Assembly: GCA_036009105.1 (NCBI GenBank) | Contig: DASYMJ010000043.1 | Coordinates: 25,658-89,657, forward strand | Origin: Thermoanaerobaculia bacterium | GTDB lineage: Bacteria; Acidobacteriota; Thermoanaerobaculia; Gp7-AA8 | Length of the DNA stretch: 64,000 bases | Reading direction: 5' to 3' | Shown: positions 1-64,000 of the stretch, piece by piece | Layout: the number at the start of each line of letters is the position of its first letter | Position numbering within the stretch: position 1 is the first letter of the stretch | Notes under the pieces: generated by a model | Databases searched by the model: none | Seen by the model: only the letters and a program-made list of their open reading frames with translations | What the model was told of the DNA's origin: nothing | Position numbers and translations under genes: made by a program

Positions 1-676
1 CCCGTCCCGGGCGGGCCACGAGCGGGGTGGTGTAGTGCCAGAAGGGGAGGCGGTAGACGGCGATGCCGCTGCGGGTCGCCACTTCGTGCGACTGCGACAG
101 GTAGCCGCGCTCCTCGTAGACGAGCCACTGCGATTGCACGGCGTCGTTCGAGAACATGATGTGCAGGTCGACGAAGCCGTTGCGGGCCACCTCGGACTCC
201 GGATGGTGATCGTTGTGCGGGCCGCTGTAGTCGCCCTGTTCGTAGCAGATGACCTGCCGCCCCCAATGTGCCGCGTTGAGCGGCGCCCCCACCACCGCCT
301 CGGCGAAGCGGAGGAAGCTCTGCGACTCCATCATCTGGCTCAGGCCGACCCGGCGTCCCGCATCGAGCGCGTAGGACTTGCGCGAGTTCAGCGTCGCCGT
401 CTTGACGCGCACCGTCTTGCGCAGCGAGTCGGTGTAGTTCTTCTTCATCTTCGTGATCGCTTCGCGCGGGATGGGCGTGTGCATCTTCCGCAGGAGCGGA
501 TAGAACGCCTCGTCCAGCGCGCCGATGCAGCGCGCCGCCGCCGCGTCGTCGATCAGGTCGGAGAGGACCACGATCGGCGTCGCGCCGCGCCGGCGGAAGA
601 CGTCGAAGCGCGGCGGCTCGTCGAGCAGCTTCCGCCCGCGCGCGTTGAGGAGATCCGCGAATTCGTGGGGGAACAT
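1..676 (-). CDS. Hypothetical protein, 5'-partial in window (C-terminal end lies beyond position 1). It may be a cupin/2OG-Fe oxygenase-like protein, with HNDHH...DLH residues.
   Basis: Manual reverse-complement translation from the ATG at 676 gives an uninterrupted, strongly GC3-biased frame: MFPHEFADLLNARGRKLLDEPPRFDVFRRRGATPIVVLSDLIDD...GPHNDHHPESEVARNGFVDLHIMFSNDAVQSQWLVYEERGY... The gene is absent from the ORF track only because its stop is outside the window. The plus-strand ORF 35..703 is its antisense artefact. Confidence 0.6.
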   Translation of the reverse strand, partial: MFPHEFADLLNARGRKLLDEPPRFDVFRRRGATPIVVLSDLIDDAAAARCIGALDEAFYPLLRKMHTPIPREAITKMKKNYTDSLRKTVRVKTATLNSRKSYALDAGRRVGLSQMMESQSFLRFAEAVVGAPLNAAHWGRQVICYEQGDYSGPHNDHHPESEVARNGFVDLHIMFSNDAVQSQWLVYEERGYLSQSHEVATRSGIAVYRLPFWHYTTPLVARPGR

Positions 677-688
677 GGGGGGGATTGT

Positions 689-722
689 AACGATGAACGA
701 TGAAGGATGAACGATGAACGGA
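689..722. repeat. Tandem decamer repeat (AACGATGAAC/GATGAAGGAT) array, member of the GAACGATGAA palindromic family
   Basis: aacgatgaacgatgaaggatgaacgatgaacgg read directly in the intergenic region. The same unit forms an inverted pair at 34235-34295. Confidence 0.6.
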
Positions 723-775
723 GCGAAACACTCTAATTAGTTGACGAATCAACCAATGTCGCGTAATCTAATTTC

Positions 776-1264
776 GTGGTCAGCATCCAGAAAGAGTTGA
801 AGCAGCAGCGGCCTTTCCCCTCCAAGACGCAGGAGGCGGTCGTGGCCCTCATCCGTACGGCCGACCTGGCCCGGCGCGTCATGAACGGGCTCGTCGAGCC
901 GCTCGGCATCACCGTGCAGCAGTACAACGTCCTGCGCATCCTGCGGGGGGCGGGGGTGGAGGGGCTGCCCACGCTGGACATCGCGGAGCGGATGATCGAG
1001 CAGACGCCCGGCATCACCCGCCTGATCGACCGGCTGGAAGCGAAGCAGCTGGTCAGCCGCGAGCGCTGCCCGACCGACCGGCGCCAGGTCTTCTGCCGCA
1101 TCACGCCCGAGGGTCTCGCCCTCCTGGGGCGCCTCGACGCGCCGTCCGCCACGGCCCAGAACGACGCCCTCTCCGCAATCACGAAAAAAGAGCTCGCCCA
1201 GCTGCTCGGGATCCTCGACCGGCTGCGCGATGGAATGCACACGTATCTCGATGGAGGCCAGTAA
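776..1264 (+). CDS. MarR family transcriptional regulator
   Basis: 162 aa with a winged-helix MarR-like core (ITVQQYNVLRILRGAG...LPTLDIAERMIEQTPGITRLIDRLEAKQLVSRERCPTDRRQVFCRITPEGL). GTG start, GC3-rich. Confidence 0.85.
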   Translation: MVSIQKELKQQRPFPSKTQEAVVALIRTADLARRVMNGLVEPLGITVQQYNVLRILRGAGVEGLPTLDIAERMIEQTPGITRLIDRLEAKQLVSRERCPTDRRQVFCRITPEGLALLGRLDAPSATAQNDALSAITKKELAQLLGILDRLRDGMHTYLDGGQ

Positions 1265-1269
1265 ATACC

Positions 1270-1857
1270 ATGCGTAAGTTCATCCTCACCGCCGCACTCG
1301 CAATCGCCGCCGCCCTGCCGCTCGCCGCCGAGCCGCAGACGTGGGTGGTCGACAAGTCGCACTCCGAGGTCACGTTCGACGTCAAGCACATGATGTCGAA
1401 GGTGCGCGGACGCTTCGACGACTTCTCCGGCACCGTCATCGCCGACCCGGCGAAGCCCGCCGCTTCGTCGGTGGAGTTCACCATCAAGTCGGCCAGCGTC
1501 AACACCAACACCGCCGACCGCGACAAGCACCTCCGCACCGGCGACTTCTTCGATTCCGAAAAGTACCCGGACATCACCTTCAAGAGCACGTCCATCAAGC
1601 CGACCAAGCAGAAGGACGTCTACGCCGCCACCGGCAACCTCACCATCCGCGGCGTGACGAAGCAGGTCACCCTCCCCGTCACGTACCTGGGCACGCAGAA
1701 AGACCCGTATGGCAACACGAAGGCGGGCTTCGAAGTGGCGACGAAGATCAATCGCAAGGACTACGGCCTGAACTGGAACAAGGCGCTGGACAACGGCGGC
1801 TGGCTGGTGGGGGATGATGTGAACATCGACATCAACATTGAGGCAGTGAAGAAATAA
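1270..1857 (+). CDS. yceI: YceI family periplasmic polyisoprenoid-binding protein
   Basis: 195 aa with a signal peptide. It has the YceI hallmark motifs (VDKSHSEVTFDVKHMMSKVRGRFDDFSGTV; LRTGDFFDSEKYPDITFKST; TIRGVTKQVTLPV). It lies 5 nt downstream of MarR, a common MarR-YceI pairing. Confidence 0.85.
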   Translation: MRKFILTAALAIAAALPLAAEPQTWVVDKSHSEVTFDVKHMMSKVRGRFDDFSGTVIADPAKPAASSVEFTIKSASVNTNTADRDKHLRTGDFFDSEKYPDITFKSTSIKPTKQKDVYAATGNLTIRGVTKQVTLPVTYLGTQKDPYGNTKAGFEVATKINRKDYGLNWNKALDNGGWLVGDDVNIDINIEAVKK

Positions 1858-1865
1858 GAATGAAT

Positions 1866-1931
1866 GTAGGGCCGGCTCTCAGCCGGCCCGTCATCAACCG
1901 ATAGTTGGGCCGGCTGGAGAGCCGGCCCTAC
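1866..1931. repeat. Inverted pair of GGGCCGGCTCTCAGCCGGCCC hairpin units (REP-like) between convergent genes
   Basis: The sequence is GTAGGGCCGGCTCTCAGCCGGCCC-17nt-GGGCCGGCTGGAGAGCCGGCCCTAC. Each unit is itself a palindrome and the two units are inverted. There is no T-tract. Confidence 0.7.
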
Positions 1932-1933
1932 GT

Positions 1934-3937
1934 TTACCGGTTCGCCAGCGCCCTCTCCGTCGCGGCCAGCAGCGCCTCCGGGCCCACCGGCGCGCCGGAC
2001 GCGTGGCGCATCCAGAGGTCCGGCGTCACGCTGCCGAATTTGGCCATCCGTTCGAACTCGCTGCCGATGTTGCCCGCCTTCTCCATCTGCTCCTCGATCT
2101 GGAAGGCGATCATGTGGCCGATGGGGTAGTCGGGCAGGTACATGTAGTAGTTGACCATGTGCGCGTAGACGCCGAGGAGCGTGACGTCTCGCTCGCCGAA
2201 GACGGGGGCGTAGTAGCGGTTCCAGACGTCCTTGGCGATGCGCACCGTCGCGTCGCGCAACTGGGCCGGCGTGGCGTCGGGATGGTCGTACATCCAGTGC
2301 CACATCTCCATCTCCACCAGCGCCACGCCGGAGATCTCGTACGTGCCCCAGAAGTCGTTCAGCGTCTGCAGCGACCGCGCCTCGGCTGACGGCCTGGCCA
2401 GCCCCAGCAGCTCCAGATCCTTGGCCTGGAACACGAACGCCAGCGCCTCGGTGAACGCGTTGTTCGGCACGCCGGAGAGCGTGTAGTAGTCGATGTCGTT
2501 CAGGGAGAAGACCTGCTCCACCGTGTGCCCCATCTCGTGCACGGCGATGTTGTAGCCCTTGTAGTCCATCCCCTCCCCGCCGACGCGGGTGCGCAGGCGC
2601 GGCTTGTCCTGGCGGTGCGATGAGGGCAGCGCGTGTCCGGAGCCGCGCGCCGGATCGACGGCGATCCGCGCGGCGAGAGACGCCGCGCGCTCCTTCGTGA
2701 AGCCGAGCTGCTCGAGCAGGCGCGGCATGTCCGCCGCGTATGCCGCGGCCGTCGGATAGCGCTTGCGCACCAGCTCATCGAGTTGCTCGCCGGTGTACTC
2801 CGCGCGCGGGCGGAAGCCGTTGTACCAGAGGTCGAACGGCTCGAGCTTGCGGCCCAGGCGCTGCTCGATGAGCTTCCCGACGCGCGGCACGAGCGGCGAG
2901 GCGACGATCTGCTCCAGCATCTTCTTCACCCGCCCCTCGGGCAGCTGGCGGTCCTCCTCGAACTTCCGCGCGATGTGCGTCGGCGCGGTGGGGGAGTACG
3001 GATCGGCGAGCCGCGCCGCGTGGAAGGTGGAGAGGATCATCGCGTAGCGCGGCGCCTCACCGGCATCGGGCGGCCGGCCCAGCGACGAGGCCTCGTAATC
3101 GACGATCGTGGACGGCTTGATCTCGTTCGTGAACGGGTTCCAATCGACGCGCGGGTTGTCGACCACGACCGAGGGAATGGTGCCGTCGACGATGCGCTCC
3201 ATCACCTTCTGGAGGATGCGCTGCTTGGCGATGCCGTGCTCCCGGTCGCTGTAGTCGGCCTTGATCTCGTCGCGCAGGTTCCAGTGCTCCAGCAGGCGCA
3301 TCTTCGCCGGGAAAAGGCGCTCGCCTTTCGGGCCGAGGACGTGGTGCATCCAGATGTTGTACGTGGCGGCGAACTGCGAGGCGACCGCGGTGGTGCGCCC
3401 GATCTCGACGTTGACCGAGGAGGGGACGCGGCGCGAGAAGCGCAATGCGAGCTTTGCTTCCGCCCACTGTCGGCGCGACCACTTCTCGCCTTCCTGCAAT
3501 CGCTGGTCGAGCGTGGTGAGCGGGAAATTGAGCAGGACCACGTGGGCCAGCCTGTTCCCGAAAAGGTCTTCATTCAGATGGGCGGACGGCTCATAGCCGG
3601 CCATCAATTCGTCGAACGGGAGGACGGGTCCGACGTCGAGATCGGACTGCCACTTCCAGTCGCGCGAGATCTCCGCCATGTGGCCGTCCACCGACTCGAG
3701 TGCGAACTGCAGGCGGTTGAAGAGGGCGTCGAGCGGCTCCCCTTCCGGCGCGAAGTTCGTGGTGGCGAAGTCCTCGAACGCGGCCGCGTCGCCATCCTCG
3801 GCGCGCCAGAACTCGGCGGCCTGGCGCACGCCGCGCTCGATGCGCGGCCGCTGCGCCTCGCCGTACTTCGCGACGAGCGTGGTCTGCACTTTGTCGATGG
3901 GGAGGGTGAGAGCGATGGCAAGAACGAGGGATTGCAT
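1934..3937 (-). CDS. Secreted gluzincin metallopeptidase, most like peptidase family M2 (ACE-like peptidyl-dipeptidase); an M3 assignment is not excluded
   Basis: 667 aa. HEMGH zinc motif (AVHEMGHTVEQ) is followed about 27 residues later by NNAFTEALAFV, which resembles the ACE GANPGFHEAIGD segment. The coding strand is strongly GC3-biased. Confidence 0.5.
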   Translation of the reverse strand: MQSLVLAIALTLPIDKVQTTLVAKYGEAQRPRIERGVRQAAEFWRAEDGDAAAFEDFATTNFAPEGEPLDALFNRLQFALESVDGHMAEISRDWKWQSDLDVGPVLPFDELMAGYEPSAHLNEDLFGNRLAHVVLLNFPLTTLDQRLQEGEKWSRRQWAEAKLALRFSRRVPSSVNVEIGRTTAVASQFAATYNIWMHHVLGPKGERLFPAKMRLLEHWNLRDEIKADYSDREHGIAKQRILQKVMERIVDGTIPSVVVDNPRVDWNPFTNEIKPSTIVDYEASSLGRPPDAGEAPRYAMILSTFHAARLADPYSPTAPTHIARKFEEDRQLPEGRVKKMLEQIVASPLVPRVGKLIEQRLGRKLEPFDLWYNGFRPRAEYTGEQLDELVRKRYPTAAAYAADMPRLLEQLGFTKERAASLAARIAVDPARGSGHALPSSHRQDKPRLRTRVGGEGMDYKGYNIAVHEMGHTVEQVFSLNDIDYYTLSGVPNNAFTEALAFVFQAKDLELLGLARPSAEARSLQTLNDFWGTYEISGVALVEMEMWHWMYDHPDATPAQLRDATVRIAKDVWNRYYAPVFGERDVTLLGVYAHMVNYYMYLPDYPIGHMIAFQIEEQMEKAGNIGSEFERMAKFGSVTPDLWMRHASGAPVGPEALLAATERALANR

Positions 3938-3946
3938 CGGCGGGCA

Positions 3947-6013
3947 TTATCGCCGCTTCGTGCGATGCGTCGCCTCCGCGGTCCAGGGGTCGTCCGGCCA
4001 GGGATGGCGTGGATAGCGGGCCCGCAACTCCTTGCGCACTTCGGGGTAGGTGTTGTTCCAGAAGCTGCGCAGGTCGCGCGTGACCTGCACCGGGCGGCCG
4101 TTCGGGGCGAGCAGTTGGAAGGTGATGGGCGTCTGGTTCGGGCCGAGGCGCGGCGTCTCGGCGAGGCCGAAGAGCTCCTGCAGTTTCGCGGAGGCGACGA
4201 CGCTGCCGTCTTCGCGGTAATCGAGGCTCGCGCCGCGGCCGCTGGGCAGCCTGATCGAGGTTGGCGCGAGTTGATCGAGGTACTTGTCGGGAGCGGTCAA
4301 TCCGGCGAACTTCAGGCGCGCCGCGAGGAGCGGATCGGGCTTCGCGTGCAAAGCGAGGAGGCGCCGCGCTTCCTCCGGATCGGCAGGCACCTGCTGCTCG
4401 CGCAACAGCATGCGGAGGTACCAGACGCGCTCGACGGCGCGGACGCGGTTGCCGTCGATGGAGTGCACCACATCGCGATGGGTCGGCGTCAGCCACTCGC
4501 GCTCGATCTTCACCACGCGGCGGATCAGGTCGCCGGTGACGTCCAACACCACCAGAAAGTCGCCGCCCGGATCGGCGACGCCGCGGGCGAGCGCGGCGCC
4601 GGTGCCGGTGGCGAGGGTGAAGCCGGTACCGCGGCGCATGGCCACGCGGTCGGGATAGCCGGCCAGCACGGCGCGGCGGAAGGTTTCGTCATCGATCTGC
4701 TCGCGATACGTGTCGCCGAGGAGGCGGCGGGCGATGGAGGAGAGCTCGCGGACCTCGGCCGGCGCGCCGCCGGAGAGCTCGACCGTGAGGGCGATGGCGT
4801 CTCTTGCGCCATGCGCGGCCAGCACGAGCCGGGCGAGGCGCGGGTGAAGCGGAAAGCGGCGGATCGCCGATCGCTGCTCGCCGATCGCCCCGAGCAAGGC
4901 GAGCAGCTCCAACGCGGCTTCGATCCGCGCGGGGTCGGGCTTCTCGAACCAGTCGAAGGTGAGCGGATCGCCGCCCCAGCTGAGGATGTCCAGCACGGTC
5001 GAGGTGAGATCGATGCGGCGCACCTCCGGTTCGCGGTGTTCGCGGAGGATGTCGCGCGGGTCCCACAGGCGCGTGGCGCGTCCCGGCTGCGTGCGTCCGG
5101 CCCGCCCGGCCCGCTGCGCGGCGGAGTCGAGCGAGATCTTCTCCAGCACGAGGTGATCGACCGCCGTTTCGGCGTCGAAGCGCAGCACCTTGTGCAGGCC
5201 GGCGTCGACCACGTCGGTTACCCCTTCCACGGTGAGCGACGTCTCGGCGACGTTGGTGGCCAGGATGACTTTGCGCCGAGCAGCGGGGGCGAGCGCGCGC
5301 TCCTGCGCGTCGACCTCCAGCGAGCCATGCAGCGGCAACACGAGCGCATCGACGCCGGCCAGCTCCGCCGCCGCGCGCTCGATCTCCCGCGCGCCGGGGA
5401 GGAAGGCCAGCACGTCGCCTTTCGCATCGCCAAGCGCCTCGCGAACGGCGGCACCGACGCTGACCGAGGGGCGGTAGCGCACCTCGACCGGGTACCGCGC
5501 GGCATCGATGTCGATGATCGGCGCGTCATTGAGAAAGCGGGAGACGGAGGCGGCATCCATGGTGGCCGACATCACCACGATGGCAAGGTCGTCCCGCGCC
5601 TCGGCCGCCTGCTTCACCAGCGCGAGCGCAATGTCGGCGTGGATGCTCCGCTCGTGGAACTCATCGAGGATCACCACCGCGAAGCCGCTCAGCAGCGGAT
5701 CGGATTGCAGCCTGGCGGTGAGGATGCCTTCCGTTGCTACGAGCAGGCGCGTGCGATCGGAGAAGCGGCGCTCGAAGCGGATCTGCCAGCCGATCTCCTC
5801 GCCGATCGTCCAGCGCTGCTCCGCCGCGATCCGCCGGGTGAGCGCCCGCGCTGCCACCCGCCGTGGCTGCAACAGGATCGTGCGCCCGAGGGGGACGAGG
5901 GCGGGGGGGATGCGCGTGGTCTTGCCGGAGCCGGGCGGCGCCACGATGACCGCCGAGCGACGCGCGCGGACCGTGGCAACGATTTCGGGGATGTGCCGAT
6001 CGACCGGTAGCAT
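3947..6013 (-). CDS. hrpB: ATP-dependent RNA helicase HrpB (DEAH-box), compact form
   Basis: Walker A is VAPPGSGKTT, with DEFHERS and SATMD motifs. The diagnostic HrpB C-terminus ITFQLLAPNGRPVQVTRDLRSFWNNTYPEVRKELRARYPRHPWPDDP is present. 688 aa, versus about 809 in E. coli HrpB. Confidence 0.9.
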   Translation of the reverse strand: MLPVDRHIPEIVATVRARRSAVIVAPPGSGKTTRIPPALVPLGRTILLQPRRVAARALTRRIAAEQRWTIGEEIGWQIRFERRFSDRTRLLVATEGILTARLQSDPLLSGFAVVILDEFHERSIHADIALALVKQAAEARDDLAIVVMSATMDAASVSRFLNDAPIIDIDAARYPVEVRYRPSVSVGAAVREALGDAKGDVLAFLPGAREIERAAAELAGVDALVLPLHGSLEVDAQERALAPAARRKVILATNVAETSLTVEGVTDVVDAGLHKVLRFDAETAVDHLVLEKISLDSAAQRAGRAGRTQPGRATRLWDPRDILREHREPEVRRIDLTSTVLDILSWGGDPLTFDWFEKPDPARIEAALELLALLGAIGEQRSAIRRFPLHPRLARLVLAAHGARDAIALTVELSGGAPAEVRELSSIARRLLGDTYREQIDDETFRRAVLAGYPDRVAMRRGTGFTLATGTGAALARGVADPGGDFLVVLDVTGDLIRRVVKIEREWLTPTHRDVVHSIDGNRVRAVERVWYLRMLLREQQVPADPEEARRLLALHAKPDPLLAARLKFAGLTAPDKYLDQLAPTSIRLPSGRGASLDYREDGSVVASAKLQELFGLAETPRLGPNQTPITFQLLAPNGRPVQVTRDLRSFWNNTYPEVRKELRARYPRHPWPDDPWTAEATHRTKRR

Positions 6014-6025
6014 GAGCGCCGCATT

Positions 6026-7984
6026 ATGAAACGTGCCCTCATCGCCCTATTGCTCGTTTGCGCCGCGTCCTGCGGCAAGCGCGAGACCGCGCGGGACCAG
6101 CCGCCGGTCATCCTCATCTCCATCGACACCCTGCGCGCCGACCACCTCCCGGCGTACGGCTACCGCGGCGTCGAGACGCCCGCCATCGACGCCCTGCGCG
6201 ATGACGCCATCCTCTTCCGCCACGCCTACTCCCACGTGCCGCTCACGCTGCCCTCGCACGTCGCGCTGCTGACCGGCCAGTTGCCGTACGAGAACGGCGT
6301 GCGCAACAACATCGGCTTCCACTACGACGCGGCGCAGCATCCCGCCATCTCCACCCGGCTGAAGGGGAAAGGCTACGCGACCGGCGCCGCCGTTTCCGCG
6401 TACGTGCTGCGCGGCAACACCGGCCTGGCCGCGGCGTTCGACGCCTACGACGACAAGATCGCCGCCGTCTCCGGCGTCGCGCAGGGCCGCCTCGCGCGGC
6501 CGGGTGGCGAGACCGAGCAGCTCGCCGAGCAGTGGATCGGCGCGCATGCCTCGCGGCCGTTCTTCTACTTCCTCCACCTCTTCGAGCCGCACGCGCCGTA
6601 CGACCCGCCCGAGCCGTTCCGTTCGAAATACAAGCCGTATGACGGCGAGATCGCCGCCGCCGACGCCATCCTGGGGCGCTTCCTCGACTCGCTGAAGCGC
6701 AGCGGCATCTATGACCGGGCGCTCATCATCCTCCTCTCCGATCACGGCGAAGGCCTGGGCGACCACGGTGAAGACGAGCACGGCATCTTCCTCTACATGG
6801 AAGACATCCATGTGCCGCTGCTGGTGAAGCTGCCGAAGGGGGAGCGCCGCGGCGAGACGATCGATTCAGCCGTGCAGCTCATCGATGTGGCGCCGACCAT
6901 CGCGAAGCTCGCCGGCATCGATTTGAAAGGCCAGTCGCTCCTCGAAGCGCCGAACGGCCGCCGCATCTACTCCGAGACCTTCTACCCCCGCATCCACCTC
7001 GGCTGGAGCGAGCTGCGGTCGCTCGTCGACGCGCGATTCCACTACGTCGACGCGCCGCGCGCGGAGCTCTACGCCCTCTCCGATCCGGCGGAGAAGGCGA
7101 ACGTGCTGGCCGAGAACCGCCGCGTGGCCGCTTCGATGCGCGCCGAGCTGGAGCCGATCAGCCGCACGCTCCCCGCGCCGGCGCCGATCGACCCGGAGGA
7201 GGCGAAGAAGCTCGCCGCGCTGGGCTACCTCAGCGCCTCGACCTCGCCTTCCGAAGGGCCGCTGCCCGATCCGAAGGACGGCGTGGCCGACATCGCGGTG
7301 CTCCGGCAGGGCGGGGATCTCGCCGCGCAGGGGAAGCTCGACGAGGCGATCGCCGTCTACCGCGCCGTGCTGGCGCGCAACCCGAAGTTCACCGATGCCT
7401 GGACGCTGCTGGCCAAGACTTTGGAGCAGGCCGGCCGATATGCGGAAGCGATCGAGGCGCGGCAGCGCGCGGTGCAGCTCGCGCCGTCGATGGCGGCCGA
7501 CGCGGCGCTGCTCATCGCCGCCGACTCGCTGCAGCTCGGCCGCGCCGACGAGGCGATCGCCCACGCCGATCTGGCCATGAAGGCGAATCCGAACGGCGCG
7601 CGGCTCATCCTCGCCCGCGCCGCCGCGCTCAAAGGCGACTTCGCCGGCGCGGACGCCATCCTGCGCACCCTCCCCCCCACCACCCCCAACATCGACTTCG
7701 CCCGCGGCGACCTCTACGCGCGCCGCGAGCAGGTGCCGCAGGCGATCGCCGCGTTCGAGGAGGAGATCCGCCGCTTCCCGGACGACCGCCAGGCCTATGC
7801 GAACCTGGCGGTCCTCCATCTGTTGACCGGCCACCGCGACGAGGCGCAACGGACGATGGAGCGCCTCGTCGCGGCGAACCCGCAGCCGTCGAGCTACGAG
7901 ATCGCGGTGAAGACGTTCACGGAGCTGGGGGAGAAGGGGTTGGCCGAAGCGTGGCGCCATAGGCACGCTTCGAGCTTACGTTAG
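6026..7984 (+). CDS. Sulfatase-like hydrolase/transferase (alkaline-phosphatase superfamily) lipoprotein with C-terminal TPR repeats
   Basis: The lipobox is LLVCAASCGK. The N-terminal domain has ILISIDTLRADHLPAYGY...PLTLPSHVALLTGQ and LLSDHGEGLGDHGEDEHGIFLYMEDIHVPLL, typical of the sulfatase/PEA-transferase family. There is no C-x-P-x-R formylglycine motif. The C-terminal ~250 aa are TPR-like. Confidence 0.75.
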   Translation: MKRALIALLLVCAASCGKRETARDQPPVILISIDTLRADHLPAYGYRGVETPAIDALRDDAILFRHAYSHVPLTLPSHVALLTGQLPYENGVRNNIGFHYDAAQHPAISTRLKGKGYATGAAVSAYVLRGNTGLAAAFDAYDDKIAAVSGVAQGRLARPGGETEQLAEQWIGAHASRPFFYFLHLFEPHAPYDPPEPFRSKYKPYDGEIAAADAILGRFLDSLKRSGIYDRALIILLSDHGEGLGDHGEDEHGIFLYMEDIHVPLLVKLPKGERRGETIDSAVQLIDVAPTIAKLAGIDLKGQSLLEAPNGRRIYSETFYPRIHLGWSELRSLVDARFHYVDAPRAELYALSDPAEKANVLAENRRVAASMRAELEPISRTLPAPAPIDPEEAKKLAALGYLSASTSPSEGPLPDPKDGVADIAVLRQGGDLAAQGKLDEAIAVYRAVLARNPKFTDAWTLLAKTLEQAGRYAEAIEARQRAVQLAPSMAADAALLIAADSLQLGRADEAIAHADLAMKANPNGARLILARAAALKGDFAGADAILRTLPPTTPNIDFARGDLYARREQVPQAIAAFEEEIRRFPDDRQAYANLAVLHLLTGHRDEAQRTMERLVAANPQPSSYEIAVKTFTELGEKGLAEAWRHRHASSLR

Positions 7985-7988
7985 AGCC

Positions 7989-8225
7989 ATGGCAAAGAAC
8001 GACGACATCGACTACGACGCGGAAGGCTCCACCCCTCCCCACGAGAAGAACGACCCGACCAACGCCGGCTACGACGAGGCGGCGCACAAAGGTCCCGGCG
8101 CGTACGGGGTGGCGGAAGGGCAGGGGGGCGTGTTCGGCACCACGGGCGGCGGCACGTTCAGCGGAGGGATGCACTCCGAGGAGCGGCCGGTGGTGGCCAA
8201 CCCGGACGAGGACGAGAAAACGTAG
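7989..8225 (+). CDS. Small Gly-rich hydrophilic protein (hypothetical)
   Basis: 78 aa, acidic and Gly-rich (GQGGVFGTTGGGTFSGG). GC3-rich codons support a real gene. Confidence 0.45.
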   Translation: MAKNDDIDYDAEGSTPPHEKNDPTNAGYDEAAHKGPGAYGVAEGQGGVFGTTGGGTFSGGMHSEERPVVANPDEDEKT

Positions 8226-8297
8226 CCCGTCCTCCCTTTTCCGCCACTCGCCCCAAACACGCGCGTTGCGGCGCGGCATGAACCGTACGCTGCGCGC

Positions 8298-9749
8298 ATG
8301 TTCATCGCCGCGCTGCTCTTCGCCGTCAACCTGTATGGCCCGCTCCAGCCCGGCCCGCACGCGGTCGGCTTCCAGGTCGTGGAGCGGTACGACTACTCGC
8401 GTCCCTACCTCTCCGCGGGCCGCAAAGGGGAGCGCGCCCGGCCGATGCAGATCAGCATCTGGTATCCGGCCGAGGCGAACAGCGGGACGCCGATGCGGTT
8501 CGGTGACTACGTGGCGCTCGTCGCCACCGCCACGAACTTCGGCAACCGGGACACGATGGCGGGCGACGATGCGGTCTTCAATCTGCCGGGCGTGAGCGGC
8601 GCCGCACAGCGCTCGGAATGGAAGGCGGCGAAGACGTGGGCGCGGCGCGATGCCAAGCCCGCCGCGGGCAAGTTCCCGCTCATCGTCTGGTCGCTGCACT
8701 GGCCGGCGCTCTCCCACGCCACGCCGGAGTACCTGGCCAGCCACGGCTACGTGGTCATCACCATGCCGCGGGTCGACTCCACGCCCGGCGCGGGCGACCG
8801 GGCGGCGACCGACCTCTGGACGAAGGCGCTCGACAACCAGTTCCTCATCAACGAGGCGGCCCGCTTGCCCGCGGCCGACGTCCACAACATCGGCCTCACC
8901 GGCTTCAGTGCCGGCGGCCACTGGGCCCTGGGCGAAGCGATGCGCAACCCGGACGTGCGCGCCGTGGTCTCCCTCGACTCGATCATGCTCTACCACGAGG
9001 CGGTGGGGCAGGCCTTCGCCGCGATGCCGTTCTACAGCCTCGACCGGGTGCGCGTCCCCGTGCTGCACATGATCCGCAGCGTCTGGGTGCCGAACGAGGA
9101 CGCCTCGCTCTGGACCGGCATGCGCTACGCGGACCGGACCTGCTACGAGTTCACCGACCCGACGCTCGATCACTTCGACTTTCAGTCCGTCGGCTACGAG
9201 GCCACGCTCCTCGGCGCCCGGCCGGAGGCCGCTGCCGCCTCGGCGAAGGCATTCTCGATCTTCAACCGGGCCACGCTCGCCTTCTTCGACGCGCATCTCA
9301 AAGGCGGCCCGCCATTCGATCCCTCCTCGCCCGATCCGCGATTCGTCAAGGCGACGCATCTCGCCGCCCTTCCCGCGAAGCCGACCACGACACAGTTCCT
9401 GGAGACGATGACGCTGGACGGCGTCGACGCCGCGTTGTCGTTCTACCGCCAGGTGGCGCCGCTGCCGGAGCTGACCCTGAACACGGCCGGCTACGTGATG
9501 CTCCTCGCCCAGCGCCGTCCCGCCGATGCGGCAAAGCTCTTCGCCCTCAACGTGGAGGCGTACCCGACGTCGGCCAACGCGCGCGACAGCTACGGCGACG
9601 CGCTGGAGGCGCTGGGCGACAAAGCGCGCGCCATCGTGGAGTCGCAGAAGGCGCTGGAGTTGCTGGACGCCGACGACACGCTGAGCGCGGACCGGAAGGC
9701 GGCGGTGAGGAAGAATGTGGAGGACAAAATGAATCGCCTGCGGCGATGA
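8298..9749 (+). CDS. Alpha/beta hydrolase (dienelactone-hydrolase/PAF-acetylhydrolase-like) with C-terminal TPR-like domain
   Basis: The GFSAGG nucleophile elbow (G-x-S-x-G) is present. An IWYPAE... region precedes it. The C-terminal ~130 aa are helical and TPR-like. Confidence 0.75.
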   Translation: MFIAALLFAVNLYGPLQPGPHAVGFQVVERYDYSRPYLSAGRKGERARPMQISIWYPAEANSGTPMRFGDYVALVATATNFGNRDTMAGDDAVFNLPGVSGAAQRSEWKAAKTWARRDAKPAAGKFPLIVWSLHWPALSHATPEYLASHGYVVITMPRVDSTPGAGDRAATDLWTKALDNQFLINEAARLPAADVHNIGLTGFSAGGHWALGEAMRNPDVRAVVSLDSIMLYHEAVGQAFAAMPFYSLDRVRVPVLHMIRSVWVPNEDASLWTGMRYADRTCYEFTDPTLDHFDFQSVGYEATLLGARPEAAAASAKAFSIFNRATLAFFDAHLKGGPPFDPSSPDPRFVKATHLAALPAKPTTTQFLETMTLDGVDAALSFYRQVAPLPELTLNTAGYVMLLAQRRPADAAKLFALNVEAYPTSANARDSYGDALEALGDKARAIVESQKALELLDADDTLSADRKAAVRKNVEDKMNRLRR

Positions 9750-9750
9750 G

Positions 9751-9825
9751 AGTTGTCGGTTGTCAGTTGTCAGTTATCGGTGGCGCTCGCCCACTGACAA
9801 CCGATAACGTGACCACCGACAACTG
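9751..9825. repeat. Imperfect palindrome built from GTTGTCA heptamer repeats between convergent genes
   Basis: The sequence is agttgtcggttgtcagttgtcagttatcggtgg-cgctcg-cccactgacaaccgataacgtgaccaccgacaactg. The two arms are reverse-complementary. Confidence 0.65.
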
Positions 9826-9828
9826 TCT

Positions 9829-10680
9829 CTACGGCACCCGCACCAAATCCCGCCCCACGACGATCCTCCCTCCGAACTTCTTCCCGGCGCGGGCGCGGAA
9901 CACCTCCTCGTCCTTGCCGGGGATGAGGTGGGTCAGGACGAGCGTCTTCACCCCCGCCGCGGCAGCGATCTCCCCAGCCTCCTCCGCGCTGGTGTGGTAG
10001 TGCTTCAGGCGCGCGGCGACCTCCGGCGTGTCGACCTTGTCGAACCACTCCGGCAGATACGCCTCCTGGACGAGGATGTCGGCGCCCTTCGCGTACTTTA
10101 GGAGGGTGGGGCAGGGCCGCGTGTCGCCGGAGACCACCACCACCTCGCCGCGCGATTCGAAGCGGTAGCCGAAGGCGGGGACCACCGGCGCGTGGTCGAC
10201 CGGGAACGCGATCACGCGGACGTTGCCGTCGTCGTACACCACGCCTTCCTTCACGACGTGCGTCTCGATGCGCGCGCCGGCGGCGGGGTGTTTCTCCAGC
10301 AGGTCGCGGCGGTAGTGGATGTCGTCGCGGAAGAACAGCAGCATCGCGTCGGCCAGGCGCTTTGTGCCGGGCGGGCCGTAGAGCTGGAGCGGCGTCGACT
10401 TGCGCCCGAACTGCCAGGAGGTGTCGAAGAGGTCGGGAAGGCCGGCGGTGTGATCGGAGTGAAAGTGGGTCACGAACACCGCGCCGAGGTTCTTGTAGTC
10501 GAGGTCCGTGGCGGCGATGCGCATGGTCGCGCCGCGGCCGGCGTCGACGACGAACCACTTGTTGCCGGCGATGATGGCCGTGGAGGGGCCGGCGCGTTCC
10601 GGATCGGGACGCGGATAGCCGGTGCCGATGAGGAGCACCTGCAGGGCGACGGCGGCGGCGCTAAGCAATGAGCCGGTCAT
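9829..10680 (-). CDS. MBL-fold metallo-hydrolase (RNase Z/beta-lactamase-like)
   Basis: The THFHSDHTAGL motif (HxHxDH) is present, along with downstream His/Asp ligands. Confidence 0.85.
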   Translation of the reverse strand: MTGSLLSAAAVALQVLLIGTGYPRPDPERAGPSTAIIAGNKWFVVDAGRGATMRIAATDLDYKNLGAVFVTHFHSDHTAGLPDLFDTSWQFGRKSTPLQLYGPPGTKRLADAMLLFFRDDIHYRRDLLEKHPAAGARIETHVVKEGVVYDDGNVRVIAFPVDHAPVVPAFGYRFESRGEVVVVSGDTRPCPTLLKYAKGADILVQEAYLPEWFDKVDTPEVAARLKHYHTSAEEAGEIAAAAGVKTLVLTHLIPGKDEEVFRARAGKKFGGRIVVGRDLVRVP

Positions 10681-11212
10681 AGACGATCTGCGACCAGGTC
10701 TCCATCGCCTCGCGCAACGGCGCTAGCGCTTCGCGCGCGGTCCAGGAGCCGGTCATCTTCTCCGTTTCGCGCACGGCGACGTTGCGCGAAGTCTCCAGCA
10801 GGTAGACCGCGCCGAGGTGGACCCGGCCGACTTCGGTGGAGTCGTCGTTGAGGATGCCGGCGAAGGTGAGCGCGTAAGGATCGCCGAGCGAGACCTCCTC
10901 CTCCAGCTCCTTGCGCAGGCCGGCGAGGAGATCATGGCCGGGGTTGATGTGCCCTCCGATGCCGAGGGAGAGCTTGTCGTGCAGGCGCTTCTCGGTCTGC
11001 TTCGGCGTGCGGCGGAGCAGGAAGTAGTCGCCGCCGCCGCGGATCACCACGTAGGGAATGATCTGCTTGAATTCAGGCGACTTCTCCGCGAGCGGGCGGG
11101 GGAGGAAAAGGTGCTTGCCCGCGATGACGGCGAGCAGCTCGCGCGTGCCCTCCACGATGAGGGCGGTGGGGTGGTGGTCGAGGATGGGGAGGTCGGCGCG
11201 GGGGACGGCCAT
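10661..11212 (-). CDS. Nudix hydrolase
   Basis: The Nudix box is GIGGHINPGHDLLAGLRKELEEEVSLG. Start is placed at the internal ATG (MAVPRADL). The upstream 32 codons of the track ORF are encoded by the (GAATTGA)n palindrome. The stop overlaps the MBL hydrolase start, suggesting an operon. Confidence 0.7.
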   Translation of the reverse strand: MAVPRADLPILDHHPTALIVEGTRELLAVIAGKHLFLPRPLAEKSPEFKQIIPYVVIRGGGDYFLLRRTPKQTEKRLHDKLSLGIGGHINPGHDLLAGLRKELEEEVSLGDPYALTFAGILNDDSTEVGRVHLGAVYLLETSRNVAVRETEKMTGSWTAREALAPLREAMETWSQIVYDRLIA

Positions 11213-11242
11213 GACCGCTTCGACGGCTTCGCCGTCTGCGCT

Positions 11243-11325
11243 GAATTGAGAATTGAGAATTGAGAATTGAAAAGAAGGCGAAGTCACCAGCCCATTTTCA
11301 ATTTTCAATTTTCAATTTTCAATTC
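11243..11325. repeat. Perfect palindrome of GAATTGA heptamer arrays at a divergent promoter
   Basis: The sequence is gaattgagaattgagaattgagaattgaaaag...ttttcaattttcaattttcaattttcaattc. Four heptamers on each arm are reverse-complementary. Confidence 0.75.
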
Positions 11326-11390
11326 GTGTATCCCCGCCCTGACGCCTATCCGCACGGCCATCCCGGGCGTCTGCAAGGAAAGACACTATT

Positions 11391-11427
11391 GCGTGTCTAC
11401 CTTTTTCCATCTAATATCCGCGACCCA
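11391..11427. promoter_or_regulatory. Candidate operator palindrome AGACAC-N6-GTGTCT, next to a TAATAT -10-like hexamer upstream of the NRPS operon
   Basis: The palindrome aAGACACtattgcGTGTCTac sits in a comparatively AT-rich 275-nt intergenic region. TAATAT lies about 14 nt downstream of it. Confidence 0.3.
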
Positions 11428-11487
11428 GGCCGAAACAGAAGGTTAACAGGACATTTCCCAGTAACTACTTGCAAAAAGGGACGAAGC

Positions 11488-12978
11488 GTGAACCGGACTC
11501 GCGATTCTCTTCCCGTTGCGGTAGGTGCTGTCCTGACGATTCCGGTCGTCGCGGCAGCGCTTTCCGCTTTCGGGCTTGTACCTTCCGCCGCGCTGCTCGT
11601 CGCGGCGTTGCTGGTGAGCGCCGCGTTCTTCGCGGCGCGCGAGCGCATCGCGCAGGCGCTGCAACTCCCGGAGGGAGGAAGCGCACCCGTCGTGTTCGCG
11701 CTGATCGGCGTGCTCGCGGCGGCCCGGCTGTGGGGCATGAGCTGGTTCATGATGGATTCCGCCCACGCGGAAGCCTCGGTCCTCTGGTTCGACCCCTTCT
11801 ACATGCGGCACAGCTGCTTCTCCTCTCTCTACCTCTCGGCCAGGCTGGCCATGGAGCACGCGCCGAACCCGTACCAGTCGGAGCTCTATGACACGGACCT
11901 CTACAAGTCCTTCCTCGGCCGCTTCACCATGGACGAGTTCCTCTATCCCTCCCCCTTCATGCTCCTGCCCCGCATCGGCCTCGCCTTCACGAAGTCGTTC
12001 ATGACGCTGCGCACCGCGTGGTTCGCCCTCGAGGCGGCCACGTTCGGCGCCGCGGTGGTGATCGTGGCGAAGTGGATCGGCGGCGAAGAGGGGAAGCGCG
12101 CGCTCTTCCTCGCGCCGGCGCTCTTCCTGGCCACGCCCGTCCTGCTCACCCTGCAGATCGGCAACTTCCAGCTGGCGGCCATCGCCATGACGATGCTCGC
12201 CCTCGTCGCCTTCGACTCGCAGCACAACGCCACCGGCGGCGCGCTCCTCGGCTTCGCCCTCTTCAAGATCTTCCCCGGCATCGTCCTCATCCCCCTGGCC
12301 ATCCAGCGCCGCTGGAAGGCCGTGGTCTGGACGGCCGGTTTCTCCGCGCTCTACACCGCGCTCTCCGTGGCCTGGCTGGGACAGACGCCGCTGCGCCGGT
12401 TCCTCGGCTACGGCCTGCCCCGGATCACGAAAGGGGAGGCTTGGTCCTTTCTCGAGCTGGACGTCCCGATCATCCACGAGGTGGTGGCCATCAACCAGGG
12501 CATCCCCGGCCTCGCCCTCAAGCTCCACGACCTCGGCGTAAACCTGGCCATGCACGACGCCGTGCAGAAGGTCTCGCTGGTCTACAGCGTGATCATGCTC
12601 GCGTTGGCGGTGGTGGTGGGTTTCCGCCTCGCGAAAACGGAAGACAAGCTCACCCGGGCCCAGCTCTGGATCGCCCTCATCGCCCTCGCCGCGCTGCGCA
12701 GCCCGTTCGTGCCGGACACCTACGCGCTGCCGCCCGTGCTCTGGCTGTGGAGCCTGGTGATGCCGCGCTTCTGGCACAAGCCGCTCGGTATCGCGTTGCT
12801 CTGGATTCCGCTCTCCACCGTCCTCCCCTTCGAAGGGCCGCTGGCACCGCTCGGCAACACGCGCCTCTTCCTCGGGTTCATCGTCCAGCTCTTCGCGCTC
12901 GCCTTCACCGGCGCGCTCTTCCTCCAGCGTGCCCCCCGGCCCGCCCCCGACCTGATTCAGGAGCCCGTCCAGTCATGA
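11488..12978 (+). CDS. Polytopic GT-C-like membrane protein (DUF2029/GT87 mannosyltransferase-like)
   Basis: At least 10 TM helices, with FALFKIFPGIVLIPL-type motifs seen in DUF2029/GT87 proteins. Start is placed at GTG 11488 behind an AAGGGA RBS. The track ORF start at 11260 reads through the (GAATTGA)n palindrome. The stop overlaps the next gene's ATG (ATGA). Confidence 0.5.
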   Translation: MNRTRDSLPVAVGAVLTIPVVAAALSAFGLVPSAALLVAALLVSAAFFAARERIAQALQLPEGGSAPVVFALIGVLAAARLWGMSWFMMDSAHAEASVLWFDPFYMRHSCFSSLYLSARLAMEHAPNPYQSELYDTDLYKSFLGRFTMDEFLYPSPFMLLPRIGLAFTKSFMTLRTAWFALEAATFGAAVVIVAKWIGGEEGKRALFLAPALFLATPVLLTLQIGNFQLAAIAMTMLALVAFDSQHNATGGALLGFALFKIFPGIVLIPLAIQRRWKAVVWTAGFSALYTALSVAWLGQTPLRRFLGYGLPRITKGEAWSFLELDVPIIHEVVAINQGIPGLALKLHDLGVNLAMHDAVQKVSLVYSVIMLALAVVVGFRLAKTEDKLTRAQLWIALIALAALRSPFVPDTYALPPVLWLWSLVMPRFWHKPLGIALLWIPLSTVLPFEGPLAPLGNTRLFLGFIVQLFALAFTGALFLQRAPRPAPDLIQEPVQS

Positions 12979-15233
12979 CCAGAAACCTGCGAGGCGCGCT
13001 CGGCGCGCTCCTGCTCCTTTCCGCCGCGAGCCTGCAGGCGGACGTGCCGCCGCCGCCCGACTCGAGCGCCGTCCTGCGCGTGCCGCGCCTGGCGGTGCAG
13101 CCGCACCTGCAGGACATCATCCCCTCCGGCGCCGCGGGCATGGCGCGGGTGACCGACCTGCGCCAGAACACCCCCAAGGACGGCGAGCCGGTCACCCTCG
13201 GCACCGCCGTCTACCTCGGCTACGACGACACGAACCTCTACGTCGCCTTCGTCTGCCAGGACGAGCCGGACAAGGTGCGGGCCCGCATCACGCGGCGGGA
13301 AGACATCTTCGGCGACGAAGGGGTGCAGATCTTCCTCGACACGTTCCACGACAAGCAGCGCGCGTACGTCTTCGCCGCGAATCCGTTCGGCGTGCAGCTG
13401 GACGGCATCACCACCGAGGGGCAGGGCTACGACTTCAACTTCGACACGCTCTGGTATTCGGAGGGGCGGATCACGAAGGACGGGTTCGCGGTCTTGATGA
13501 CCATCCCGTTCAAGAGCCTGCGCTTCGCGCCGGGGGCGACGCAGCGATGGGGCGTCTCGCTGAGCCGGATCATTCCGCGCAAGAACGAGTTCGTCTACTG
13601 GCCGTGGATCACCGACCGGGTGGAGGGCTTCGTCCCCCAGTTCGCCACCCTGGAGATCGACGAAGCGATCTCGCCCGGCCGCAACTACCAGTTCATCCCG
13701 TACTCGGTGCTGACGCATTCGCGCCTGCTGGAGCCGGGTGGGGCGGGGGCGCTGCGGCCGGCCGGCTACAACAACACCACGCCCGGGCGGGTGGGGCTCG
13801 ATGGCAAGTTCGTGTTGCGCGACTCGCTCGCCGCCGACCTGACCGTCAATCCCGATTTCTCCGAGGTGGAATCGGATGAGCCTCAGGTGATCGTCAACCA
13901 GCGCTTCGAGGTGCTCTTCCCGGAGAAGAGGCCGTTCTTCCTGGAGAACGCCGGCTTCTTCGGGACGCCGATGAACCTCTTCTTCTCCCGCCGTATCGCC
14001 GATCCGCGCATCGGCGCGCGGCTCACCGGACGGGTAGGCAGATGGGCGCTCGGCGGCCTGGCCATCGATGACCGGGAAGGTGGGCTGGGCCTGCCCACCG
14101 ACCATCCCCAGTTCGGGCAGCGGGCGAACATCGGCGTGGCGCGCATGCAGCGCGACTTCGGGCGTCAGTCGAACGCCGGCTTCCTCCTCACCAGCCGGGA
14201 CATCGGCGGCGTCTCCAACCGGGTGGCGGCGTTCGACAGCCGGGTCAAGATCAACGAGAACTGGACGGCGACGGGACAGCTCGGCAAGAGCTGGAACCGG
14301 GGCGGCTTCTTCGGCGACGTCAACGGCACGGCCGGCTACTTCGACGTCAACCGCTCCGGCCGCGTCTTCAACTACGACGGCCAGTACCGCGACATCAGCC
14401 GCGACTTCGTCAGCGACCTGGGGTTCATCCCCCGCACCGACATCCGCCAGACCGAGCATACGGCGAGCCTCAAGCGCTGGGCGGAAGGGACGAAGCTCTT
14501 CAGCTACGGCCCGAGCGTGACCGGCCTGGCCACGTGGGACCACGCGGGCGAGCTGCAGGACTGGCTCGGCTCCGGCTCCTTCAACTTCAACTGGGTGGGC
14601 GGCACGTCGCTCACCCTGACCAGCGACCAGGGGTACGAGCGCTTCGCCGGCCTCGATTTCCGCAAGCACCTGGAGACGGTGTCGGCGCGCACGGAGTGGT
14701 GGAAGTGGCTGACCGCTTCGCTGAGCTACTCGCAGGGGACGGCGGTGAACTACTTTCCCGCCCCCGGCGTCGACCCCTTCCTGGGCGACCGCAGGCAGGT
14801 GGTGGTCGGGTTCACGCTCAGCCCCTTCTCCCGCCTGCGCCTCGACGAGACGCTGATCTACGACGACCTCTACACGCGCAACGCGGTGGCCGGGGTCGAT
14901 GCGGGGAGCCTCGTCTTCCGCAACCCGATCTCGCGGACCAAGGTGAACATGCAGTTCAACCGCTACCTCGCATTGCGGTTGATCGTCGACACGCACGCCA
15001 TCACGCCGGACGAGTCGCTCGTCCTGCTGCCGCGGACGAAGCACGTCACGGGCGATGTGCTCTTCAGCTACGTCCTCAATCCGGGGACCGTGCTCTACCT
15101 CGGCTACTCCGACAACTACGACAACGTCGCGCTTCTGAACGGGCCGCCTTCCCAGGTGGTGGCCACCCATTCGGCGCTCAACCCGACGGCGCGGCAGTAC
15201 TTCATGAAGGTGAGCTACCTGCTCCGGTTCTGA
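12975..15233 (+). CDS. DUF5916/CBM9-like outer-membrane protein
   Basis: The signal peptide is MTRNLRGALGALLLLSAASLQA. The N-terminal CBM9/DOMON-like segment reads LYVAFVCQDEPDKVRARITRREDIFGDEGVQIFLDTFHD. The long beta-rich C-terminus ends in KVSYLLRF, with a terminal Phe typical of OM barrels. The track ORF 12018.. over-extends in frame; the ATG at 12975 overlaps the upstream stop. Confidence 0.6.
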   Translation: MTRNLRGALGALLLLSAASLQADVPPPPDSSAVLRVPRLAVQPHLQDIIPSGAAGMARVTDLRQNTPKDGEPVTLGTAVYLGYDDTNLYVAFVCQDEPDKVRARITRREDIFGDEGVQIFLDTFHDKQRAYVFAANPFGVQLDGITTEGQGYDFNFDTLWYSEGRITKDGFAVLMTIPFKSLRFAPGATQRWGVSLSRIIPRKNEFVYWPWITDRVEGFVPQFATLEIDEAISPGRNYQFIPYSVLTHSRLLEPGGAGALRPAGYNNTTPGRVGLDGKFVLRDSLAADLTVNPDFSEVESDEPQVIVNQRFEVLFPEKRPFFLENAGFFGTPMNLFFSRRIADPRIGARLTGRVGRWALGGLAIDDREGGLGLPTDHPQFGQRANIGVARMQRDFGRQSNAGFLLTSRDIGGVSNRVAAFDSRVKINENWTATGQLGKSWNRGGFFGDVNGTAGYFDVNRSGRVFNYDGQYRDISRDFVSDLGFIPRTDIRQTEHTASLKRWAEGTKLFSYGPSVTGLATWDHAGELQDWLGSGSFNFNWVGGTSLTLTSDQGYERFAGLDFRKHLETVSARTEWWKWLTASLSYSQGTAVNYFPAPGVDPFLGDRRQVVVGFTLSPFSRLRLDETLIYDDLYTRNAVAGVDAGSLVFRNPISRTKVNMQFNRYLALRLIVDTHAITPDESLVLLPRTKHVTGDVLFSYVLNPGTVLYLGYSDNYDNVALLNGPPSQVVATHSALNPTARQYFMKVSYLLRF

Positions 15234-15235
15234 CC

Positions 15236-18200
15236 ATGACCGACAACACCGAAAAGCTGGCCGGACTCTCCAGCGCCAAGCGGGCGCTGCTCGAAAAACT
15301 CGTGGCCGAGCGGCGCGCGGCGGCGGGAGAGGTGCGTCCCCGCCCGCGCCCGGAGCGGGTGCCGCTCTCGTTCGGACAGGAGCGCCTGTGGGTGGTGGAG
15401 CAGCTCGCGCCGGGCAGCGCCGCGTACAACGAGCCGGTCGTGTTGTGGCTCTCCGGCGCGCTCGATGTGGGCGCATTGGAGCGCGCGATCAACGAGGTGG
15501 TGCGGCGGCACGAGTCGTTGCGCACGGCGGCCCCTTCGGAAGGGGGGCGTCCGTTCCAGCGCATCGCTCCGTCTTTGACGGTGCCGTTGGTGCTCGCAGA
15601 GGCGACGTCGGATGAAGGAGCGCTGCAGATGGCCAGCAGTGTGATCGCCGCCTCCTTCGATCTCGCCCGCGGGCCGCTCGTGCGCGCGTTGCTGGTGCGG
15701 GTGGAGGCCGAACGGCACCTGCTCGCCATCGCCGTCCACCATCTCCTGATCGACGGCTGGTCGATCAACGTCGTCCTCGGCGAGCTGGCCCGCCTCTACA
15801 ACGGCGAGGCGCTGCCCGAGCCGCCGCTGCAGTACGCCGACTACGCGCTCTGGCAGCGCGAGTGGCTGGACGGCGAGCGCATGGACCGCCAGCTCGCGCA
15901 CTGGCGCGAGCACCTGGAGGGTTGCCCTTCCACCCTCGACCTCCCGGCCGACCGCCCCCGCCCGCCCGTGCAGAGCTTCAAGGGCTCCGTGGTACGGCAC
16001 CTCATCCCGCCCGACCTGTACGAGGCGATGGAGCAGTTCAGCCGGCGGGAGAACGTCACCCCGTTCATGACGCTCTTCGCCGCCTGGACCACGCTGCTGC
16101 ACCGCCTGACCGGGCAGGAGGATCTGCCGCTGGGCGTGGGCCTGGCCAACCGCCCGCGCGCCGAGCTGGAGTCGATCGTCGGCTTCTTCGTGAACACGCT
16201 CGTGCTGCGCACGCGCTTCGACGGCGCGCCGACGTTCCTCGACCTGCTGGCCCGCGTGCGCGAGACGACGCTCGGCGCGCAGGCCAACCAGGATGCGCCG
16301 CTCAGCCGCGTCCTGGAGTCGATGAAGCTCGACCGCGCGGCGAGCCACATGCCCTTCGTGCAGGTGATGCTCTTCTTCCAGAACTACGCGCAGACGGCGC
16401 TGGCCATGAACGGCCTGCGCGTCTCGCGCGTGCCGCTCGACCTCGTTCATCCCGGCTCCGCGCAGACGGACATCGCGCTCTTCGTCAACCAGGATGCGAC
16501 GGGCGAGCTGCTCTTCCAGTACAGCACCGACCTGTTCGACCGGGAGACCATCGAACGGCTCGCCGGGAACTTTGTGGTGCTGCTGCGCGCGGCCATTGCG
16601 GATGCGTCGCAACCGATCGCGCAGCTGCCGCTGCTCACCGAGGAAGAGCGCGTGCAGCTGGCAAAGTGGAATGACACGCGCGTGCCGTATCACCACGGGC
16701 CGCTCATTTCGCTCGTGCAGGCGGCGAGCGACAAACCGGCCGTCACGTTCCGCGGCCGCACCCTGACCTATGCCGAGTTGCGCGCCAGAGCCTCCGCGCT
16801 GGCGGACGAGCTGCGCGCGAGCGGTGTGAAAGCGGGCGACCTGGTGGGCCTCTTCGTGGAGCGCTCGCTGGAGATGGTGATCGGCATCGTGGCCATCCTG
16901 GAGGCGGGCGGCGCGTACGTGCCGCTCGATCCGTCGTACCCCGCCGAGCGGCTCGCCTTCATGCTCGGCGACGCCGGCGCGAAGGTGGTGGTGACCCAGC
17001 GCGAGCTGCGCGAGCAGGTGCCGGTGCAGGGTGTGGAAGTGGTGATCGCGGACGCGGAAAATGTGGGGGCCGGCTTCAGCCGGCCCGGGCGGGCTGAAGC
17101 CCGCCCCCACGTTGACGACCTCGCCTACGTCATCTTCACCTCCGGCTCCACCGGCCGGCCCAAAGGCGTGCAGATCACGCAGCGCTCCGCGGCGAACCTG
17201 CTGCAGTCCGTGGCGCGAGAACCGGGCATGAACGCGGGCGACACCATCTGCGCCGTCTCCACGCTCTCCTTCGACATCGCCCTGCTGGAGCTCGTGCTGC
17301 CGCTCACCGTCGGCGCGCACATCCTCCTGGCCGACCGCGACACCGTGCGCGACGGCAACGCGCTGGGCCGCCTCGTCGCGAACAACGACGTCACCATCAT
17401 GCAGGCCACCCCGGCCACCTGGCGCATGCTCCTCGACATCGGCTGGCGCGGGAAGCCGGGCCTGAAGATCATCTCCACCGGCGAGGCGCTGCCGCGCGAG
17501 CTGGCCGAGCGCCTCCTGCCCTGCGGCCGCGAGCTGTGGAACCTCTACGGCCCCACCGAGACCACGGTCTACTCCGCCCTCGGGCGCATCGAGTCCGGCA
17601 GCGGCCCCATTTCCATCGGCAGGCCGGTGGCGAACACGCAGATCCACATCGTCGACCGCAACCTGCAGCTCCTCCCGCCCGGCGTCCCCGGCGAGCTGCT
17701 CATCGGCGGCGACGGCCTGGCCCGCGGCTACCTCGGGCGTCCCGACCTCACCGCCGAAAAGTTCATCCCCGATCCGTTCTCCGATCAGCCTGAGGCGCGC
17801 CTCTATCGCGCCGGCGACCTCGCCACGTGGCGGCGCGACGGCACCCTGGAAGTCCTCGGCCGGATGGATCACCAGGTCAAGCTGCGCGGCTTCCGCATCG
17901 AGCTCGGCGAGATCGAAGCCGTGCTGGCCCAGCATGCAGATGTCGAGCAGGCGGTCGTGCACTGCCGTGAAGACCGGCCCGGCGACAAGCGCCTCGTGGC
18001 CTACACCACGGGCGGCGCAAGCACGGACGCGCTGCGCGAGCACCTCCGCAAGTCGCTCCCCGACTACATGATCCCCGCCGCCTTCGTGGCGCTGGAGCAG
18101 TTTCCCCTCACGCCGAACGGCAAGGTGAACCGCCATGCATTGCCGGCACCCGAGGCCTTTGCGGGGGCGGCTGTGGAACCTCCGCAGACGCGGGAGGAGC

Positions 18201-18502
18201 GGGAGATGGCCACGCTGTGGTCCGACCTCCTCGGCCGCCGCGACATCGGACGCAACGACAACTTCTTCGACCTCGGCGGCCACTCCCTCCTCGCCATGCA
18301 GATGCTGGCCCGGCTGGAGAAGGCGACCGGCGTCGAAGTTCCCCTGCGCGTCCTGTTCGACGTGCCCACCGTCGCCACGCTGGCCCGGCACGTGGCCGCC
18401 GTGCGCACGGCCAGCCTGGAGACGGAGAACCTCGACGAGCTGCTGGCCCAGCTGGAGGGGCTCTCCGACGACGAGGCGCTCACACGGAGCCAGCTGTCAT
18501 GA
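15236..18502 (+). CDS. Non-ribosomal peptide synthetase, module 1 (C-A-PCP)
   Basis: C domain motifs are [13 protein letters not shown] and [9 protein letters not shown]. A domain motifs are [87 protein letters not shown] and NGKV. The PCP motif is [13 protein letters not shown]. The real ATG is 3 nt after the DUF5916 stop, and the stop overlaps the NRPS2 start (ATGA). Confidence 0.9.
   Translation: [1088 protein letters not shown]
17063..17110. repeat. 48-nt GC-rich double-hairpin element inserted in frame in the NRPS1 A domain (codes [18 protein letters not shown])
   Basis: GTGGGGGCCGGCTTCAGCCGGCCCGGGCGGGCTGAAGCCCGCCCCCAC is a near-perfect palindrome. It is related to the GGGCCGGCT...AGCCGGCCC family. 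It sits just upstream of the A3 motif. Confidence 0.7.
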
Positions 18503-21500
18503 GTGATACCACGCAACGCATCGCCGACCTCTCGCCGCAGAAGCGCGCGCTCCTGCTCCAGCAGCTGGCGAAGGAGAAGGCCGCGCGCGGCCGCATCGTC
18601 CGCCGCGAGCGCCCCGACCCCCTCCCCCCCTCCTTCGCCCAGCAGCGCCTCTGGCTCCTCGACCAGCTCGAGCCGGGCTCGGCGAGCTACAACGTGCCGG
18701 CCGGCGCCTGGATGCGCGGCAAGCTCGATCTCGACATCCTGCGCCGCTGCCTGGAAGAGCTGGTGCGGCGTCACGAGGCGCTGCGCACCACCGTGCCTTC
18801 TTCGGACGGCCGGCCGCACCAGGTCATCGCCGCGCAGGGGCGCGTCGAGCTGCCGCTGTATCACGCCTCCTCGCGCGCCGAAGCGCGGGCCATCGGGCAG
18901 AAGGAGGCGACGCGGCCGTTCGATCTGGCCAAGGGGCCGCTCATGCGCACGCTGGTGGTGCGCCTGTCCGAGGAGGAGCATCTCCTCGTCTTCAACTTCC
19001 ATCACATCGCCGTGGACGGCTGGTCGTTCAGCGTCCTCTATCGCGAGCTCGGCGCGCTTTACGGGGCGTTCCTGCACGGCCGCCCGTCGCCGTTGCCGGA
19101 GCTGCCCATCCAGTACGCCGACTTTGCGCTCTGGCAGCGCGAGTGGCTGCAGGGCGACGTGCTGAAAGGCCAGCTCGACTACTGGACCGAGCGGCTGAGC
19201 GGCAACATCCCGGTGCTGGAGCTGCCCGGCGACCGCCCCCGGCCGGCGAAGCAGTCCTACCGCGGGGACGTGGTGCGCGTGGTCATCCCCGCGGAGCTGG
19301 TGGCCGCCGCCGCGCAGCGCAGCCGCGAGGAAGGCATCACCCTCTTCATGACCTTCCTCGCCGCGTTGAAGACGCTGCTCTTCCGTTACTCCGGACAGAC
19401 CGACGTCGTGGTCGGCTCCGGCATCGCCGGCCGCAACCGGGAAGAGCTGGAGCCGCTGGTCGGCTACTTCGTCAACACGCTCGCCTTGCGCACGGACCTC
19501 TCCGGCAATCCGACGTTCCGCGAGCTGCTGGCCCGCATCCGGGAGACGACCCTCGGCGCGTACGCGCATCAGGACCTGCCGGTGGAGCGGCTGATCGAGG
19601 AGCTCCACGTGGAGCGCTCCCTCGGCCACTCGCCGCTCTTCCAGGTGATGGTCTTCTTCCAGAACATGCCGCATCAGAAGCTGGAGCTGCCCGGCATCAC
19701 GCTCGAGCCGCTGCAGATGGACGAGGTCAACTCCGAGACTGCGCGCACCGATCTGGCGCTGTTCGTCGAGCGGCATGACGACGGCCTGGCCATCCTCTTC
19801 GAGTACAGCACCGACCTGTTCGACGAGGAGACCGTGCGCGCGTTCGGCGAGCACCTGGTGGTGCTGCTGCGCGCCGCGGTGGCGAATCCCGATACGAAGA
19901 TCGGCGAGCTGCCGCTGCTGACCGATGCCGAGCGGCACACGCTGCTCGTTTCCCGTACCGCGAACGCGGCGCCGGTTCCGTCCGCCACGCTCTCCTCGCT
20001 GTTCGAGCAGCAGGTGGCGCGCACGCTGGAGGCGACGGCGCTGATCTTCCCCGAGCGCCGGCTGACGTATCGCGAGCTGGACGAGCGGGCGAACGGCTTC
20101 GCCGCCGAGCTGCAGTCGCGAGGCGCGAAGCCGGGCGAGCTGGTCGGCATCTACACCGACCGCGGCCCGGAGATGGCGATCGCTCTGCTGGGCATCCTCA
20201 AGTCGGGCGCGGCCTACCTGCCGCTCGACCCCACCTATCCGCCCGACCGACTCGCCTTCATGCTCTCGGACACCGGCGCGCGGCTGGTCGCGACGCAGAA
20301 GCACCTGCGCGATGAGGTGCCGTCGAAGGATGTGGAGCTGGTCTTCGTGGACGCATGTCATCCTGAGGGCAGCGAAGGATCCCCCGGCTCAGGCGGCGCA
20401 CGTGCCGGGAGATCCTTCGCCGTCTCCGCGGCTCAGGATGACACCCCGCGCGCCACGCCCGACGACACCGCCTACGTCATCTTCACCTCCGGCTCCACCG
20501 GCAAGCCCAAGGGCGTGCAGATCCCTCATCGCGGCGCGGTGAACTTTCTCCTGGCCATGCTGGAGGCGCCGGGGCTCACGCCGGCGGACACCGTCTGCGC
20601 CATCACCACCCTCTCCTTCGACATCTCCGTCCTGGAGCTCCTCCTCCCGCTGATCATCGGCGCGAAGGCGGCGGTCAGCGACCGGGCCACGGCCACGGAC
20701 GGCAAGCGCCTCGCGCAGTTCATCAGGGACAGCGGCTCCACCGTCGTCCAGGCCACGCCCGCCTCCTGGCGCATGCTCCTCGACGCCGGCTGGGAAGGCG
20801 TGCCCGGGCTGAAGATCCTCTGCGGCGGCGAGCCGCTGCCGCGCGACCTGGCCGACCTCCTCCTGGCCCGGGTGGGGGAGCTGTGGAATGTCTACGGCCC
20901 TACCGAGACCACGGTCTGGTCGGTGCTCGACCGCGTGCTGCCGGACCAGCCGATCACCATCGGCAAGCCGATCCGCAACATGCGCATGTACGTCGCCGAC
21001 GCGAACATGCAGCTCGTCCCGGACGGCGTCCCCGGCGAGCTCCTCATCGGCGGCCTCGGCCTCGGCCACGGCTACGTCAACCGCCCCGAGCTCACCGCCG
21101 ACCGCTTCATCCCCGATCCGTTCAGCGGCATCGAAGGGGCGCGCCTTTACCGCAGCGGCGACATCGCCCGCTGGAGACGAGACGGCCGCCTGGAGATCCT
21201 CGGCCGCTCCGACGGCCAGGTGAAGCTGCGCGGCTTCCGCATCGAGCTGGGCGAGATCGAAGGCGCCCTGCGCGAGCACGCCGCGGTGCGCCAGGTGGTC
21301 GTCGTGCTGCGCGAGGACCGGCCGGGCGACAAGCGCCTCGTGGCCTACGTGGTTCCTCACCAGGCCGCGCCGGCCACGAACGAGCTCCGCGCGCATCTCC
21401 GCGCCATGCTCCCCGACTACATGATCCCCAGCGCGTTCGTCGTGCTGGAGAAGCTGCCCATCTCCCCCAACGGCAAGGTGGACCGCCGCGCGCTGCCTAT

Positions 21501-21834
21501 GCCCGAGCTCTCGGACATCAACGAAGTGGCCGCTCCCGTTGCGCCGCGCACGGCGGAAGAGGAGCAGCTGGCCGAGATCTGGGCCGACGTCCTCGGCCTC
21601 CCCGCGGTCGGCATCGACGACGACTTTTTCGTGCTCGGCGGCCACTCATTGCTGGCCACGCAGCTCATCGCCCGCGTCGGCCGCACGTTCGGCGTCGACC
21701 TGCCGCTGCGCCGGCTCTTCGAAGCGCCGACCGTCGCCTCGTTCGCCGCGGTGCTCGTGACCGAGATGATGTCGACCCTCAACGCGCTGAGCGAGGACGA
21801 GCTGCAGGCGCTCCTGGGAGGGCAGGCTCCTTGA
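18499..21834 (+). CDS. Non-ribosomal peptide synthetase, module 2 (C-A-PCP)
   Basis: C domain motifs are [13 protein letters not shown] and [10 protein letters not shown]. A domain motifs are [51 protein letters not shown] and NGKVDR. The PCP motif is [13 protein letters not shown]. Confidence 0.9.
   Translation: [1111 protein letters not shown]
20357..20442. repeat. MITE-like hairpin element (GTCATCCTGAG...CGAAGGATCC family) inserted in frame in the NRPS2 A domain
   Basis: The element is gtcatcctgagggcagcgaaggatcc-ccc-ggctcaggcggcgcacgtgccgggagatccttcgccgtctccgcggctcaggatgac, with terminal inverted repeats. It encodes [30 protein letters not shown] immediately upstream of the A3 motif. Confidence 0.75.
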
Positions 21835-21845
21835 CCGCCGAGTCG

Positions 21846-24800
21846 ATGGCCGCGCGCCTGGCGCGCCTCACCCCGCAGGAGCGCGCCCGGCTCCTGCGCA
21901 GCGCCGCCGCTCGCGCGACGGCCGTTCCCCGCCGCCCGGCCGGGCAGAACGAGCTGCCGCTCTCGCCCGCGCAGCAGCGGATGTGGTTCCTGGAACAGCT
22001 GCAGCCGGGCGCGTATCACTCCTACGACTTCACGCGCCTCATCGGTCCGGTCGATGTGGCGCGCCTCGACGCCGCCTTCCGGGAGATCGTCCGCCGCCAC
22101 GAGGCGCTGCGCACATCGTTCGTCAGCGTGGACGGCACGCCGCGGCAGCTCGTGCACGATGAGGTGCCGTTCTCCATCGCCTCCGTCACCGTGGAGGATC
22201 CCGAGGGTTTCGCGGACGCGGAGACCCTGCGCCCGTTCGATCTCACCCGGGCGCCTTTGCTGCGCGTGACGCTCGTGAACGGGCAACTGCTGCTGGTCAC
22301 GCTGCATCACATCATCTCGGACGGCTGGTCGCTCGGCGTCCTCGATCAGGAGCTGCGCGCGCTGTACGCCGGTGCGTCGCTGCCGGAGCTGCCGGTGCAG
22401 TTCGGCGACGTCGTGTTGTGGCAGCAGTCGCGGACCGGGGAAGGCGTGGACTGGTGGAAGCAGACGCTGAGCGGCGTTCCCGACGTGCTCGACCTGCCCG
22501 CCGACCACCCGCGGCCGGCCGTGCAATCCTTCCGCGGCGCGCGCGTCACGCACACGGTTTCGCCTTCGCTTCTCGCGGAGCTGAACGAGCTCGCCCAGCG
22601 CGAACACGTCACGCTGTTCATGCTCCTGGTCGCCGCCTTCGACGTGCTGCTCTACCGCCACACCGGCCAGAGCGAGTTCGCCGTCGGGACGCCGGTCGCG
22701 AACCGCACGCCGGAGACCGAGCCGCTGATCGGCCTCTTCATCAACACCATCGCCCTGCGGGCGAACCTGAGCGACGACCCATCGTTCCGCGAGCTGCTCG
22801 GGCGCGTGCGCGAGACGTCCCTCGAAGCGTTCGCCCATCAGGACGTGCCGTTCGACCGTGTGGTCGACGCCCTCGCATTACCGCGCAACGCCAATCGCAC
22901 GCCGCTCTACCAGACCATGATCGTCCTCGGCGCGGGGCAGGGGAGCTACGCGCCGCTGGGCGACATCGAGCGGGTGCCGTATCACCCCCACTCCGCCTCC
23001 GCGCGCTTCGACCTGACGCTGTCGATGGCCATCGACGAGACCGGCCTGGTCTGCCTCTTCGACTACGCGGCCGATCTGTTCGATCCGGCCACCGTCGAGG
23101 CCTTCGCGCGCCGCTACGAGATGCTGCTGCGCGGCGCGGCGGCTGATCCGAATACGGCGGTGTCTCGGCTGCCGCTGATGGATGCCGCCGAGCGCGGTGT
23201 CATCCTGAGCCGCGCGGCCGGCGAAGGATCCGTACCGCTCCTGCGCGATACGACGCTCCACGCACTTTTCCAGGAACAGGCCGCCCGCACGCCCGACACG
23301 CCCGCGGTGAACGACGTGACGTACGGGGAGCTCGACCGCTGGTCGGACGAGATCGCCGCCACCATCGACACCCACCTCGTCCCCTTCCTCGCCGACCGCA
23401 CGCCGGCCGCGATCGCGCAACTGCTCGGCATCCTCAAGGCGGGCGCCGCCTACCTCCCCATCGATCCCGCCACGCCGCGGGAGCGCCTCGACTGGCTCGT
23501 CGCGGACAGCAAGTCGGTGGCGCCGGGCGACAACGCATACGTGATCTACACCTCCGGTTCCACCGGCACGCCGAAAGGCGTCGTGGTCAGCCACCGCTCC
23601 GCGGTCAACCTGACCCTGGCTTTCGCGCAAAGCCATCAGTTTGCAGGTCACCGCCTGCTGATGATCCCGCCGCTGCACTTCGACGCCTCGGTGGGCGACG
23701 TCTTCCCCGCCCTCGCCACCGGCGCGACGCTCATCCTCCATCCGTCGCCCGCCGACCTCGACGCCCGCGCGCTGGCCCGCTTCTGCAACGAGCAGGGCGT
23801 CACCGCCATCGACGCGCCGGCCGCGCTCTGGCGCCGCTGGGCCGCGGAGTGGCAGCCCATCCCCGCGCTGCGCCTGATGATGGTGGGCGGTGAGTCGGTG
23901 CCGGTGGATGAAGTGCGCCGCTTCGCGCGCCTGACGAACAACCAGGTCCGCTTCGTCAACCACTACGGCCCGACCGAAGCGACGGTCTGCGCCACGACCT
24001 ATCACACCGTCGACGCGAGCGAGTGCACCACGACCGAGCTCCCCATCGGCAAGCCGATCGCGAACGTCTCCGCATACGTCCTCGACCAGCACCTCCAGCC
24101 GGTGCCGCGGGGCATCGCGGGCGAGCTGTACATCGGCGGCGCCGGCGTGGCGCGCTATCACGGCCGGGAAGAGTTCCTCCCCAACCCGTTCGGCGAGGGC
24201 CGCCTCTATCGCACCGGCGACCTGGCCCGCCGCCTCGCCTCGGGCGACCTCCTCTTCCTCGGCCGCGCCGACCGGCAGATCAAGCTGCGCGGCTTCCGCA
24301 TCGAGCCGGGGGAGATCGAGGCCGCCATCCTCGCCCACGCCGGCATCCGCGCTGCGATCGTGATCAAGCGCGAGGAGCGGCTCGTCGCCTATGTCGTCGG
24401 CGAGACGGAGCTGCAGTTGCACGACCGCCTGCCGGAGTACATGGTGCCGTCCGCGATCGTGCGCCTCGAGGCGCTCCCGCTGACGAGCAACGGCAAGGTG
24501 GACCTCAACGCGTTGCCCGCTCCCCCCCGCACGACCACCAGTTCCCGCGCGCCCCGCAACGAGACGGAGCGCGAGCTGCTGCGCATCTGGTGCGAGGTGT
24601 TGCAGGCAGACGGCCTCGGCATCGACGACTTCTTCGCGCACGGCGGCGACTCCCTCCGCACCATGCCCCTGGTGTTCAAGGTGCGGGAGCGCTTCGGCGC
24701 CGACCTCCCGCTCAGCTCCGTCTTCCGCGCCCCGACCGTGGCGCGCTTCGCCGCGCTCCTCACGCACGGAGCGCAGGCGGACGATCTGGAATCGAAAATC

Positions 24801-25886
24801 GGCACGTTCCGGGCGCCGGCCATCCGGCGCGCAAACATGCCGCCGAAGAACGTCCTCATCACCGGCGCCACCGGCTTCCTCGGCGCGTTCCTCCTCGACG
24901 AGCTGCAGCGCTCCACGAACGCCACCATCTACGCGCTCGTCCGCGCGGCGAACAAGGCAGACGCGATGCGTCGCATCCGGGAGAACCTCGCTTCTTACGG
25001 TCTGACGCCGGATGAGAAACGCATCGTTCCTCTGCTCGGAGACCTGGCCGAGCCGGGTCTCGGCATCACCGAGAACCTGGACGCCATCGACGTGATCTAT
25101 CACAACGGCGGCGCGGTGAACTTCATCGCGCCGTACGAGCGCCTCGCCGCGGCGAACGTGGACGGCACCCGCACGGTGCTGGCCATGGGCCGGCCGGTGC
25201 ACGTCGTCTCCACCCTGGGCGTCCATTTCACCAAGCCGCGCATCGGCCAAGTGGTGACCGAACAGGATCCCCTGCCGCCCGGCAAAGACATCCTGGGCGG
25301 CTACAACGAGACGAAGTGGGTCGCCGACCGCGTGGCCCAGCTGGCCCGCGAGGCCGGCGTGCCGGTCTCCATCCATCGCCCGGCGCGCATCACCGGCGAC
25401 AGCCGCACTGGCGCGCTCAACCCGGCCGATCTCTTTTACAGCTGGATCAAAGGCTGCGTGCAGCTGGGCAGCTTCCCGGACGACGCGCCGCTGCTGAACA
25501 TGGCGCCGGTCGACCACATCGCCCGCTCCATCGTCGCAATCTCCCTGCACATCGAGCAACCGGCCGACTACCACTACTTCAACAACCGCATGCTGCCGCT
25601 GGAGACGCTCGTCTCCACGCTCCGCCGCCGCGGCTTCGAAGCCTCCATCAAGCCGTACCGGCAGTGGATCGAACAGCTGCGCCACGCGCCGGAGAACCCG
25701 CTGGCGAAGTACCTGGCTCTGATGGAAGAGCCGGACCAGGGCGAGCCGGTGTTCGACTGCACGCGCACCGAAAACGCGCTGGCCCGGCTCGGCATCCTCT
25801 GTCCGGCGGCGGATGAAGCCCTGCTCGGCCTCTACCTCGACCAGCTCCTGCCCGAGCCGGCCATCGCCATGAAAGGACACCCATGA
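21846..25886 (+). CDS. Non-ribosomal peptide synthetase, module 3 with terminal thioester reductase (C-A-PCP-R)
   Basis: C domain motifs are [13 protein letters not shown] and [10 protein letters not shown]. A domain motifs are [81 protein letters not shown] and NGKVDL. The PCP motif is [12 protein letters not shown]. The R domain has [15 protein letters not shown] and GGYNETKW (Y...K). The start could instead be TTG 21831, overlapping the NRPS2 stop. The stop overlaps the MFS gene's ATG. Confidence 0.85.
   Translation: [1346 protein letters not shown]
23199..23250. repeat. Half-copy (left arm plus part of centre) of the MITE-like GTCATCCTGAG element in the NRPS3 C-A linker
   Basis: gtcatcctgagccgcgcggccggcgaaggatccgtaccgctcctgcgcg matches the left half of the full element at 29315-29410. 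It encodes [17 protein letters not shown]. Confidence 0.6.
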
Positions 25887-27196
25887 CCCGCCGCCGCGCA
25901 TTTCTCTGGATCTGGATCGGGCAGCTGATCTCCGTGATCGGCTCGCGCCTTTCCACGTTCGCCGTCGGCATCTGGGTCCTGCAGAAGACCGGCTCGACGA
26001 CGCAGTACGCCTTCATCTTCATCTGCATGGCCGTGCCGGCCCTGCTCCTCGCGCCGTTCGCCGGCGCGCTCGTCGACCGCTGGGACCGGCGCAAGGTGAT
26101 GATCGCCGCCGACGCGCTGGCCGCCTTCACCGTGCTCGGCCTCGGCATGCTGCTCTACCTCGACGCGCTCGAGCTGTGGCAGATCTACGTCGCCGCCGGC
26201 CTGCAGGCGGTCGCCACCGGCTTCCAGATCCCCGCCTACATGGCCAGCATCCCGCTGCTCGTGCCGAAGGAGCAGCTCGCCCGCGCGAACGGCATGGTGC
26301 AGACCGCGTTTGCCGCCGCGCAGATCGTCGGCCCCGCGCTGGCAGGCGTGCTGGTGAGCACCATCTCGCTCTACGGCGTCCTGTTCGTCGACTTCGTCAC
26401 GTTCGTGGCCGGCATCATCGCCCTCCTCGTGGTCGACGTCCCGCGCCCCGCGGCCGGCGAGCACGAAGAGAAGGCGCCAGCGCTGTGGCAGGAGGCGGCG
26501 GAAGGCTTCCGCTTCGTCCGCGAGCGGGGCGGCCTCCTCGGCCTGCTCACCCTCTTCGGTTTCACGAACTTCCTCTTCGGCATCGTCAGCATCCTCATCA
26601 CGCCGATGGTCCTCTCCTTCACGAACGCCGCGGGCCTCGGCATGCAGATGTCGATCGGCGGCTGCGGCCTGCTCCTGGGCGGCGTCCTGATGAGCGCCTG
26701 GGGCGGCCCGAAGCGGCGCATCCACGGCGTGCTCGCCTCCACCGTGTTCGCCGGCCTGATGCTGGCCATGCACGGCCTGCGCGCGGACATCTGGTTCGTC
26801 TCGGCGATGGGCTTCTTCTTCTTCATCTCCCTGCCGATCATGAACGCCTCCCAGGATTCGATCTGGCAGACCAAGGTGCCGGCCGCGCTGCAGGGGCGCT
26901 GCTTCGCCATCCAGCGCGTTTTGTCCGAGGCGGCGATGCCGATCGGTTTCTGCATCGCGGGCCCGCTGGCGGATCGCGTGTTCGAGCCGCTCCTGAGGCC
27001 GGGCGGTCCGCTGGCCGATTCCGTCGGCCGCGTGATCGGCGTCGGCCCCGGACGCGGCATCGCCCTGATCTTCATCGTCTCGGGCTTGACCATGGCGCTG
27101 GCCGGACTGGTCGGCTACGCCATGCGCGGGCTGCGCAACGTCGAGACCGATCTTGCCGACGCGCCGGTCGAGCCGGCGCCCGCTGTCGCTGCATGA
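25883..27196 (+). CDS. MFS transporter (EntS/macrolide-efflux-like), probable product exporter
   Basis: 437 aa with 12 predicted TM helices. The N-terminus MTRRRAFLWIWIGQLISVIGSRLSTFAVGIWVL is typical of the enterobactin-exporter EntS family. Its start overlaps the NRPS3 stop. Confidence 0.8.
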   Translation: MTRRRAFLWIWIGQLISVIGSRLSTFAVGIWVLQKTGSTTQYAFIFICMAVPALLLAPFAGALVDRWDRRKVMIAADALAAFTVLGLGMLLYLDALELWQIYVAAGLQAVATGFQIPAYMASIPLLVPKEQLARANGMVQTAFAAAQIVGPALAGVLVSTISLYGVLFVDFVTFVAGIIALLVVDVPRPAAGEHEEKAPALWQEAAEGFRFVRERGGLLGLLTLFGFTNFLFGIVSILITPMVLSFTNAAGLGMQMSIGGCGLLLGGVLMSAWGGPKRRIHGVLASTVFAGLMLAMHGLRADIWFVSAMGFFFFISLPIMNASQDSIWQTKVPAALQGRCFAIQRVLSEAAMPIGFCIAGPLADRVFEPLLRPGGPLADSVGRVIGVGPGRGIALIFIVSGLTMALAGLVGYAMRGLRNVETDLADAPVEPAPAVAA

Positions 27197-27210
27197 GTCC
27201 CGGAGAATCT

Positions 27211-27990
27211 ATGAGCGCAGACGACACTCACGAAAAAGCAATGGCCGCCGGTTGCCCCCACGCCACGCGCGCCGCGAGCCTTTCCATCCGTTCCGAGTCC
27301 CCCTCGGCGCCGGTCTCGCCCGAGCTTTTCACCATCAACCAGGTGGAGACGCTGATGGCGCCCGAGCATCCGCTGGCCGTCACCGCCAAATGGATGCGCC
27401 GTTTCCTGGCCCGGCCGCATCGCGAGCTCGGCCGCCCCGGCCCGGTCTGCCCCTTCGTCCCCGGCGCCATCGTGCAGGACACCATCTGGATGGCCGACTG
27501 CTCCCTCGGGCGCGGCGACCGGCAGGCCATCATCGAGATCATCGGCCTCTTCCGCGACCTCTTCCTCAACCTAGAGCCGAAGGGGGGCGATGCCGCGGCC
27601 TGGAAGGCGATGGTCATCGTCTTCCCGAACGTAGCCATCGAAGACGCGGATGTGATCGACCAGGTGCAGTCGGAGCTGAAAGCGCGCTTCGTCGACGCCG
27701 GCCTCATGATCGGCGAGTTCCACGAGCGGAACGAGAGCCCCGGCCTGCGCAACGACAACTTCCGCCCGCTGCGCAGCCCCATCCCGGCCCTGGCCATCCG
27801 CCACATGGTGGAGACCGACCTGCCGTTCCTCTACCGCACCCTCTATCCGCCGCCGTTGCGCGCGGAGTTCATCCGCTCCTATCTGCGCCGCCTGGGCGGC
27901 ACGATCAGCCGCAACAACTTCGACGCGGCGCTCGACGCGCTCGTGCTGGCGGAGATCGCCATCCGCACTCCGGAAGAGGTGACGACCTGA
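27211..27990 (+). CDS. Conserved hypothetical protein (259 aa) co-transcribed between the MFS exporter and KMO
   Basis: The ATG at 27211 lies behind a GGAG RBS. The track ORF 26176.. over-extends in frame. I recognise no known catalytic motif. Sequence landmarks are PGPVCPFVPGAIVQDTIWMADCSLGRGDRQAIIEIIGLF and FHERNESPGLRNDNFRPLRSPIPALAIRHMVETDLPF. Confidence 0.55.
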   Translation: MSADDTHEKAMAAGCPHATRAASLSIRSESPSAPVSPELFTINQVETLMAPEHPLAVTAKWMRRFLARPHRELGRPGPVCPFVPGAIVQDTIWMADCSLGRGDRQAIIEIIGLFRDLFLNLEPKGGDAAAWKAMVIVFPNVAIEDADVIDQVQSELKARFVDAGLMIGEFHERNESPGLRNDNFRPLRSPIPALAIRHMVETDLPFLYRTLYPPPLRAEFIRSYLRRLGGTISRNNFDAALDALVLAEIAIRTPEEVTT

Positions 27991-27992
27991 CC

Positions 27993-29306
27993 ATGGATCA
28001 CGTCGCGGTCATCGGCGGCGGGCTGGCCGGCTCGCTCTTCGCGCTGCGCCTGGCCCGGCAGGGGCATCGCGTCGACGTGTACGAGCGGCGTCCCGATCCG
28101 CGCCTGCGCCGCGGCGAAGGCGGCCGGTCGATCAACCTGGGCCTTTCCAAGCGCGGCATCGCCGCGCTGGGCGAGGTCGGCCTGCGCGAGGAGGTGCTCT
28201 CGCTCGCCGTGCCGATGGAGGGCCGCGTGATCCACACCCTGGACGGCGTGGAGCGCTTCCAGCCGTACGGCAAGAACCGCCAGGAAGTGCTGCACTCCAT
28301 CGACCGCAACGAGCTGAACGACCTGCTCCTCGATCGCGCCGAGGCTCATTCGCAGGTGCGTCTGCACTTCGAGCATCGCTGCGTCGGCGTCGATGCTGCC
28401 GCGCGCACCATCCTGGTCGCGGATGCTTCCGGCGCGGTCAGGCCGGTCAGCGCCGACTGGGCGGTCGGCGCGGATGGGGCGTTCTCCAAGATCCGGGAGG
28501 AGATGCAGCGCGGCCAGCGGGCGAACTTCAGCAAGGAGTTCCTGGAGTGGGGCTACAAGGAGCTGAACCTCCCCGCCCGCGCCGACGGCACTTCGCAGCT
28601 GCGCCTGAACGCCCTGCACGTGTGGCCGCGGGGCCACTGCCTCATCGTGTCCCACGCCAACCGCAACGGCTCGCACACCCTGACGCTGTTCCTGCCGTTT
28701 GAAGGCGCCGACAGCTTCGCCACCCTGCGCACGCCATCCGACATCAGCTCCTTCTTCGCCCGCTACTTCCCCGACCTCGTGCCGCTGTTGCCCGAGCTGC
28801 TGTCGCAGTGGGAGAGCCACCCGGTCGGCTCGCTCGTCACCACCCGCACCACGCCGTGGCACCTGGCGGATTGGATCGTCCTCGTCGGCGATGCCTGCCA
28901 CGCCGTCTATCCGTTCTACGGGCAGGGGATGAACTCCGCGTTCGAGGACTGCTCCGCCCTCGCCGCCGCCCTGGCCGCCCACCCGGCCCGCCTGGATGCC
29001 TTTCGCGCCTACGAGCGCTCCCGCCGCCCCCACACCGACACGCTGGCCGAGCTCTCCAAGGAGAACTTCGTCGAGCTCCGCCAGCGCGTGCAGTCGCCCC
29101 TTTTCGTCCTGCGCAAACGGATGGACGTCTGGCTCAACCGCCTCGCGCCGTCGACCTGGCTCCCCCTCTACACGATGATCGCCCACACCACGATGCCGTA
29201 CGGCGACGCCCTGGCCCGCGCGCGGCGGCAGGACCGGTTGCTGTTGTCGCTGGCCGGCGCCTGCGGGGTGGCAGTGCTGGGGGCGCTGGCGCTGCTATTG
29301 GGGTAA
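27993..29306 (+). CDS. kmo: Kynurenine 3-monooxygenase (FAD-dependent), with a hydrophobic C-terminal tail
   Basis: The FAD fold is VAVIGGGLAGSLFAL. KMO-specific segments are YERRPDPRLRRGEGGRSINLGL, NALHVWPRGHCLI and VLVGDACHAVYPFYGQGMNSAFEDC. These closely match the Pseudomonas KMO motifs FERRPDPR/RGRSINLAL, NALHIWP and [23 protein letters not shown]. The C-terminal 22 aa (LLLSLAGACGVAVLGALALLLG) are hydrophobic. The start is 3 nt after the upstream stop. Confidence 0.85.
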   Translation: MDHVAVIGGGLAGSLFALRLARQGHRVDVYERRPDPRLRRGEGGRSINLGLSKRGIAALGEVGLREEVLSLAVPMEGRVIHTLDGVERFQPYGKNRQEVLHSIDRNELNDLLLDRAEAHSQVRLHFEHRCVGVDAAARTILVADASGAVRPVSADWAVGADGAFSKIREEMQRGQRANFSKEFLEWGYKELNLPARADGTSQLRLNALHVWPRGHCLIVSHANRNGSHTLTLFLPFEGADSFATLRTPSDISSFFARYFPDLVPLLPELLSQWESHPVGSLVTTRTTPWHLADWIVLVGDACHAVYPFYGQGMNSAFEDCSALAAALAAHPARLDAFRAYERSRRPHTDTLAELSKENFVELRQRVQSPLFVLRKRMDVWLNRLAPSTWLPLYTMIAHTTMPYGDALARARRQDRLLLSLAGACGVAVLGALALLLG

Positions 29307-29314
29307 GGTACCGT

Positions 29315-29410
29315 GTCATCCTGAGCCGCGGAGACGGCGAAGGATCCGTACCGATCTTGCGCCGCGCCTGAAGGTTCGGATCCTTCGTCCTCTTCGGGAC
29401 TCAGGATGAC
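29315..29410. repeat. Full-length MITE-like hairpin element (GTCATCCTGAG...CGAAGGATCC family)
   Basis: The left end is gtcatcctgagccgcggagacggcgaaggatccgtaccgatcttgcgccgcgcctgaaggttcggatccttcgtcctcttcgggactcaggatgac, with a variable centre. The element is 96 nt, with 26-30 nt terminal inverted repeats. Confidence 0.8.
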
Positions 29411-29414
29411 ACCC

Positions 29415-29735
29415 ATGCCCGTCACCTTCGACACCGTCCGCGAAGTCGCCCTCGCCATGCCGAACGTGGTGGAGGGCACCTCGTACGGCACGCCGGCGCT
29501 GCGGGTGAAGACGAAGTTCCTGGCCCGGCTGCGGGAGGATGGGGACTCCGTCGCGTTCCGGGTCGGGTTCGATGAGCGGGACCTGTTGATGGCGGCGAAG
29601 CCCGACACCTTCTTCATCACCGATCACTACCGCGGCTATCCGGCCGTGTTGCTGCGGCTCTCCCGGGCCACGCGCGAGGATGTGGCGGAGATCGTCCGCC
29701 TGGCCTTCGCGGCGGTGACGGCGAAACGGCGATGA
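29415..29735 (+). CDS. MmcQ/YjbR family DNA-binding protein
   Basis: The motifs TSYGTPALRVKTKFLARL and DHYRGYPAVLLRL are typical of the MmcQ/YjbR family. The alternative ATG at 29406 lies inside the repeat element. Confidence 0.6.
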   Translation: MPVTFDTVREVALAMPNVVEGTSYGTPALRVKTKFLARLREDGDSVAFRVGFDERDLLMAAKPDTFFITDHYRGYPAVLLRLSRATREDVAEIVRLAFAAVTAKRR

Positions 29736-29749
29736 TCGCCGCATGCCGC

Positions 29750-32700
29750 TCAGCCGATGGCCGGCTCCATGTCGCCGACTTCCGCATCCGCCACCGGCTC
29801 GATCCGGCGGTGCGTCTTGGCCACCAGCACGTAGATCGACGGCACGACGAACAGTGTGAACGCCGTTCCGATGATCATGCCGGAGACGAGCATGATGCCG
29901 ATGCTGTTGCGGGCGCCGGCGCCGGGGCCGGCCGCGAAGACGAGCGGCAGGTGGCCCATCACCGTGGCGGCGGTGGTCATCAGAATGGGGCGGAGGCGCG
30001 TGCCGGCCGCCTCGAGCACGGCGGACAGCTTGTCGTGCCCCTCCTCCTGCAGATGGTTGGCGAACTGCACGATGAGGATGCCGTTGCGGGCGATGAGGCC
30101 GACCAGGGTGATGAGTCCGACCTGACTGTAGATGTTGATCGAGGTCAGGCCGAGGAACGAGAAGAGGAGCGAGCCGGAGAGGGCGAGCGGCACCGAGCCG
30201 GCCAGGATGATGAACGGATCGCGGAAGCTCTCGAACTGCGCGGCGAGGACGAGGTAGATGAGGATCGCGGAGAGCAGGAAGACGCCGAGGAAGCGCGCCC
30301 CTTCGGTGCGCAGCTGGCGCGACTCGCCGGCGTAGTCGACGGTGAAGCCGCGGGGGAGCGTCTTCGCCGCCTCGTCTTCCAGGAACTTCAGCGCGGAGTC
30401 GAGGGAGACGCCGGGCGGGATGGCCCCCTGGATGCGCACCGCGTTGAGCTGCTGGAAGCGCTTCAGCTCGCGCGGCTCGGTGGTGGTCTGCAGCGTGGCG
30501 AAGGTGGAGAGCGGCACGAGCTGGCCGTTGCCGCCGGTGATGTAAATCTCCGACAGCTGGTCGGCCGTCAAACGGTCGGCCCGCTTCACGAGCGGGATCA
30601 CCTTGTAGCTGCGTCCCTGGATGCTGAAGCGGTTCACGTAATTGCCGCCTAGCAGCGTGGAAAGATCGCGGCCGGCCTGGGCGAGGTCGACGCCCTGCGC
30701 GCGCAGCTTGTCGCGGTTGAACACCACCCGCGCCTGCGGCTGGTCGAACTTGAGGTCCGTATCGGCGAACATGAACTTGCCGCTCGTCATCGCCTTCTGC
30801 ACCAGGTTGTTGGCCAGCTCCGCCAGCTGGGCCGGCTCGGCGGTGGAGACGATGGCGAAGTCGACCGGGAAGCCCTGGCTGCCCGGCAGCGATGGCGGCA
30901 CGAGCTGGATCACCCGGATGCCCGGGATCTGGGCCGACTTCGCGGAGACGTCCATCAGGATCTGGTTGATGTCGCGGTCGCGCTGCGAATGCGGCTTGAC
31001 CACCATGCCGCCGAAGCCGCCGCCGGGAAAGATGACCTGGAACGAGCCCTCGTGCTCGGGCACGGAGCGGTAGGCGTCGCTCACCTGCCTGGCGAAGAGC
31101 TTGGTCTGGTCGATGGTGGAGTTCGCGGCCCCCTGGATGATCCCGAAAAGGAAGTTCTGGTCCTCGGTGGGGGCGAGCTCCTTCTGCGAGAAGAGGTAGA
31201 GGGGGAAGATGAGCAGCACCACGAACACCCACAGCGTGATGACCACCGGCCGGTAGTTGAGCGTGCGGGAGAGCAGGCGCGTGTAGAGGTGCTGCACGGA
31301 CTCGAAGCGGCGGTTGACCATGCCGGCGAAGCCCTTCTCCGTGTCGCCGGCGCGGAGGAGCTTGGAGCCCATCATCGGGGAGAGCGTCAGGGCGACGACG
31401 CCGGAGATGAACACCGCGCCGGCCAGGGTGAAGGCGAACTCGCGGAAGAGCGAGCCGGTCAGGCCGCCCTGCAGCGCCACCGGCGTGTAGACCGCGGCCA
31501 GGGTGATGGTCATGGCGATGATCGGCGCCACCAGCTCGCGCGCCGCGTCGATGGCCGCCTGGAACGGCGTCTTCCCCATGTGCAGATGCCGCTCGATGTT
31601 CTCCACCATGACGATGGCATCGTCCACCACGAGGCCGACGGAGAGCACGACCGCGAGCAGGGTGAGCAGGTTGATGGTGAAGCCGAAGACGAGCATCAGC
31701 AGCACGGCGCCGATCAGGGAGATGGGGATGGCGATGACCGGGATGATCACGCCGCGCACCGAGCCGAGGAAGAGGAAGATGATCAGGATGACGATGAGCA
31801 GCGTCTCGACGAGCGTCTTGAGCACTTCGTCGATGGCCGACTGGATGTAGGCGGAGGAGTCGTAAGGGACGCCGGTGGTCATGCCGGCGGGGAGCTGGGC
31901 CCGGATCTCCGGCATCGCCTCGCGCACCCGCTTCATCACGTCCAGCGTGTTCGCGGTGGGGAGGGTGAAGATGCCGATGAAGACGGCGGTCTGGCCGTTG
32001 AAGCTCACCTCGCCGTCATACGTCTCGGCGCCGAGGACGACGTCCGCGATGTCGCCCAGGCGGACCAGATCATTGCCCCGCTCCTTGACCACCAGCTGCT
32101 TGAACTCCTCGGCCGTCTCCAGGTTCGTGTTGGCCACGAGGTTGACCGAGGTCATGGAGCCCTTGGTGCGGCCGAGGGCGGAAAGGTAGTTGTTCGCGGC
32201 GAGCGCGTTGCGGACGTCGGTGGGGGAGATCTGGCGGGCAGCCATCCGCTGCGGATCGAGCCACACTCTCATCGCAAACGTCCGGTCGCCGAAGATCTCG
32301 GCGCGCTGCACGCCGGAGATGGCGCTCAGCTTCGGCTGCACCACCCGGGTCAGGTAGTCCGTGATCTGGTTCTGGTCGAGGTCCTTCGAGGCGAAGCCGA
32401 GGTAGGCGGCGGCGAACTGGCTATCCGTCGTCTGCAGATCGATGATCGGCGCCTCGGCCTCGGGCGGCAGCTGGTTGCGCACCTGCGCCACTTTCGACTG
32501 GATCTGCGTCAGCGCGGCGTTCGTGTCGTAGTTGAGCTTGAGGTGGACGGTGATCGTGCTCACGCCCTGGCCGCTGGAGGACTCGAGGAAGTCGATGCCG
32601 TCCGCGCCGGCGATGGCCCGCTCCAGCGGTGCGGTGATGAAGCCGCGCACCAGGTCCGCGTTCGCGCCGACATAGGCCGTGCTGACCACCACGTTGGCCA

Positions 32701-32824
32701 TGTCGCTGCGCGGGAACTGGCGCACCACGAGCGAGCGGATGGACTGCAGCCCGGCGATGAGGATCACCAGGTTGACCACCATCGCCAGGACAGGACGGCG
32801 GATGAAGAGATCTGTGAATTTCAT
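29750..32824 (-). CDS. RND multidrug efflux permease (HAE1/AcrB-MexB family)
   Basis: 1024 aa with 12 TM helices and two large periplasmic loops. The N-terminus MKFTDLFIRRPVLAMVVNLVILIAGL is typical of AcrB. Confidence 0.9.
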   Translation of the reverse strand: MKFTDLFIRRPVLAMVVNLVILIAGLQSIRSLVVRQFPRSDMANVVVSTAYVGANADLVRGFITAPLERAIAGADGIDFLESSSGQGVSTITVHLKLNYDTNAALTQIQSKVAQVRNQLPPEAEAPIIDLQTTDSQFAAAYLGFASKDLDQNQITDYLTRVVQPKLSAISGVQRAEIFGDRTFAMRVWLDPQRMAARQISPTDVRNALAANNYLSALGRTKGSMTSVNLVANTNLETAEEFKQLVVKERGNDLVRLGDIADVVLGAETYDGEVSFNGQTAVFIGIFTLPTANTLDVMKRVREAMPEIRAQLPAGMTTGVPYDSSAYIQSAIDEVLKTLVETLLIVILIIFLFLGSVRGVIIPVIAIPISLIGAVLLMLVFGFTINLLTLLAVVLSVGLVVDDAIVMVENIERHLHMGKTPFQAAIDAARELVAPIIAMTITLAAVYTPVALQGGLTGSLFREFAFTLAGAVFISGVVALTLSPMMGSKLLRAGDTEKGFAGMVNRRFESVQHLYTRLLSRTLNYRPVVITLWVFVVLLIFPLYLFSQKELAPTEDQNFLFGIIQGAANSTIDQTKLFARQVSDAYRSVPEHEGSFQVIFPGGGFGGMVVKPHSQRDRDINQILMDVSAKSAQIPGIRVIQLVPPSLPGSQGFPVDFAIVSTAEPAQLAELANNLVQKAMTSGKFMFADTDLKFDQPQARVVFNRDKLRAQGVDLAQAGRDLSTLLGGNYVNRFSIQGRSYKVIPLVKRADRLTADQLSEIYITGGNGQLVPLSTFATLQTTTEPRELKRFQQLNAVRIQGAIPPGVSLDSALKFLEDEAAKTLPRGFTVDYAGESRQLRTEGARFLGVFLLSAILIYLVLAAQFESFRDPFIILAGSVPLALSGSLLFSFLGLTSINIYSQVGLITLVGLIARNGILIVQFANHLQEEGHDKLSAVLEAAGTRLRPILMTTAATVMGHLPLVFAAGPGAGARNSIGIMLVSGMIIGTAFTLFVVPSIYVLVAKTHRRIEPVADAEVGDMEPAIG

Positions 32825-32836
32825 TGGCTTCTCCGT

Positions 32837-32920
32837 GTCATCCTCAAGTCGCGCAGACGACGAAGGATCTCCCGGCGCTTGCGAGGAGATCCTTCGGCCA
32901 TCTGAGCCGCTCAGGATGAC
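32837..32920. repeat. MITE-like hairpin element (variant GTCATCCTCAAG...) between the RND and MFP genes
   Basis: The element is gtcatcctcaagtcgcgcagacgacgaaggatctcccggcgcttgcgaggagatccttcggccatctgagccgctcaggatgac. The termini are conserved and the centre is divergent. Confidence 0.75.
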
Positions 32921-32921
32921 A

Positions 32922-34043
32922 CTAGCTGTTCTCCGGCTTGGGCGTTGCGCTGTTGGACGGTTGCACGGAGTTGTTGACGATGACGGCCGCGCCGGGGCGG
33001 AGCTTGAACGCGCCGGAGGTGACGACTTCCTCGCCCGGCTTGAGGCCGGTCAGGATGCCGATCTGGTCTCCGCGCGAGCCGCCCAGCTTCACGAACTGCT
33101 GGCGCACGCCGCGGTAGGTCGTCCCCTTCTTCGGGTCCTTCATCTGCTCCACGATGAAGACCGAGTCGCCGAACGGCGCATAGCTGATGGCGGAGGCGGG
33201 GACGACCACGACCGGCGAGGAGCCGCCGCTGGAGAGCTTGGCCTGCACGTACATGCCGGGGCGGAGCTTGCCGGAACGGTTCTCGAAGATGGCCTGCACC
33301 CGGACGTTGCGCGTGGCTTCGTCGATGGCGGACTCGAAGGCGGCGACGCGGCCGTGCTCCGGCGCGCCGAGAGCGTCGGAGACGACTTCGATCTCCGAGC
33401 CGGGGGCGAGCTTGCCGAGGTCGGCCTGGGGGACGGAGAAGTTGACGTAGGCGGGGCGGATGGCCTGCAGGGTGACGATCGGCGCGCCGCCGGCGAGGTA
33501 CTGGCCGAGGTTCACCTGGCGCAGGCCGAGGACGCCGGCGAAGGGGGCGCGGATGGTTTTGCGCTCGATCATCGCCCTGATCTCGCCGACACGCGCGTCG
33601 GCGGACTTGAATTCGGCGCTGGCTTGGTCGAGCGACGACTGGGCGACCACGCCCTGGCCGGCCATCCCCTGGTTGCGCTGCAGGGCGAGGCGGGCCAGCT
33701 CGCGCTGCGCTTCGGCGGCGGCCAGCTGGGCCCGCTCCTGCTTGGTGTCGAGGCGGACCAGGATGTCACCCTTGGAGACGGAGTGGCCGGAGTCGAACGA
33801 GATCTGCTCGATGATGCCGGGCAGGTCGGCGCTGACGGTGACGCCGTTCACCGCGGCGACGGTGCCGATCGCATTCGTCGCGCCGGTCCACGTCTCCTGC
33901 CGGACGATGGTCGTCGTGACGGCTTCCGGGGGCGGCTCCCAGCTCTGGGACATCGCCGTTTTGATCTGGGAGTACTTGAACCAGGCGAGGATGGCGATGA
34001 CGGCGAAGACGACGACGAGCATCAAAAACAAACGCTTTTTCAT
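32922..34043 (-). CDS. RND efflux periplasmic adaptor (membrane fusion protein, AcrA/HlyD family)
   Basis: There is an N-terminal TM helix, a coiled-coil hairpin (ERAQLAAAEAQRELARLALQRNQ) and lipoyl/beta-barrel segments. It lies directly upstream of the RND permease. Confidence 0.9.
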   Translation of the reverse strand: MKKRLFLMLVVVFAVIAILAWFKYSQIKTAMSQSWEPPPEAVTTTIVRQETWTGATNAIGTVAAVNGVTVSADLPGIIEQISFDSGHSVSKGDILVRLDTKQERAQLAAAEAQRELARLALQRNQGMAGQGVVAQSSLDQASAEFKSADARVGEIRAMIERKTIRAPFAGVLGLRQVNLGQYLAGGAPIVTLQAIRPAYVNFSVPQADLGKLAPGSEIEVVSDALGAPEHGRVAAFESAIDEATRNVRVQAIFENRSGKLRPGMYVQAKLSSGGSSPVVVVPASAISYAPFGDSVFIVEQMKDPKKGTTYRGVRQQFVKLGGSRGDQIGILTGLKPGEEVVTSGAFKLRPGAAVIVNNSVQPSNSATPKPENS

Positions 34044-34234
34044 GGCGAGTCAAAAACTCTACAACGTTGAAAGCCGCGGCGCGGTCAAATCCGTGTGAGC
34101 ACGGAGCAGCAGCGCGCGTTGGCGGTTGAAATTCCACGAGCCGTAGAGGCCCGTGATCAGCGGCCGGAACGGCCGCGACGATTCTGGACTGGCGGGTATT
34201 TTAACGCGGCAGGGCGTTACGGGGTGTCACAAAA

Positions 34235-34295
34235 GAACGATGAACGATGAACGAGTTAGGTGCCGGCGTTCGTTCATCCTTCATCGTTCATCGTT
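34235..34295. repeat. Palindrome of GAACGATGAA decamer repeats in the RND operon promoter region
   Basis: The sequence is gaacgatgaacgatgaacga-gttaggtgccggcgtt-cgttcatccttcatcgttcatcgtt. The arms are reverse-complementary. The same repeat word occurs at 689-722. Confidence 0.7.
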
Positions 34296-34703
34296 TCTCA
34301 CATACGGCTCCCCATGAATTTCATCCGAGGGATCCGGCATGTAGATGCGCCACAGGTAGTCCAGGGCGATGGCCAGGCCTTGGCGCTCGCGCATGGTGGC
34401 GATGAGGGGGACGAACAGGAGCAGGAAGAAGCCGGCGCCGAGGCCGAAGTTCGTGGAGCGGAAGCCGAAGTAGAGCAGGCCGATGCCGAGGGCGATGGGG
34501 AGGCGGTCGGTGATGATGATCCACATCCAGATGTCGCCGTAGTTGCGCTGGTACTGGAGGTTGCACACGGGGCAGCGCGCGTGGGCGTGGGTCCACCTGC
34601 GGAAGAGCGGGCCCTGGCCGCAACGCGGGCAGCGGCGGCGGAGGCCGCGCAGCAGGACGGTGGGGATGGGGACGCGCATCGCCGTCGGATTATGCGTCCC
34701 CAC
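34281..34703 (-). CDS. DUF983 family zinc-ribbon membrane protein
   Basis: The Zn-ribbon CPRCGQGPLFRRW...CPVCNL is followed by two TM helices. Confidence 0.6.
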   Translation of the reverse strand: MGTHNPTAMRVPIPTVLLRGLRRRCPRCGQGPLFRRWTHAHARCPVCNLQYQRNYGDIWMWIIITDRLPIALGIGLLYFGFRSTNFGLGAGFFLLLFVPLIATMRERQGLAIALDYLWRIYMPDPSDEIHGEPYVRNDER

Positions 34704-34709
34704 CCCGCG

Positions 34710-34952
34710 TCAATGCTTGTGGTTGCGCACCGCCTGCACGCCGAGGCCGACGGCGGCTCCGACCGCGGCGCCTTTGAGCGGCTGGTGGTGATCGATCAGC
34801 GCGCCGGCGGCGGCGCCGACGAGCGCGCCGCGGGTCTGGCTGTAGTGATGACGATGGCGCTTGTGATGCTTCGTCGCCGCGAAGGCGCCTCCGGTGGGGA
34901 GGAGCAGAGAGAGGGCGAGGATGCTTGCCTGGATGCTTTTCATGCTCTCCAC
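34710..34952 (-). CDS. Glycine-zipper (Gly-zipper_2TM/17-kDa-antigen-like) small secreted protein
   Basis: It has a signal peptide, a His-rich segment and a glycine zipper (GALVGAAAGALIDHH...GAAVGAAVGLGVQA). Confidence 0.55.
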   Translation of the reverse strand: MESMKSIQASILALSLLLPTGGAFAATKHHKRHRHHYSQTRGALVGAAAGALIDHHQPLKGAAVGAAVGLGVQAVRNHKH

Positions 34953-34983
34953 AATTGCGAAGCGCGTGCCGGATATAAACCCT

Positions 34984-35775
34984 TTATCTCAAGGCATTTA
35001 GCGCCGCTTCGTGGAGGGCTCCATTGGTCGAGACGGCGCTCCGTCCGTCGTACCGCGCGTTGCCGCCGAGGTCGGTGAAACGGCCGCCTGCCTCCTCCAC
35101 GATCAGCTGCACGGCGGCCACGTCCCACGGCGCGACTTCCGGCTCCACGGCGACGTCCATCGCCCCTTCCGCAACCAGCATGTGCGCCCAGAAATCGCCG
35201 AAGCCGCGGGTGCGGCCGCAGGCGCGGGCCAGGGCGAGGAAGCGGTCCGCCAGGCCGGCCTTGTCAAAGTCGGCGATGCCGTCGTAGGCCAGCTGCGCTT
35301 CGGCCAGCGTCTTGACCGAGGAGACGCGGAGGCGCGCGCCGTTGCAGAACGCGCCTTGCCCCCGCACGGCAAACCAGCGGCGGGCCAGCGCGGGCGCGGA
35401 GACGACGCCGACCTGCAGCGCATCATCAACCGCCAAGGCGATGAGCGTGGCGAAGACGGGGATGCCGCGGATGTAGTTCCTGGTGGCGTCGATGGGATCG
35501 ATGATCCATTTGCGGGCTCCCCTCACCCCGCCCTCCGGGCCACCCTCTCCCCGCCCGGGGGGAGAGGGTTCTTCGGACCCGAGCTCTTCGCCGATCACCG
35601 CGTCGCCCGCCGGCAGGCGCGAGCGCAGCAGGCGCTCCACCGCCTCATCCACCTCGGAGACCGGCGTCTGGTCCGCCTTCGTCCGCACCGCGAGCGACGG
35701 CGAGCGGAAATGCCTCAGCGTCAGCTCGTCCGCGGCGTCGGCCAGCGCCAGCGCCAGCTCCAGATCGGGCGTCAC
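34984..35775 (-). CDS. Inositol monophosphatase family protein (IMPase/SuhB/HisN-like)
   Basis: The motif WIIDPIDATRNYIRGIPVFATLIAL (WxIDPIDGT-like) is present, with DEAVERLL upstream and GGRFTDLGG at the C-terminus. Start is placed at GTG 35775, overlapping the M28 peptidase stop (GTGA). The track ORF over-extends upstream. Confidence 0.8.
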   Translation of the reverse strand: MTPDLELALALADAADELTLRHFRSPSLAVRTKADQTPVSEVDEAVERLLRSRLPAGDAVIGEELGSEEPSPPGRGEGGPEGGVRGARKWIIDPIDATRNYIRGIPVFATLIALAVDDALQVGVVSAPALARRWFAVRGQGAFCNGARLRVSSVKTLAEAQLAYDGIADFDKAGLADRFLALARACGRTRGFGDFWAHMLVAEGAMDVAVEPEVAPWDVAAVQLIVEEAGGRFTDLGGNARYDGRSAVSTNGALHEAALNALR

Positions 35776-37707
35776 GGCTGGACGAGCTTGAGATTGGCCA
35801 GCAGCTTGATGGCCCGGTTCACCCACCCCTCGTCGATCGGATCGCCCGTCTCGCCCGCCACCAGATCGGCGATCTCGCGCGGCGTGCGCCGGCCGTCCAT
35901 GAAGTTGACCGTCTCGTAGAGGGCCAGGTCGAAGTCGCCCAGGGCCGCCTTCTGCGCGTCGATCCACGTGCGGTCATCGCCGGTCTGCTCGCCGAACAGC
36001 TCGTCGAAGATGGGGAGCATGGTCAGGCGGCGCGGTCCCTTGCCCGCCGCGGCCGGAGCGGCGGCAGGTTTGGCGGTCCAGGAGAAGATGCCTTTGTTGG
36101 AGAGCGTCGCATTGGGCAGCGCCGCGGCGTTCGCCGCGAGCCGCTTCTGCACGTCCGCCGCGGCGCGCGTGTTGCCGGCCAGGCGCAGGCGCGCGAGCAG
36201 CTCGCCGTCCGCGCGGAGGCGCTCGGTGGCCACCAGCGGGGCGAGCCGCTGCCACTCGCCCTGGTCCGCGTTGGCCAGCCAGTAGATGACGTTCGCCGCG
36301 AGGGCGCCGACGCGCTTGAGCTCCGTCGCATCCGACTTGTCCGGACGGTCCTCGCTGGTGTGATGCGTCCAGTCCGGGTCGTGGCCGAACATGGTGGACG
36401 GCACGCCGATGCCGAGGAACATGTCGTGGTCGCTGCCCTGCGCGTAGGGCGTCACCGCGGAGTGCCAGTACTGATGCGTGCCGGTCGGCGCGTAGAGCTT
36501 CGCCTCGCGCGCCTGGTCCAGCGCGTCCGGCAGCAGCGCGTCGAGGAAGGAGGGGACGGAGAGCGGCGCGCGCGTCATGTAGAAGCGGCTGCCGGTCTTC
36601 TGCAGGTCTTCCCCGATCATGTCCAGGTTGACGTTCGCGATCACGCAGCGATCGGTGCCGGGAGGCGTGGGGCGGGGATCGTCGAAAGGCGCGCAGGCCC
36701 GCTCCTCCGGATGCCGGGTCAGGTAGGCCATGGTGCCGAAGTACTCCGGCACCCACATGAAGTGGATGGTGCGGCGCGGGTTGGGGATCGCGCCGGACTT
36801 GATGAGCGCGGTCAGCGTGCGCAGCACCTCCAGCATCGCGGCGGAGCCGCTGGCGTTGTCGTTCGCGCTCCACTGGGGATGGTCGAGGTGAGCCGTGACG
36901 ATGATCTCGTCCGGGCTCTCCGAGCCGCGGATGTAGCCGTGGGTCACGACCAGCCGGCCGTTGCCGAGGTCCGCGTCGATGTTGCCGCGCACGCGGACGG
37001 CTCCTTTGGCCATGCGCAGCTTCAGCATCTCGTACTGGCTCTGGGAGATCTGGAACGAGCCGCTGGTCTTCTCCACTTCATTGACCCGGGTCCAGAGGCC
37101 GTTGTAGCGGACCATGTCCGGATGCTCGTTGCGGTCGCCGGGCGGCGGGTAGATCACGGCGCCGACCGCGCCGTACTTTTGCACGCCCATGCGGACCACG
37201 TCGCGCGCGTAGCCATAGGCGAGGACCACTTTGCCTTTCAGGTCGCGGCCGGTGTAGTCGCCATCGCTGGTCCCTTTGCCGACGTCGACCAGCTCGCCGC
37301 TCCACTGGCCGCCTTTGGAGTAGGTGGAGACGCACATCGGCGTGTCGCTGAAGCGGCACAGCCGCACCGGCTCGTCCCCTTCCACCCACAGCTCGCCGGA
37401 ATTGATGTTCCAGCCCATGGGGCCGACCCAGGTCTGGTACTTGATGCGGCCGTCGGTGTTGAAGAACTCCATGTCGCCGTTCATGCCGGTGATGCGCACG
37501 CCGTCCAGGACGATCTTGAGGGCGACCTCGACCATGTCCGGCCCGGCCTGGATGCGGTGGAACTCGGAGATGCGCCGCTCCTGGGCCAGGGCGCGCTCGC
37601 CGGAGTACTCCGCGGCGATCTTGTCGAAGGTCTGCTGGTTGATGATGTGCGGGGCGGCGTTGGCGGTGACGGCAAAAAACATGAGGAGGGGGAGGAAACG
37701 CTTCATA
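35772..37707 (-). CDS. M28 family zinc aminopeptidase with PA domain, secreted
   Basis: The signal peptide is MKRFLPLLMFFAVTANA. M28 metal-ligand regions are HLDHPQWSANDNASGSAAMLEVL, EYFG and HTSEDRPD. The track ORF start at 37991 over-extends. Confidence 0.8.
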
Positions 37708-37795
37708 GAGGCGGAGCGTAGCACGTGTGTTGGCCGGCGGCGGGCCGCTGCTCCACGCCCGCTGCCCGCCGAAAAGTGCCCTATCATCCCCGACC

Positions 37796-39235
37796 GTGTT
37801 TGCATCACTTCTCCTCGCACTCCTGGTGAGCGCGCCACCGGATCTGAAATGGGGCGGTGACTCGGAGGGGGGCGCTCCGTTCGTGGAGGCCGACCCGAAC
37901 GATCCGGCCGTCGTGCGCGGCTTCGACGTGGAGGTGGCGGAGGAGATCGCGAAGGGCCTCGGCCGCAGGCCGCATTTCGTGCAGGTGGCATTCACGGCCA
38001 TCGATCAGTCGGTGGCGCGCGGCGATTTCGACATCGGGATGAGCGGCGTGGAGGACACCCCGCCCCGCCGCGCGGCCATGGCGGCGACCATTCCGTACTT
38101 CGAGTTCCACGAGGTGCTCACCACGCGCGCGGCCGACCGCGGCCGCTTCCGCACCCTGGACGACCTCCGCGGCCACCGCGTCGGCACCCTCGGCGGCACG
38201 ATCGCTTACGACCGCCTGCTCGAGGCGCAGAAGGACGGCGTGGTGCTCGTCTCGTATGACGATGACGTGCACCCCTACGAGGACCTGGCCCAGGGCCGCC
38301 TCGATGCCGTGCTCCTCGACAACATCATCGCCGCCCGCTCCATGCGCCGCGTGCCCGGCCTCTTCATGCAGCCCAAGCCGGTGATGACCGGCCACTACGT
38401 CGCCGTGCTGGCCAGGGAGAACGGCGCCTTGCGCGATCAGGTGGACGCCATCCTGCGCGCGCGGATGCGCGACGGGACGCTGGAGCGGATCTATCGCAAG
38501 TGGCAGATCTGGGATGAGTACCAGCCCCGCTTTTTCGCCTCTGTGCTCGCGCCGCCCAAAAACGTAGGGCCGGCTCTCCAGCCGGCCCCTCGCGTCGACA
38601 AGACGCAGCTCACGCTGGCCTACATCCCCGCCCTCCTCCGCGCGTCGGTCATCACCATCGTCCTCTCCTGCCTCGCCATGGCGCTGGCCATCCTGGTCGG
38701 CGTCCTCATCGCCAGCGGCCGGGTCTACGGCGGCACGCTGCTGCGCGGCGTGCTCGCCACCTACGTGGAAATCGTGCGCGGCACGCCGGTGCTGCTGCAG
38801 CTCTTCGTTTTGTATTACGGCCTCTCCGCCGTCATCCGCCTCCCCGCCTTCATCGCCGCCCTTCTCGGCCTCGGCCTGAACTACGCCGCGTACGAGAGCG
38901 AGATCTATCGCGGCGCGCTGGAGGCGGTCTCGCGCGGCCAGCTCGAGGCGGCGCGCACGCTCGGCCTCACCGAGTCGCAGGTCTTCCGCCTGGTGCGCGG
39001 GCCGCAGGCGTTCCGCCTCGCTCTCGCGCCGATGACGAACGACTTCGTGGCGCTGCTCAAGGACTCCTCGCTCGTGTCGGTGATCACCGTTGTCGAGCTG
39101 ACCAAGCAGACGCAGATCTTCGCCGCGAACATCGGCAGCTGGGTGGTGCCCGGCATCCTCTGCGCGGCGCTCTATCTGTTGATGTCGTTGCCGCTCTCGC
39201 GCGTTGCGCGGCGGCTGGAGGAGCGGTGGCGATGA
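37796..39235 (+). CDS. Amino-acid ABC transporter, fused periplasmic substrate-binding and permease protein (PAAT family)
   Basis: The N-terminal SBP domain has VAFTAIDQSVARGDFDIGMSGV. The C-terminal His/Gln-type permease has the EAA-like loop GLNYAAYESEIYRGALEAVSRGQLEAARTLGL. The junction NVGPALQPAP is encoded by a GGGCCGGCTCTCCAGCCGGCCC hairpin unit. Start is placed at GTG 37796 (signal-like VFASLLLALLVSA); the track start at 37727 lies 20 nt from the divergent M28 start. Confidence 0.75.
   Translation: MFASLLLALLVSAPPDLKWGGDSEGGAPFVEADPNDPAVVRGFDVEVAEEIAKGLGRRPHFVQVAFTAIDQSVARGDFDIGMSGVEDTPPRRAAMAATIPYFEFHEVLTTRAADRGRFRTLDDLRGHRVGTLGGTIAYDRLLEAQKDGVVLVSYDDDVHPYEDLAQGRLDAVLLDNIIAARSMRRVPGLFMQPKPVMTGHYVAVLARENGALRDQVDAILRARMRDGTLERIYRKWQIWDEYQPRFFASVLAPPKNVGPALQPAPRVDKTQLTLAYIPALLRASVITIVLSCLAMALAILVGVLIASGRVYGGTLLRGVLATYVEIVRGTPVLLQLFVLYYGLSAVIRLPAFIAALLGLGLNYAAYESEIYRGALEAVSRGQLEAARTLGLTESQVFRLVRGPQAFRLALAPMTNDFVALLKDSSLVSVITVVELTKQTQIFAANIGSWVVPGILCAALYLLMSLPLSRVARRLEERWR
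38564..38589. repeat. Single GGGCCGGCTCTCCAGCCGGCCC hairpin unit inside the ABC SBP-permease coding sequence
   Basis: The sequence gtagggccggctctccagccggcccc is read in frame as VGPALQPAP at the SBP/permease domain boundary. Confidence 0.65.
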
Positions 39236-39981
39236 GCGTCCTCGCCATCAACGGCCTGCGCCTGAACCGCGGCCCGGTCGAGGTGCTGCGCGGGGTGAAC
39301 CTGAGCGTCGAGCGGGGCGAGCTGGTCGCGCTGATGGGCCTCTCCGGCGGCGGCAAGACGACCATCCTGCGCACCATCGCCGCGCTGGAGCCGTTCGACG
39401 CCGGCACGGTGGAGGTCGACGGCGTGACGCTCCGCCCCGGGCCGCTGCCCGCGCGCGGCGTCCTGCGCGAGCTTCGCCGCCGCGTCGGCATGGTCTTCCA
39501 GCTGCACTACCTGTTCGAGCACCTCACCGCGCTGCAGAACGTGACCCTCGCGCCGCTGCACGTCGCTCGCGCCGCGCACGCCGAGGCCGGCCGCCGCGCG
39601 CTCACCCTCCTCGAATCCCTCGGCGTGGCCCATCGCCGGGATGCCTATCCCCGCGAGCTCTCCGGCGGCGAAGCGCAGCGCGTGGCCATCGCCCGGGCCA
39701 TGGCCATGGACCCGCCGCTGCTCCTGATGGACGAGCCGACCGCCTCGCTCGATCCGGCGCGGCGCGGAGAGCTGGGCCGTACGCTCCAGCAGCTCACCTC
39801 CGGCGACCGCACCCTCATCGTCACCACCCACGACGACGACTTTGCCCGCGACTTCGCCACCCGGGTGATCATCCTCGCCGAGGGCGAGGTGGTGGAGGAA
39901 GGGCTGCCCAACGAGGTGCTGGTCAACCCGCAGCATCCGGCCACGCGCCGCCTGCTCCAACACGAACAAGTGTCATCCTGA
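39232..39981 (+). CDS. Amino-acid ABC transporter ATP-binding protein (GlnQ/HisP-like)
   Basis: Walker A is GLSGGGKTT, the signature is LSGGEAQRVAIARA, and Walker B is LLLMDEPTASLD. The ATG overlaps the permease stop. The stop codon lies inside the next MITE-like element. Confidence 0.9.
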   Translation: MSVLAINGLRLNRGPVEVLRGVNLSVERGELVALMGLSGGGKTTILRTIAALEPFDAGTVEVDGVTLRPGPLPARGVLRELRRRVGMVFQLHYLFEHLTALQNVTLAPLHVARAAHAEAGRRALTLLESLGVAHRRDAYPRELSGGEAQRVAIARAMAMDPPLLLMDEPTASLDPARRGELGRTLQQLTSGDRTLIVTTHDDDFARDFATRVIILAEGEVVEEGLPNEVLVNPQHPATRRLLQHEQVSS

Positions 39982-40068
39982 GGAGCGCAGACGCCGAAGG
40001 ATCCGTAGCGATTTCGCGCCGCGCCTGAAGGTGCGGATCCTTCGCCTCTGCGGGGCTCAGGATGGCAC
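39972..40068. repeat. Full-length MITE-like hairpin element (GTCATCCTGAG...CGAAGGATCC family)
   Basis: The element is gtcatcctgaggagcgcagacgccgaaggatccgtagcgatttcgcgccgcgcctgaaggtgcggatccttcgcctctgcggggctcaggatggcac. The centre is nearly identical to the copy at 29315-29410. Confidence 0.8.
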
Positions 40069-40081
40069 TACACTGCGCGGA

Positions 40082-41941
40082 ATGCTTGCTCTCCTCCTCG
40101 CCGCCACCCTCACCGTCGATGACTACGTCACGATGCCCAATCCTTCCACGCCGCGCCTCGCGCCGGACGGCAAGCACGTCGCGTACGTCCTGACCCGCGC
40201 GGACATGACGCGCGGCGTGTACGACTCGGATGTCTGGCTCGTCGACGCGGACGGCGGGCACGACACGCAGCTCACCCGCAGCCCGGGGGCGGATAACACG
40301 CCGAAGTGGTCGCCGGACGGCTCCACGCTCGCCTTCCTCTCCGACCGCGACGGCCGCACCGCCATCTGGACCCTCGACCTGGGAGGCGGCGAGCCGCGCA
40401 AGCTCAGCGCCGACTCCACCGGCGTGCGCGACTTCGAGTGGTCGCCGGACGGCAAGCGCATCGCGTTCGTCATGCCCGATCCCGCGCCGCCGGAGGACAA
40501 GGACGCGCCGCACGTGGCGGGCGCACCGCCGCGGCAGTCGCACCTTTACGTCGCTGATGTGGCCACCCGCGCCACGCGAAAAGTGACCGGCGGCGCCTTC
40601 ACCGTCACGCACATGTCCTGGTCTCCGGACGGCGCGCGCATCGCCATCGACAAGCTGCCCGGCTTCGGCCTGGACGACTACTACCGGGCCGATCTGGCCA
40701 TCGTGAACCTGGAGGACGGCGCCATGACGCCGCTCGTCACCCGGCCCGGCCTCGACGCGACACCGCGCTGGTCGCCGGACGGCCGGTCCATCGTCTTCAT
40801 CAGCCAGGGCGGCATCTCCGACTGGCTGGTCGAGCAGCGCCTGTACGTGGTGCCCGCGGCGGGCGGCGAGCCGCGCATCGCGCCGGGCGAGTACGACCGC
40901 ACGCCGGACGACTACGGCTGGATGGGCGACCGCCTCTGGATCAACGGCCCCTGGAGGACGACGACGCAACTGTTCCCCATCTCGCATGTGGAGGGCTCCC
41001 TCACCGACGCCGACGTGCGCGGCAACACCGCGGCCTTCATCTACCAGACCGTCACCACGCCGCCCGAAGTCTTCGTCGCCGACGTGGAGCACTTCGCGCC
41101 GCGCCAGCTCACCCACCACAACGACGAGCTCCGCACCCGCACCCTCGGCGAGACGCGCCTCATCAAATGGAAAAATCCGAAGGACGGACTGGAGATCGAA
41201 GGGCTGCTGACGTTGCCGGTCGGCTACAAGGCGGGAACGAGAGTGCCGCTGCTCACCTTCGTCCATGGCGGCCCCTCCTCCCGCTTCGACCAGGGCTTCC
41301 TCGGCTACCTCGGCCACATCTACGCGCCGCAGGTGCTCGCCGCGAACGGCTTCGCCGTGCTCCGCCCCAACCCGCGCGGCACGGGCGGCTACGGCCCCGC
41401 CTTCCGCGCCGCGAACCGCAACGACTGGGGCGGCATGGACTGGCTGGACATCGACGCCGGCATCGACGAAGCGATCCGCCTCGGCATCGCCGACGCCGAT
41501 CGCCTGGGCCTGATGGGCTGGAGCTACGGCGGCTTCATCGCCTCTTCATCCATCAGCAAGACGGACCGCTTCAAGGCCATCAGCATCGGCGCGCCGGTGG
41601 TCGACCTGCTCTCGTTCCACGGCACCACCGACATCCGCGACTTCATCCCCAGCTACTTCCGCGATCTGCCGCCGGAGCTGCTGCTGGAGCGCAGCCCGCT
41701 GTGGCACCTGCGCAAGATCTCCGCGCCGGTGCTGATCCAGCACGGCGAGGCGGACGAGCGGGTGCCGACCTCGCAAGGGATCATGCTCTACCGCCGCCTG
41801 CAGGAACTGGGCGTCGAGGTGACGCTGGTGACGTATCCGCGCACGCCGCACGTGCCGCGCGAGCCGCGCCTGCGCCTCGACATCGCGAAGCGCAACGTCG
41901 CGTTTTTCTCGCGGCTGCTCGTGAATAAAACGCAAATGTGA
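40082..41941 (+). CDS. S9 family serine peptidase (prolyl oligopeptidase/acylaminoacyl-peptidase-like) with N-terminal beta-propeller
   Basis: WSPDG repeats mark a TolB-like propeller. The C-terminal alpha/beta hydrolase has GWSYGGF (GxSxG) and a downstream Asp/His. The track ORF start at 40031 lies inside the repeat. Confidence 0.85.
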   Translation: MLALLLAATLTVDDYVTMPNPSTPRLAPDGKHVAYVLTRADMTRGVYDSDVWLVDADGGHDTQLTRSPGADNTPKWSPDGSTLAFLSDRDGRTAIWTLDLGGGEPRKLSADSTGVRDFEWSPDGKRIAFVMPDPAPPEDKDAPHVAGAPPRQSHLYVADVATRATRKVTGGAFTVTHMSWSPDGARIAIDKLPGFGLDDYYRADLAIVNLEDGAMTPLVTRPGLDATPRWSPDGRSIVFISQGGISDWLVEQRLYVVPAAGGEPRIAPGEYDRTPDDYGWMGDRLWINGPWRTTTQLFPISHVEGSLTDADVRGNTAAFIYQTVTTPPEVFVADVEHFAPRQLTHHNDELRTRTLGETRLIKWKNPKDGLEIEGLLTLPVGYKAGTRVPLLTFVHGGPSSRFDQGFLGYLGHIYAPQVLAANGFAVLRPNPRGTGGYGPAFRAANRNDWGGMDWLDIDAGIDEAIRLGIADADRLGLMGWSYGGFIASSSISKTDRFKAISIGAPVVDLLSFHGTTDIRDFIPSYFRDLPPELLLERSPLWHLRKISAPVLIQHGEADERVPTSQGIMLYRRLQELGVEVTLVTYPRTPHVPREPRLRLDIAKRNVAFFSRLLVNKTQM

Positions 41942-41998
41942 CCTGCGTCACGATTCGGGGTGAAGCGCACCGCTGAGGCTGGCCGTCAGGTGACGTAA

Positions 41999-42286
41999 AT
42001 GCACCTCAGCCAGGAAGAGATCGAGCGGTATGCCTCCCGCCATGCGTCGGTGGACGAGCTGCTGGCCACGGCTGAGCATCTGGACGACTGCTTCGACTGC
42101 CGCGACCGCGCCGCCGCCCTGATCGATTCGGGCAAAGGCGAGCCGTCTCACACGCGCAAGGTCATCGCCCCCCCGCCTCCCGCCCGCCCCCGGCCGCGCA
42201 TCGGGCGGTGGCTGCTGCCGTGGCTCTTCGCGCTGGCCGCCATCGGGCTGGCCATCTGGCTGGCCACCTCGGCCATGCAGCGCTGA
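41999..42286 (+). CDS. zf-HC2-like membrane-anchored protein (putative anti-sigma factor)
   Basis: HLSQEEIERYASRHA...HLDDCFDCRDR matches the H-x3-C-x2-C pattern. There is a Pro-rich linker and a C-terminal TM helix. No sigma factor gene is adjacent. Confidence 0.4.
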   Translation: MHLSQEEIERYASRHASVDELLATAEHLDDCFDCRDRAAALIDSGKGEPSHTRKVIAPPPPARPRPRIGRWLLPWLFALAAIGLAIWLATSAMQR

Positions 42287-42287
42287 T

Positions 42288-43052
42288 CTATCGCTTCACG
42301 AAGAGCGCGACGGTCATCACCAGGCCGATCGTCACCACCGCCCAGCGCACGAACCCGCGGCCGAGCCTTCGCGCGATCCGGGCGCCGAGGTAGCCGCCCA
42401 GGATTGCGGCGACGGCCATGATCGCGGCGTCGCGCCAGAGCACCGCGCCGGAGATGGCGAAGCAGATCGCGGCCACGCCGTTGACGCACGTGGCCAGCAG
42501 GTTCTTCAGGCCGTTCATCTGGTGCATGTCGGTCAGGCCAATGAGGCCGAGGGCGGCCAGCATGAGGATGCCCTGGCCGGCGCCGAAGTAGCCGCCGTAG
42601 ATCGCCACGAGCAGCTGGAAGGTGAAGGCGAAGATCACCCAGCCGCGCGCCGGGCGTTCGTTCGCGGAGGCGAAGGAGCGGAACCAGCGCGAGATCACCT
42701 CCTGCGCGGCGAGGAGCAGCGTGGCGGCGAGGATCAGCCACGGCACGATGCGGGTGAAGAGCTTCTCCGGCGTGTGCAGCAGGAGCAGCGCGCCGATGAT
42801 GCCGCCGATCACGGCGGGGATGGTCAGGAGCAGCAGCCAGCGGGGCAGGCCGGCCAGCTCGCGGCGGAAGCCGATCGCGCCGGCCAGCGAGCCGGGCCAG
42901 AGCGCGACGGAGTTCGTCGCGTTCGCCGCGATCGGGTTGCGGCCGATCCAGAGCAGGGCCGGGAAGGAGAGCAGCGTCCCGCCGCCGGCGATGGAGTTGA
43001 TGATGCCCGCCACGAGGGTGGCGATGGAGATGATGGCGATTTCCCGTGTCAT
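42288..43052 (-). CDS. TauE/SafE family sulfite/anion exporter (DUF81)
   Basis: 254 aa with 7-8 TM helices and duplicated GGG-rich motifs (IAGGGTLLSFPALL; GGYFGAGQGILMLAAL). The ATG lies inside the terminal CTCAGGATGAC of the adjacent repeat element. Confidence 0.85.
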   Translation of the reverse strand: MTREIAIISIATLVAGIINSIAGGGTLLSFPALLWIGRNPIAANATNSVALWPGSLAGAIGFRRELAGLPRWLLLLTIPAVIGGIIGALLLLHTPEKLFTRIVPWLILAATLLLAAQEVISRWFRSFASANERPARGWVIFAFTFQLLVAIYGGYFGAGQGILMLAALGLIGLTDMHQMNGLKNLLATCVNGVAAICFAISGAVLWRDAAIMAVAAILGGYLGARIARRLGRGFVRWAVVTIGLVMTVALFVKR

Positions 43053-43144
43053 CCTGAGTCCCGCGGAGGACGAACGATCCGTACCTTCAGGCGCCGCGCG
43101 GGATCGGTACGGATCCTTCGCCGTCCGCGCGGCTCAGGACGACA
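43048..43144. repeat. Full-length MITE-like hairpin element, centre in opposite orientation to the copies at 29315 and 39972
   Basis: The element is gtcatcctgagtcccgcggaggacgaacgatccgtaccttcaggcgccgcgcgggatcggtacggatccttcgccgtccgcgcggctcaggacgac. Its centre is approximately the reverse complement of the 29315-copy centre. Confidence 0.8.
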
Positions 43145-43146
43145 GG

Positions 43147-45828
43147 TCACCGCAGCCCTTCCGCGACGTACAGGTCGTTGAGCACGCGCAGCGCGTTGTA
43201 CGCGTAGGCGCCCGCGTCGGGCGTGATCAGCACCGGCGCGATCTTGTACACGCCCGCCGGATCGGGCGGCGTGAACTGCTTCCACGGCTCGCGCGCGCCG
43301 GTGGCGGGCGTGATGCGCACGACCTGCGCGGGAAGGGCGGTGGGGCGGTAGACGAAGAGCGACTGCGCGTCCGGCGACCAGGCGATCGGCACCTCGCCCT
43401 TCTCGCTGCCGTGCACCGGCAACGGCTGCGCGCTGCCGTCGATGGAGTAGAGGGCGATCGTCTCCTGCGCGGTCATGCCCGCCACCGAGCGGCCATCCGG
43501 CGACACGGCGAAGGGCCGCATCGTCCCGCCCCAGATGCCTTCCGGCGTGACCGGCCTGAGCGTCTCATCGAGCGTGTCGACGAGCAGCAGGCGGTAGCCG
43601 CCGTTCGGCAGCGCGCCGGCGATCACCGCGCGCCGCGAGTCGGGCAGCCAGGCCGCGCCGTTGTCGAAGGCGCCGGCGACCTTCAGCTCGCGCGCCTCGC
43701 CCGGGCCGGTGGGGAGCAGCGTGAGCTTCGCGCCGGCATGGGCGAGCACCCATTTGCCGTCCGGCGAGAGCGCGTCGCCGAAGCCGTCGCCGAGGCGGAT
43801 GGGGGTCGCTTCGCCGGCCCGGCGGAGGAAGACCGCGTTGCGCGCGCCGCCTCCCTCGCGCGTCTCGTTGAAGAGGATGGTCCGGCCGTCCGGCGCGATG
43901 TCGGTCAGGATCGACCAGTCGAGCCACGACACGTCGCGCTCGGTCGCCTCGCCCGGCGGCTGATAGAGCAGCGCGGCGCGCGGCATGCCGTTGGAGAGCA
44001 GGGCCCGGCCGGCGGGGGAGAGGTCGTACAGCTTCATCGCGCCGGTGAGGCGGTTGACCAGTCGCGTGTCGCCGTCGAGCGTCACCGCGTATAGCGCGGG
44101 CGGGCCGCCGCTGTCGCTGCCGGTGACCCAGACTTCCCTGCTATCCGGCGACCAGGCCAGGCCGCTCGCGCCGCGGCTCCAGCCGCTGCCGATGGTGGAC
44201 GGCTGATGCCCGATTTCCAGCGTGCCGATGACGAACTGCCCGCGCAGCTGTTCGATGAACGCGATGCGCTTGCCGTCCGGCGAGAGGCGCAGGTCGTTGA
44301 TGTAGTGCGGCGTCTCGTACTGCACCCGGCCGATGGGGTACTCGATCCGGTTGCGCCCCTGCGTCTGGCGGATGATGGCCAGCGAGCCATCGGAGGCCCA
44401 ATCCGCCTGCAATACGTCGTTCGCCACTTCGCGCGGCGTGCCACCCGCCAGCGGCACGCGGGCGAGGGTGCCGAGGTTGCTGAAGCGGTCGCGGTGGAGC
44501 AGGACGGCCAGCTCCGTCGATTTGGAGATGGCCAGCACCTCGGCGTCCGGGATGCCCAGCGTGCGCGCCTCCGGCGAGTTGCGGTTCCCGACGAAGACCT
44601 CCGGCGGCTGCCCGTCCCACGCGGCGCTGTAGACGATGGTGTCGCCGTCCGGCGCGAAGCGCGCGCCGCGCAGAGTGCCGCGGCGGAAGGTGAGGCGATT
44701 GAAGGCCACGTCGCCCGCCTGCTCGCGGCCATGGTTCGCATACCACCAGCCGCCCCACGCCGCGCCGGCGATGGAGACGAGGAAGAGCAACGCCATGAGC
44801 AGCGGCGAGACGCCGCGGCGTCTCTTGACCGGCTGCAGCGCGGTGCGGGCGCGCGTCTGCATGGTTTGCGGCGTGGCGGAAGTGATGGCGGGCGATGAGC
44901 TGGTGGCGCCGGTCATGGCCGGGCGGCGTTGCGTTGCGGTGTGCGCCGCCGGCGCGATGCCGCTGGCGGTCATGCTGTTCGCCGAGGAGAGCGTCTCCAG
45001 GTTGAAGGCGAGGTCGCGCGCGTTCTGGAAGCGCTGCTCCCGGTCCTTCTCCAGGCAGCGGCGGGTCAGGCGCTCCAGCGCCGTCGGCACGGTCGGCATC
45101 ACCACCGCGATGTCTTCCGGCTCTTCCTTGAGGATGGCGCTGAGCGTCTCGATGGAGGAGTTGCGGCTGAATGCGCGCTTGCCGCACAGCATCTCGTAGA
45201 GGATGGCCCCGAAGGCGAAGATGTCGCTGCGGTAGTCCACCACCTCGCCGCGCACCTGCTCGGGCGACATGTAGCCCACCGTGCCCAGGACCATGCCCGG
45301 CTCGGTGGCGGCCATCTGGAAGGTGGGGCCGTCGCCGGCGCCGGCCCGCGCGCTCAGCTTGGCGATGCCGAAGTCGAGGATCTTCACCCGGCCGTCGCGG
45401 GTGAGGAAGATGTTCTCCGGCTTGAGGTCGCGGTGGACGACCCCTTTCTCGTGCGCGGCGGCCAGGCCGCTGGCTATCTGCAGCCCGAGCTCCACCGCTT
45501 TGCGGGCCGGCACCGGGCCGCGGTTGATCCGGTCGCGCAACGTCTCCCCTTCCAGCAGCTCGCTGACGATGAACGGCGTGCCGGAGGCGTTGCCGATGTC
45601 GTAGATGGTGAGCAGGTTGGGATGGTTGAGCATCCCGGTGGCGCGCGCTTCCTGCACGAAGCGGGTGAGGCGCTCGCGGTCGTCCATGGTGACCGCGGTC
45701 AAAATCTTGACCGCGACGTCGCGCCCCAGCCGGGTGTCTTTCGCGCGGTAGACGGCGCCCATTCCGCCTTCGCCGAGCAGCGTCGCGATCCGGTACGGAC
45801 CGAGAAGGGCACCTTCCGTCAAGGGCAT
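43147..45828 (-). CDS. Ser/Thr protein kinase with transmembrane segment and C-terminal TolB-like beta-propeller
   Basis: Hanks kinase motifs are GEGGMGAVYRA, VAVK, HRDLKPENIFL, DFGIA and GTVGYMSPE. The TM helix is PLLMALLFLVSIAGAAWGGWWY. The C-terminal ~500 aa carry propeller repeats (SPDG). Confidence 0.9.
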   Translation of the reverse strand: MPLTEGALLGPYRIATLLGEGGMGAVYRAKDTRLGRDVAVKILTAVTMDDRERLTRFVQEARATGMLNHPNLLTIYDIGNASGTPFIVSELLEGETLRDRINRGPVPARKAVELGLQIASGLAAAHEKGVVHRDLKPENIFLTRDGRVKILDFGIAKLSARAGAGDGPTFQMAATEPGMVLGTVGYMSPEQVRGEVVDYRSDIFAFGAILYEMLCGKRAFSRNSSIETLSAILKEEPEDIAVVMPTVPTALERLTRRCLEKDREQRFQNARDLAFNLETLSSANSMTASGIAPAAHTATQRRPAMTGATSSSPAITSATPQTMQTRARTALQPVKRRRGVSPLLMALLFLVSIAGAAWGGWWYANHGREQAGDVAFNRLTFRRGTLRGARFAPDGDTIVYSAAWDGQPPEVFVGNRNSPEARTLGIPDAEVLAISKSTELAVLLHRDRFSNLGTLARVPLAGGTPREVANDVLQADWASDGSLAIIRQTQGRNRIEYPIGRVQYETPHYINDLRLSPDGKRIAFIEQLRGQFVIGTLEIGHQPSTIGSGWSRGASGLAWSPDSREVWVTGSDSGGPPALYAVTLDGDTRLVNRLTGAMKLYDLSPAGRALLSNGMPRAALLYQPPGEATERDVSWLDWSILTDIAPDGRTILFNETREGGGARNAVFLRRAGEATPIRLGDGFGDALSPDGKWVLAHAGAKLTLLPTGPGEARELKVAGAFDNGAAWLPDSRRAVIAGALPNGGYRLLLVDTLDETLRPVTPEGIWGGTMRPFAVSPDGRSVAGMTAQETIALYSIDGSAQPLPVHGSEKGEVPIAWSPDAQSLFVYRPTALPAQVVRITPATGAREPWKQFTPPDPAGVYKIAPVLITPDAGAYAYNALRVLNDLYVAEGLR

Positions 45829-47129
45829 GAAGGGCTGATTGTAAGTCCTCTCTGAATGACCATCACGATGGAGCGCGTGTTTGCGATGTTCTCCAGCGGA
45901 TTCCTTTCCAGCAGGATGAGGTCCGCCCGCAGCCCTGCTTTCACCGCGCCAAACTCCTTCTCTTTCTTCAGCGCGTGCGCGGCGTTGCTGGTGGCGATGC
46001 GGATGACTTCCAGCGGTTTGATGCCGGCGTCGGTGAGCAGCTTCAGCTCGTCGTGCAGCGAGGCGCCGGGCACGATCCAGGGGGTGGGGGTGTCGGTGCC
46101 GGCGACGAGCAGCACGCCCTGGTCGTACATCCGCCTGGTCAGCTTCAGCAGGATCGGCCAGGCCTTCTGCGAGGCCGCGTACTGCTCGGCCGTCCAGCCG
46201 CTGGTGAAGCGTCCCGCCGGCCAGCCTTTGAGGATGCGCTCCGGCACCAGCTGGTTGTCCGGGTTCTTCGTGTAGCGCGGATCATCACCCCAGAACTTGG
46301 TGTGCATCGCCATGAGCGTCGGGTCGACCACGACCTGGTGCTTCGCCAGCTCGCCGATCATCTCGTCGATCTTCTTTTCATCGAGATGCTCGAGCCAGTA
46401 GACGCGCCCGAACATGCTCTCCGGCCAAGTCGCCTGATCCGCCTCTTTCACATACTCCACCGACCAGGGCGCCGGATGCTCCAGCCCATCGATCCCCAGC
46501 CGGGCCGCCTCCGTCCAGGTGGTCCGCTGCACGTGCCCGATGACGGGCAGCCCGTGCTTGTGCGCCTCGTCGATGGCCGCCCGGACCAGCTCCGGCGGCA
46601 TGGAGGAGTAGACCTTGATCGCATCCACCCCCGCCGCCGCCTGCCACCGCACCTCCTCCCGCACGGCCTCCTCGGTGCGCACGGTGACGAACGGCTCGGG
46701 GTTGAAGCTCGACGCATTCAGGATCCGCCCCGCGGTGAAGAGGCGGGGCCCCTCCAGCTTCCCTTCCTGCAACAGCCTCCTCACCATGATCGCGTCCCCG
46801 GTCTCCGAGCCCGGATCGCGGATGGTGGTGACGCCCAGCTGCACGAACGTCTTCAGCATCTGCCGCACGGACGGCCTGTCCCACCGCGCTTCCAGCTCCC
46901 CCTTCTCGTTCCACGGATGGGTGAGCAGATGCACGTGCATGTCGACCAGGCCGGGGATGACGTACTTGCCCCGCGCATCGATGACGCGCGCGCCCTTCGG
47001 CCGCGCGCACTTTGCGGCGACGCAGACGATGCGCTCGCCATCGATGACGACCTCCGCCTTGCGCGGCGGCGCGCCGGTGCCGTCGATCACGGTGGCGCCG
47101 GAGAGGACGAGGGCGGCGAGGAGGTGCAT
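45819..47129 (-). CDS. Amidohydrolase family protein (metal-dependent, imidazolonepropionase/Xaa-Pro-dipeptidase-like fold)
   Basis: PGLVDMHVHL (HxH metal site) is present, with a later His and an Asp (GTDTP). Start is placed at the internal ATG (MHLLAALVLSG, signal-like). The gene overlaps the kinase start by 10 nt. Confidence 0.75.
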   Translation of the reverse strand: MHLLAALVLSGATVIDGTGAPPRKAEVVIDGERIVCVAAKCARPKGARVIDARGKYVIPGLVDMHVHLLTHPWNEKGELEARWDRPSVRQMLKTFVQLGVTTIRDPGSETGDAIMVRRLLQEGKLEGPRLFTAGRILNASSFNPEPFVTVRTEEAVREEVRWQAAAGVDAIKVYSSMPPELVRAAIDEAHKHGLPVIGHVQRTTWTEAARLGIDGLEHPAPWSVEYVKEADQATWPESMFGRVYWLEHLDEKKIDEMIGELAKHQVVVDPTLMAMHTKFWGDDPRYTKNPDNQLVPERILKGWPAGRFTSGWTAEQYAASQKAWPILLKLTRRMYDQGVLLVAGTDTPTPWIVPGASLHDELKLLTDAGIKPLEVIRIATSNAAHALKKEKEFGAVKAGLRADLILLERNPLENIANTRSIVMVIQRGLTISPSCP

Positions 47130-47198
47130 GGGGGCGTATTGTCGCCCGTGGCGGGGCCGCTGCTCGACAATCGGGAGCGCGGAGTAAAATGACAATCG

Positions 47199-47426
47199 AT
47201 GGCGCGCGATCTCAAGGAACTGATCGGAGAGGCGGCGGAGTTGCCGGAGTCCGACCGAGCGACATTGGCGGGTGCCATGCTCGAAAGTCTCGATCCTGCG
47301 CCGAGCGCAGAGGTGAAGGCAGCGTGGTCGAGAGAGATCGAGCGGCGGGTCCGCGAAATTGATGACGGTACCGTCGAGCTGATCGACTGGGACGATGTCC
47401 GCGCGGAGCTGTTTGCCGACGAATGA
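47199..47426 (+). CDS. Putative addiction-module antitoxin (CHP02574/Unstable_antitox-like family)
   Basis: 75 aa. The LPESDRATLAGAMLESL...REIDDGTVELIDWDDVRAEL pattern matches the putative addiction module component family. The stop overlaps the toxin ATG. Confidence 0.65.
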   Translation: MARDLKELIGEAAELPESDRATLAGAMLESLDPAPSAEVKAAWSREIERRVREIDDGTVELIDWDDVRAELFADE

Positions 47427-47690
47427 GGGTGAAGTTTCACCCCGAGGCGCGGGTCGATCTCAAAGAAGGGAAGGCTTCTATCGCCATCGCAGTCCGCTCG
47501 CGGCGGTCGCTTTCGCGCACCAGATCGAAGCGGCGCTGTCCGATATCCGGCAGGTGAGTACGGGACCCGTGAGCACGTGCTTTCTTCACACTTCCCGTAC
47601 ACGATCGTCTATCGACTGCGCAATGACCTCATCGTAGTCGTTGCGGTTGCGCACCACAGCCGTGACCGCGGCTATTGGCATCATCGATAG
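47423..47690 (+). pseudogene. ParE/RelE-family toxin gene disrupted by two single-nucleotide deletions (frameshifts)
   Basis: The protein reads MRVKFHPEARVDLKEGKA in frame 1, FYRHRSPLAAVAFAHQIEAALSDIRQ...FLHT in frame 2 and FPYTIVYRLRNDLIVVVAVAHHSRDRGYWHHR in frame 3. Restoring one T at each CTTTC to CTTC site (ggcttctat; acacttcccg) gives a continuous 89-aa ParE-like protein. Confidence 0.65.
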
Positions 47691-47706
47691 CCGCACCGCG
47701 CGGCCC

Positions 47707-49464
47707 CTAAGCCGCCACCGCGTCGCTTCTTGCGCTCTGCTCGCGCCAGAGCGCCGCATACAACCCGCCCTCCCCCAGCAGCGAGGTGTGCGTGCCCGTC
47801 TCCACCACCCGCCCCTTGGCCAGCACGTAGATGTGTTGGGCGTGTTGGATGGTGGAGAGGCGGTGGGCCACGAGCACCGTCATGCGGCGGTGCTGGCCGG
47901 AGGTGAGGCCGCGGATCGTTTCGGTGATGGCGCGCTCGGTGATGGAGTCGAGGCTGGAGGTCGCCTCGTCGAAGATCATCAGCTCCGGCTGGCGGAGCAG
48001 GGCGCGGGCGATGGCCAGGCGCTGGCGCTCGCCGCCGGAGATCTTGATCCCCCCCTCGCCGATCTTGGTGTCGAGGCCTTTGCCGCCGCGCTCGATGATG
48101 GGGAGGGCGGAGGCCTGGCGCAGCACCTCGATGCACTCGGCGTCGCTGGCGCGGGGGTTCACGAAGAGGAGGTTGTCGCGGATGGTGCCGGCGAAGAGCT
48201 GCGTGTCCTGCGTGACCAGTCCGATGCGGGCGCGCAAGGCGTCGGGGTCGATGAGCGAGGCGTCGGTCTCATTGACGGCGAGCTGGCCGGAGGTCGGCTG
48301 ATAGAGGCCGACCAGCAGCTTGACCAGCGAGGTCTTCCCGGAGCCGGACGGGCCGACGAACGCCACCGTGTCTCCCGCCTCGATGTGCAGGTTCACCCCT
48401 TCCAGGGAGGGGGTCGAGGCGGACGGATAGGTGAAGGAGACGTCGAGGAAATCCACCGACGTCAGCGGGCCGAGGGGAACGGGCTGGGCCGGCTTCGGCG
48501 CGGGCTCGATCTCCAGCACCTCCTCCAGCTTCTCCATGCTCGCCTTCGCCTCCTGGTACTGCGCAATGATCGCCCCCAGCTCGGCCAGCGGCGAGAAGAC
48601 GGCGAACGAATAGAAGAAGAGCGAGAAGAACTGCCCCAGGGTGATGGCGTGGCTGTAATTGAGCCACAGCATGAGGAACAGCAGCCCGGCGCGCGTGGTG
48701 TTGATGGTCGTCCCCTGCAGGAACGAATAGAAGCGGAGGAAGCGCACCTTCTTCAGCTCCAGATCGAGGATCTGGGCATTGACGGAATTGAGGCGCGCGA
48801 TCTCCTGCCCTTCCAGCCCCAGCGACTTGACCAGCTCCACGTTGCGCAGCGTTTCCGTGGTGGCGCCGGCCAGCTCCGCGGTCTGGGTCACGATCACCCG
48901 CTGCTGCGTCTTGATGCGCCGGCTGATGTAGAACATGAGCGTCCCCAGCACCGGCGCCAGCAGCAGGTAAACGAGGCCGATCGACCAGTGCACCGTGAAG
49001 GCGTAGACGGTCACGAACAACAGCCCCACCAGCGAGACGAACACCATGTTGATGAAGTTGGTGATGAGCGACTGCGCGTCCGACCGCGCCTTCTGCATCT
49101 TCTGCAGGATCTCGCCCGAGCGCTGGTCTTCGAACACGGAGTAGGGCAACGAGAACGAGTGCGAGACGCTCCGCTCGTACAGCTGCGCGCCGACGCGCTG
49201 GGCGATCACGTTGACGGAGTAGTCCTGGAAGTTCTTGGCGATGCGGGAGACCAGCGCCACGCCGACGTACGCCAGCAGGAGGAGCAGCACGCCGTGCACG
49301 AACTCCTGGCGGGTGAGGTAGGCCACCTTCGTCGCGTAGCGGTCGACGATCAGCCGGAAGACCTGCGGGTCGAGCAGGGAGAAGACCTGGTTGATGGTGG
49401 CCAGGACCAGGGCGCCGGTGAGGAGGCGCTTTTGGCGGGAGAGGTAGTGGGCGAGCAACTGCAT
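47707..49464 (-). CDS. ABC exporter, fused permease/ATP-binding protein (MsbA-like type I exporter)
   Basis: Six TM helices precede the NBD. Walker A is GPSGSGKTS, the signature is ISGGERQRLAIARAL, and Walker B is LMIFDEATSSLD. Confidence 0.9.
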   Translation of the reverse strand: MQLLAHYLSRQKRLLTGALVLATINQVFSLLDPQVFRLIVDRYATKVAYLTRQEFVHGVLLLLLAYVGVALVSRIAKNFQDYSVNVIAQRVGAQLYERSVSHSFSLPYSVFEDQRSGEILQKMQKARSDAQSLITNFINMVFVSLVGLLFVTVYAFTVHWSIGLVYLLLAPVLGTLMFYISRRIKTQQRVIVTQTAELAGATTETLRNVELVKSLGLEGQEIARLNSVNAQILDLELKKVRFLRFYSFLQGTTINTTRAGLLFLMLWLNYSHAITLGQFFSLFFYSFAVFSPLAELGAIIAQYQEAKASMEKLEEVLEIEPAPKPAQPVPLGPLTSVDFLDVSFTYPSASTPSLEGVNLHIEAGDTVAFVGPSGSGKTSLVKLLVGLYQPTSGQLAVNETDASLIDPDALRARIGLVTQDTQLFAGTIRDNLLFVNPRASDAECIEVLRQASALPIIERGGKGLDTKIGEGGIKISGGERQRLAIARALLRQPELMIFDEATSSLDSITERAITETIRGLTSGQHRRMTVLVAHRLSTIQHAQHIYVLAKGRVVETGTHTSLLGEGGLYAALWREQSARSDAVAA

Positions 49465-49471
49465 CGCGCGA

Positions 49472-51106
49472 TTATCTCCCCCCGAAAACCACGCTGAAGA
49501 AATCGCCTTCCTTCCACTCCGGGCGGGTCGGCGCGTTGGCCACCTCCAGCCCGAGGCGGAAATTCGTCTCCGCGTAGCGCGCGCCGGAGGGGTAGTCGAT
49601 CTTCTGGGAGAGGTCGTCGTGCACGGTGTGGTAGACGGTGCGCAGCCACTCCCGCGAGACCTTCTCCCCGTCGATGGCCGGATCGCTGCTCTTCGGGCCG
49701 GCCTTGAGGTGGATGGCCGGGATGCCCTTCTTCACGAAGGAGTACTGGTCGCTGCGGATGAAGCGCACCTCTTCCGGCTGCGGATCGGGGCTGATGGTGA
49801 AGCCCGTCGCCTCCGCCGCGCGGCGCGCCGCGTCGCCGAGGGTGGTGTGCTCGCCGCCGAGGGCGACCAGGTCCGCGACCGGGTAATGCATCTGGAACAT
49901 GTCCATGTTGATGTCCGCCACGATGGAGGACGGCGGCACGGTGGGGTACTGGGCGAAGAACTCCGAGCCCTGCTCGCCTTTCTCCTCGCCCGTGACGGCG
50001 ACGAAGAGCACCGAGCGGGCGGGCGCCTTCGGCAGCGAGGCGAAGGCGCGGGCGATCTCCAGCAGCGCGGCGATGCCCGAGCCGTTGTCCAGCGCGCCGT
50101 TGTAGATGTGGTCCGCGCCGCTGCCGTGCGCGCCGAGGTGGTCGAGGTGGGCGGTGTAGAGGACGTATTCGTCGCGGCGCTGCTCGTCGCTGCCGCGCAG
50201 CACGCCCGCCACGTTCTTGCTGGTCACCACCTCGAAGCTGGTCTCCGTGTGCGCCGAGAGCGTGCCGTGCAGCGGGAAGGAATGGGCGGTGCCTTTCTCG
50301 GCGTCGTCGAGCACCTGGTCGAGCGTGAGCGGCGTCCCCACGAACAGCTTCGCCGCGGTCTCGCGGCTGAGCAGCGCCTCGACCTTCAGCCGCGGCTCGA
50401 CGTCCGCCGGGTTGTCGTCGTGATCGAGATAGCGCATGGAGGCGATGTTCGTCTGGCGCGAGGTCTTCTCGAACGGGAAGCGCCGCTCGTCGGTGATGCT
50501 TTTCACGCTGATCAGCCCCACCGCGCCGCGCTTCGCCGCCGCCGCTTCCTTCATCTCCGTCGCCGAATAAAGGGCGCGCTGGTCGACCGGGAAGGTCACC
50601 GGCGCGCCGGTGACGACGAGCACGATCTTCCCCTTCACGTCGAGCTTCGCATAGTCATCGTGCTCGAGCTCCGGCGCGGAAATGCCGAAGCCGGCGAAGA
50701 CCACCGGCGCCGAAACCTCCGAAGAAGCGTCGGCGAAGTAGGGGCGGATGAGGATGTCCTTGCGGTGCTCCAGCTTCGTGGTCGTGCCGCCGTCGCGGAG
50801 GGTGAAGGAGCACTTTTCGGGGACGAGCTGCGCGGAGCGGAAGCGGATGGGCTGGAACCAGCTGCCTTCGCTGCCGGCGGGCTCGAGGCCGAGGGCCATC
50901 AGCTTCGCGGCGACGTACGCGGCGGCGACGTCGTAGCCGCGCGAGCCGGTCTCGCGGCCTTCCAGGACGTCGTCCGCCAGGAAGCGGATGTGGGACTCGA
51001 TGGCGCGCGGCTCGATGGCCGGCAATTCCGCGCCGACGGCGGGCGCGGCGAGCAGGAAGATGAGGGGGAGTATGGACTTACGCACGGACGGGACAGTGTA
51101 GTGCAA
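49472..51106 (-). CDS. M28 family zinc peptidase with PA domain, secreted
   Basis: It has a signal peptide. M28 ligand regions are HLDHLGAHGSGADHIYNGALDNGSGIAALLEIA, VTGEEKG and HTVHDD. Confidence 0.85.
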   Translation of the reverse strand: MHYTVPSVRKSILPLIFLLAAPAVGAELPAIEPRAIESHIRFLADDVLEGRETGSRGYDVAAAYVAAKLMALGLEPAGSEGSWFQPIRFRSAQLVPEKCSFTLRDGGTTTKLEHRKDILIRPYFADASSEVSAPVVFAGFGISAPELEHDDYAKLDVKGKIVLVVTGAPVTFPVDQRALYSATEMKEAAAAKRGAVGLISVKSITDERRFPFEKTSRQTNIASMRYLDHDDNPADVEPRLKVEALLSRETAAKLFVGTPLTLDQVLDDAEKGTAHSFPLHGTLSAHTETSFEVVTSKNVAGVLRGSDEQRRDEYVLYTAHLDHLGAHGSGADHIYNGALDNGSGIAALLEIARAFASLPKAPARSVLFVAVTGEEKGEQGSEFFAQYPTVPPSSIVADINMDMFQMHYPVADLVALGGEHTTLGDAARRAAEATGFTISPDPQPEEVRFIRSDQYSFVKKGIPAIHLKAGPKSSDPAIDGEKVSREWLRTVYHTVHDDLSQKIDYPSGARYAETNFRLGLEVANAPTRPEWKEGDFFSVVFGGR

Positions 51107-51126
51107 GGCGGTACACTACGCCCGCC

Positions 51127-52731
51127 TTGCGATTCTTCCTCCCTCTCTGGACCCTTCTCGCCGCCGTTGCTCTGATCCTCGACCTGGGCGGCTATCCGCT
51201 CCTCGATGCAGACGAGGGCCGCAACGGCGAGGTGGCGCGGGAGATGGCGGCCACGAACGACTACGTGATGCCGCGCATCGACGGCATGCCGTACCTGGAC
51301 AAGCCGATCGTCTACTTTGCGGCCGAGGCGGCGGCGATGGAGGTGCTGGGGCCGACCGCGGCCGCGGCGCGGTTGCCGGCCTGGTTCTTCACCGTCGCCA
51401 CCGCGGCGCTGGTGGGATGGTTCGCGCGGCGGGTGTGGGGTGGGGACTCGGGTTGGATCGCGGCCATCGCCTTGCTGTCCATGCCGCTGACCCTGGCCTT
51501 CGCCCGCACGGTGATCTTCGACAGCGCGCTGACGTTCTTCATCGGGGCGGCCATCATCGCGTTCTGGTTTGCGGTGGAGGAGCCGGCGCTGCGCTGGCGC
51601 GTCCTCGCTTGGGCGGCCATGGCCCTCGGTGTCTTGACGAAAGGCCCCGTGGCAATCGCCATTCCTTTGTTCGTGGCGATTCCCTACGCGATCTGGCGGA
51701 AGCGGTTCACGAAGTTGTGGTCGCTCACCGGCCTGGCCGCCTTCGCGCTGCTCATCGCGCCGTGGGTGTGGGCCGTGTCGCAGGTGGTGCCCGATTTTCT
51801 AAAGTACGTGCTGGTGACGGAGACCGCCGAGCGGATGGCCACCAGGGCGCTCAAGCGCACCGGCCCGCCGTGGTACTTCATCCCCTACCTGATCGGCGGC
51901 GCCTTGCCGTGGGCGCTCGCCCTCTTCCGGGAGAAGAAGCGCGAGCGGGACAACATCACCGTCTTTCTCATTCTGTGGATCGCCATCCCCTTCGTGTTCT
52001 TTTCCATCTCCCAGTCGAAACGGCCGCAGTACATCCTGCCGCTGATGCCGGCCGTGGCGTTGCTGGTGGCGCGCATGTGGCGCGGCGAACGGCGTGAGCC
52101 GGGCGCAAGAACGGCGGGCATCGCGATGGCGGTCCTGGGCGCGGTGGTGCTCATCGCACCGTTCTTCTTCCACCGCACGAAGATGAAGCCGGAGGTCGCC
52201 TCCGTCGCCGACGAAACCGCCTACGCGCTGGGCGCGTGCCTGCTCATCGGCGGCGTCGTGGCCATCGCGTTCGCGAAGCGCCGCGAGCTCACCATCGCCG
52301 CCCTCTCTCTGCCCATTCTGGCCATCCCCCTGGCCACGAACCCGCTGATGGGCGGCCTCGCCTCGCGACGCTCCGCCGCCTCGCTGATCGCCAAGCTGCA
52401 CATCGCGCCGAGCACCGAGGTGGTCGGCGTGGAGGCCTACACCGGCTCCATGCAGTTCTACCTCGGGCGGCCGATCATCGTGGCCACCGACGACGCGAGC
52501 GAGTTCACCTCCAACTACATCCTCCGCCACTACGCGCAGTTCGCGGCCGACCCGGGCTCGCCGGTCCGCCCCACCGCCTGGCTGCGCGCCACGCTGGACA
52601 AACCCGACCGGCTCTACTTCGTGCGCAACGACGACCGCCCCAACCGCGCGCTGCTCGAGTCGCGCGGCATGCGCCTCCTCGCCGAAGGGGCGCACTTCGT
52701 GGCGTACGAGCCGCATAGAATGGCCCGCTGA
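51127..52731 (+). CDS. ArnT/PMT-family (GT83/GT39) undecaprenyl-phosphate-sugar glycosyltransferase
   Basis: The N-terminal loop DADEGRNGEVAREM (DE motif) follows TM1. There are at least 10 TM helices and a C-terminal periplasmic domain. Confidence 0.8.
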   Translation: MRFFLPLWTLLAAVALILDLGGYPLLDADEGRNGEVAREMAATNDYVMPRIDGMPYLDKPIVYFAAEAAAMEVLGPTAAAARLPAWFFTVATAALVGWFARRVWGGDSGWIAAIALLSMPLTLAFARTVIFDSALTFFIGAAIIAFWFAVEEPALRWRVLAWAAMALGVLTKGPVAIAIPLFVAIPYAIWRKRFTKLWSLTGLAAFALLIAPWVWAVSQVVPDFLKYVLVTETAERMATRALKRTGPPWYFIPYLIGGALPWALALFREKKRERDNITVFLILWIAIPFVFFSISQSKRPQYILPLMPAVALLVARMWRGERREPGARTAGIAMAVLGAVVLIAPFFFHRTKMKPEVASVADETAYALGACLLIGGVVAIAFAKRRELTIAALSLPILAIPLATNPLMGGLASRRSAASLIAKLHIAPSTEVVGVEAYTGSMQFYLGRPIIVATDDASEFTSNYILRHYAQFAADPGSPVRPTAWLRATLDKPDRLYFVRNDDRPNRALLESRGMRLLAEGAHFVAYEPHRMAR

Positions 52732-52732
52732 C

Positions 52733-54562
52733 ATGTGCGGCATCTACGGCATGGTCTCGGAGAGCGGCGTCGCTCTCGATCACCCGGAAGTTCTCGACTT
52801 CATGGGCGAGGCGCTGCGCCATCGCGGGCCGGACGGCCGCGCCGTGCTCACCCACCCGAACGCGGTGATCGGCACCGAGCGGCTGCGCATCATCGACCTG
52901 CACGAGCGCGCCGACCAGCCGTTCTCCGCCCCCGGTTCGCACGTCTGGCTGGAAGCGAACGGCGAGATCTACAACGCCCGCGAGCTCCGGGCCCGCTATC
53001 CCGACTACCCGTTCCGCTCGCAGTCGGACGTGGAGACGATCCTCCCGCTCTACCTCGAGCATGGCCCGAAGGCGGTGGCGATGCTGGACGGCATGTTCGG
53101 CCTGGCCATCTGGGACAACCGCACCAGCTCCCTGCTCCTCGCGCGCGACCGCGCCGGCGAGAAGCCGCTCTTCTACGCGCGCGCCGGCCACGAGCTGCTC
53201 TTCGCCTCCGAGCTGCAGTGCCTCCTGCGCCATCCCTCGATCGGCAAGCAGCTCGACGATGACGCCCTGGCCGACTACCTCCGCCTCGGCTACGTGACCG
53301 AGCCGCGCACCATGTTCCGGGCCATCCGCCGCATCGAGGCCGGCACGTACGTCCGCTTCACGGAGAACGGGCAGGAGGTGGTGCGCTATTGGGACCCGGC
53401 CGCGTTCGCGATCGAGAAGCGTTCGCCGGCCGAGGCGGTGGAGGAGACGCGGCGGCTGATCGAAAGGGCCGTGGAGAAGCAGGTGATGTCGGACGTGCCG
53501 GTCGGCGTCTTCATCAGCGGCGGCCTCGACTCCTCCATCCTCGCCACGCTGGCCTCGAAGACGATCGGCGTGGACAGGGTGCATACGTTCTCCGCGCAGT
53601 TCACCGAGGAGTCGTACGACGAGAGCGCCGATGCGGCGATCCTGGCCCAGCGGATGCGCACGCGCCACGTGCCGGTGCGCACGGACGAGAGAACGCTGCA
53701 CGAGGCGCTGCAGGCGGTGACGCGTGGCGTGGCCGAGCCGCTGGCCGATCCGGCCATCCTGCCCACGTTCCTGCTCGCCCGCACCGCGCGCGAGCACGTG
53801 AAGGTGATCCTGAGCGGCGAAGGCGCCGACGAGCTCTTCGGCGGCTACCCCACCTACCTCGGCCACAAGGTCGCGCCTCTGTACGACGCTTTGCCTTCCT
53901 TCGTACGCGCCGGTCTCCGCCGCGCCGTGCAAAGCGTGCCGGCCTCGGGGAAGAAGGTGACGCTGGAGTACCTGCTCAAGAAGTTCGTCTCCGATGCGGA
54001 GAAGCCGTGGCGCGAACGGCATCTGGCCTGGTTCGGCACCGGGCTGCCGGTCGACGTTTCGGCGCGACCGCTGTCGCAGCCCGCCCTGCAGACCGGCGGC
54101 GACGCGCTCACCGGCGCGATGCTCCTCGACTACCGCGGCTACCTGCGCGACAACCTCCTGGTGAAGGTCGACCGCGGAACCATGCTCTCCTCGGTCGAGG
54201 CCCGCGCGCCGTATCTCGATCGCGACGTCACCGCCTTCGCCCTCTCCCTCCCCCCCGACCTGCGCGTGCGGCGCCTGGAGACGAAGTGGGTGCTGAAGAA
54301 GGCGGCCGAGAAATGGCTGCCCCGCGACGTGATCTACCGCCGCAAGCGCGGCCTGAGCGTCCCCATCGCGACGTGGATCAACCACGGCCTTCGCGGGGAG
54401 GTCGATCGGCTGCTCGCCCCTGCCCGCATCGCGTCGCAGGGCCTGCTCGATCCGCGCGTCGTCAGCCGCCTGCTCGACGAGCACCGCGGCGGCCACGCCA
54501 ATCACGCCAAGCCTTTATGGGCGCTGGTGATGTTTCAGTACTGGCTGGAGCGCTGGGCCTGA
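52733..54562 (+). CDS. asnB: Asparagine synthase (glutamine-hydrolysing), AsnB family
   Basis: The N-terminal nucleophile is MCGIYG. The GATase II domain is followed by the PP-loop SGGLDSS. Confidence 0.9.
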   Translation: MCGIYGMVSESGVALDHPEVLDFMGEALRHRGPDGRAVLTHPNAVIGTERLRIIDLHERADQPFSAPGSHVWLEANGEIYNARELRARYPDYPFRSQSDVETILPLYLEHGPKAVAMLDGMFGLAIWDNRTSSLLLARDRAGEKPLFYARAGHELLFASELQCLLRHPSIGKQLDDDALADYLRLGYVTEPRTMFRAIRRIEAGTYVRFTENGQEVVRYWDPAAFAIEKRSPAEAVEETRRLIERAVEKQVMSDVPVGVFISGGLDSSILATLASKTIGVDRVHTFSAQFTEESYDESADAAILAQRMRTRHVPVRTDERTLHEALQAVTRGVAEPLADPAILPTFLLARTAREHVKVILSGEGADELFGGYPTYLGHKVAPLYDALPSFVRAGLRRAVQSVPASGKKVTLEYLLKKFVSDAEKPWRERHLAWFGTGLPVDVSARPLSQPALQTGGDALTGAMLLDYRGYLRDNLLVKVDRGTMLSSVEARAPYLDRDVTAFALSLPPDLRVRRLETKWVLKKAAEKWLPRDVIYRRKRGLSVPIATWINHGLRGEVDRLLAPARIASQGLLDPRVVSRLLDEHRGGHANHAKPLWALVMFQYWLERWA

Positions 54563-54569
54563 GGTGAAC

Positions 54570-54634
54570 GTGGGGCCGGCTCTCAGCCGGCCCAGCTATC
54601 CGTTGACGACGGGCCGGCTGAGAGCCGGCCCCAC
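54570..54634. repeat. Inverted pair of GGGCCGGCTCTCAGCCGGCCC hairpin units between convergent genes
   Basis: The sequence is GTGGGGCCGGCTCTCAGCCGGCCC-agctatccgttgacgac-GGGCCGGCTGAGAGCCGGCCCCAC. It has the same architecture as 1866-1931. Confidence 0.75.
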
Positions 54635-54637
54635 ATT

Positions 54638-55117
54638 TTAGTTCTCCGCCTGGGCATTGCCGCGATCCACCACCGGCACGTTCTGCTCGGCGAGGTCGCG
54701 GATCGTCTTGTCGGCGGGCGTATAGAGGCGCTGGGTCGCGTCGGCATCGAAACCGGTCACGCAGAGACGCACCAGGTTGCCCAGCTCGGCCACCTCGAAC
54801 GGCTTGCGCAGCACGCCGGCCACCATCATCGGATCGACCTGCTTGAATTTCTGGTCCGCGTAGGCCGTGATCACCAGCACCACCGGCTTGATGCGAGCGG
54901 GATGCTTCTTCATCCAGTCGATCACGCCGAAGCCGTCGATGCGCGGCATCATCAGATCGAGCATGACCACCGCGTATTCGTGCTCGCGCAGCTTCTCGAT
55001 CGCTTCCACGCCGTCAGAGACGCAGTCGATGTCGAGACGCTCGTGCCGTACGATCGTGCAGACCAGTTGGCGAATGGAGGGGTCGTCGTCCGCTACCAGT
55101 ACCCGTGTGCCGTTCAT
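54638..55117 (-). CDS. Stand-alone response-regulator receiver domain (CheY-like)
   Basis: The acidic pocket is VADDD. The phospho-acceptor is MLDLMMPRIDG, and the conserved T/K are ITAY...KP. Confidence 0.85.
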   Translation of the reverse strand: MNGTRVLVADDDPSIRQLVCTIVRHERLDIDCVSDGVEAIEKLREHEYAVVMLDLMMPRIDGFGVIDWMKKHPARIKPVVLVITAYADQKFKQVDPMMVAGVLRKPFEVAELGNLVRLCVTGFDADATQRLYTPADKTIRDLAEQNVPVVDRGNAQAEN

Positions 55118-55182
55118 GAGCGAAGGGTCAGTACGAAAAGTGTGCCAGTGAGGTGTAATGCAGGCGCCGGATCAACGTCTGC

Positions 55183-57297
<2,115 letters not shown>

Positions 57298-57305
57298 GGG
57301 GCCCC

Positions 57306-57473
57306 TTACGCCTCGTCGTCCTTGCGGCTCCGGGCCACCCGTTGCCGCAGCTCCTCGATCCGTTTGACGAGGCGGTCGGTCTCGCCGCTGGAGGTGTTCG
57401 TGCTCTCCAGCAGATCGTCAATGCTGCGTCGTTGACGTTTGACCTGTTCCAGAAATTCGTCGAGCTCGGCCAT
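57306..57473 (-). CDS. Small coiled-coil hypothetical protein
   Basis: About 55 aa (MAELDEFLEQVKRQRRSIDDLLESTNTSSGETDRLVKRIEELRQRVARSRKDDEA) with moderate GC3 bias. It sits between copA and the second receiver gene, and the start is uncertain. Confidence 0.3.
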   Translation of the reverse strand: MAELDEFLEQVKRQRRSIDDLLESTNTSSGETDRLVKRIEELRQRVARSRKDDEA

Positions 57474-57526
57474 CGCGTAAAAGTCCGAATTCTGGGGCAA
57501 AGCAAATCGTCTGCCTGATCCGTGAG

Positions 57527-57991
57527 GTGCGCGATTTGCAAGCAGCTCACGCAACTGTGACGGCTACCCCATCCATTCTGATCGTCGAGGACGATCCGGC
57601 CATCCGCTCCATGCTCCTGTCCGCCCTGCGCCGGGAGCCTCTGCACGTCGAGGCCGCCAGCGACGGCGTGGAGGTGCTGGAGAAAGCGCGGGAGGGCCAC
57701 TTCGCCGTCGTCATCGTCGACCTGATGATGCCGCGCATGGATGGCTTCACTTTCATCGAGGAGTTGCAGAAATTGCGCGGGGAGCCGCGCCCCATCGTCT
57801 TCGTCATGACCGCCTACGACGAGGCGATGCTGCGCCGCCTGGAGCCGGGCAGCGTCCACGCCTTCATCCGCAAGCCGTTCGACATCAGCATGTTCGTCGA
57901 CGTGATCCGCGACTGCGCGGACGCGGTGGCCGAGGTGGGCGAGCCGTATCTCCCGCCCCTCGGGATCGCCCGCGAAGACAACGTCTGCTAG
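57527..57991 (+). CDS. Stand-alone response-regulator receiver domain (CheY-like), paralogue of 54638-55117
   Basis: It has IVEDDPAIRSML, VVIVDLMMPRMDGF and TAY...RKPF. The receiver core is alignable with the upstream receiver gene across its whole length. Confidence 0.85.
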   Translation: MRDLQAAHATVTATPSILIVEDDPAIRSMLLSALRREPLHVEAASDGVEVLEKAREGHFAVVIVDLMMPRMDGFTFIEELQKLRGEPRPIVFVMTAYDEAMLRRLEPGSVHAFIRKPFDISMFVDVIRDCADAVAEVGEPYLPPLGIAREDNVC

Positions 57992-58308
57992 TCGGCGATC
58001 CGCGCCAGGTGCGCCACGTCCTCGCCCGCCACGAGCCAGAACTGGTTGCGCGCGCCGTCCACGCGCTGCTTGCGGAAGGGCGCGTACTCCGGGCTGTCGT
58101 AAAACGCGAACAGCGCCTCGCGCGACGGCCACTCGATGAGCAGAAAGATCTGCGGCCGCTGCCGCTCGCCCTCGATCACCTCCACGTGCGAGGTCCGGGC
58201 GAGGTACCGGCCGCCGGCGCGCTCGACCATCGCGGTCACGTTCTTGACGTACTCCGGCACCCAGCTCGGGTCGGTGATGTCCATTTCGGCTGCGCAGTAG
58301 TACTTCAT
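57988..58308 (-). CDS. DUF1330 domain protein
   Basis: 106 aa matching the DUF1330 pattern (MKYY...ITDP...YV...GGRYLAR...EVIEGE...IEWPS...AFYDSPEY). Confidence 0.7.
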   Translation of the reverse strand: MKYYCAAEMDITDPSWVPEYVKNVTAMVERAGGRYLARTSHVEVIEGERQRPQIFLLIEWPSREALFAFYDSPEYAPFRKQRVDGARNQFWLVAGEDVAHLARIAD

Positions 58309-58748
58309 GATTCGATCATCACCTCATTGATGCGGATCTCGTTCGTCAGCGTCTTGTACACCGGGCAGCGCCGCGCGATGTCGGTCAGCTTCGTCTTCTG
58401 CTCCGGCGTGAGGTTGCCGAGGAACTTCATCTTCACGTCGAAACGATGGATGTAGCCGCTGGTGGTGAGGCAGTCGGCGCAGTCCCTGGCGTACATCCGA
58501 TCGTTCAGGATGGTCACCTCGACGCCTTCCAGGGGGATGGAATCGCGTTTGGCGATGAAGTGCAGCGTCATCGCCGTGCAGGACCCGAGGGCGGCGGCGA
58601 GGAAGTCGTACGGGGTAGGGCCGCCCTCGCTGCCGCCCGCTGACGCCGGCTCGTCGGCGATCATCTTGAACGTTCCGGTGTCGATCTCCGTGCGGAAGCT
58701 GTTGCCGGCTCTGACGGTCACTGCGCCCATGGCGTCTTTTCCTTTCAT
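58305..58748 (-). CDS. OsmC/Ohr family peroxiredoxin-like protein
   Basis: OsmC fold motifs are GGSEGGPTPYDFLAAALGSCTAMTL and a second Cys segment (RRCPVYKTL). Confidence 0.8.
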   Translation of the reverse strand: MKGKDAMGAVTVRAGNSFRTEIDTGTFKMIADEPASAGGSEGGPTPYDFLAAALGSCTAMTLHFIAKRDSIPLEGVEVTILNDRMYARDCADCLTTSGYIHRFDVKMKFLGNLTPEQKTKLTDIARRCPVYKTLTNEIRINEVMIES

Positions 58749-58769
58749 CGATCATCATGGCACCCCTGC

Positions 58770-59429
58770 ATGACTGAAGAACAGGTCTTCTGGCTGGCCC
58801 TCGGCGGCTTCGCGCTGCTCTTCGCGCTCCTGATGATCTACGCCTCGAAGCGGTCGTCGAAGCGGCAGCAGATCTTCACCCGCATCGCGCAGGAGCTCGG
58901 GATCCAGGACGTCCGCCGCTCCTGGCTGGTCGGCGCCGGCGTGCGCGGCACCTGGAATGGCTACCCCGTCCGCCAGCAGCTCCTCGGCCGCTACAAAGGG
59001 GTCCCCGAGCGGCTGCTCACGACCGTCACCCTGCAGAGCCCGGGACGGATCATGATCACGCGCCGGGTCGGCAAGGTGCTGAGCAAGCCGATGACGCTCT
59101 TCGGCCCGAAGCTGGTGACGCCGATGACGCCCGCCGTCCAGGAGCGCTTCTGGGTGCGCAGCGATCAGCCCGCGTTCGTGGAGCGTTTCTTCGCCTCATC
59201 CGAGGCCGTGCCGCTGCTGGAGCAGAATCTGATCGAGCGCTTCGATCTGGTCGACCTCAACGCGCGGCGCCTCCTGGTCCGCCGCGCCACGGACGAGCGC
59301 CAGGTGCGCGCCAGGTACGGCATCGCCACCATCAACTTCAAGCGCGACATGCGCTACATCGAGACCATCGCCCGCGAGGAATGGGCGCTGGCCACGATGA
59401 TCATCCGCGAGCTGTCGCTGCGGCCGTGA
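58770..59429 (+). CDS. Hypothetical membrane-anchored protein
   Basis: There is an N-terminal TM helix (FWLALGGFALLFALLMIYA). The frame is GC3-rich. I recognise no known domain. Confidence 0.5.
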   Translation: MTEEQVFWLALGGFALLFALLMIYASKRSSKRQQIFTRIAQELGIQDVRRSWLVGAGVRGTWNGYPVRQQLLGRYKGVPERLLTTVTLQSPGRIMITRRVGKVLSKPMTLFGPKLVTPMTPAVQERFWVRSDQPAFVERFFASSEAVPLLEQNLIERFDLVDLNARRLLVRRATDERQVRARYGIATINFKRDMRYIETIAREEWALATMIIRELSLRP

Positions 59430-59480
59430 GCTTCGGCACCATCGGCGGCGGCTGGCGCGCCGGGCGGCGTTGATGCGCCC

Positions 59481-59993
59481 CTACCCCTCGTGTAGATCCA
59501 TCGGCAGCACGATGCCGATCAGCCACTTGCCCTTCCGCTGCGCCATCGGCACCCAGTACCACTGCGCGTCGCGGCCGGCCAGGGAGAGGCGGGCCAGCAC
59601 GCCCGCTTCCTGCGGCGCGAAGGGATTCACGAACGGCGCGGACAGCTGCAGCACCATCTCGTCGTGCGCGTCGGGATTCACGGCCGTGATGGGGCGCCAG
59701 CGGCATTGGTCGGTGACGCGCACCGGCAGCGGCTGTTGCAGCGCGCTCATCGACTGCGCCAGCGCGGAGGGGTTGCCGGCCCGGTTGTACATCGCGCCGA
59801 GGGCCTGCATGGAGCGGATGCTCACCAGCGGCTGCGTCGTCTGCACGATGGCGATCGTGGCGTCGCCGGAGATCGCCTCGCCGCGCAGGCGGCCGCACAT
59901 CGCATCGGTGACCACCGCCGGCACGTCGTCCCAGGTAGGCGGCTCGATGGGCGGCTTGGTCGCGCAGGCGGCGGCCAGCAGCAGGGAGATCAT
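59481..59993 (-). CDS. Hypothetical lipoprotein
   Basis: Start is placed at the internal ATG, giving the lipoprotein signal MISLLLAAACATKPP. I recognise no known domain. Confidence 0.5.
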   Translation of the reverse strand: MISLLLAAACATKPPIEPPTWDDVPAVVTDAMCGRLRGEAISGDATIAIVQTTQPLVSIRSMQALGAMYNRAGNPSALAQSMSALQQPLPVRVTDQCRWRPITAVNPDAHDEMVLQLSAPFVNPFAPQEAGVLARLSLAGRDAQWYWVPMAQRKGKWLIGIVLPMDLHEG

Positions 59994-60085
59994 CAACAAC
60001 ACGCCCCTCACCCCGGCCCTCTCCTCCCCGCCGCGCGGGAAGAGGGTGCTCGAAGAGCGGGCGAGGGGCATCATCAACACACGTT

Positions 60086-62524
60086 TCATACGAGCCTCAA
60101 TTGCGGCGTCGCCTTCGCTTCGAAGAACGCCTGGATCTCGCTGGCTGCCCTGCGCGAGACCAGCTCGCGCGGCGAATCCTCGTACCAGTCGGGGGGGAAG
60201 TATCGCGCATACATCTCCTGGGTGAAGCGCTTGCAGAAGAGCGCGATGATGCCGACGTCCGTCTCGCTGCGGATCACCCGGCCGGCCGACTGCACCACCC
60301 GCGTCATGCCCGGAATGAGGTAGGCGAACTCGAAGCCGGCCCCGTACTGCTCGTCGTAATACTGCTTGAGCAGCTCCTGCTCGAAGCTCACCTGCGGCAG
60401 CGCCGGCCCGATCACCATCACCCCGGACAGCATGTCTCCCTGGTAGTCGACCCCCTCCGCGTACATGCCGCCCGAGACGCCGAGGATCAGGTTGCCCCGC
60501 TCCGGCCGGTCGCGGAGGATGGTCAGGATGGCGTTGCGCTCGTAGTCCGTCATGTCGCTGCGCTGCGTCATCACGTTCTTGCGCAGCGGCGGCATGCGCT
60601 CCGCCACCTCGCGCAGGAACGCATAGCTGGGGAAGAGGGCCAGGAAGTTGCCGTCGTTCGCCTCCGCGATGTCCGCCACCGTGGTGGCGATGCGCTCGTA
60701 ATGACTCGCCCGATGCTTGTACGTCGTATCCACCTCGGAGACGATGACGATTTTCCGGTTCTCGCGGGGGAAGGGGGAGGGGAGGGAGAGCTCGGCGCAG
60801 CGGTCGTTGGGGATGCCGAGGGTCTTGCGGTAAAAGTCGAACGGCTCGAGCGTGGCGGAGAGGGCGATGGTGGCGTGCGCGGAGTCGAAGATCTTGCCCA
60901 GGAATCCCGAAGGGTCCTTGCAGAAGATCTTCAGCTTGTAGCCCTCATTCGTCTTCTCGATGAGGTGCGCCAGCGCCTCGGAGTCTTCGCCGAGGAGATT
61001 GGCGAACTTGACCAGCTTGAAGTAGAAGTCGATCAGCGGGTCGTCCTCTTCGGCGATCCGGTTGTCAATCTTCCACCCGATGTAGGCCAGGACGATGCGC
61101 TCCCACTCCACCCGCTGCTCCAGGAAGAGCTCCCGGCTCGGCTCGCACAGGGCCTGCTTCATGCCGTGCTCCTCGTCGAGGACTTGTCCCAGCTCGTGGA
61201 TGTGATCGCGGAGCAGCTCGAGCAGCTCTTCCCAGCCGTCGATCCAGCAGTTGCGGCCGTGCAGGTGGTTGCGGATCTGCTCGAACTGGGCCTCGGAAAT
61301 CTCCGGGGAGTAGTAGCCGCGTCCCCGCTCGACCAGGTTGTGCGCCTCGTCCACGACCAGTACACAATCGCCGTAGTCGTTCTCCTGCTGGTAGGCTTTG
61401 AGACCGACGTACGGATCGAAGATGTAGTTGTAGTCGCAGATGACGACGTCGGCCTGGTCGATCAGCTCCAGCGAGACCTCGAACGGGCAGACCTCCGTGG
61501 AGCGGGCCATCTCGAAGGTGATGTCGGGATCGAAGTAGCTCATCCCGGTGGCGATGCGGGAGAGCAACCCGCTCTTTTCCATCTTCTCGGAGTAGCGCGC
61601 CGCGAAGGGGCAGAAGTCCTCGTGGCAGATCATCTCCGTGTGGGCGCACATCTTCTGCTTGGCCCGGATGCGCAGCACGCGGAAGGAGCCGTCGTTGAGC
61701 ATGTTCAGCGCCTGGACGGCCGCTTCCTGCTGGAGCGTTTTTGAGGTGAGGACGAACAGCTTCTTGCCCAGCTTCAGCGACTGCTTCACCGCCGGATAGA
61801 GCACGGCGATGGTCTTGCCGATGCCGGTCGGCGCGGAGAGAAGCAGCGCCTCCTGCTGGTACACGGCCCGGGCCACGGCGCTGACGATGTCTTCCTGGTA
61901 CGGCCGCATCCGGTCGTACGGGAACTGCAGCTGATCGGCGAAGGCCCGCTTCGCCACGGCCAGCGCCTCGGCCGTCTCGATGCTGTCCACGAGCTTGGCC
62001 AGGCTGGCGTGCAGCGTGTCCAGGACCTTGTTGCGATCGAAGTCGGTGTCGATCAGCTTGGCCTCGCCGGAGACGAGGTCGATCAGGACCAGCTGGGGGA
62101 GGAACTCGAAACCGGCAAAGTCGGGCTGGTCGGAGAGGAAGAAGGCGTAGAGCAGCAGTTGATACAGATGCCGCTGCAATTTCTCCGACCTGTAGAGTGC
62201 CTCCAGCTCCAGGTCAAAATGGATGGATTTAACCTCTTCGATGGAAACGAGTTTCTTCTCCCGGTCGACGGAGAGCCCGTCGATGCGCCCGGTGACGGTG
62301 ATGGACCATCTGCCGAGCTGGGTCCGATGCACCACGTGCACCTCGGCCTTGTAGTGCGGATCCTCGGCCGCCCGCTCCTCGGCGCGCCTGGTGTGGATGT
62401 CCTGCCCGATCCACATCCGCCGGAACCCATCCCCCCGCTCCACCCCGATGCGGCGATACGTCGACTCATGAACGAGGTCGCCCACCGAGCAGACGATCTC
62501 CCGTTTCTGATGATCGACGCGCAT
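60086..62524 (-). CDS. XPD/DinG-family Fe-S DNA helicase with N-terminal PD-(D/E)xK nuclease-like domain
   Basis: The helicase core has SAPTGIGKT (Walker A), DEAH (VVDEAHNL), four Cys (CAHTEMICHEDFCPF...EVCPF) and the C-terminal motifs GVSGGMYAEGVDYQGD and QSAGRVIR. The N-terminal ~190 aa carry D...E-x-K (GRIDGLSVD...SIEEVKS). Confidence 0.8.
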   Translation of the reverse strand: MRVDHQKREIVCSVGDLVHESTYRRIGVERGDGFRRMWIGQDIHTRRAEERAAEDPHYKAEVHVVHRTQLGRWSITVTGRIDGLSVDREKKLVSIEEVKSIHFDLELEALYRSEKLQRHLYQLLLYAFFLSDQPDFAGFEFLPQLVLIDLVSGEAKLIDTDFDRNKVLDTLHASLAKLVDSIETAEALAVAKRAFADQLQFPYDRMRPYQEDIVSAVARAVYQQEALLLSAPTGIGKTIAVLYPAVKQSLKLGKKLFVLTSKTLQQEAAVQALNMLNDGSFRVLRIRAKQKMCAHTEMICHEDFCPFAARYSEKMEKSGLLSRIATGMSYFDPDITFEMARSTEVCPFEVSLELIDQADVVICDYNYIFDPYVGLKAYQQENDYGDCVLVVDEAHNLVERGRGYYSPEISEAQFEQIRNHLHGRNCWIDGWEELLELLRDHIHELGQVLDEEHGMKQALCEPSRELFLEQRVEWERIVLAYIGWKIDNRIAEEDDPLIDFYFKLVKFANLLGEDSEALAHLIEKTNEGYKLKIFCKDPSGFLGKIFDSAHATIALSATLEPFDFYRKTLGIPNDRCAELSLPSPFPRENRKIVIVSEVDTTYKHRASHYERIATTVADIAEANDGNFLALFPSYAFLREVAERMPPLRKNVMTQRSDMTDYERNAILTILRDRPERGNLILGVSGGMYAEGVDYQGDMLSGVMVIGPALPQVSFEQELLKQYYDEQYGAGFEFAYLIPGMTRVVQSAGRVIRSETDVGIIALFCKRFTQEMYARYFPPDWYEDSPRELVSRRAASEIQAFFEAKATPQLRLV

Positions 62525-62630
62525 GGGGGTTATTGTAACCGGGGGGCAGCGGGCGGCGCGCAGCGAGCAGGAGGATCACTGAGCGGCGAGCAGGCCGTCC
62601 TCCTGCTCGCCGCGCGCGGTACGCCGCTCG

Positions 62631-64000
62631 CTAGTCCTGGCAGACCTTCACCACGAAGCACCCCTTGGTCTGGTACTGGTGGCACACCTCGAAGCAGACG
62701 CCTTCGAAGGACAGCCGGTAGTCCTTCCCCACCGCGCCGCGCGTGTAGAGCACGAGCTCGCGGGAGACGCAGCTCGCCCGGCGGGTGCAGGGGGGGATGT
62801 CGCCGAAGCAGAGGGGGCCGGAGGGGATGACCTGCACGGACGGCGTGCCGTCGGGGAGGGTGGGCACGGGGTTGCCGTCGGCATCCGTGATGTGGATCTG
62901 CCCGATGGTGAGGTCGCGGAACGTCACGTTCGAATAGCAGTTGCAGACCGTGACGCAGAGCACCTCGACGTCATCGGACTCCAGGCAGTCGCACTTGCTG
63001 TCGCCCCATGACACGGAGATGCACGGCTCGATGCGCGGGAAGTCGGCGGCCACGCAGTCGCAGCGGCAGTCGCCCTTCTCCGGCTCTCGGTCCGGGCAGT
63101 CGCAGTGCAGGCGCGGCAGCAGGTTCACCTTCGCCGCGCACTTTTTGGCGAGGACCGCGTTCTGTTCCCGCTCGATGTCCGCGCAGGTGCGGCAGGCGAT
63201 CTGGTAGTCATTCGGGCCGGTCTTGATCGTGCCGAGCGGCGTCGTGCCGATGGCGAGCGCGCCGGACGCGGCGAAGTCGAAGCTGCCCAGGGAGAGGTTG
63301 ATGCCGGGGATGCTGGCGGGCGTGATGTTGAAGCAGAACGAATTGCCGCTCGTCAAAACGGGGCTGGTCAGTTGCGTCAGCAACGCGCCGCTCTGATAGA
63401 TGTCGAGGGTGATGGTCAGCGTGCCGGTGTTGCCGCCGATTGTCGGGAGCGAGTAGTTGAAGCAGATGCGGCCCGGCCCGCAGTGGGAGCTGCCGTCGCA
63501 GTCGTACGTGAAATTGCCGGTCGGCGAGCCCTTGCAGTTGCCGCAGAAATTGTCGACGTACGCATAGCCCCAATGGGCGCCGCGGCCGCAGTCGGCCGTC
63601 ACGAATTCGATGGTGACCTGCTGGCCGATCATCGTGGAGAGATCAATCTGCGCGCAGCTCCAGTCTTTGTAGACGATCGGCTCCTCGCCCGGCTTGAGGA
63701 GAGTCTGGAAGAAGGGATTGTTCACATCGGCGGAGAGCGTGTCCGAGCCGTTCCCGAAGTCGAACGCAGCCGGAACGACCGTGCGGGCGGCGTTCGTGAC
63801 CCGCACCTGGAAGTAGGGCTGCAGGTTCGTCGGATGACCGGCCGGATTCTGCAGCACGACCGCATACCAGAAGGTGATCGTGCGCTGCGCCGGCGTGACG
63901 ATGAACGTCTTCGACAGCAGCTCGCAACCGAAGTTCGCGACGGTGTTCCCGATGCGCACCGCGCCGGTCGAGCCCTGCGCCGTGGTGGGGATGCCGACGA
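62631..64000 (-). CDS. Cys-rich hypothetical protein (probably secreted), 5'-partial, continuing beyond window end
   Basis: The frame stays open from 62631 past 64000. The C-terminal third has about 30 Cys in CxC/CDC patterns (HCDCPDREPEKGDCRCDCVAADF...CDCLESDDVEVLCVTVCNCY). The track start at 63959 is only the first GTG. Confidence 0.6.
   Translation of the reverse strand, partial: VGIPTTAQGSTGAVRIGNTVANFGCELLSKTFIVTPAQRTITFWYAVVLQNPAGHPTNLQPYFQVRVTNAARTVVPAAFDFGNGSDTLSADVNNPFFQTLLKPGEEPIVYKDWSCAQIDLSTMIGQQVTIEFVTADCGRGAHWGYAYVDNFCGNCKGSPTGNFTYDCDGSSHCGPGRICFNYSLPTIGGNTGTLTITLDIYQSGALLTQLTSPVLTSGNSFCFNITPASIPGINLSLGSFDFAASGALAIGTTPLGTIKTGPNDYQIACRTCADIEREQNAVLAKKCAAKVNLLPRLHCDCPDREPEKGDCRCDCVAADFPRIEPCISVSWGDSKCDCLESDDVEVLCVTVCNCYSNVTFRDLTIGQIHITDADGNPVPTLPDGTPSVQVIPSGPLCFGDIPPCTRRASCVSRELVLYTRGAVGKDYRLSFEGVCFEVCHQYQTKGCFVVKVCQD

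Follow-up and report, generated by a model that had tools for sequence, protein, structure and literature searches.

A widespread NRPS gene cluster family with envelope genes, predicted to build a peptide with a modified tryptophan

What peptide would be made by an operon that joins three non-ribosomal peptide synthetase (NRPS) genes to two oxygenase genes, an exporter gene and two genes for envelope proteins, and do the envelope proteins act on that peptide? The question is raised by positions 11488-29306 of the 64-kb stretch of Thermoanaerobaculia DNA analysed here (the window). The overall best reading, which we hold at a probability of roughly 55%, is a peptide of the form X-Gly-(N1-hydroxy-Trp-derived residue) that leaves the assembly line by reductive release, is exported and is probably glycosylated or otherwise handled in the envelope.

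The operon and its assembly line

The reading frames were checked individually. All eight genes lie on the + strand, each with a single terminal stop, as follows.

Putative leader/promoter region of g1: 11370..11487, + strand, conserved, with a hairpin (11381-11398) and, after it, a T-rich run
g1: 11488-12978, + strand, GTG start, GT87-family GT-C membrane glycosyltransferase, 496 aa
g2: 12975-15233, + strand, ATG start, DUF5916 outer-membrane protein, 752 aa
g3: 15236-18502, + strand, ATG start, NRPS module 1 (C-A-T), 1088 aa
g4: 18499-21834, + strand, ATG start, NRPS module 2 (C-A-T), 1111 aa
g5: 21831-25886, + strand, TTG start, NRPS module 3 (C-A-T-R), 1351 aa
g6: 25883-27196, + strand, ATG start, MFS exporter of EntS/Mef type, 437 aa
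g7: 27211-27990, + strand, ATG start, DUF6875 / cytochrome P422, predicted haem-thiolate L-Trp hydroxylase, 259 aa
g8: 27993-29306, + strand, ATG start, KMO-family FAD monooxygenase, 437 aa

The junctions comprise four 4-nt overlaps (three ATGA, including g1/g2, and one TTGA), two 2-nt gaps and one 14-nt gap, a coupling from which a single, co-transcribed operon is deduced. Gene number, strand, junctions and domain order had all been given in the original prediction, and each was confirmed by the ORF, Pfam and NCBIfam analyses. Furthermore, the same gene order and coupling recur on independent contigs with other flanks (L001, L006 and L008), indicating that the arrangement is not due to chance. 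The g4 protein shows 100% identity to one encoded by a Thermoanaerobaculia MAG. The scan for consensus promoters and terminators gave nothing above chance; the hairpin upstream of g1 was flagged by the terminator scan. L001 has a nearly identical stretch of ∼115 nt ahead of its own GT87 orthologue, and the leader matched no Rfam family.

Pfam resolved g3 and g4 as C-A-T and g5 as C-A-T-R, with HHLLIDG and GGHS motifs in g3 and HHIISDG, GGDS, GATGFLG and Y1158NETK motifs in g5. The thioester reductase of g5 (TIGR01746, 254 bits against a cut-off of 213) spans ∼24849-25847, and its intact GATGFLG and Y1158xxxK motifs support the three-module line with reductive release that had been proposed. 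In NCBIfam, the generic NRPS/PKS model PRK05691 ranked first for g5, followed by MxcG and AusA, each far short of its cut-off. Myxochelin MxcG, aureusimine AusA and the peptide aldehydes share with g5 a closing C-A-T-R module whose reductase is of the TIGR01746 type. However, these systems use other monomers and accessory genes, whereas the present cluster has no aryl carrier or loading module and carries envelope genes.

Substrate-specificity codes were extracted for the three A domains. A1 (g3) reads DILQITLVYK and, compared with Table S7 of PMC12283262, is predicted to load a small residue of the Gly/Ala type. For A2 (g4) the code is DILQLGVVWK, an exact match to the documented Gly(13) code of the same source, and its orthologues carry other documented glycine codes (DILQLGLIWK, DILQLGMIWK, DILQLGMVWK and DILQLGLVWK); by its code, A2 loads glycine. 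The A3 code (g5), DAGDMGHVCK, is invariant in ∼25 loci from three phyla. Acidobacteriota, Lysobacteraceae, Oxalobacteraceae and one Anaerolineae genome all share it, even though their NRPS3 proteins are only 40-47% identical. None of the Trp, Phe and Dab/Dap/His codes taken from PMC12283262 equals it exactly, but it agrees at 6 of 10 positions with the Trp codes of both WAPS2 and PdtS and follows the Trp-code pattern (G301 and V330, with position 239 small and position 322 polar). A3 is thus Trp-like, and we predict that it loads a modified tryptophan. Against the Trp reading, Asp at position 278 also recalls basic-amino-acid codes. The N-terminal subdomain of A3 is short, as it is in the orthologues.

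The first condensation domain had been proposed to be of the starter type, which was not borne out. In comparisons with solved structures, C1 scored 349 bits to Txo1 and 234 to TycC6, both well above the 52 bits to the starter domains CDA-C1 and RzmA-Cs. Moreover, modules 1 and 2 are paralogues, with C domains 49% and A domains 56% identical. C1 resembles an elongation (LCL) domain on these scores. Among the findings that the original prediction had named as speaking against it was a pair, of which the elongation-like C1 was found, whereas an upstream loading module was absent, both from the window and from its relatives. Pfam on all large ORFs together with a six-frame motif scan of the 64-kb window detected no loading A-T module, MbtH, phosphopantetheinyl transferase or type II thioesterase, so that the absence of the last three, noted earlier for the operon, holds across the whole window. 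It counts against our best reading, which does not account for initiation, that all three modules open with intact C domains of the elongation type and that there is no loading module. The product may still be N-acylated, by analogy with safracin, whose SacA also opens with a C domain and whose synthesis uses a cryptic palmitoyl chain.

Two oxygenases and the aromatic residue

The g7 product had been left as an unrecognised protein. It matches DUF6875 (PF21780, 193 bits) and carries all four motifs of the cytochrome P422 family, namely RPGPVCP (with Cys80), DQVQSELK, MIGEF and RHMVETDLPF, each invariant in 20 homologues. The motifs and biochemistry of this family are described in a preprint (Ma et al., bioRxiv 10.64898/2025.12.11.692455), in which Lc584 (Lysobacter capsici AZ78), Ls910, Ls950 and Rr391 (Rugamonas rubra) convert free L-Trp to 1-OH-Trp in vitro. 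The identity of g7 to the assayed members from L. capsici AZ78, Lysobacter spp. and R. rubra is 46-55%; it is most likely a P422 hydroxylase of free L-Trp, with N1 regiochemistry predicted from these orthologues. The assayed N1-hydroxylases (subclade II-b) are NRPS-associated, and the R/MFS/P422/FMO block seen here also occurs in R. rubra (L063) and in L. enzymogenes, the Lysobacter representative. The preprint characterises enzymes rather than peptides or clusters and, as far as its available text goes, makes no mention of a KMO-like partner, GT87 or DUF5916. P422 enzymes need a ferredoxin and a ferredoxin reductase as partners, and the cluster encodes neither, which weighs against our best reading.

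The assignment of g8 to the kynurenine 3-monooxygenase (KMO) family proved sound. Pfam gave FAD_binding_3, the best PDB matches were all KMOs (299 bits, with the next family at 67), and the protein aligned over its full length with Pseudomonas fluorescens KMO (PfKMO, PDB 5FN0) at 39.9% identity. The best NCBIfam model was that of VioC, a relative that oxidises an indole, which scored 200 bits where the cut-off is 760. All 68 cluster-linked g8 homologues keep R84, Y98, N369 and Y404, the residues with which KMO grips the amino-acid portion of L-kynurenine. However, the pocket changes L226H, H320Y, M373L and Y370F are fixed in 65-68 of the 68, and the gene always adjoins that of the Trp hydroxylase, never kynurenine-pathway genes. 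No other protein of the cluster is as conserved as g8 (62-91% identity). By sequence it is a distinct, cluster-linked KMO subfamily with its amino-acid anchors kept and its pocket retuned, although it could be a true kynurenine hydroxylase.

Two other accounts of the peptide must be weighed against these data. According to the original prediction, a starter C domain N-acylates residue 1 and the KMO together with g7 supplies 3-hydroxykynurenine or 3-hydroxyanthranilate, giving a lipotripeptide aldehyde or alcohol. The conserved KMO anchors, the C-first module 1 with no loading module and the example of SacA all favour this scheme, but such a building block is less likely than a hydroxylated Trp because g7 is a P422 Trp hydroxylase whose orthologues make 1-OH-Trp. 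Genes for TDO, formamidase and kynureninase are absent from all ∼60 versions of the cluster, L226H and H320Y occur in essentially all members of the g8 subfamily, and the A3 code resembles Trp codes; the scores of C1, its paralogy to C2 and the lack of an acyl ligase and an ACP argue against the acylating step. We consider this account unlikely. About equally improbable is a logic of the safracin/saframycin kind, in which an acyl-X-Gly thioester is reduced to the aldehyde and an iterative module 3 uses its C domain for a Pictet-Spengler reaction onto the indole, yielding a tetrahydro-β-carboline alkaloid rather than a linear peptide. SacA-SacB-SacC match the present proteins in layout, size and gene order, as SfmA-SfmB-SfmC do in layout and order, and SacA is likewise C-first. 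The residue order (small, Gly, modified aromatic) also agrees, the A2 codes belong to the SacB/SafA group, release is reductive, and the hydroxylase of a free aromatic, the FAD monooxygenase and the O-methyltransferase of subclade B clusters parallel SfmD/SacD, SacJ and SacG. However, here the tailored aromatic unit supplied to the last module by a haem enzyme is derived from Trp, and the A3 code is unrelated to that of the THIQ family (DPWGLGLIDK). A C-methyltransferase, MbtH and a membrane peptidase equivalent to SacK/SfmE are missing, and the likeness is one of architecture only.

Envelope genes and the cluster family

The NRPS-R/MFS/P422/FMO block was found in ∼60 genomes of Acidobacteriota, Lysobacteraceae and Oxalobacteraceae. 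It is adjoined by DUF5916, mostly with GT87, in at least five gene orders:

Arrangement 1: GT87 and DUF5916 upstream of the NRPS genes (the window, L001, L006 and L008; the same eight genes with different flanks)
Arrangement 2: DUF5916 upstream, without GT87 (L003, L004 and L007)
Arrangement 3: DUF5916 downstream of the FMO gene (L009/L070, L075 and L083)
Arrangement 4: FMO-GT87-DUF5916-NTP_transferase-GtrA/GT2 (seven Oxalobacteraceae loci)
Arrangement 5: a divergent neighbouring operon, NTP_transferase-GtrA/GT2-PRK-HAD-GT87-DUF5916-acyltransferase_3 (L. enzymogenes)

The GT-C and DUF5916 proteins, singled out originally as unusual NRPS accessories, are genuine companions of the NRPS block, kept beside it through at least five rearrangements of gene order in three lineages. 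The pair itself is retained in L001, L006, L008, L010 and the seven Oxalobacteraceae loci, and is absent as such from subclade B clusters, which have no GT87 and add an O-methyltransferase gene. A g6-type MFS is present in essentially all versions, with varying position and strand.

The product of g1 matches GT87 (PF09594, 65.9 bits against a cut-off of 25) and has at least nine hydrophobic segments by hydropathy analysis. For g2, Pfam gave DUF5916 (49 bits) and a weak CBM9 match; its layout is a signal peptide, an N-terminal CBM9-like β-sandwich and a large β-barrel, and the CBM9-like domain fits a glycosylated cargo. The g6 protein matches MFS_1 and MFS_3 in Pfam and TIGR00900 (243 bits), with EntS and Mef matches under their cut-offs.

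It is possible, though doubtful, that GT87, DUF5916 and the polyprenyl-phosphate-sugar genes that accompany them in Proteobacteria (NTP_transferase and GtrA/GT2) remodel some glycolipid or glycan of the envelope, such as in self-protection akin to the Arn modification of lipid A, or form a co-regulated envelope module, and leave the peptide untouched. GtrA/GT2 with a GT-C enzyme is the classic periplasmic kit for envelope glycosylation (GtrABC, ArnC/ArnT, mycobacterial GT87 mannosyltransferases), and the known kits modify O-antigen, lipid A and lipoglycans. In L. enzymogenes the set forms its own operon with an Acyl_transf_3 gene, and subclade B manages without GT87. The latter also counts against our best reading, as does the lack of a polyprenyl-phosphate-sugar synthase gene in the window. 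DUF5916 is also much the larger family (>6800 homologues against 514 for P422), and one 50%-identical homologue has no NRPS within 10 kb, implying that the family has a peptide-independent function. However, the cluster's kit lies within or beside an NRPS locus and is paired with the CBM9-barrel protein; the pair has stayed with the block through the rearrangements described above and, in the window and Oxalobacteraceae alike, sits on the same strand with translational coupling. Moreover, P422-bearing contigs are systematically where the top-scoring DUF5916 homologues lie: of the 27 best homologues on long contigs, at least 12 are on a contig equal in size to one with a P422 match. At the level of role, the product might be a metallophore with an N-hydroxy-indole or ortho-dihydroxy ligand, exported by the MFS protein and passed through the outer membrane by the DUF5916 barrel, which we regard as improbable. 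An MFS of EntS/MFS_3 type and a TonB-dependent receptor 3 kb upstream in L004, L005 and L007 are compatible with this role, and two oxygenations on one indole could yield a chelating pair. The solved folds nearest to the g2 barrel include siderophore receptors, but with TM-scores of only ∼0.3, and DUF5916 has neither plug domain nor TonB box. No Fur box, reductase or periplasmic binding protein was evident, and a single bidentate ligand on a tripeptide would make a weak siderophore.

The proposed pathway and its hosts

In the preferred reading, g7 would hydroxylate free L-tryptophan, N1 being the most likely position given its motifs and the assayed orthologues. The g8 enzyme would also bind a free aromatic α-amino acid and add a second oxygen, before or after g7. 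The modified tryptophan would be loaded by A3, glycine by A2 and the small Gly/Ala-type residue by A1. From these the three C-A-T proteins, whose domains and motifs are in place, would build X-Gly-Trp*, to be freed by the reductase as an aldehyde or alcohol; the peptide would be longer if modules 1 and 2 were reused, and could be N-acylated. The MFS protein g6 would carry it across the inner membrane. Finally, g1 and g2, linked to the block as described, would serve the same pathway in the envelope, most likely through transfer of a sugar from a polyprenyl-phosphate donor, followed by passage of the product through the outer membrane or its display there.

The original prediction recognised no characterised pathway in this gene combination and none was matched here, the L. 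enzymogenes copy being merely an antiSMASH region loosely labelled 'BE-43547A1'. The window carries one member of a widespread, so far uncharacterised family of biosynthetic gene clusters found in numerous soil bacteria, whose culturable carriers include Lysobacter and Rugamonas, hosts in which to seek the product.

Organisation and surroundings of the operon

Eight open reading frames (g1-g8), all on the plus strand and each with a single terminal stop, occupy 11488-29306 of the window, which has a G+C content of ~69%. Pfam/NCBIfam matches gave the following domain content.

Genes of the operon at 11488-29306, plus strand
g1: GT87
g2: DUF5916, with a weak CBM9 match
g3 (NRPS1): C-A-T
g4 (NRPS2): C-A-T
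g5 (NRPS3): C-A-T-R, R being a thioester reductase
g6: MFS, EntS/Mef type
g7: DUF6875
g8: FAD_binding_3

The start codons and junctions of these genes are as the original prediction gave them, with two starts clarified: g3 begins at the ATG at 15236, 2 nt past the g2 stop, and g8 at the ATG at 27993, 2 nt past the g7 stop. Four junctions are 4-nt overlaps (ATGA at 12975, 18499 and 25883; TTGA at 21831) and there is one 14-nt gap, from 27196 to 27211. From this coupling we infer that g1-g8 are probably co-transcribed; scans for consensus promoters and terminators gave no result above chance. The predicted domain anatomy was also accurate, with catalytic motifs intact. The reported lack of MbtH, phosphopantetheinyl transferase (PPTase) and type II thioesterase genes extends to the rest of the 64-kb window, which outside the operon also contains no loading module, TDO, kynureninase or polyprenyl-phosphate-sugar synthase.

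The flanking genes are unrelated to the cluster. NUDIX and metallo-β-lactamase-fold genes lie on its upstream side, on the minus strand; downstream are YjbR and a minus-strand AcrB/HlyD RND pair. This pair (29750-34043; an AcrB-type pump of 1024 aa and a HlyD-type membrane fusion protein) lies directly downstream of the cluster and convergent with it, a neighbourhood not kept in relatives. In the case of safracin, export relies on an RND pump whose gene lies elsewhere in the genome. At 51064-52731, 22 kb from the cluster, a further membrane glycosyltransferase of GT-C type (PMT/PMT_2) adjoins an asparagine synthase gene, and no evidence was found tying this transferase to the cluster.

Two sequence features precede g1.

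11243-11325: AT-rich inverted repeat of tandem heptamers, (GAATTGA)x4, spacer, (TTTTCAA)x4-like
11370-11487: ~115 nt 5' of g1, almost identical to the stretch 5' of the orthologue in the related locus L001, with a hairpin at 11381-11398 followed by a T-rich run

The inverted repeat lies in the intergenic region from which the NUDIX gene and g1 diverge. Its heptamer pattern gave 6 matches against 0.1 expected, confined within the window to 11243-11325, and is not present in the orthologous L001 region; Rfam returned only sub-threshold miRNA-hairpin models. The g1 leader, which matched no Rfam family and gave sub-threshold hairpin matches only, could be a promoter, leader or attenuator.

Substrate codes, chain initiation and predicted reductive release

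The assembly line had been read as C-A-T / C-A-T / C-A-T-R, ending in a thioester reductase, and its catalytic motifs are intact. The C-domain active sites are HHLLIDG (g3), HHIAVDG (g4) and HHIISDG (g5), and HHxxxDG was likewise present in all the orthologues compared with the window. The T-domain serine lies in GGHS, GGHS and GGDS, respectively. All A domains contain the core motifs and Lys517, with Pfam and TIGR01733 scores above the cut-offs. The g5 R domain has GATGFLG at 1012 and the catalytic Y1158NETK, and scores 254.1 with TIGR01746 (cut-off 213.35). Across the wider set of related loci, the C domain of NRPS3 (C3) reads HHxxxDA rather than DG in Lysobacteraceae, Oxalobacteraceae and some Acidobacteriota (L011, L018-L023, L049, L053, L063 and other proteobacterial loci); in the Thermoanaerobaculia relatives nearest the window it remains HHxxxDG.

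At 1351 aa, against ~1445 aa in orthologues, g5 might be taken for a protein with a deleted, dead A domain (A3). This was rejected: the core motifs are all intact and the short stretch is common to orthologues. In the N-terminal part of A3 (23240-23700) the segment joining motif A2 to motif A3 lacks ~40-50 residues relative to GrsA and to the A domains of NRPS1 and NRPS2 (A1 and A2), and the orthologues share this trimming to a varying degree. The length difference from L001 NRPS3 arises mostly from a 73-aa in-frame insertion in the C-A linker of the latter (~14800-15020 of L001), which has an internal repeat (VILSRE[D]GE...) and is missing from the window; small indels account for the rest.

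Specificity codes were obtained by alignment to GrsA, whose control positions gave DAWTIAAICK. Automatic Stachelhaus extraction was inconsistent at positions 278, 299 and 301; these were read again manually, with the conserved Pro281 and GGE motif as reference points, and carried over by pairwise alignment. The A2 code, DILQLGVVWK, exactly matches a documented glycine code, and the orthologues have DILQLGLIWK, DILQLGMIWK, DILQLGMVWK and DILQLGLVWK, every one also a documented glycine code (PMC12283262). A1, a 56%-identical paralogue of A2, has the window code DILQITLVYK, most orthologues having DIFQITLVYK instead; the nearest documented code is Gly(5), DILQIGLIWK (PMC12283262), and the A1 substrate is probably a small residue.

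The A3 code is DAGDMGHVCK. It is identical in ~25 loci from Acidobacteriota, Lysobacteraceae, Oxalobacteraceae and one Anaerolineae genome, the sole exception being a conservative M-to-L change in Rugamonas rubra, with NRPS3 identity across these groups of only 40-47%. Six of its ten positions, and its general pattern, are shared with the tryptophan codes of WAPS2 (DAGLVGEVWK) and PdtS (DASLVGDVCK) (PMC12283262); the pocket differs at Asp278 and His322. Such a pocket would suit a tryptophan carrying extra polar groups.

The first C domain (C1), which opens g3 with no A-T upstream, had been proposed to be of the starter type. Its sequence affinities argue against this and for an elongation-type domain: C1 scored 349 bits to Txo1, 337 to Txo2, 279 to DhbF and 234 to TycC6 among elongation-type C domains in the PDB (FscG, 234), as against 52 bits to the solved starter domains CDA-C1 (4JN3) and RzmA-Cs (7C1K), and it is 49% identical to C2, the C domain of NRPS2. 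No loading module was found in the 64 kb of the window or in relatives, including Lysobacter enzymogenes, where just ~1.5 kb separates NRPS1 from the adjoining operon. The product may nonetheless be acylated, since SacA of the safracin pathway likewise opens with a C domain and that pathway employs a cryptic palmitoyl chain. The N-termini of g3, g4 and g5 resemble one another, as do the C-terminal tails of g3 and g4, so promiscuous docking and the reuse of modules 1 and 2 are conceivable.

The haem and flavin enzymes and the aromatic building block

The protein encoded by g7 had been listed as unrecognised. It is nevertheless recognisable: it matches PF21780 (DUF6875) with 193.2 bits against a cut-off of 24.5. 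A December 2025 preprint renames DUF6875 cytochrome P422 and describes thiolate-ligated, b-type haem enzymes that have a CO spectrum at 422 nm and act on free L-Trp, hydroxylating N1, C6 or C7, and that are characterised by the haem motif RxGxVCP and the substrate motifs Rx(M/L)x3Dx2F, Dx2(Q/H)x3K and MxGxF (Ma et al., bioRxiv 10.64898/2025.12.11.692455). All four occur in g7 (RPGPVCP, RHMVETDLPF, DQVQSELK and MIGEF) and are invariant among 20 diverse g7 homologues. An exact-sequence look-up of g7 gave no match, and its only PDB sequence match, FANCF (E = 0.001), was dismissed as spurious.

In the preprint's supplement, the enzymes of L. capsici AZ78, of two Lysobacter spp. and of Rugamonas rubra are all recorded as forming 1-OH-Trp (bioRxiv 10.64898/2025.12.11.692455). 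To these assayed Lysobacter and Rugamonas enzymes g7 is 46-55% identical, and their groups show the same cluster context as the window, seen in R. rubra itself and, for Lysobacter, in L. enzymogenes. Because of the motifs and of these assayed homologues in the same genomic context, the best-supported prediction is that g7 is an L-Trp N1-hydroxylase.

The last gene had been called a kynurenine 3-monooxygenase (KMO), and membership of that family was borne out. Every one of the top ten PDB matches of g8 is a KMO (299 bits to 5FN0/6FOX, full length; next family 67 bits), with 39.9% identity to P. fluorescens KMO. R84, Y98, N369 and Y404 (PfKMO numbering), which we take to hold the amino-acid end (carboxylate/amino) of L-kynurenine, are invariant in 68/68 cluster-linked g8 homologues. 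What is not kept is the KMO aromatic pocket, where His invariably replaces L226, Tyr replaces H320 in 65/68, M373 becomes Leu and Y370 Phe, all four sites being altered in 65-68 of the 68. The kynurenine-pathway context is not kept either: TDO/IDO, formamidase and kynureninase were found neither in the window nor in the related loci with called genes or checked ORFs. In NCBIfam the top-scoring model, far short of its cut-off, is VioC, a relative that oxidises indoles. With the pocket altered and no kynurenine-pathway gene alongside, we file g8, the most conserved cluster protein (62-91% identity between phyla), as a KMO-family enzyme predicted to bind an aromatic amino acid in free form, rather than as a proven kynurenine hydroxylase.

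These observations bear on the kynurenine-derived building block of the original prediction. The KMO-family fold and its retained amino-acid anchors would be compatible with it; the P422 motifs, the Trp-like A3 code and the lack of kynurenine-pathway genes favour a hydroxy-tryptophan instead.

Architecturally, the nearest characterised system is safracin/saframycin: the three-protein C-A-T / C-A-T / C-A-T-R layout is common to both, as are a module 2 specific for glycine, a reductase module that takes a tailored aromatic residue, and the presence of an FAD monooxygenase and a haem hydroxylase. With the Ala-Gly-Tyr* specificity of THIQ pathways the glycine position agrees, but A3 is not of the Tyr* type, reading DAGDMGHVCK as against DPWGLGLIDK in SacC, SafA and EtuA2 (PMC12283262). 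None of the Tyr-tailoring genes of such pathways (SfmD-type peroxidase, C- and O-methyltransferases) occurs in the window, nor does a prodrug peptidase.

Related clusters and the envelope genes

The g4 protein is 100% identical to one encoded by a Thermoanaerobaculia (Acidobacteriota) MAG. Orthologous clusters (66-88% identity) form two subclades. In subclade A (the window, L001, L006 and L008) the order is GT87-DUF5916-NRPS x3-MFS-P422-FMO as far as each locus reaches, L008 stopping within NRPS3; the upstream flanks of L006 and L008 differ from that of the window, and L001 has the same NUDIX/MBL flank as the window. Subclade B (L003, L004, L005 and L007) has DUF5916-NRPS x3-P422-FMO, with GT87 in none, a small-molecule O-methyltransferase and an MFS gene on the opposite strand, and an Sfp-type PPTase in three of the four clusters. 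The additions in subclade B, a Methyltransf_2/Dimerisation-type O-methyltransferase and, in three of the four clusters, the PPTase, were noted at the following positions.

L003, 20280-21284
L004, 19633-21053
L007, 19705-21200

They suggest that subclade B organisms make an O-methylated congener, either N-methoxy or methoxy-indole.

A P422 profile scan with one genome per species returned 546 loci, and the best 80 were examined in a tblastn census. The R-domain/MFS/P422/FMO block was present in ~60 of these 80, in several Acidobacteriota lineages, Lysobacter, Arenimonas, Thermomonas, Montanilutibacter, Ahniellaceae, Steroidobacteraceae, Rugamonas, Duganella and Janthinobacterium; the cyanobacterial P422 loci in the census were without it. 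One locus, L027 (CALRWS020000045.1), is binned as Chitinophaga pinensis and has a layout and identity levels nearly those of the Lysobacteraceae clusters; it may be a binning error or a transfer. The window cluster is a member of a widespread, uncharacterised family. In L. enzymogenes the copy (5.277-5.313 Mb) falls in an antiSMASH region to which a comparative-genomics paper gives the label 'BE-43547A1'; the copy is not described beyond that, and it goes unmentioned in two papers on Lysobacter genome mining. The Le-pyrrolopyrazine cluster of L. enzymogenes, considered as a possible match, is a separate locus (~2.5 Mb) and is absent from L. capsici.

What sets the family apart is that its NRPS/P422/KMO-like core is repeatedly coupled with a GT-C transferase and with an outer-membrane protein of the CBM9-barrel kind. 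The g1 product matches PF09594 (65.9 bits; cut-off 25) and is polytopic, with at least 9 hydrophobic segments. That of g2 matches PF19313 and has a signal peptide, a CBM9-like N-terminal domain and a large β-barrel; its identification as a TonB-dependent receptor was rejected on Foldseek TM-scores of only ~0.3. DUF5916, mostly with GT87, accompanies the R/MFS/P422/FMO block in at least five arrangements.

Arrangements of DUF5916 relative to the block
1. DUF5916 (with GT87) upstream, coupled: subclade A
2. DUF5916 upstream, without GT87: subclade B
3. Downstream of the FMO gene: L009/L070, L075, L083
4. FMO-GT87-DUF5916-NTP_transferase-GtrA/GT2 on one strand: seven Oxalobacteraceae loci
5. Divergent adjoining operon NTP_transferase-GtrA/GT2-hypothetical-PRK-HAD-GT87-DUF5916-Acyl_transf_3: L. 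enzymogenes

GT2/GtrA-type synthase genes, which would supply the polyprenyl-phosphate-sugar donor of a GT87 enzyme, lie within the cluster in Rugamonas and L. enzymogenes and are absent from the window. For at least 12 of the 27 best long-contig DUF5916 homologues, the longest contig was as long as that of a P422 hit. An exclusive link is disfavoured: the DUF5916 family is far larger than P422 (>6800 matches against 514) and one 50%-identical homologue stands alone.

A tentative reading, to which we give roughly one chance in four, is that an N-hydroxy-indole peptide, possibly lipid-tailed, would be exported by the MFS protein, glycosylated in the periplasm by GT87 from a polyprenyl-phosphate sugar and passed through, or displayed at, the outer membrane by the DUF5916 barrel. 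We know of no earlier GT-C glycosylation of a non-ribosomal peptide. If this reading is true, a GT-C/DUF5916 finishing system would be conserved from Acidobacteriota to Lysobacter and Oxalobacteraceae, and a subset of the very large DUF5916 family would gain its first function.

Peptides containing N1-hydroxy-tryptophan are predicted, with none named, in the preprint (bioRxiv 10.64898/2025.12.11.692455), and the present family is a concrete, widespread candidate source of them. The cluster occurs in the culturable, genetically tractable L. enzymogenes, L. capsici AZ78, Rugamonas rubra ATCC 43154 and Janthinobacterium, and the prediction is therefore directly testable. The invariant code DAGDMGHVCK and the retuned KMO-like subfamily offer new specificity markers for genome mining. 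Finally, the recurrent GT-C/polyprenyl-phosphate-sugar/CBM9-barrel linkage points to an unexplored route of metabolite finishing and export across the Gram-negative envelope, and its association with an NRPS cluster provides a first functional handle on DUF5916.

Follow-up and report, generated by a model that had tools for sequence, protein, structure and literature searches.

A REPIN-like palindromic repeat translated in an adenylation-domain loop of a Thermoanaerobaculia NRPS

The palindrome and its host gene

We analyzed a 64-kb stretch of DNA (hereafter, the window) from a metagenome-assembled genome (MAG) of a Thermoanaerobaculia bacterium. The window contains the gene NRPS1, whose protein product is 100% identical to P0001, a protein annotated as coming from a Thermoanaerobaculia MAG. 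Inside the part of the gene that encodes the adenylation domain lies a long palindrome, and the sequence of its core, at 17063-17110, matches the one quoted in a first-pass annotation of this DNA. The positions of the core motifs (Table 1) place the palindrome between A2 and A3, as that annotation had stated, and its translation in the NRPS1 frame reads (EN)VGAGFSRPGRAEARPH, then VDDLAYVIFTSGSTGRPKG; residues 609-626 of the protein (NVGAGFSRPGRAEARPHV) are encoded by the palindrome. The adenylation domain had been said to continue intact past the element. Indeed, motifs A3 to A10 and the serine motif of the carrier domain are all present (core motifs found in NRPS1: TSGSTGRPKG, NLYGPTE, GELLIGGDGLARGY, YRAGDL, GRMDHQVKLRGFRIELGEIE, LPDYMIP, and NGKVNR), and the Pfam match of the adenylation domain (1.9e-89) covers profile positions 7-384 of 384.

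Table 1. Positions in the window of NRPS1, its palindrome, and other copies of the same REP family
Feature	Position	Strand	Details
NRPS1 gene	15236..18502	+	C-A-T module, 1088 aa; Pfam Condensation, AMP-binding, AMP-binding_C, PP-binding
A2 core motif coding region	16916..16942	+	YVPLDPSYP
Whole palindrome (REP doublet, REPIN-like architecture)	17060..17113	.	Inverted repeat of 27+27 nt, 89% complementary, spacer 0
REP unit 1	17063..17086	+	GTGG head, then perfect 8-bp hairpin GGGCCGGC-TTCA-GCCGGCCC
REP unit 2, inverted	17087..17110	-	GTGG head, then perfect 8-bp hairpin GGGCGGGC-TTCA-GCCCGCCC (plus-strand loop TGAA)
A3 core motif coding region (P-loop)	17120..17167	+	LAYVIFTSGSTGRPKG; starts 6 nt past the palindrome end
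Intergenic copy, same REP family	1866..1931	.	GTAGGGCCGGCTCTCAGCCGGCCC, 17-nt spacer, inverted copy
Single REP unit, same family	38564..38588	+	Linker-encoding part of solute-binding/permease fusion gene 37727-39235, read in frame
Intergenic copy, same REP family	54570..54634	.	GTGGGGCCGGCTCTCAGCCGGCCC, 17-nt spacer, inverted copy; 8 nt past the asparagine synthase stop codon

The arms of the palindrome had been described as perfect, but only 22 of the 24 arm positions in the core are complementary. The mismatches fall at arm positions 9 and 20, and each is compensated inside its own arm. Because the two mismatches compensate each other, each arm folds into a perfect stem of 8 bp closed by a loop of 4 nt, and REP units 1 and 2 differ by a single compensated base pair. 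Weaker pairing beyond the core extends the palindrome by three nucleotides on either side (AAT...GTT). GTAG-type REP units are imperfect palindromes of ~20-40 nt with a conserved GT[AG]G head at one end; by its sequence, the NRPS1 palindrome is a doublet of such REPs, with GTAG/GTGG heads and the architecture of a REPIN. Four of the six reading frames of the element are free of stop codons.

The palindrome is genuine, and chance falls far short of explaining it. Palindromes with 22/24 or more positions paired and a spacer of at most 20 nt occur at two places in the window and at none in each of 30 Markov shuffles, while the 20-nt arm hairpin has 3 matches compared with 0.09 expected. The predicted RNA fold of positions 17040-17135 has a free energy of -59.6 kcal/mol (z = -5.65), and none of 200 shuffles was equally stable. 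The strong mRNA secondary structure that had been proposed inside the coding sequence is hence borne out by prediction; the predicted DNA fold of the palindrome gives z = -5.47. A local origin of the palindrome, with no tie to mobile repeats and through either template-switch "quasi-palindrome correction" or mere chance in coding DNA rich in G+C, would be helped by the 70% G+C content of the DNA and by the many short inverted repeats nearby. These shuffling results speak against it, as does the fact that both arms bear a family head and stem found at other loci, and we consider such an origin extremely improbable.

Searches for an RNA signal gave negative results. No terminator-like site was found in 16700-17500, the hairpin being followed by GTTGACGACC with no T-run, and a promoter and terminator scan around the element returned nothing. 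No Rfam 15 family came near its gathering score; the matches were to miRNA precursors, that is, generic hairpins, at 18-27 bits compared with thresholds of 74-168.

A dispersed repeat family and its mobility

Members of the GTGG/GTAG REP family account for 7 units at 4 loci of the window. The zero-spacer form with the TTCA loop occurs only once there, which counts against the explanation that we favor below. A scan of species genomes yielded at least 118 stretches, at least about 50 of them from Thermoanaerobaculia MAGs, and each of five sister Thermoanaerobaculia MAGs contains at least 8-13 family copies among the scan matches listed. Most of the family copies among these matches have no spanning ORF, i.e., they are mostly intergenic, and the consensus of the lineage, again from the matches listed, is AAACGT[AG]GG..GGCTTCAGCC..GGCTGAAGCC..CC[CT]ACGTTT. 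A GT[AG]S head is found on at least one arm in 61 of the 66 lineage copies sampled and on both arms in 44. About 15% of the sampled copies lie within other genuine genes and are read in frame. In-frame copies of the family occur in nine further genes that have Pfam domains; in one of them, which encodes a stand-alone AMP-binding enzyme, the copy occupies the same position just before the P-loop.

The family consensus also bears on the limits of the element. The boundary codons AAT and GTT are scarce in NRPS1 (2 of 28 Asn codons and 3 of 87 Val codons, respectively; GC3 0.92), in agreement with the A/T-rich family ends AAACGT.../...ACGTTT. The family ends suggest that the limits of the mobile unit need not equal those of the 48-nt palindrome core and would point to a unit of ~54-58 nt. 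The earlier remark that the length is a multiple of 3 is correct for the core; what counts for the gene is the net change in its length, which is about zero (see below).

Comparison of orthologous sites provides evidence of movement. The GT87 gene carries an element in L004 and in L001, at different sites, both of which are empty in the window; relative to the empty sites, the filled ones show net gains of 48 and 45 nt. Likewise, the NRPS2 loops of L004 and the window differ: the former contains a doublet, the latter another element. At the sequence level, these filled and empty orthologous sites show the signature of mobility. No target-site duplication flanks the filled GT87 sites when they are compared with the empty ones, unlike MITEs, which have terminal inverted repeats and target-site duplications from insertion sequences. 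As to a target-site motif, no conserved sequence was found past the element ends. Head-like hexamers are weakly enriched in the element flanks (13/132 compared with a background of 3.6%), an enrichment that could stem from decayed neighboring copies.

By analogy with other GTAG-type REPs, we infer that a REP-associated tyrosine (Y1/HUH) transposase, whose gene would lie elsewhere in the genome, moves or copies these elements in the form of single-stranded hairpins. A tblastn search with an approximate E. coli RayT query gave no match to a RAYT/Y1 transposase gene in ~1 Mb of genome fragments, 64 kb of which belong to the source genome, and in L068, L106, and L042, the ORFs that adjoin REP arrays encode a peptidase, a reductase, DapB, GH113, and a helicase. 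Thus, of the "selfish hairpin element" of the first-pass annotation, what stands is its membership in a repeated palindromic family; a transposase gene was not found in the sequence examined.

Gene conversion or recombination between paralogous modules, and not transposition, might have carried palindromes from one adenylation domain to another, as the modules closely resemble one another in the A2 and A3 coding sequences on either side and the NRPS2 doublet of L004 is identical to the NRPS1 element of the window at 46 of 48 nt. However, relative to the conserved motifs, the reading frame differs between these two copies (VGAGFSRPGRAEARPH versus TWGPASAGPVGLKPDPT), a difference that conversion between aligned paralogues would not yield, and the family is also present in unrelated genes and between genes. 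We therefore reject gene conversion as the sole route and consider this kind of spread very unlikely.

An assembly artefact could be suspected since the source is a short-read MAG and no second assembly of the exact allele was found. In contrast, the frame is kept and no motif is lost, comparable elements are present in several independent assemblies, and the related element of the L001 lineage is identical in the independent metagenome assembly L126. That the palindrome was created during assembly is, in our opinion, hardly credible.

Replacement of a loop that is occupied repeatedly

The element had been regarded as an insert added to the adenylation domain. The A2-A3 segment of NRPS1 is 65 aa long, and it has the same length in the closest orthologue (P0002), whose loop holds a different element. 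In palindrome-free orthologues, this segment is 62-64 aa, and when the NRPS1 loop is aligned with the equivalent loop of the solved LgrA domain, the difference in length is only 3 residues. Net length gain relative to the orthologues and LgrA is therefore ~0, and the native loop has been replaced, not extended. A simple net insertion, from which a lengthening of 16-19 aa is expected, is rejected on the basis of these comparisons. Because palindrome-free orthologues and LgrA have a loop of equal size, native loop codons appear to have been lost, and at least one further event must be assumed to explain why there is no lengthening.

Many NRPS1 orthologues (L125, L127-129) have no comparable palindrome. 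One of them, the otherwise "palindrome-free" L125, has a palindrome with 10-nt arms and GT[AG]G-like ends (ACGTGGCGCCG..CGGCGCTACG); by its sequence, it might be a decayed element, and it is too weak to call.

In the AlphaFold model of NRPS1, which matches the solved NRPS C-A structures of Txo2, LgrA, and SrfA-C, residues 605-628 form a coil flanked by strands 601-604 and 629-635, and pLDDT drops below 50 at residues 612-620. The surface loop that had been predicted thus corresponds, once mapped on the model, to an interstrand coil of low confidence that immediately precedes the P-loop. The dN/dS of NRPS1 compared with its orthologues is 0.175-0.18. Judging from sequence and model together, the enzyme most likely still works with the element in place. 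The domain had also been called essential, a term that is appropriate for the synthetase's own activity and not beyond it.

The same loop is occupied by palindromes in relatives. Orthologous and paralogous adenylation domains carry palindromes of at least three families there, in varied frames. Within the NRPS genes of five genomes, 10 of 15 palindromic elements lie in this ~60-nt loop, and they, too, belong to at least three families. The window and L004 have different elements of exactly 60 nt each in this loop, and three families contribute four separate in-frame elements to the window itself. In a base-by-base comparison, the NRPS1 element of the window differs from that of L001 by ~17%, and the dS of the gene is 0.57. 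Hence, either the element is conserved by something or there were two separate insertions.

The low divergence of the element relative to synonymous sites would be expected if the hairpin were a selected mRNA or DNA structure and not a passenger, for instance, a pause site that aids folding of the adenylation core or a signal for mRNA stability or processing. The very stable predicted fold, the compensated pair by which the arms differ, and the recurrence of hairpins in this loop of both NRPS1 and NRPS2 in several lineages would also agree with selection. However, the sequence belongs to a mostly intergenic family, the families at the site are unrelated from genome to genome and are read in different frames, and the orthologues listed above do without a comparable palindrome. 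Neither the missing T-run terminator nor the Rfam scores, all far from threshold, point to an RNA signal. A selected structure is, in our view, quite unlikely.

We conclude, with a probability of roughly 80%, that a non-autonomous mobile repeat gave rise to the palindrome by inserting in a permissive loop of NRPS1, where it is tolerated and translated, native codons having been lost. The repeat, of which this Thermoanaerobaculia lineage has many copies, would consist of two GTGG/GTAG REP hairpins in inverted orientation. One copy probably landed in the DNA encoding the variable loop that immediately precedes the strand of the A3 P-loop. We propose that the resulting allele survived because four of six frames are stop-free and the loop is structurally permissive. 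The element would now be translated as 18 loop residues, and the loss of native loop codons would have left the domain at its normal length. The strong mRNA hairpin would be a by-product, and the element is one without demonstrated host function. For the other families in the same loop, the simplest account would be frequent insertion throughout the genome, with survival only where the protein tolerates it.

A bolder proposal is that the loop before the P-loop of ANL-fold domains is an actively targeted integration site in Thermoanaerobaculia and not merely a tolerated one. Conserved A3 coding DNA, GCC TAC GTC (...CCTACGT...), might mimic the element terminus CC[CT]ACGT, and successive elements might overwrite one another in the loop. 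This proposal would be compatible with the 10 of 15 NRPS elements that share the loop, with the stand-alone AMP-binding enzyme struck at the equivalent position, with the different 60-nt elements of the window and L004, and with the mild enrichment of head-like hexamers in the flanks. We regard active targeting as doubtful.

Relation to known repeats and implications

In-frame intragenic REPs were known before; what stands out here is the repeated use of one loop in related species. Di Nocera et al. 2013 (PMC3733652) described intragenic GTAG REPs, whose dimers encode ~20-30 aa and were argued to occupy linker or loop positions. In their survey, most REP copies are intergenic and a minority lie in frame inside known genes; intragenic copies are most numerous in Opitutus terrae and Rickettsia conorii, with an emphasis on genes of DNA replication and repair. 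Like GTAG REPs, the elements described here are short, palindromic, and rich in G+C; their units have a GT[AG]G head and are often paired in opposite orientation. They differ in their host, an uncultured Thermoanaerobaculia lineage, in that one enzyme loop is struck repeatedly and by several families, and in that the element replaces a loop instead of adding to it.

REPINs (Bertels & Rainey 2011, PMC3116915) share with the NRPS1 element the inverted REP doublet that makes one long hairpin, the compensatory differences that preserve it, and membership in a multi-copy family with arrays and singlets. Pseudomonas REPINs, with 71-110 nt between unit starts, are extragenic and mobilized by RAYT transposases (PMC3116915), whereas the NRPS1 element has a spacer of 0, is translated, and measures ~54 nt. 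A REPIN system is defined by its cognate RAYT gene, which REPs typically flank; no such gene turned up in the ~1 Mb of genome fragments. RPEs, as far as they are summarised in PMC10969869, are Rickettsia-specific families of ~100-150 bp that add a peptide segment; according to the same summary, they likewise are palindromic repeats found in frame in many unrelated genes and translated compatibly with fold and function. The NRPS1 element is 54 nt long compared with ~100-150 nt and resides in another host, and on size and host alone it is unlikely to be a member of an RPE family. In-frame additions to ORFs are also made by the MITEs of Coxiella burnetii (PMC5896051), which are small non-autonomous repeats.

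The NRPS1 element is not evidence of a new type of biological system. It does call for caution in annotation: odd low-complexity peptides of these genomes, such as GFSRPGRAEARP, EPSP..GEG..VRG, and HPEGSEGS..AAQDD, are translated repeats and not lineage-specific functional motifs. For engineering, NRPS adenylation domains seem to offer a naturally validated permissive site just ahead of the A3 P-loop, at which unrelated peptides of 16-30 residues have been exchanged with selective constraint kept. If the loop were indeed targeted, mobile DNA would be a routine means of swapping a protein loop at constant length. Small palindromic mobile repeats are usually viewed as intergenic; here, in an uncultured soil lineage, they are protein-coding at an appreciable rate.

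Anatomy of the palindrome and its host gene

NRPS1 (15236-18502, 1088 aa) contains Condensation, AMP-binding, AMP-binding_C and PP-binding domains and is the first of three NRPS genes in the window (G+C ~69%), the third of which terminates with a reductase domain. Its exact protein match is a record annotated as a Thermoanaerobaculia (Acidobacteriota) MAG, and the identity of syntenic orthologues falls from 88% to the 57% of the Lysobacter counterparts, the farthest. The surrounding cluster (~11260-29306) comprises GT87, DUF5916, the three NRPS genes (C-A-T, C-A-T and C-A-T-reductase), an MFS transporter, DUF6875 and an FAD monooxygenase; its synteny is kept across Thermoanaerobaculia MAGs.

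The first-pass annotation described a perfect-armed palindrome at 17063-17110, in the NRPS1 reading frame. The sequence is present and in frame, but its arms pair at only 22 of 24 positions. The two mismatches compensate one another within each arm, and each arm is therefore GTGG followed by a perfect 8-bp hairpin with a 4-nt loop. Weak pairing extends the palindrome to 17060-17113. Judged by family ends, the mobile unit is probably ~54-58 nt long (17056/17060-17113); NRPS1 (GC3 0.92) rarely uses the boundary codons AAT and GTT, and four of the six element reading frames are open. A strong mRNA structure within the coding sequence, raised as a possibility at first, is supported by the predicted RNA fold (-59.6 kcal/mol, z = -5.65); for the DNA fold, z = -5.47. 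Shuffling argues against a chance origin: none of 200 shuffles folded as well, and the window has palindromes this good at two places, against none in 30 shuffled versions. The arm hairpin was matched three times (0.09 expected). The structure is far beyond chance.

A family of REP doublets

The window was scanned for further units with a GT[AG]G head and a perfect hairpin (see table). The spacers of its two intergenic doublets (1890-1906 and 54594-54610) are identical at 14 of 17 positions after reverse-complementing one (ARCTATCSGTTGAYGAC). Immediately after the NRPS1 palindrome, 9 nt (17111-17119, encoding VDD) are identical to the spacer 9-mer GTTGACGAC, which may be a coincidence or part of the element. 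The single unit lies within the linker that joins the SBP_bac_3 (solute-binding) and BPD_transp_1 (permease) parts of an ABC-transporter fusion gene (37727-39235). The DNA of four orthologous loci repeatedly shows zero-spacer doublets with TTCA/TGAA loops.

Palindromic elements (window coordinates unless a locus is named; L001, L002, L004, L005 and L124 are loci carrying NRPS orthologues)
Element	Location	Context
Inverted REP doublet, 17-nt spacer (head + hairpin scan)	1866-1931	Intergenic
Inverted REP doublet, 17-nt spacer (head + hairpin scan)	54570-54634	Intergenic
Single REP unit (head + hairpin scan)	38564-38588	In frame (NVGPALQPAP)
Zero-spacer TTCA/TGAA doublet	L001	NRPS1
Zero-spacer TTCA/TGAA doublet	L004	NRPS2; 46/48 nt identical to window NRPS1 element
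Zero-spacer TTCA/TGAA doublets	L001, L004	GT87 gene
Zero-spacer TTCA/TGAA doublet	L004	Intergenic junction
REP doublets	L001 (doublet listed above), L002, L005	NRPS1, pre-A3 loop
REP doublets	L002, L004 (doublet listed above), L005	NRPS2, pre-A3 loop
Second family (translated EPSP..GEG..VRG)	L004; P0002 (closest orthologue, judged from protein)	NRPS1, pre-A3 loop
Second family (GAACCCTCTCCCC..GGGGAGAGGGT..GGGGTGAGGGG)	35517-35576, minus strand	In frame as EPSPPGRGEGGPEGGVRG
88-nt element, TGTCATCCTGAG ends (TGTCATCCTGAG...CTCAGGATGACA)	20356-20443	NRPS2, in frame, equivalent A2-A3 loop
TGTCATCCTGAG...CTCAGGATGACA element	L001, 15138-15230	NRPS2, pre-A3 loop
TGTCATCCTGAG-ended fragment	L124	NRPS1, pre-A3 loop

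A pattern scan with one genome per species (GGCTTCAGCC-N8-14-GGCTGAAGCC) returned at least 118 stretches. Among the matches listed, at least ~50 came from Thermoanaerobaculia MAGs, and five genomes contributed at least 8-13 copies apiece. These lineage copies share the consensus (G)AAACGT[AG]GG-stem-GGCTTCAGCC-stem-(0-4 nt)-stem-GGCTGAAGCC-stem-CC[CT]ACGTTT(C), and a GT[AG]S head is present on one or both arms in 61 of 66 listed copies. The listed matches also include GTAG-headed GGCTTCAGCC/GGCTGAAGCC doublets from Pseudomonas, Arenimonas, Sulfuricella, Pirellulales (Planctomycetes) and the cyanobacteria Nostoc, Dapis and Okeania (L008, L016, L026, L027, L038 and L074 are among these distant-phylum loci). 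The occurrence of such doublets in distant phyla shows that GTAG-type REPs in general have this architecture, and the loop motif is common to many REP families. Given the consensus, heads and inverted hairpins, the window element is anatomically a REP doublet (REPIN) by published definitions (PMC3116915, PMC3733652). Tandem intergenic arrays of four doublets at ~70-110-nt intervals (L068, 7108-7465; L106, 571-840) lie in the same MAG as L001.

Of the 61 lineage copies sampled from the listed matches, 13 are flanked on either side by coding-type GC3 within a long ORF, and for nine of the 13 that ORF has clear Pfam domains. In-frame copies fall between matched domains in a histidine kinase, a GH43 enzyme and ArsA; the other ORFs encode PriA, an Eco57I-like methylase, D-Ala-D-Ala ligase, a ParA-like protein, YfhO and the AMP-binding enzyme of L109 (see below). 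On the simplest view, insertion would be frequent and copies would survive only in permissive loops and linkers.

Replacement and repeated occupation of the pre-A3 loop

The palindrome encodes NRPS1 residues 609-626. An AlphaFold2 model based on 21 orthologues (mean pLDDT 77) shows coil at residues 605-628, preceded by strand 601-604 (VVIA) and followed by strand 629-635 (LAYVIFT); pLDDT drops below 50 at residues 612-620, compared with ~79-85 in neighbouring blocks. The anticipated loop placement agrees with the model, which matches solved NRPS C-A structures, among them Txo2, LgrA and SrfA-C. The pre-A3 loop is generally solvent-exposed in ANL-fold structures, which, with the low model confidence, suggests an exposed loop here. 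As had been noted, the adenylation domain continues in frame with all downstream core motifs intact. dN/dS is low (0.175 against L004 and 0.18 against L001 with the loop left out), and NRPS1 is therefore under purifying selection across lineages with different loop contents.

The view of a mobile in-frame element was largely right, except that there is no net insertion. Window NRPS1 and L004 both have an A2-to-A3 segment of 65 aa, in which 60 nt of mutually unrelated sequence fill the same interval. The segment is 68 aa in L001, 63 aa in L005, and 62-64 aa in L125 and L127-129, orthologues that lack a comparable palindrome. The loop also aligns with that of the solved LgrA module, differing by only 3 residues. 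Given these similar lengths, the element has replaced native loop codons with domain length unchanged; insertion, then deletion under length constraint, would be the simplest route. The NRPS3 A2-A3 segments are unusually short in the window (23451-23576), L001, L002 and L004 (23-24 aa, compared with 62-65), and 50 aa in L124; none of the five contains a palindromic element.

Several families occupy the loop. By our count, the NRPS genes of five genomes contain 15 elements, 10 of them in the pre-A3 loop of ~60 nt. The window NRPS2 element translates as CHPEGSEGS...SFAVSAAQDDT, in an A2-A3 segment of 81 aa. The window NRPS1 and L004 NRPS2 copies are read in different frames, which argues for separate insertions over conversion between modules. 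In another Thermoanaerobaculia MAG, a stand-alone AMP-binding enzyme (L109, 2157-3806, minus strand) carries a same-family doublet (NVGRASARPGRAEARPT) six residues before its YTSGTTG P-loop, the NRPS1 structural position. Active targeting of the pre-A3 site is a faint possibility, with weak hints in its favour: the conserved A3 coding DNA includes CCTACGT, resembling the element terminus, and element flanks are mildly enriched for head-like hexamers.

Two related copies lie elsewhere in the window. The second-family copy at 35517-35576 separates the GEE and WIIDPI motifs of an inositol-monophosphatase-family gene (34984-35967) and matches the L004 NRPS1 filling at ~48 of 60 nt. An intergenic TGTCATCCTGAG...CTCAGGATGACA copy (29314-29411) directly follows the FAD-monooxygenase ORF; over a 75-nt stretch it shares 95% identity with the copy in L001 NRPS2.

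Mobility and relation to known systems

At orthologous sites, some genomes have an element and others do not. The GT87 gene carries its doublet at different sites in L004 and L001, both empty in the window; the filled sites are longer by 48 and 45 nt, and comparison with the empty sites revealed no target-site duplication. The NRPS2 loop holds a doublet in L004 and a different element in the window and L001. Could the palindrome instead be a selected mRNA or DNA structure? Its compensated arms, the recurrence of the hairpin and the element divergence between window and L001 (~17% in our own sequence comparison, against a dS of 0.57) speak for this. However, the family is mostly intergenic, the site is taken by unrelated families in varying frames, the palindrome is missing in many orthologues, and neither a terminator near it nor an Rfam match was found. 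An assembly artefact is at odds with the preserved frame and with related elements in independent assemblies; the L001 NRPS1 doublet is identical in an independent metagenome (L126).

A tblastn search with an approximate E. coli RayT query gave no matches in the DNA fragments compared, and ORFs adjoining the REP arrays encode ordinary enzymes, no transposase. As no transposase was found, it is from family architecture that we infer mobilization by a RAYT (REP-associated tyrosine transposase).

The element is of the same kind as REPINs, for which Bertels and Rainey gave the definition (PMC3116915); the in-frame intragenic GTAG REPs and dimers that Di Nocera et al. (PMC3733652) described, which encode 20-30 aa and for which a place in linkers or loops was argued; and Rickettsia palindromic elements, the classic palindromic repeats translated within many genes (PMC10969869). 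What is new is the host lineage, the compact zero-spacer form, the replacement of a loop with no gain in length, and the finding that several families have repeatedly come to occupy a single enzyme loop.

Follow-up and report, generated by a model that had tools for sequence, protein, structure and literature searches.

A CGTC-type REP dimer translated in frame between the A2 and A3 motifs of an acidobacterial NRPS

Palindromic repeats of Rickettsia (RPEs) lie in frame in the genes of ordinary enzymes and are translated as surface peptide segments that are tolerated; RPE-1 is about 100-150 nt long and restricted to this genus. REPINs are inverted doublets of GTAG-tagged REP units, mobilised by the RAYT, a single-copy HUH tyrosine transposase. 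To our knowledge, neither a RAYT nor any other transposase has been assigned to repeats with a CGTC-type tag. Some MITEs of bacteria, such as Correia/NEMIS and Nezha, become fused to open reading frames or interrupt them; they produce target-site duplications and have identifiable parent IS families. Intergenic REPs in operons of E. coli have been shown to block 3'-5' exonucleases or to act as a processing site. The Rickettsia elements are said to have been described by Ogata and co-workers in 2000 and 2002.

CGTC-tagged REPs were described by Di Nocera, De Gregorio and Rocco (2013, BMC Genomics 14:522; PMC3733652). Each unit has an unpaired terminal CGTC tag (variants TGTC and CCTC), a stem of 8-9 bp whose first two positions are complementary A-T, a loop of 4-5 nt (longer loops occur as exceptions in some CGTC-1 and CGTC-3 hosts), and an unpaired tail of 3 nt with the consensus CCA (PMC3733652). 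The units mainly form head-to-head (HH) dimers with the tags outside and spacers of 20-100 nt, which can fold as one long hairpin; as a rule, they are found between genes that converge or run in the same direction, near 3' ends, and they sometimes provide the stop codon (PMC3733652). No transposase was associated with them, and the hosts listed in 2013 belonged to five phyla (PMC3733652). Intragenic in-frame dimers of CGTC and GTAG REPs encoding 20-30 residues were also known, including RPE-4 and RPE-6 of Rickettsia, which were equated with CGTC REPs (PMC3733652).

The window, i.e., the whole 64-kb stretch of DNA that was analysed, contains the genes NRPS1, NRPS2, and NRPS3 in an operon of about 10.6 kb (Table 1). 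A near-perfect palindrome of 88 nt (20356-20443) lies within NRPS2; an earlier note on this DNA had given it as 86 nt (20357-20442), which is corrected here. The terminal inverted repeats and the translation were as described there (gtcatcctgag, 20357-20367, against ctcaggatgac, 20432-20442, both perfect), except that the repeat is one base longer on each side (TGTCATCCTGAG / CTCAGGATGACA), and the inner right arm, previously written ggatccttcg, reads agatccttcg. In the NRPS2 frame, the element is translated as CHPEGSEGSPGSGGARAGRSFAVSAAQDDT, directly behind ...VELVFVDA and nine codons ahead of AYVIFTSGSTGKPKG, and corresponds to residues 620-649 (CHPEGSEGSPGSGGARAGRSFAVSAAQDD plus T). The stem of its left unit consists of six Watson-Crick pairs and a tandem G.A/A.G. 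Folding as RNA gave -66.7 kcal/mol (z = -4.0; 0/200 shuffles equally stable) and folding as DNA a z of -5.5. With up to one mismatch, the 11-mer of the repeat occurs 12 times in the window against 1.24 expected, a count reached by 0/100 shuffles. Two assemblies made independently for an orthologue of 82% identity (NCBI GCA_019242175.1 and ENA ERZ27313880) contain the same insert, as does a JGI contig (L125), and an assembly artefact can therefore be dismissed.

Table 1. Positions of the REP elements, their parts, and the host gene in the window
Feature	Position	Strand	Remarks
NRPS1 insert, HH dimer of GTAG/GTGG-tagged REP units, no spacer, 54 nt	17060..17113	+	translated NVGAGFSRPGRAEARPHV
NRPS2 host gene, C-A-T module, 1111 aa	18499..21834	+	
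NRPS2 REP element, HH dimer of two CGTC/TGTC-tagged units	20356..20443	+	88 nt
Left REP unit, NRPS2 element	20356..20383	+	tag TGTC; stem ATCCTGAG; loop GGCAG 5 nt; stem CGAAGGAT; tail CCC
Spacer of NRPS2 element, between both units	20384..20407	+	self-complementary ends CCCGGC / GCCGGG
Right REP unit, NRPS2 element, inverted	20408..20443	-	GTCATCCTGAG CCGCGGAGACGG CGAAGGATC on minus strand; 12-nt loop
A3 core motif AYVIFTSGSTGKPKG in NRPS2	20470-20514	+	
Single CGTC-type REP unit, half copy, in frame, C-A linker of NRPS3	23198..23240	+	GVILSRAAGEGSVP
Full HH dimer, 98 nt, intergenic	29314..29411	.	between convergent 3' ends of FAD monooxygenase gene and AcrB gene
Degenerate HH dimer, left tag and stem decayed	32838..32921	.	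in an operon, between its HlyD-type and AcrB genes
Full HH dimer, 97 nt	39971..40067	.	left tag and stem give last codons and TGA stop of ABC ATPase gene (39226-39981)
Full HH dimer, 98 nt, intergenic	43047..43144	.	between TauE gene and Ser/Thr kinase gene

The repeat family of the NRPS2 element shares a common consensus over six loci in the 64-kb window, comprising five HH dimers and one singlet. The earlier description as a mobile hairpin agrees with full copies at three further loci, one degenerate copy, and the half copy in NRPS3. Relative to genes, one copy lies between convergent and two between co-directional genes, one spans a stop codon, and two are intragenic (NRPS2 and NRPS3). Every dimer forms a long hairpin on folding (z -5 to -8), and spacers in the window measure 20-24 nt; the element has terminal inverted repeats of 12-13 nt beginning TGT...ACA. 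The tag is TGTC in all units of the window (GTGTCATCC...) and the tail CCC or CCG; the loop measures 5 nt solely in the left unit of NRPS2 and 11-13 nt in all others. A REP was also seen in the linker between the SBP and permease parts of another gene (38564-38591). The intragenic REPs found beyond the NRPS2 insert all lie in linkers or in the A2-A3 loop (NRPS1 loop, C-A linker of NRPS3, T-R linker of NRPS3 at locus L121, and SBP-permease linker).

For comparison, a genome scan covering many phyla yielded 214 units at 119 loci. The tags were TGTC in 133 and CGTC in 66 units, and the tails CCC (90), CCG (32), CCA (32), and CCT (22), counts that are partly forced, as the search pattern required CC in the tail. 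Dimers in these genomes were of the HH (45), TT (11), and HT (8) types, against 116 singlets, and loop length ranged from 5 to 26 nt. The stem of the unit (ATCCTGAG / CGAAGGAT) has eight positions, opening with A-T then T-A and including two non-Watson-Crick G.A pairs; its positions 3-5 covary (CCT/AGG 173, TCT/AGA 31, TCC/GGA 7, CCC/GGG 5, GTT/AAC 3). More than ten phyla of bacteria possess a nearly identical CGTC unit, in which the stem covaries around an invariant GAG/CGA tandem G.A core. By this anatomy, the NRPS2 element matches the CGTC-tagged REP superfamily, an assignment made from sequence and at the superfamily level.

No target-site duplication was found at the four full copies of the window or, by comparison with orthologues, at the NRPS2 site. 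A Pfam scan of the genes adjoining the window copies returned ordinary genes and no Y1/HUH transposase, and all-against-all clustering of 3469 ORFs from the 119 loci revealed no recurrent transposase, the recurrent groups being ABC ATPases (8 loci) and short-chain dehydrogenases (5 loci). Hence the earlier label "MITE-like" holds for a hairpin with terminal inverted repeats and fails on the target-site duplication, on a related transposase, and on the anatomy, which is that of a REP HH dimer. Neither repeat had a match in Rfam at gathering thresholds over the whole window, and nothing relevant appeared at E-values up to 10 over 29200-43300 and six loci of other phyla; a sub-threshold match to Rp_sR47 in a Patescibacteria locus (L019) lay at another position and was unrelated to the repeat. 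An intrinsic terminator was considered for the NRPS2 element. The hairpin is followed by CCCCGCGCGCC and has no U-tract, which excludes a terminator of this type, and a scan for terminator-like sites was negative at the element. A full-text literature search with the raw 11-mers returned PCR primers only. A search of a 5.8-billion-protein collection with a 64-aa composite REP peptide, a query unsuited to counting in-frame copies, returned only two short hypothetical ORFs.

The insert is located between the A2 and A3 core motifs of the A domain, in the coil between the predicted strands 613-616 and 657-663. In an AlphaFold2 model, the NRPS2 module was predicted confidently (mean pLDDT 86.5), and the sole internal segment below 50 was residues 624-646 within the insert (insert segment 38-50), i.e., predicted disorder, which is the outcome of the structure prediction that had been suggested as a check. 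In the alignment with solved A domains (LgrA), a gap of 15-17 residues occupies the position of the insert, and the length of the A2-A3 loop differs greatly among NRPS2 orthologues. The earlier proposal of a permissive landing site is thus directly supported by variable length, predicted disorder, the gap in solved structures, and REPs in other lineages. Judging from the structure prediction and from the persistence of the insert, its effect on the NRPS2 enzyme may be neutral or nearly so. The NRPS1 insert falls in the same alignment column, each insert starting directly behind the "(A/V)DA" that closes the same beta-strand, and the two are of different families (GTAG/GTGG-tagged and CGTC/TGTC-tagged REP dimers, respectively); both points had been noticed before and are borne out by the alignment and the tags. 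Orthologues of NRPS1 carry a degenerate CGTC unit (L123) or a GTAG-like dimer (L124) in this loop, and the insert of the window is also present in the NRPS1 orthologue of L121, where the dimer shows compensated differences.

Twelve of the 14 NRPS2 orthologues (68-90% identity) have no REP-derived sequence at the site and bear short unrelated loops instead; the segment is not conserved in distant homologues and is, as first suspected, an insertion rather than an ancestral loop. Nucleotide identities of NRPS2 group the window with locus L120 (0.88), followed by L121 (0.82) and L123 (0.75). They are uniform along the gene for all three orthologues, with no recombination breakpoint at the REP. At L121, the 82%-identical orthologue has a copy of 96 nt that sits at exactly the same nucleotide position and has the same heterodimer build, i.e., a unit with a 5-nt loop (CGCAG) and a unit with a 12-nt loop. 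The closer orthologue at L120 retains TCGCC--CTCCGCGGC, probably a remnant of the right unit of a REP element as judged from its sequence (shuffle p about 0.02). A further orthologue (86%; P0003) has a loop as long as that of the window protein, and P0124 and P0125 also have long loops. Since L121 holds the insert at the identical site, L120 has only the probable remnant, and most orthologues lack it, one old insertion followed by differential decay is indicated. Across 120 homologues, REP-type peptides were confined to the window protein and P0004. When metagenomes were scanned for the A3 motif preceded by a REP end, only the species of L121 and one doubtful case (L126) were returned, so that REP occupancy of the A2-A3 loop is lineage-specific and not general. 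NRPS3 of L121 carries a cluster of three CGTC-type units at the C-A linker site, where the protein is 73 aa longer.

Between the window and L121, 59/62 nt of the REP units are identical (95%; 33/34 in the right unit), against 82% in the gene and 50% in the spacer (Fisher p = 0.002), which argues for constraint or homogenisation at the level of the nucleic acid rather than the peptide. Pairing of the spacer ends has been kept despite change on both arms (CCCGGC/GCCGGG in the window, GTACC/GGTAC in L121). Something keeps the units intact, be it selection for a structure in DNA or RNA, repair templated by the hairpin, or conversion by other copies of the repeat. Unusual conservation of the units is a general habit of REP families. 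It also counts against a neutral passenger that the units outlast the spacer (59/62 nt), as a pure passenger should decay like the spacer.

The NRPS2 insert is best explained as a selfish REP dimer tolerated in a permissive loop, a non-autonomous doublet similar to REPINs, to which a probability of roughly 0.78 is given. One REP dimer would have entered NRPS2 in the common ancestor of the window lineage and at least two sister lineages, exactly between two codons, in the surface loop lying between the P-loop motif A3 and the strand that follows A2. The reading frame would have survived because the insert (96 nt in the L121 version) is a multiple of three, brought no target duplication, and has no stop in phase. 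It is read as a probably disordered loop of about 30 residues rich in Gly, Ser, Ala, and Pro, and would be tolerated because this loop leaves the fold of the adenylation domain undisturbed. The NRPS1 dimer may sit in the same loop because insertions survive only where the megasynthase tolerates residues, i.e., in variable loops and inter-domain linkers. Later, the spacer would have drifted and shrunk in the window lineage, and most of the element would have been deleted in one sister lineage. Mobilisation may proceed through recognition of the single-stranded hairpin by an enzyme, as for RAYT-mobilised REPs.

It is unlikely, though a case can be made for it, that the hairpin is retained for a role at the RNA or DNA level in the operon, e.g., as a block to 3'-5' exonucleases, a processing site, a translation pause between A-domain subdomains, or a site for gyrase or nucleoid proteins, with the peptide as a by-product. 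The slower change of the units relative to gene and spacer would fit such a role, as would pairing kept through changes on both arms (NRPS2 spacer ends and NRPS1 dimer), the presence of one REP in each of three co-transcribed NRPS genes, and the high stability of the hairpin as RNA. However, little of the element is left in L120 and it was never present in the distant orthologues, while the cluster is otherwise conserved; the hairpin lacks the U-tract and the terminator scan was negative; and compensated arms can arise without selection, via hairpin-templated repair or gene conversion. A bolder version, held to be quite improbable, combines selection of the NRPS REP units as nucleic-acid structures tuning the operon with a putative, widely conserved enzyme that recognises the CGTC hairpin. 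If true, the mobiliser or processor that CGTC REPs still lack would be this enzyme, and the NRPS REPs would be elements of mRNA stability or processing, translation pausing, or DNA topology of a long megasynthase operon.

A classical MITE, i.e., a deletion derivative of an IS with a DDE transposase that moves by cut-and-paste via its terminal inverted repeats, was already disfavoured and is considered very improbable. The terminal inverted repeats (12-13 nt, TGT...ACA), the small size, and the several copies are compatible with it, and at some loci of other phyla (L070, L113) elements of about 220 nt are bounded by the units. Against this stand the lack of target-site duplications at any window copy, the many lone units (116 singlets against 64 dimers), which DDE-type transposition does not explain, the conserved module being a hairpin with covarying stem positions, and the fact that no transposase gene recurs in the 119 loci or adjoins the window copies. 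That the 30-residue segment is a functional loop or linker of the protein (e.g., a docking or regulatory surface) merely resembling the repeat is hardly credible despite its in-frame persistence in two lineages that differ by 18% at the protein level, as the DNA is unmistakably a copy of an intergenic repeat, the middle of the peptide, encoded by the spacer, lacks conservation, the segment is deleted in the closest orthologue, and it is predicted to be disordered (pLDDT 38-50) and missing from solved A domains.

On the preferred reading of a tolerated REP dimer, the locus provides a dated case, with a single insertion traced through three diverging lineages in which the units remained 95% identical and spacer and gene drifted. 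The REPs amount to a natural insertional scan of the NRPS: two paralogous modules seem to tolerate an insert of 30 residues between A2 and A3, the C-A and T-R linkers also seem to accept inserts, and tags or fusions should accordingly be safe at these positions. For annotation, REP inserts swell the apparent diversity of A-domain loops and may mislead predictors of specificity or domain boundaries. New here are the host and the type of gene; in-frame insertion of REPs itself is already known. Current understanding is not overturned, because in-frame insertions of REPs and RPEs were already established.

Among the known systems, the bacterial MITEs Correia/NEMIS and Nezha resemble the present element in small size, terminal inverted repeats, hairpin folding, and the possibility of in-frame coding sequence; unlike them, it is not flanked by a target-site duplication, and the search for a parent IS was negative. 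With the RPEs of Rickettsia it shares a palindrome in frame and a tolerated extra peptide, a likeness drawn from descriptions; here, in contrast, a megasynthase of secondary metabolism is the target, in a free-living member of the Thermoanaerobaculia with high GC content. As in the REPIN/RAYT system, the inverted doublet forms a long hairpin without target duplication, and copies occur at orthologous positions across long divergence with conserved sequence; the NRPS1 element, tagged GTGG/GTAG, is a direct fit to this class, whereas the tag of the NRPS2 element is CGTC-type (TGTC) and not GTAG. The CGTC-tagged REPs (PMC3733652) agree with the present repeat family in the CGTC/TGTC tag, the A-T/T-A start of the stem, and the CCN tail, in the predominance of HH dimers, sites near 3' ends, and supply of a stop codon, and in occasional in-frame intragenic dimers and the lack of an associated transposase. 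The present family differs from them by the conserved tandem G.A/A.G mismatch in its stem (ATCCTGAG / CGAAGGAT) and by a "loop" that is often 9-26 nt long with a hairpin of its own, instead of 4-5 nt. Compared with the host list of 2013, the superfamily now extends to Acidobacteriota (the window) and, via the genome scan, to many further phyla, with Fibrobacterota, Clostridia, Chloroflexota, Verrucomicrobiota, Gemmatimonadota, Patescibacteria, and others among the hosts.

The insert in the adenylation (A) domain of NRPS2, previously described as a mobile, MITE-like hairpin of 86 nt (20357-20442), was delimited to window positions 20356-20443, i.e., 88 nt (TGTCATCCTGAG...CTCAGGATGACA), as its inverted repeat includes one more base on either side; extent and sequence were otherwise as claimed. 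In the NRPS2 frame the insert is translated as CHPEGSEGSPGSGGARAGRSFAVSAAQDDT, preceded by ...VELVFVDA and followed by ...PRATPDDTAYVIFTSGSTGKPKG. The element is an almost unbroken hairpin, both as RNA (-66.7 kcal/mol, z = -4.0, no shuffle as stable) and as DNA (z = -5.5 to -6.4, shuffles never as good). An intrinsic terminator at this position was ruled out by the missing U-tract and a negative terminator scan. Palindromes of this type consist of two inverted units around a spacer of about 20 nt, each unit following the formula (T/C)GTC - ATCCTGAG - variable loop - CGAAGGAT - CCN, in which the stem ATCCT/AGGAT ends in a tandem G.A/A.G (GAG opposite CGA). In the NRPS2 copy, the loop of the left unit measures 5 nt, as is canonical for CGTC-tagged REPs. 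While the reading as a mobile hairpin insert was supported, "MITE-like" was replaced by a sharper name, a head-to-head (tags outside) CGTC/TGTC-tagged REP dimer.

The window has a G+C content of 68%, and two proteins encoded in it match those of a Thermoanaerobaculia (Acidobacteriota) MAG at 100% identity. Its three NRPS genes lie in series and co-directionally with overlapping or near-adjacent ends. The 11-mer GTCATCCTGAG occurs 12 times in the window (at most one mismatch; 1.24 expected), and the aligned copies form a family of 97-98-nt palindromes. For the ABC ATPase gene (39226-39981), the final codons and TGA stop (...Q V S S stop) are provided by a CGTC REP dimer through its tag and stem (39971-39981). 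Genes flanking the window copies were ordinary, with no mobilising gene beside them, and no target-site duplication was detected at any window copy. The NRPS1 segment at 17060-17113 belongs to a second repeat family, AA(T/C)GT(G/A)GGGCCGGCTCTCAGCCGGCCC - spacer - inverted copy; this dimer has no spacer (54 nt) and is read NVGAGFSRPGRAEARPHV directly after ...VVIADAE. It and the NRPS2 insert share one alignment column, so that, as the earlier note had proposed, two different repeat families (GTAG/GTGG-tagged in NRPS1, CGTC/TGTC-tagged in NRPS2) occupy the homologous A-domain loop.

NRPS genes and further REP copies in the window
Feature	Position	Description	Context
NRPS1	15236-18502	C-A-T	
NRPS2	18499-21834	C-A-T	
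NRPS3	21846-25886	C-A-T-reductase	
CGTC type, half copy	23198-23240	one CGTC REP unit, in frame, GVILSRAAGEGSVP	NRPS3 C-A linker
CGTC type, full copy	29314-29411		between convergent ends of FAD monooxygenase gene and AcrB gene
CGTC type, decayed copy	32838-32921		between HlyD-type and AcrB genes, same operon
CGTC type, full copy	39971-40067		across 3' end of ABC ATPase gene
CGTC type, full copy	43047-43144		between TauE gene and protein kinase gene
GTAG type, copy	1866-1931		
GTAG type, single unit	38564-38591	in frame, NVGPALQPA	linker between solute-binding and permease domains of ABC-transporter fusion gene 37727-39235
GTAG type, copy	54570-54634		

The NRPS genes are part of a cluster GT87 - DUF5916 - NRPS x3 (terminal reductase) - MFS - DUF6875 - FAD monooxygenase (11260-29306), which is syntenic in several Thermoanaerobaculia/Acidobacteria MAGs (orthologous loci L121, L123, and L124). 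Outside both REP families, inverted repeats were found at 62546-62627 (arms 30 nt, complementarity 83%) and 9748-9827 (arms 18 nt, complementarity 89%). Likewise unrelated to either family, a tandem pentamer/heptamer motif (GAACGATGAACGATGAACGA) lies opposite an inverted copy of itself (TCGTTCATCCTTCATCGTTC) at 34235-34295, immediately upstream of the HlyD-AcrB efflux operon, whose operator it could be.

Scanning one genome per species for the pattern GTCATCCTGAG-N8-24-CGAAGGATCC yielded at least 119 loci, whereas chance matches under uniform base composition were estimated at about 5. Hosts among the matches listed included Acidobacteriota, Fibrobacter, Clostridia, Chloroflexota, Verrucomicrobiota, Gemmatimonadota, Myxococcota, Patescibacteria, and others; in these matches the unit GTCATCCTGAG-loop-CGAAGGATCC spans more than 10 phyla and a host G+C of 32% to 69%, and its GAG/CGA tandem G.A core is invariant. 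Three variable stem positions covaried in the matches listed (CCT/AGG, the seeded type, 173; TCT/AGA 31; TCC/GGA 7; CCC/GGG 5; GTT/AAC 3), mismatched combinations being merely scattered. The same matches comprised 116 single units and 45 head-to-head, 11 tail-to-tail, and 8 tandem dimers, with unit loops of 5 to 26 nt; the tag was TGTC in 133/214 and CGTC in 66/214 units. At two loci (L070, L113) longer elements, of about 220 nt, are bounded by copies of the unit, and at three (L001, L049, L097) tag and stem are partly duplicated in tandem. When all ORFs of the 119 loci listed were clustered, no dedicated mobiliser emerged, the recurrent neighbours being solely ABC ATPases and short-chain dehydrogenases. 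Rfam holds no model for this repeat.

Against PDB sequences, phmmer aligned the full length of the NRPS2 A domain to LgrA and to other entries, with a gap of 15-17 residues in LgrA at the insert. In an AlphaFold2 model of the full NRPS2 module (52 aligned sequences; mean pLDDT 86.5, pTM 0.78), the insert is predicted as a coil linking strand 613-616 to strand 657-663, and residues 624-646 are the sole internal segment with a pLDDT below 50; the structure prediction called for earlier thus returned a low-confidence coil in an otherwise confident module. All other intragenic REPs seen lie in a linker or in the loop between the A-domain core motifs A2 and A3, which agrees with the suggested permissive landing site. 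In the NRPS3 C-A linker, where the window has one CGTC unit, the 80%-identical orthologue of L121 has a cluster of three (14770-15020; 73 extra residues, repeated VILS motifs), and its T-R linker contains a GTAG unit (16606-16630) absent from the window. The NRPS1 dimer is common to the window and L121; in that NRPS1 loop, L123 has a degenerate unit TGTC-ATCCTGAG...CGAAGGAC, and L124 has a GTAG-like dimer. One loop further upstream, the L123 NRPS1 orthologue has a second extra segment (11900-12010, DEILPSAGRQNAGGPADGNVGAP), GC-rich and partly self-complementary, which may be another decayed REP. Such positions fit a filter that lets only tolerated insertions persist, and as each module offers few permissive sites, two insertions at homologous sites are unsurprising. 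When metagenomes were scanned for a REP end with the A3 motif following within 67 nt, the only matches were the L121 species and one doubtful case, and REP-type peptides occurred in 0 of the other 118 homologues; REP occupancy of the loop is thus lineage-specific.

Among 14 NRPS2 orthologues (68-90% identity), the strand-to-A3 loop comprised 0-20 residues of unrelated sequence except in P0004 and P0003, which argues for an insertion and against an ancestral conserved loop, the refuting case put forward earlier. The P0003 loop (86% identity) is equally long, with no REP peptide recognisable at the protein level, whereas that of P0004 (82% identity) reads DECHPERSEGSVPSGAARDRYGSFAVSAAQDDT... and is encoded, in two independent assemblies (L121/L122) and a JGI contig (L125), by a dimer of 96 nt that starts from exactly the same insertion site, in the same orientation and with the unusual build of the window copy (left-unit loop 5 nt, right-unit loop 12 nt, CCGCGGAGACGG). 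Because of the pairwise nucleotide identities of the gene (window-L120 0.88, window-L121 0.82, L120-L121 0.815, window-L123 0.75), which are uniform along its length, the tree is taken as ((window, L120), L121), L123; no recombination breakpoint was found at the element in the identities to L120, L121, and L123. Locus L120 lacks the element and retains, in the right place and frame, a probable remnant of the right unit, TCGCC--CTCCGCGGC (shuffle p about 0.02). The simplest history would be a single insertion after the split from L123-type lineages, with the element kept in L121, shortened internally to 88 nt in the window lineage, and mostly deleted in L120. The length of the 96-nt form is divisible by three and its reading phase (CHPE...AQDD) has no stop, so the inserted variant left the frame unbroken; the canonical 98-nt homodimer meets a TGA in that phase.

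Between window and L121, the two REP units are identical at 59/62 positions, compared with 82% identity over the gene as a whole and 50% in the spacer (Fisher p = 0.002). The spacer-proximal stem has changed on both arms and is still complementary (CCCGGC/GCCGGG in the window, GTACC/GGTAC in L121), and the NRPS1 dimer likewise has compensated differences. A neutral model does not fully explain this conservation; units conserved beside a drifting spacer point to constraint on, or homogenisation of, the hairpin units rather than the peptide. Possible causes are selection on the structure of the RNA or DNA, gene conversion by other copies, which are numerous, and hairpin-templated repair.

In summary, a head-to-head CGTC/TGTC-tagged REP dimer was confirmed as an in-frame insert in the A2-A3 loop of NRPS2, a permissive site, with a GTAG-type dimer at the homologous loop of NRPS1. 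That REPs and RPEs insert in frame is well established; new are the phylum of the host, the type of gene targeted, which provides a natural map of insertion-tolerant NRPS sites, and a three-lineage history in which units are conserved while the spacer drifts. The CGTC-tagged REP superfamily described in 2013 by Di Nocera, De Gregorio and Rocco (PMC3733652) has an unpaired CGTC/TGTC/CCTC tag, an 8-9-bp stem whose first residues are complementary A-T, and a 3-nt tail (consensus CCA), with head-to-head dimers predominant and spacers of 20-100 nt. Its members adjoin 3' gene ends, at times supplying stop codons; a minority are intragenic, where "dimers ... encode 20 to 30 amino acids", and Rickettsia RPE-4 and RPE-6 were equated with them (PMC3733652). 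They are without a dedicated transposase (PMC3733652), in agreement with the missing mobiliser here. Because of its GTAG/GTGG tag, the NRPS1 hairpin is placed in the other superfamily of PMC3733652. The window repeat shares the defining features of the CGTC-tagged superfamily, and the NRPS2 element is assigned to it at superfamily level rather than to a named family; unlike in the published description, the stem of the repeat has G.A pairs and the loop is often long and self-pairing.
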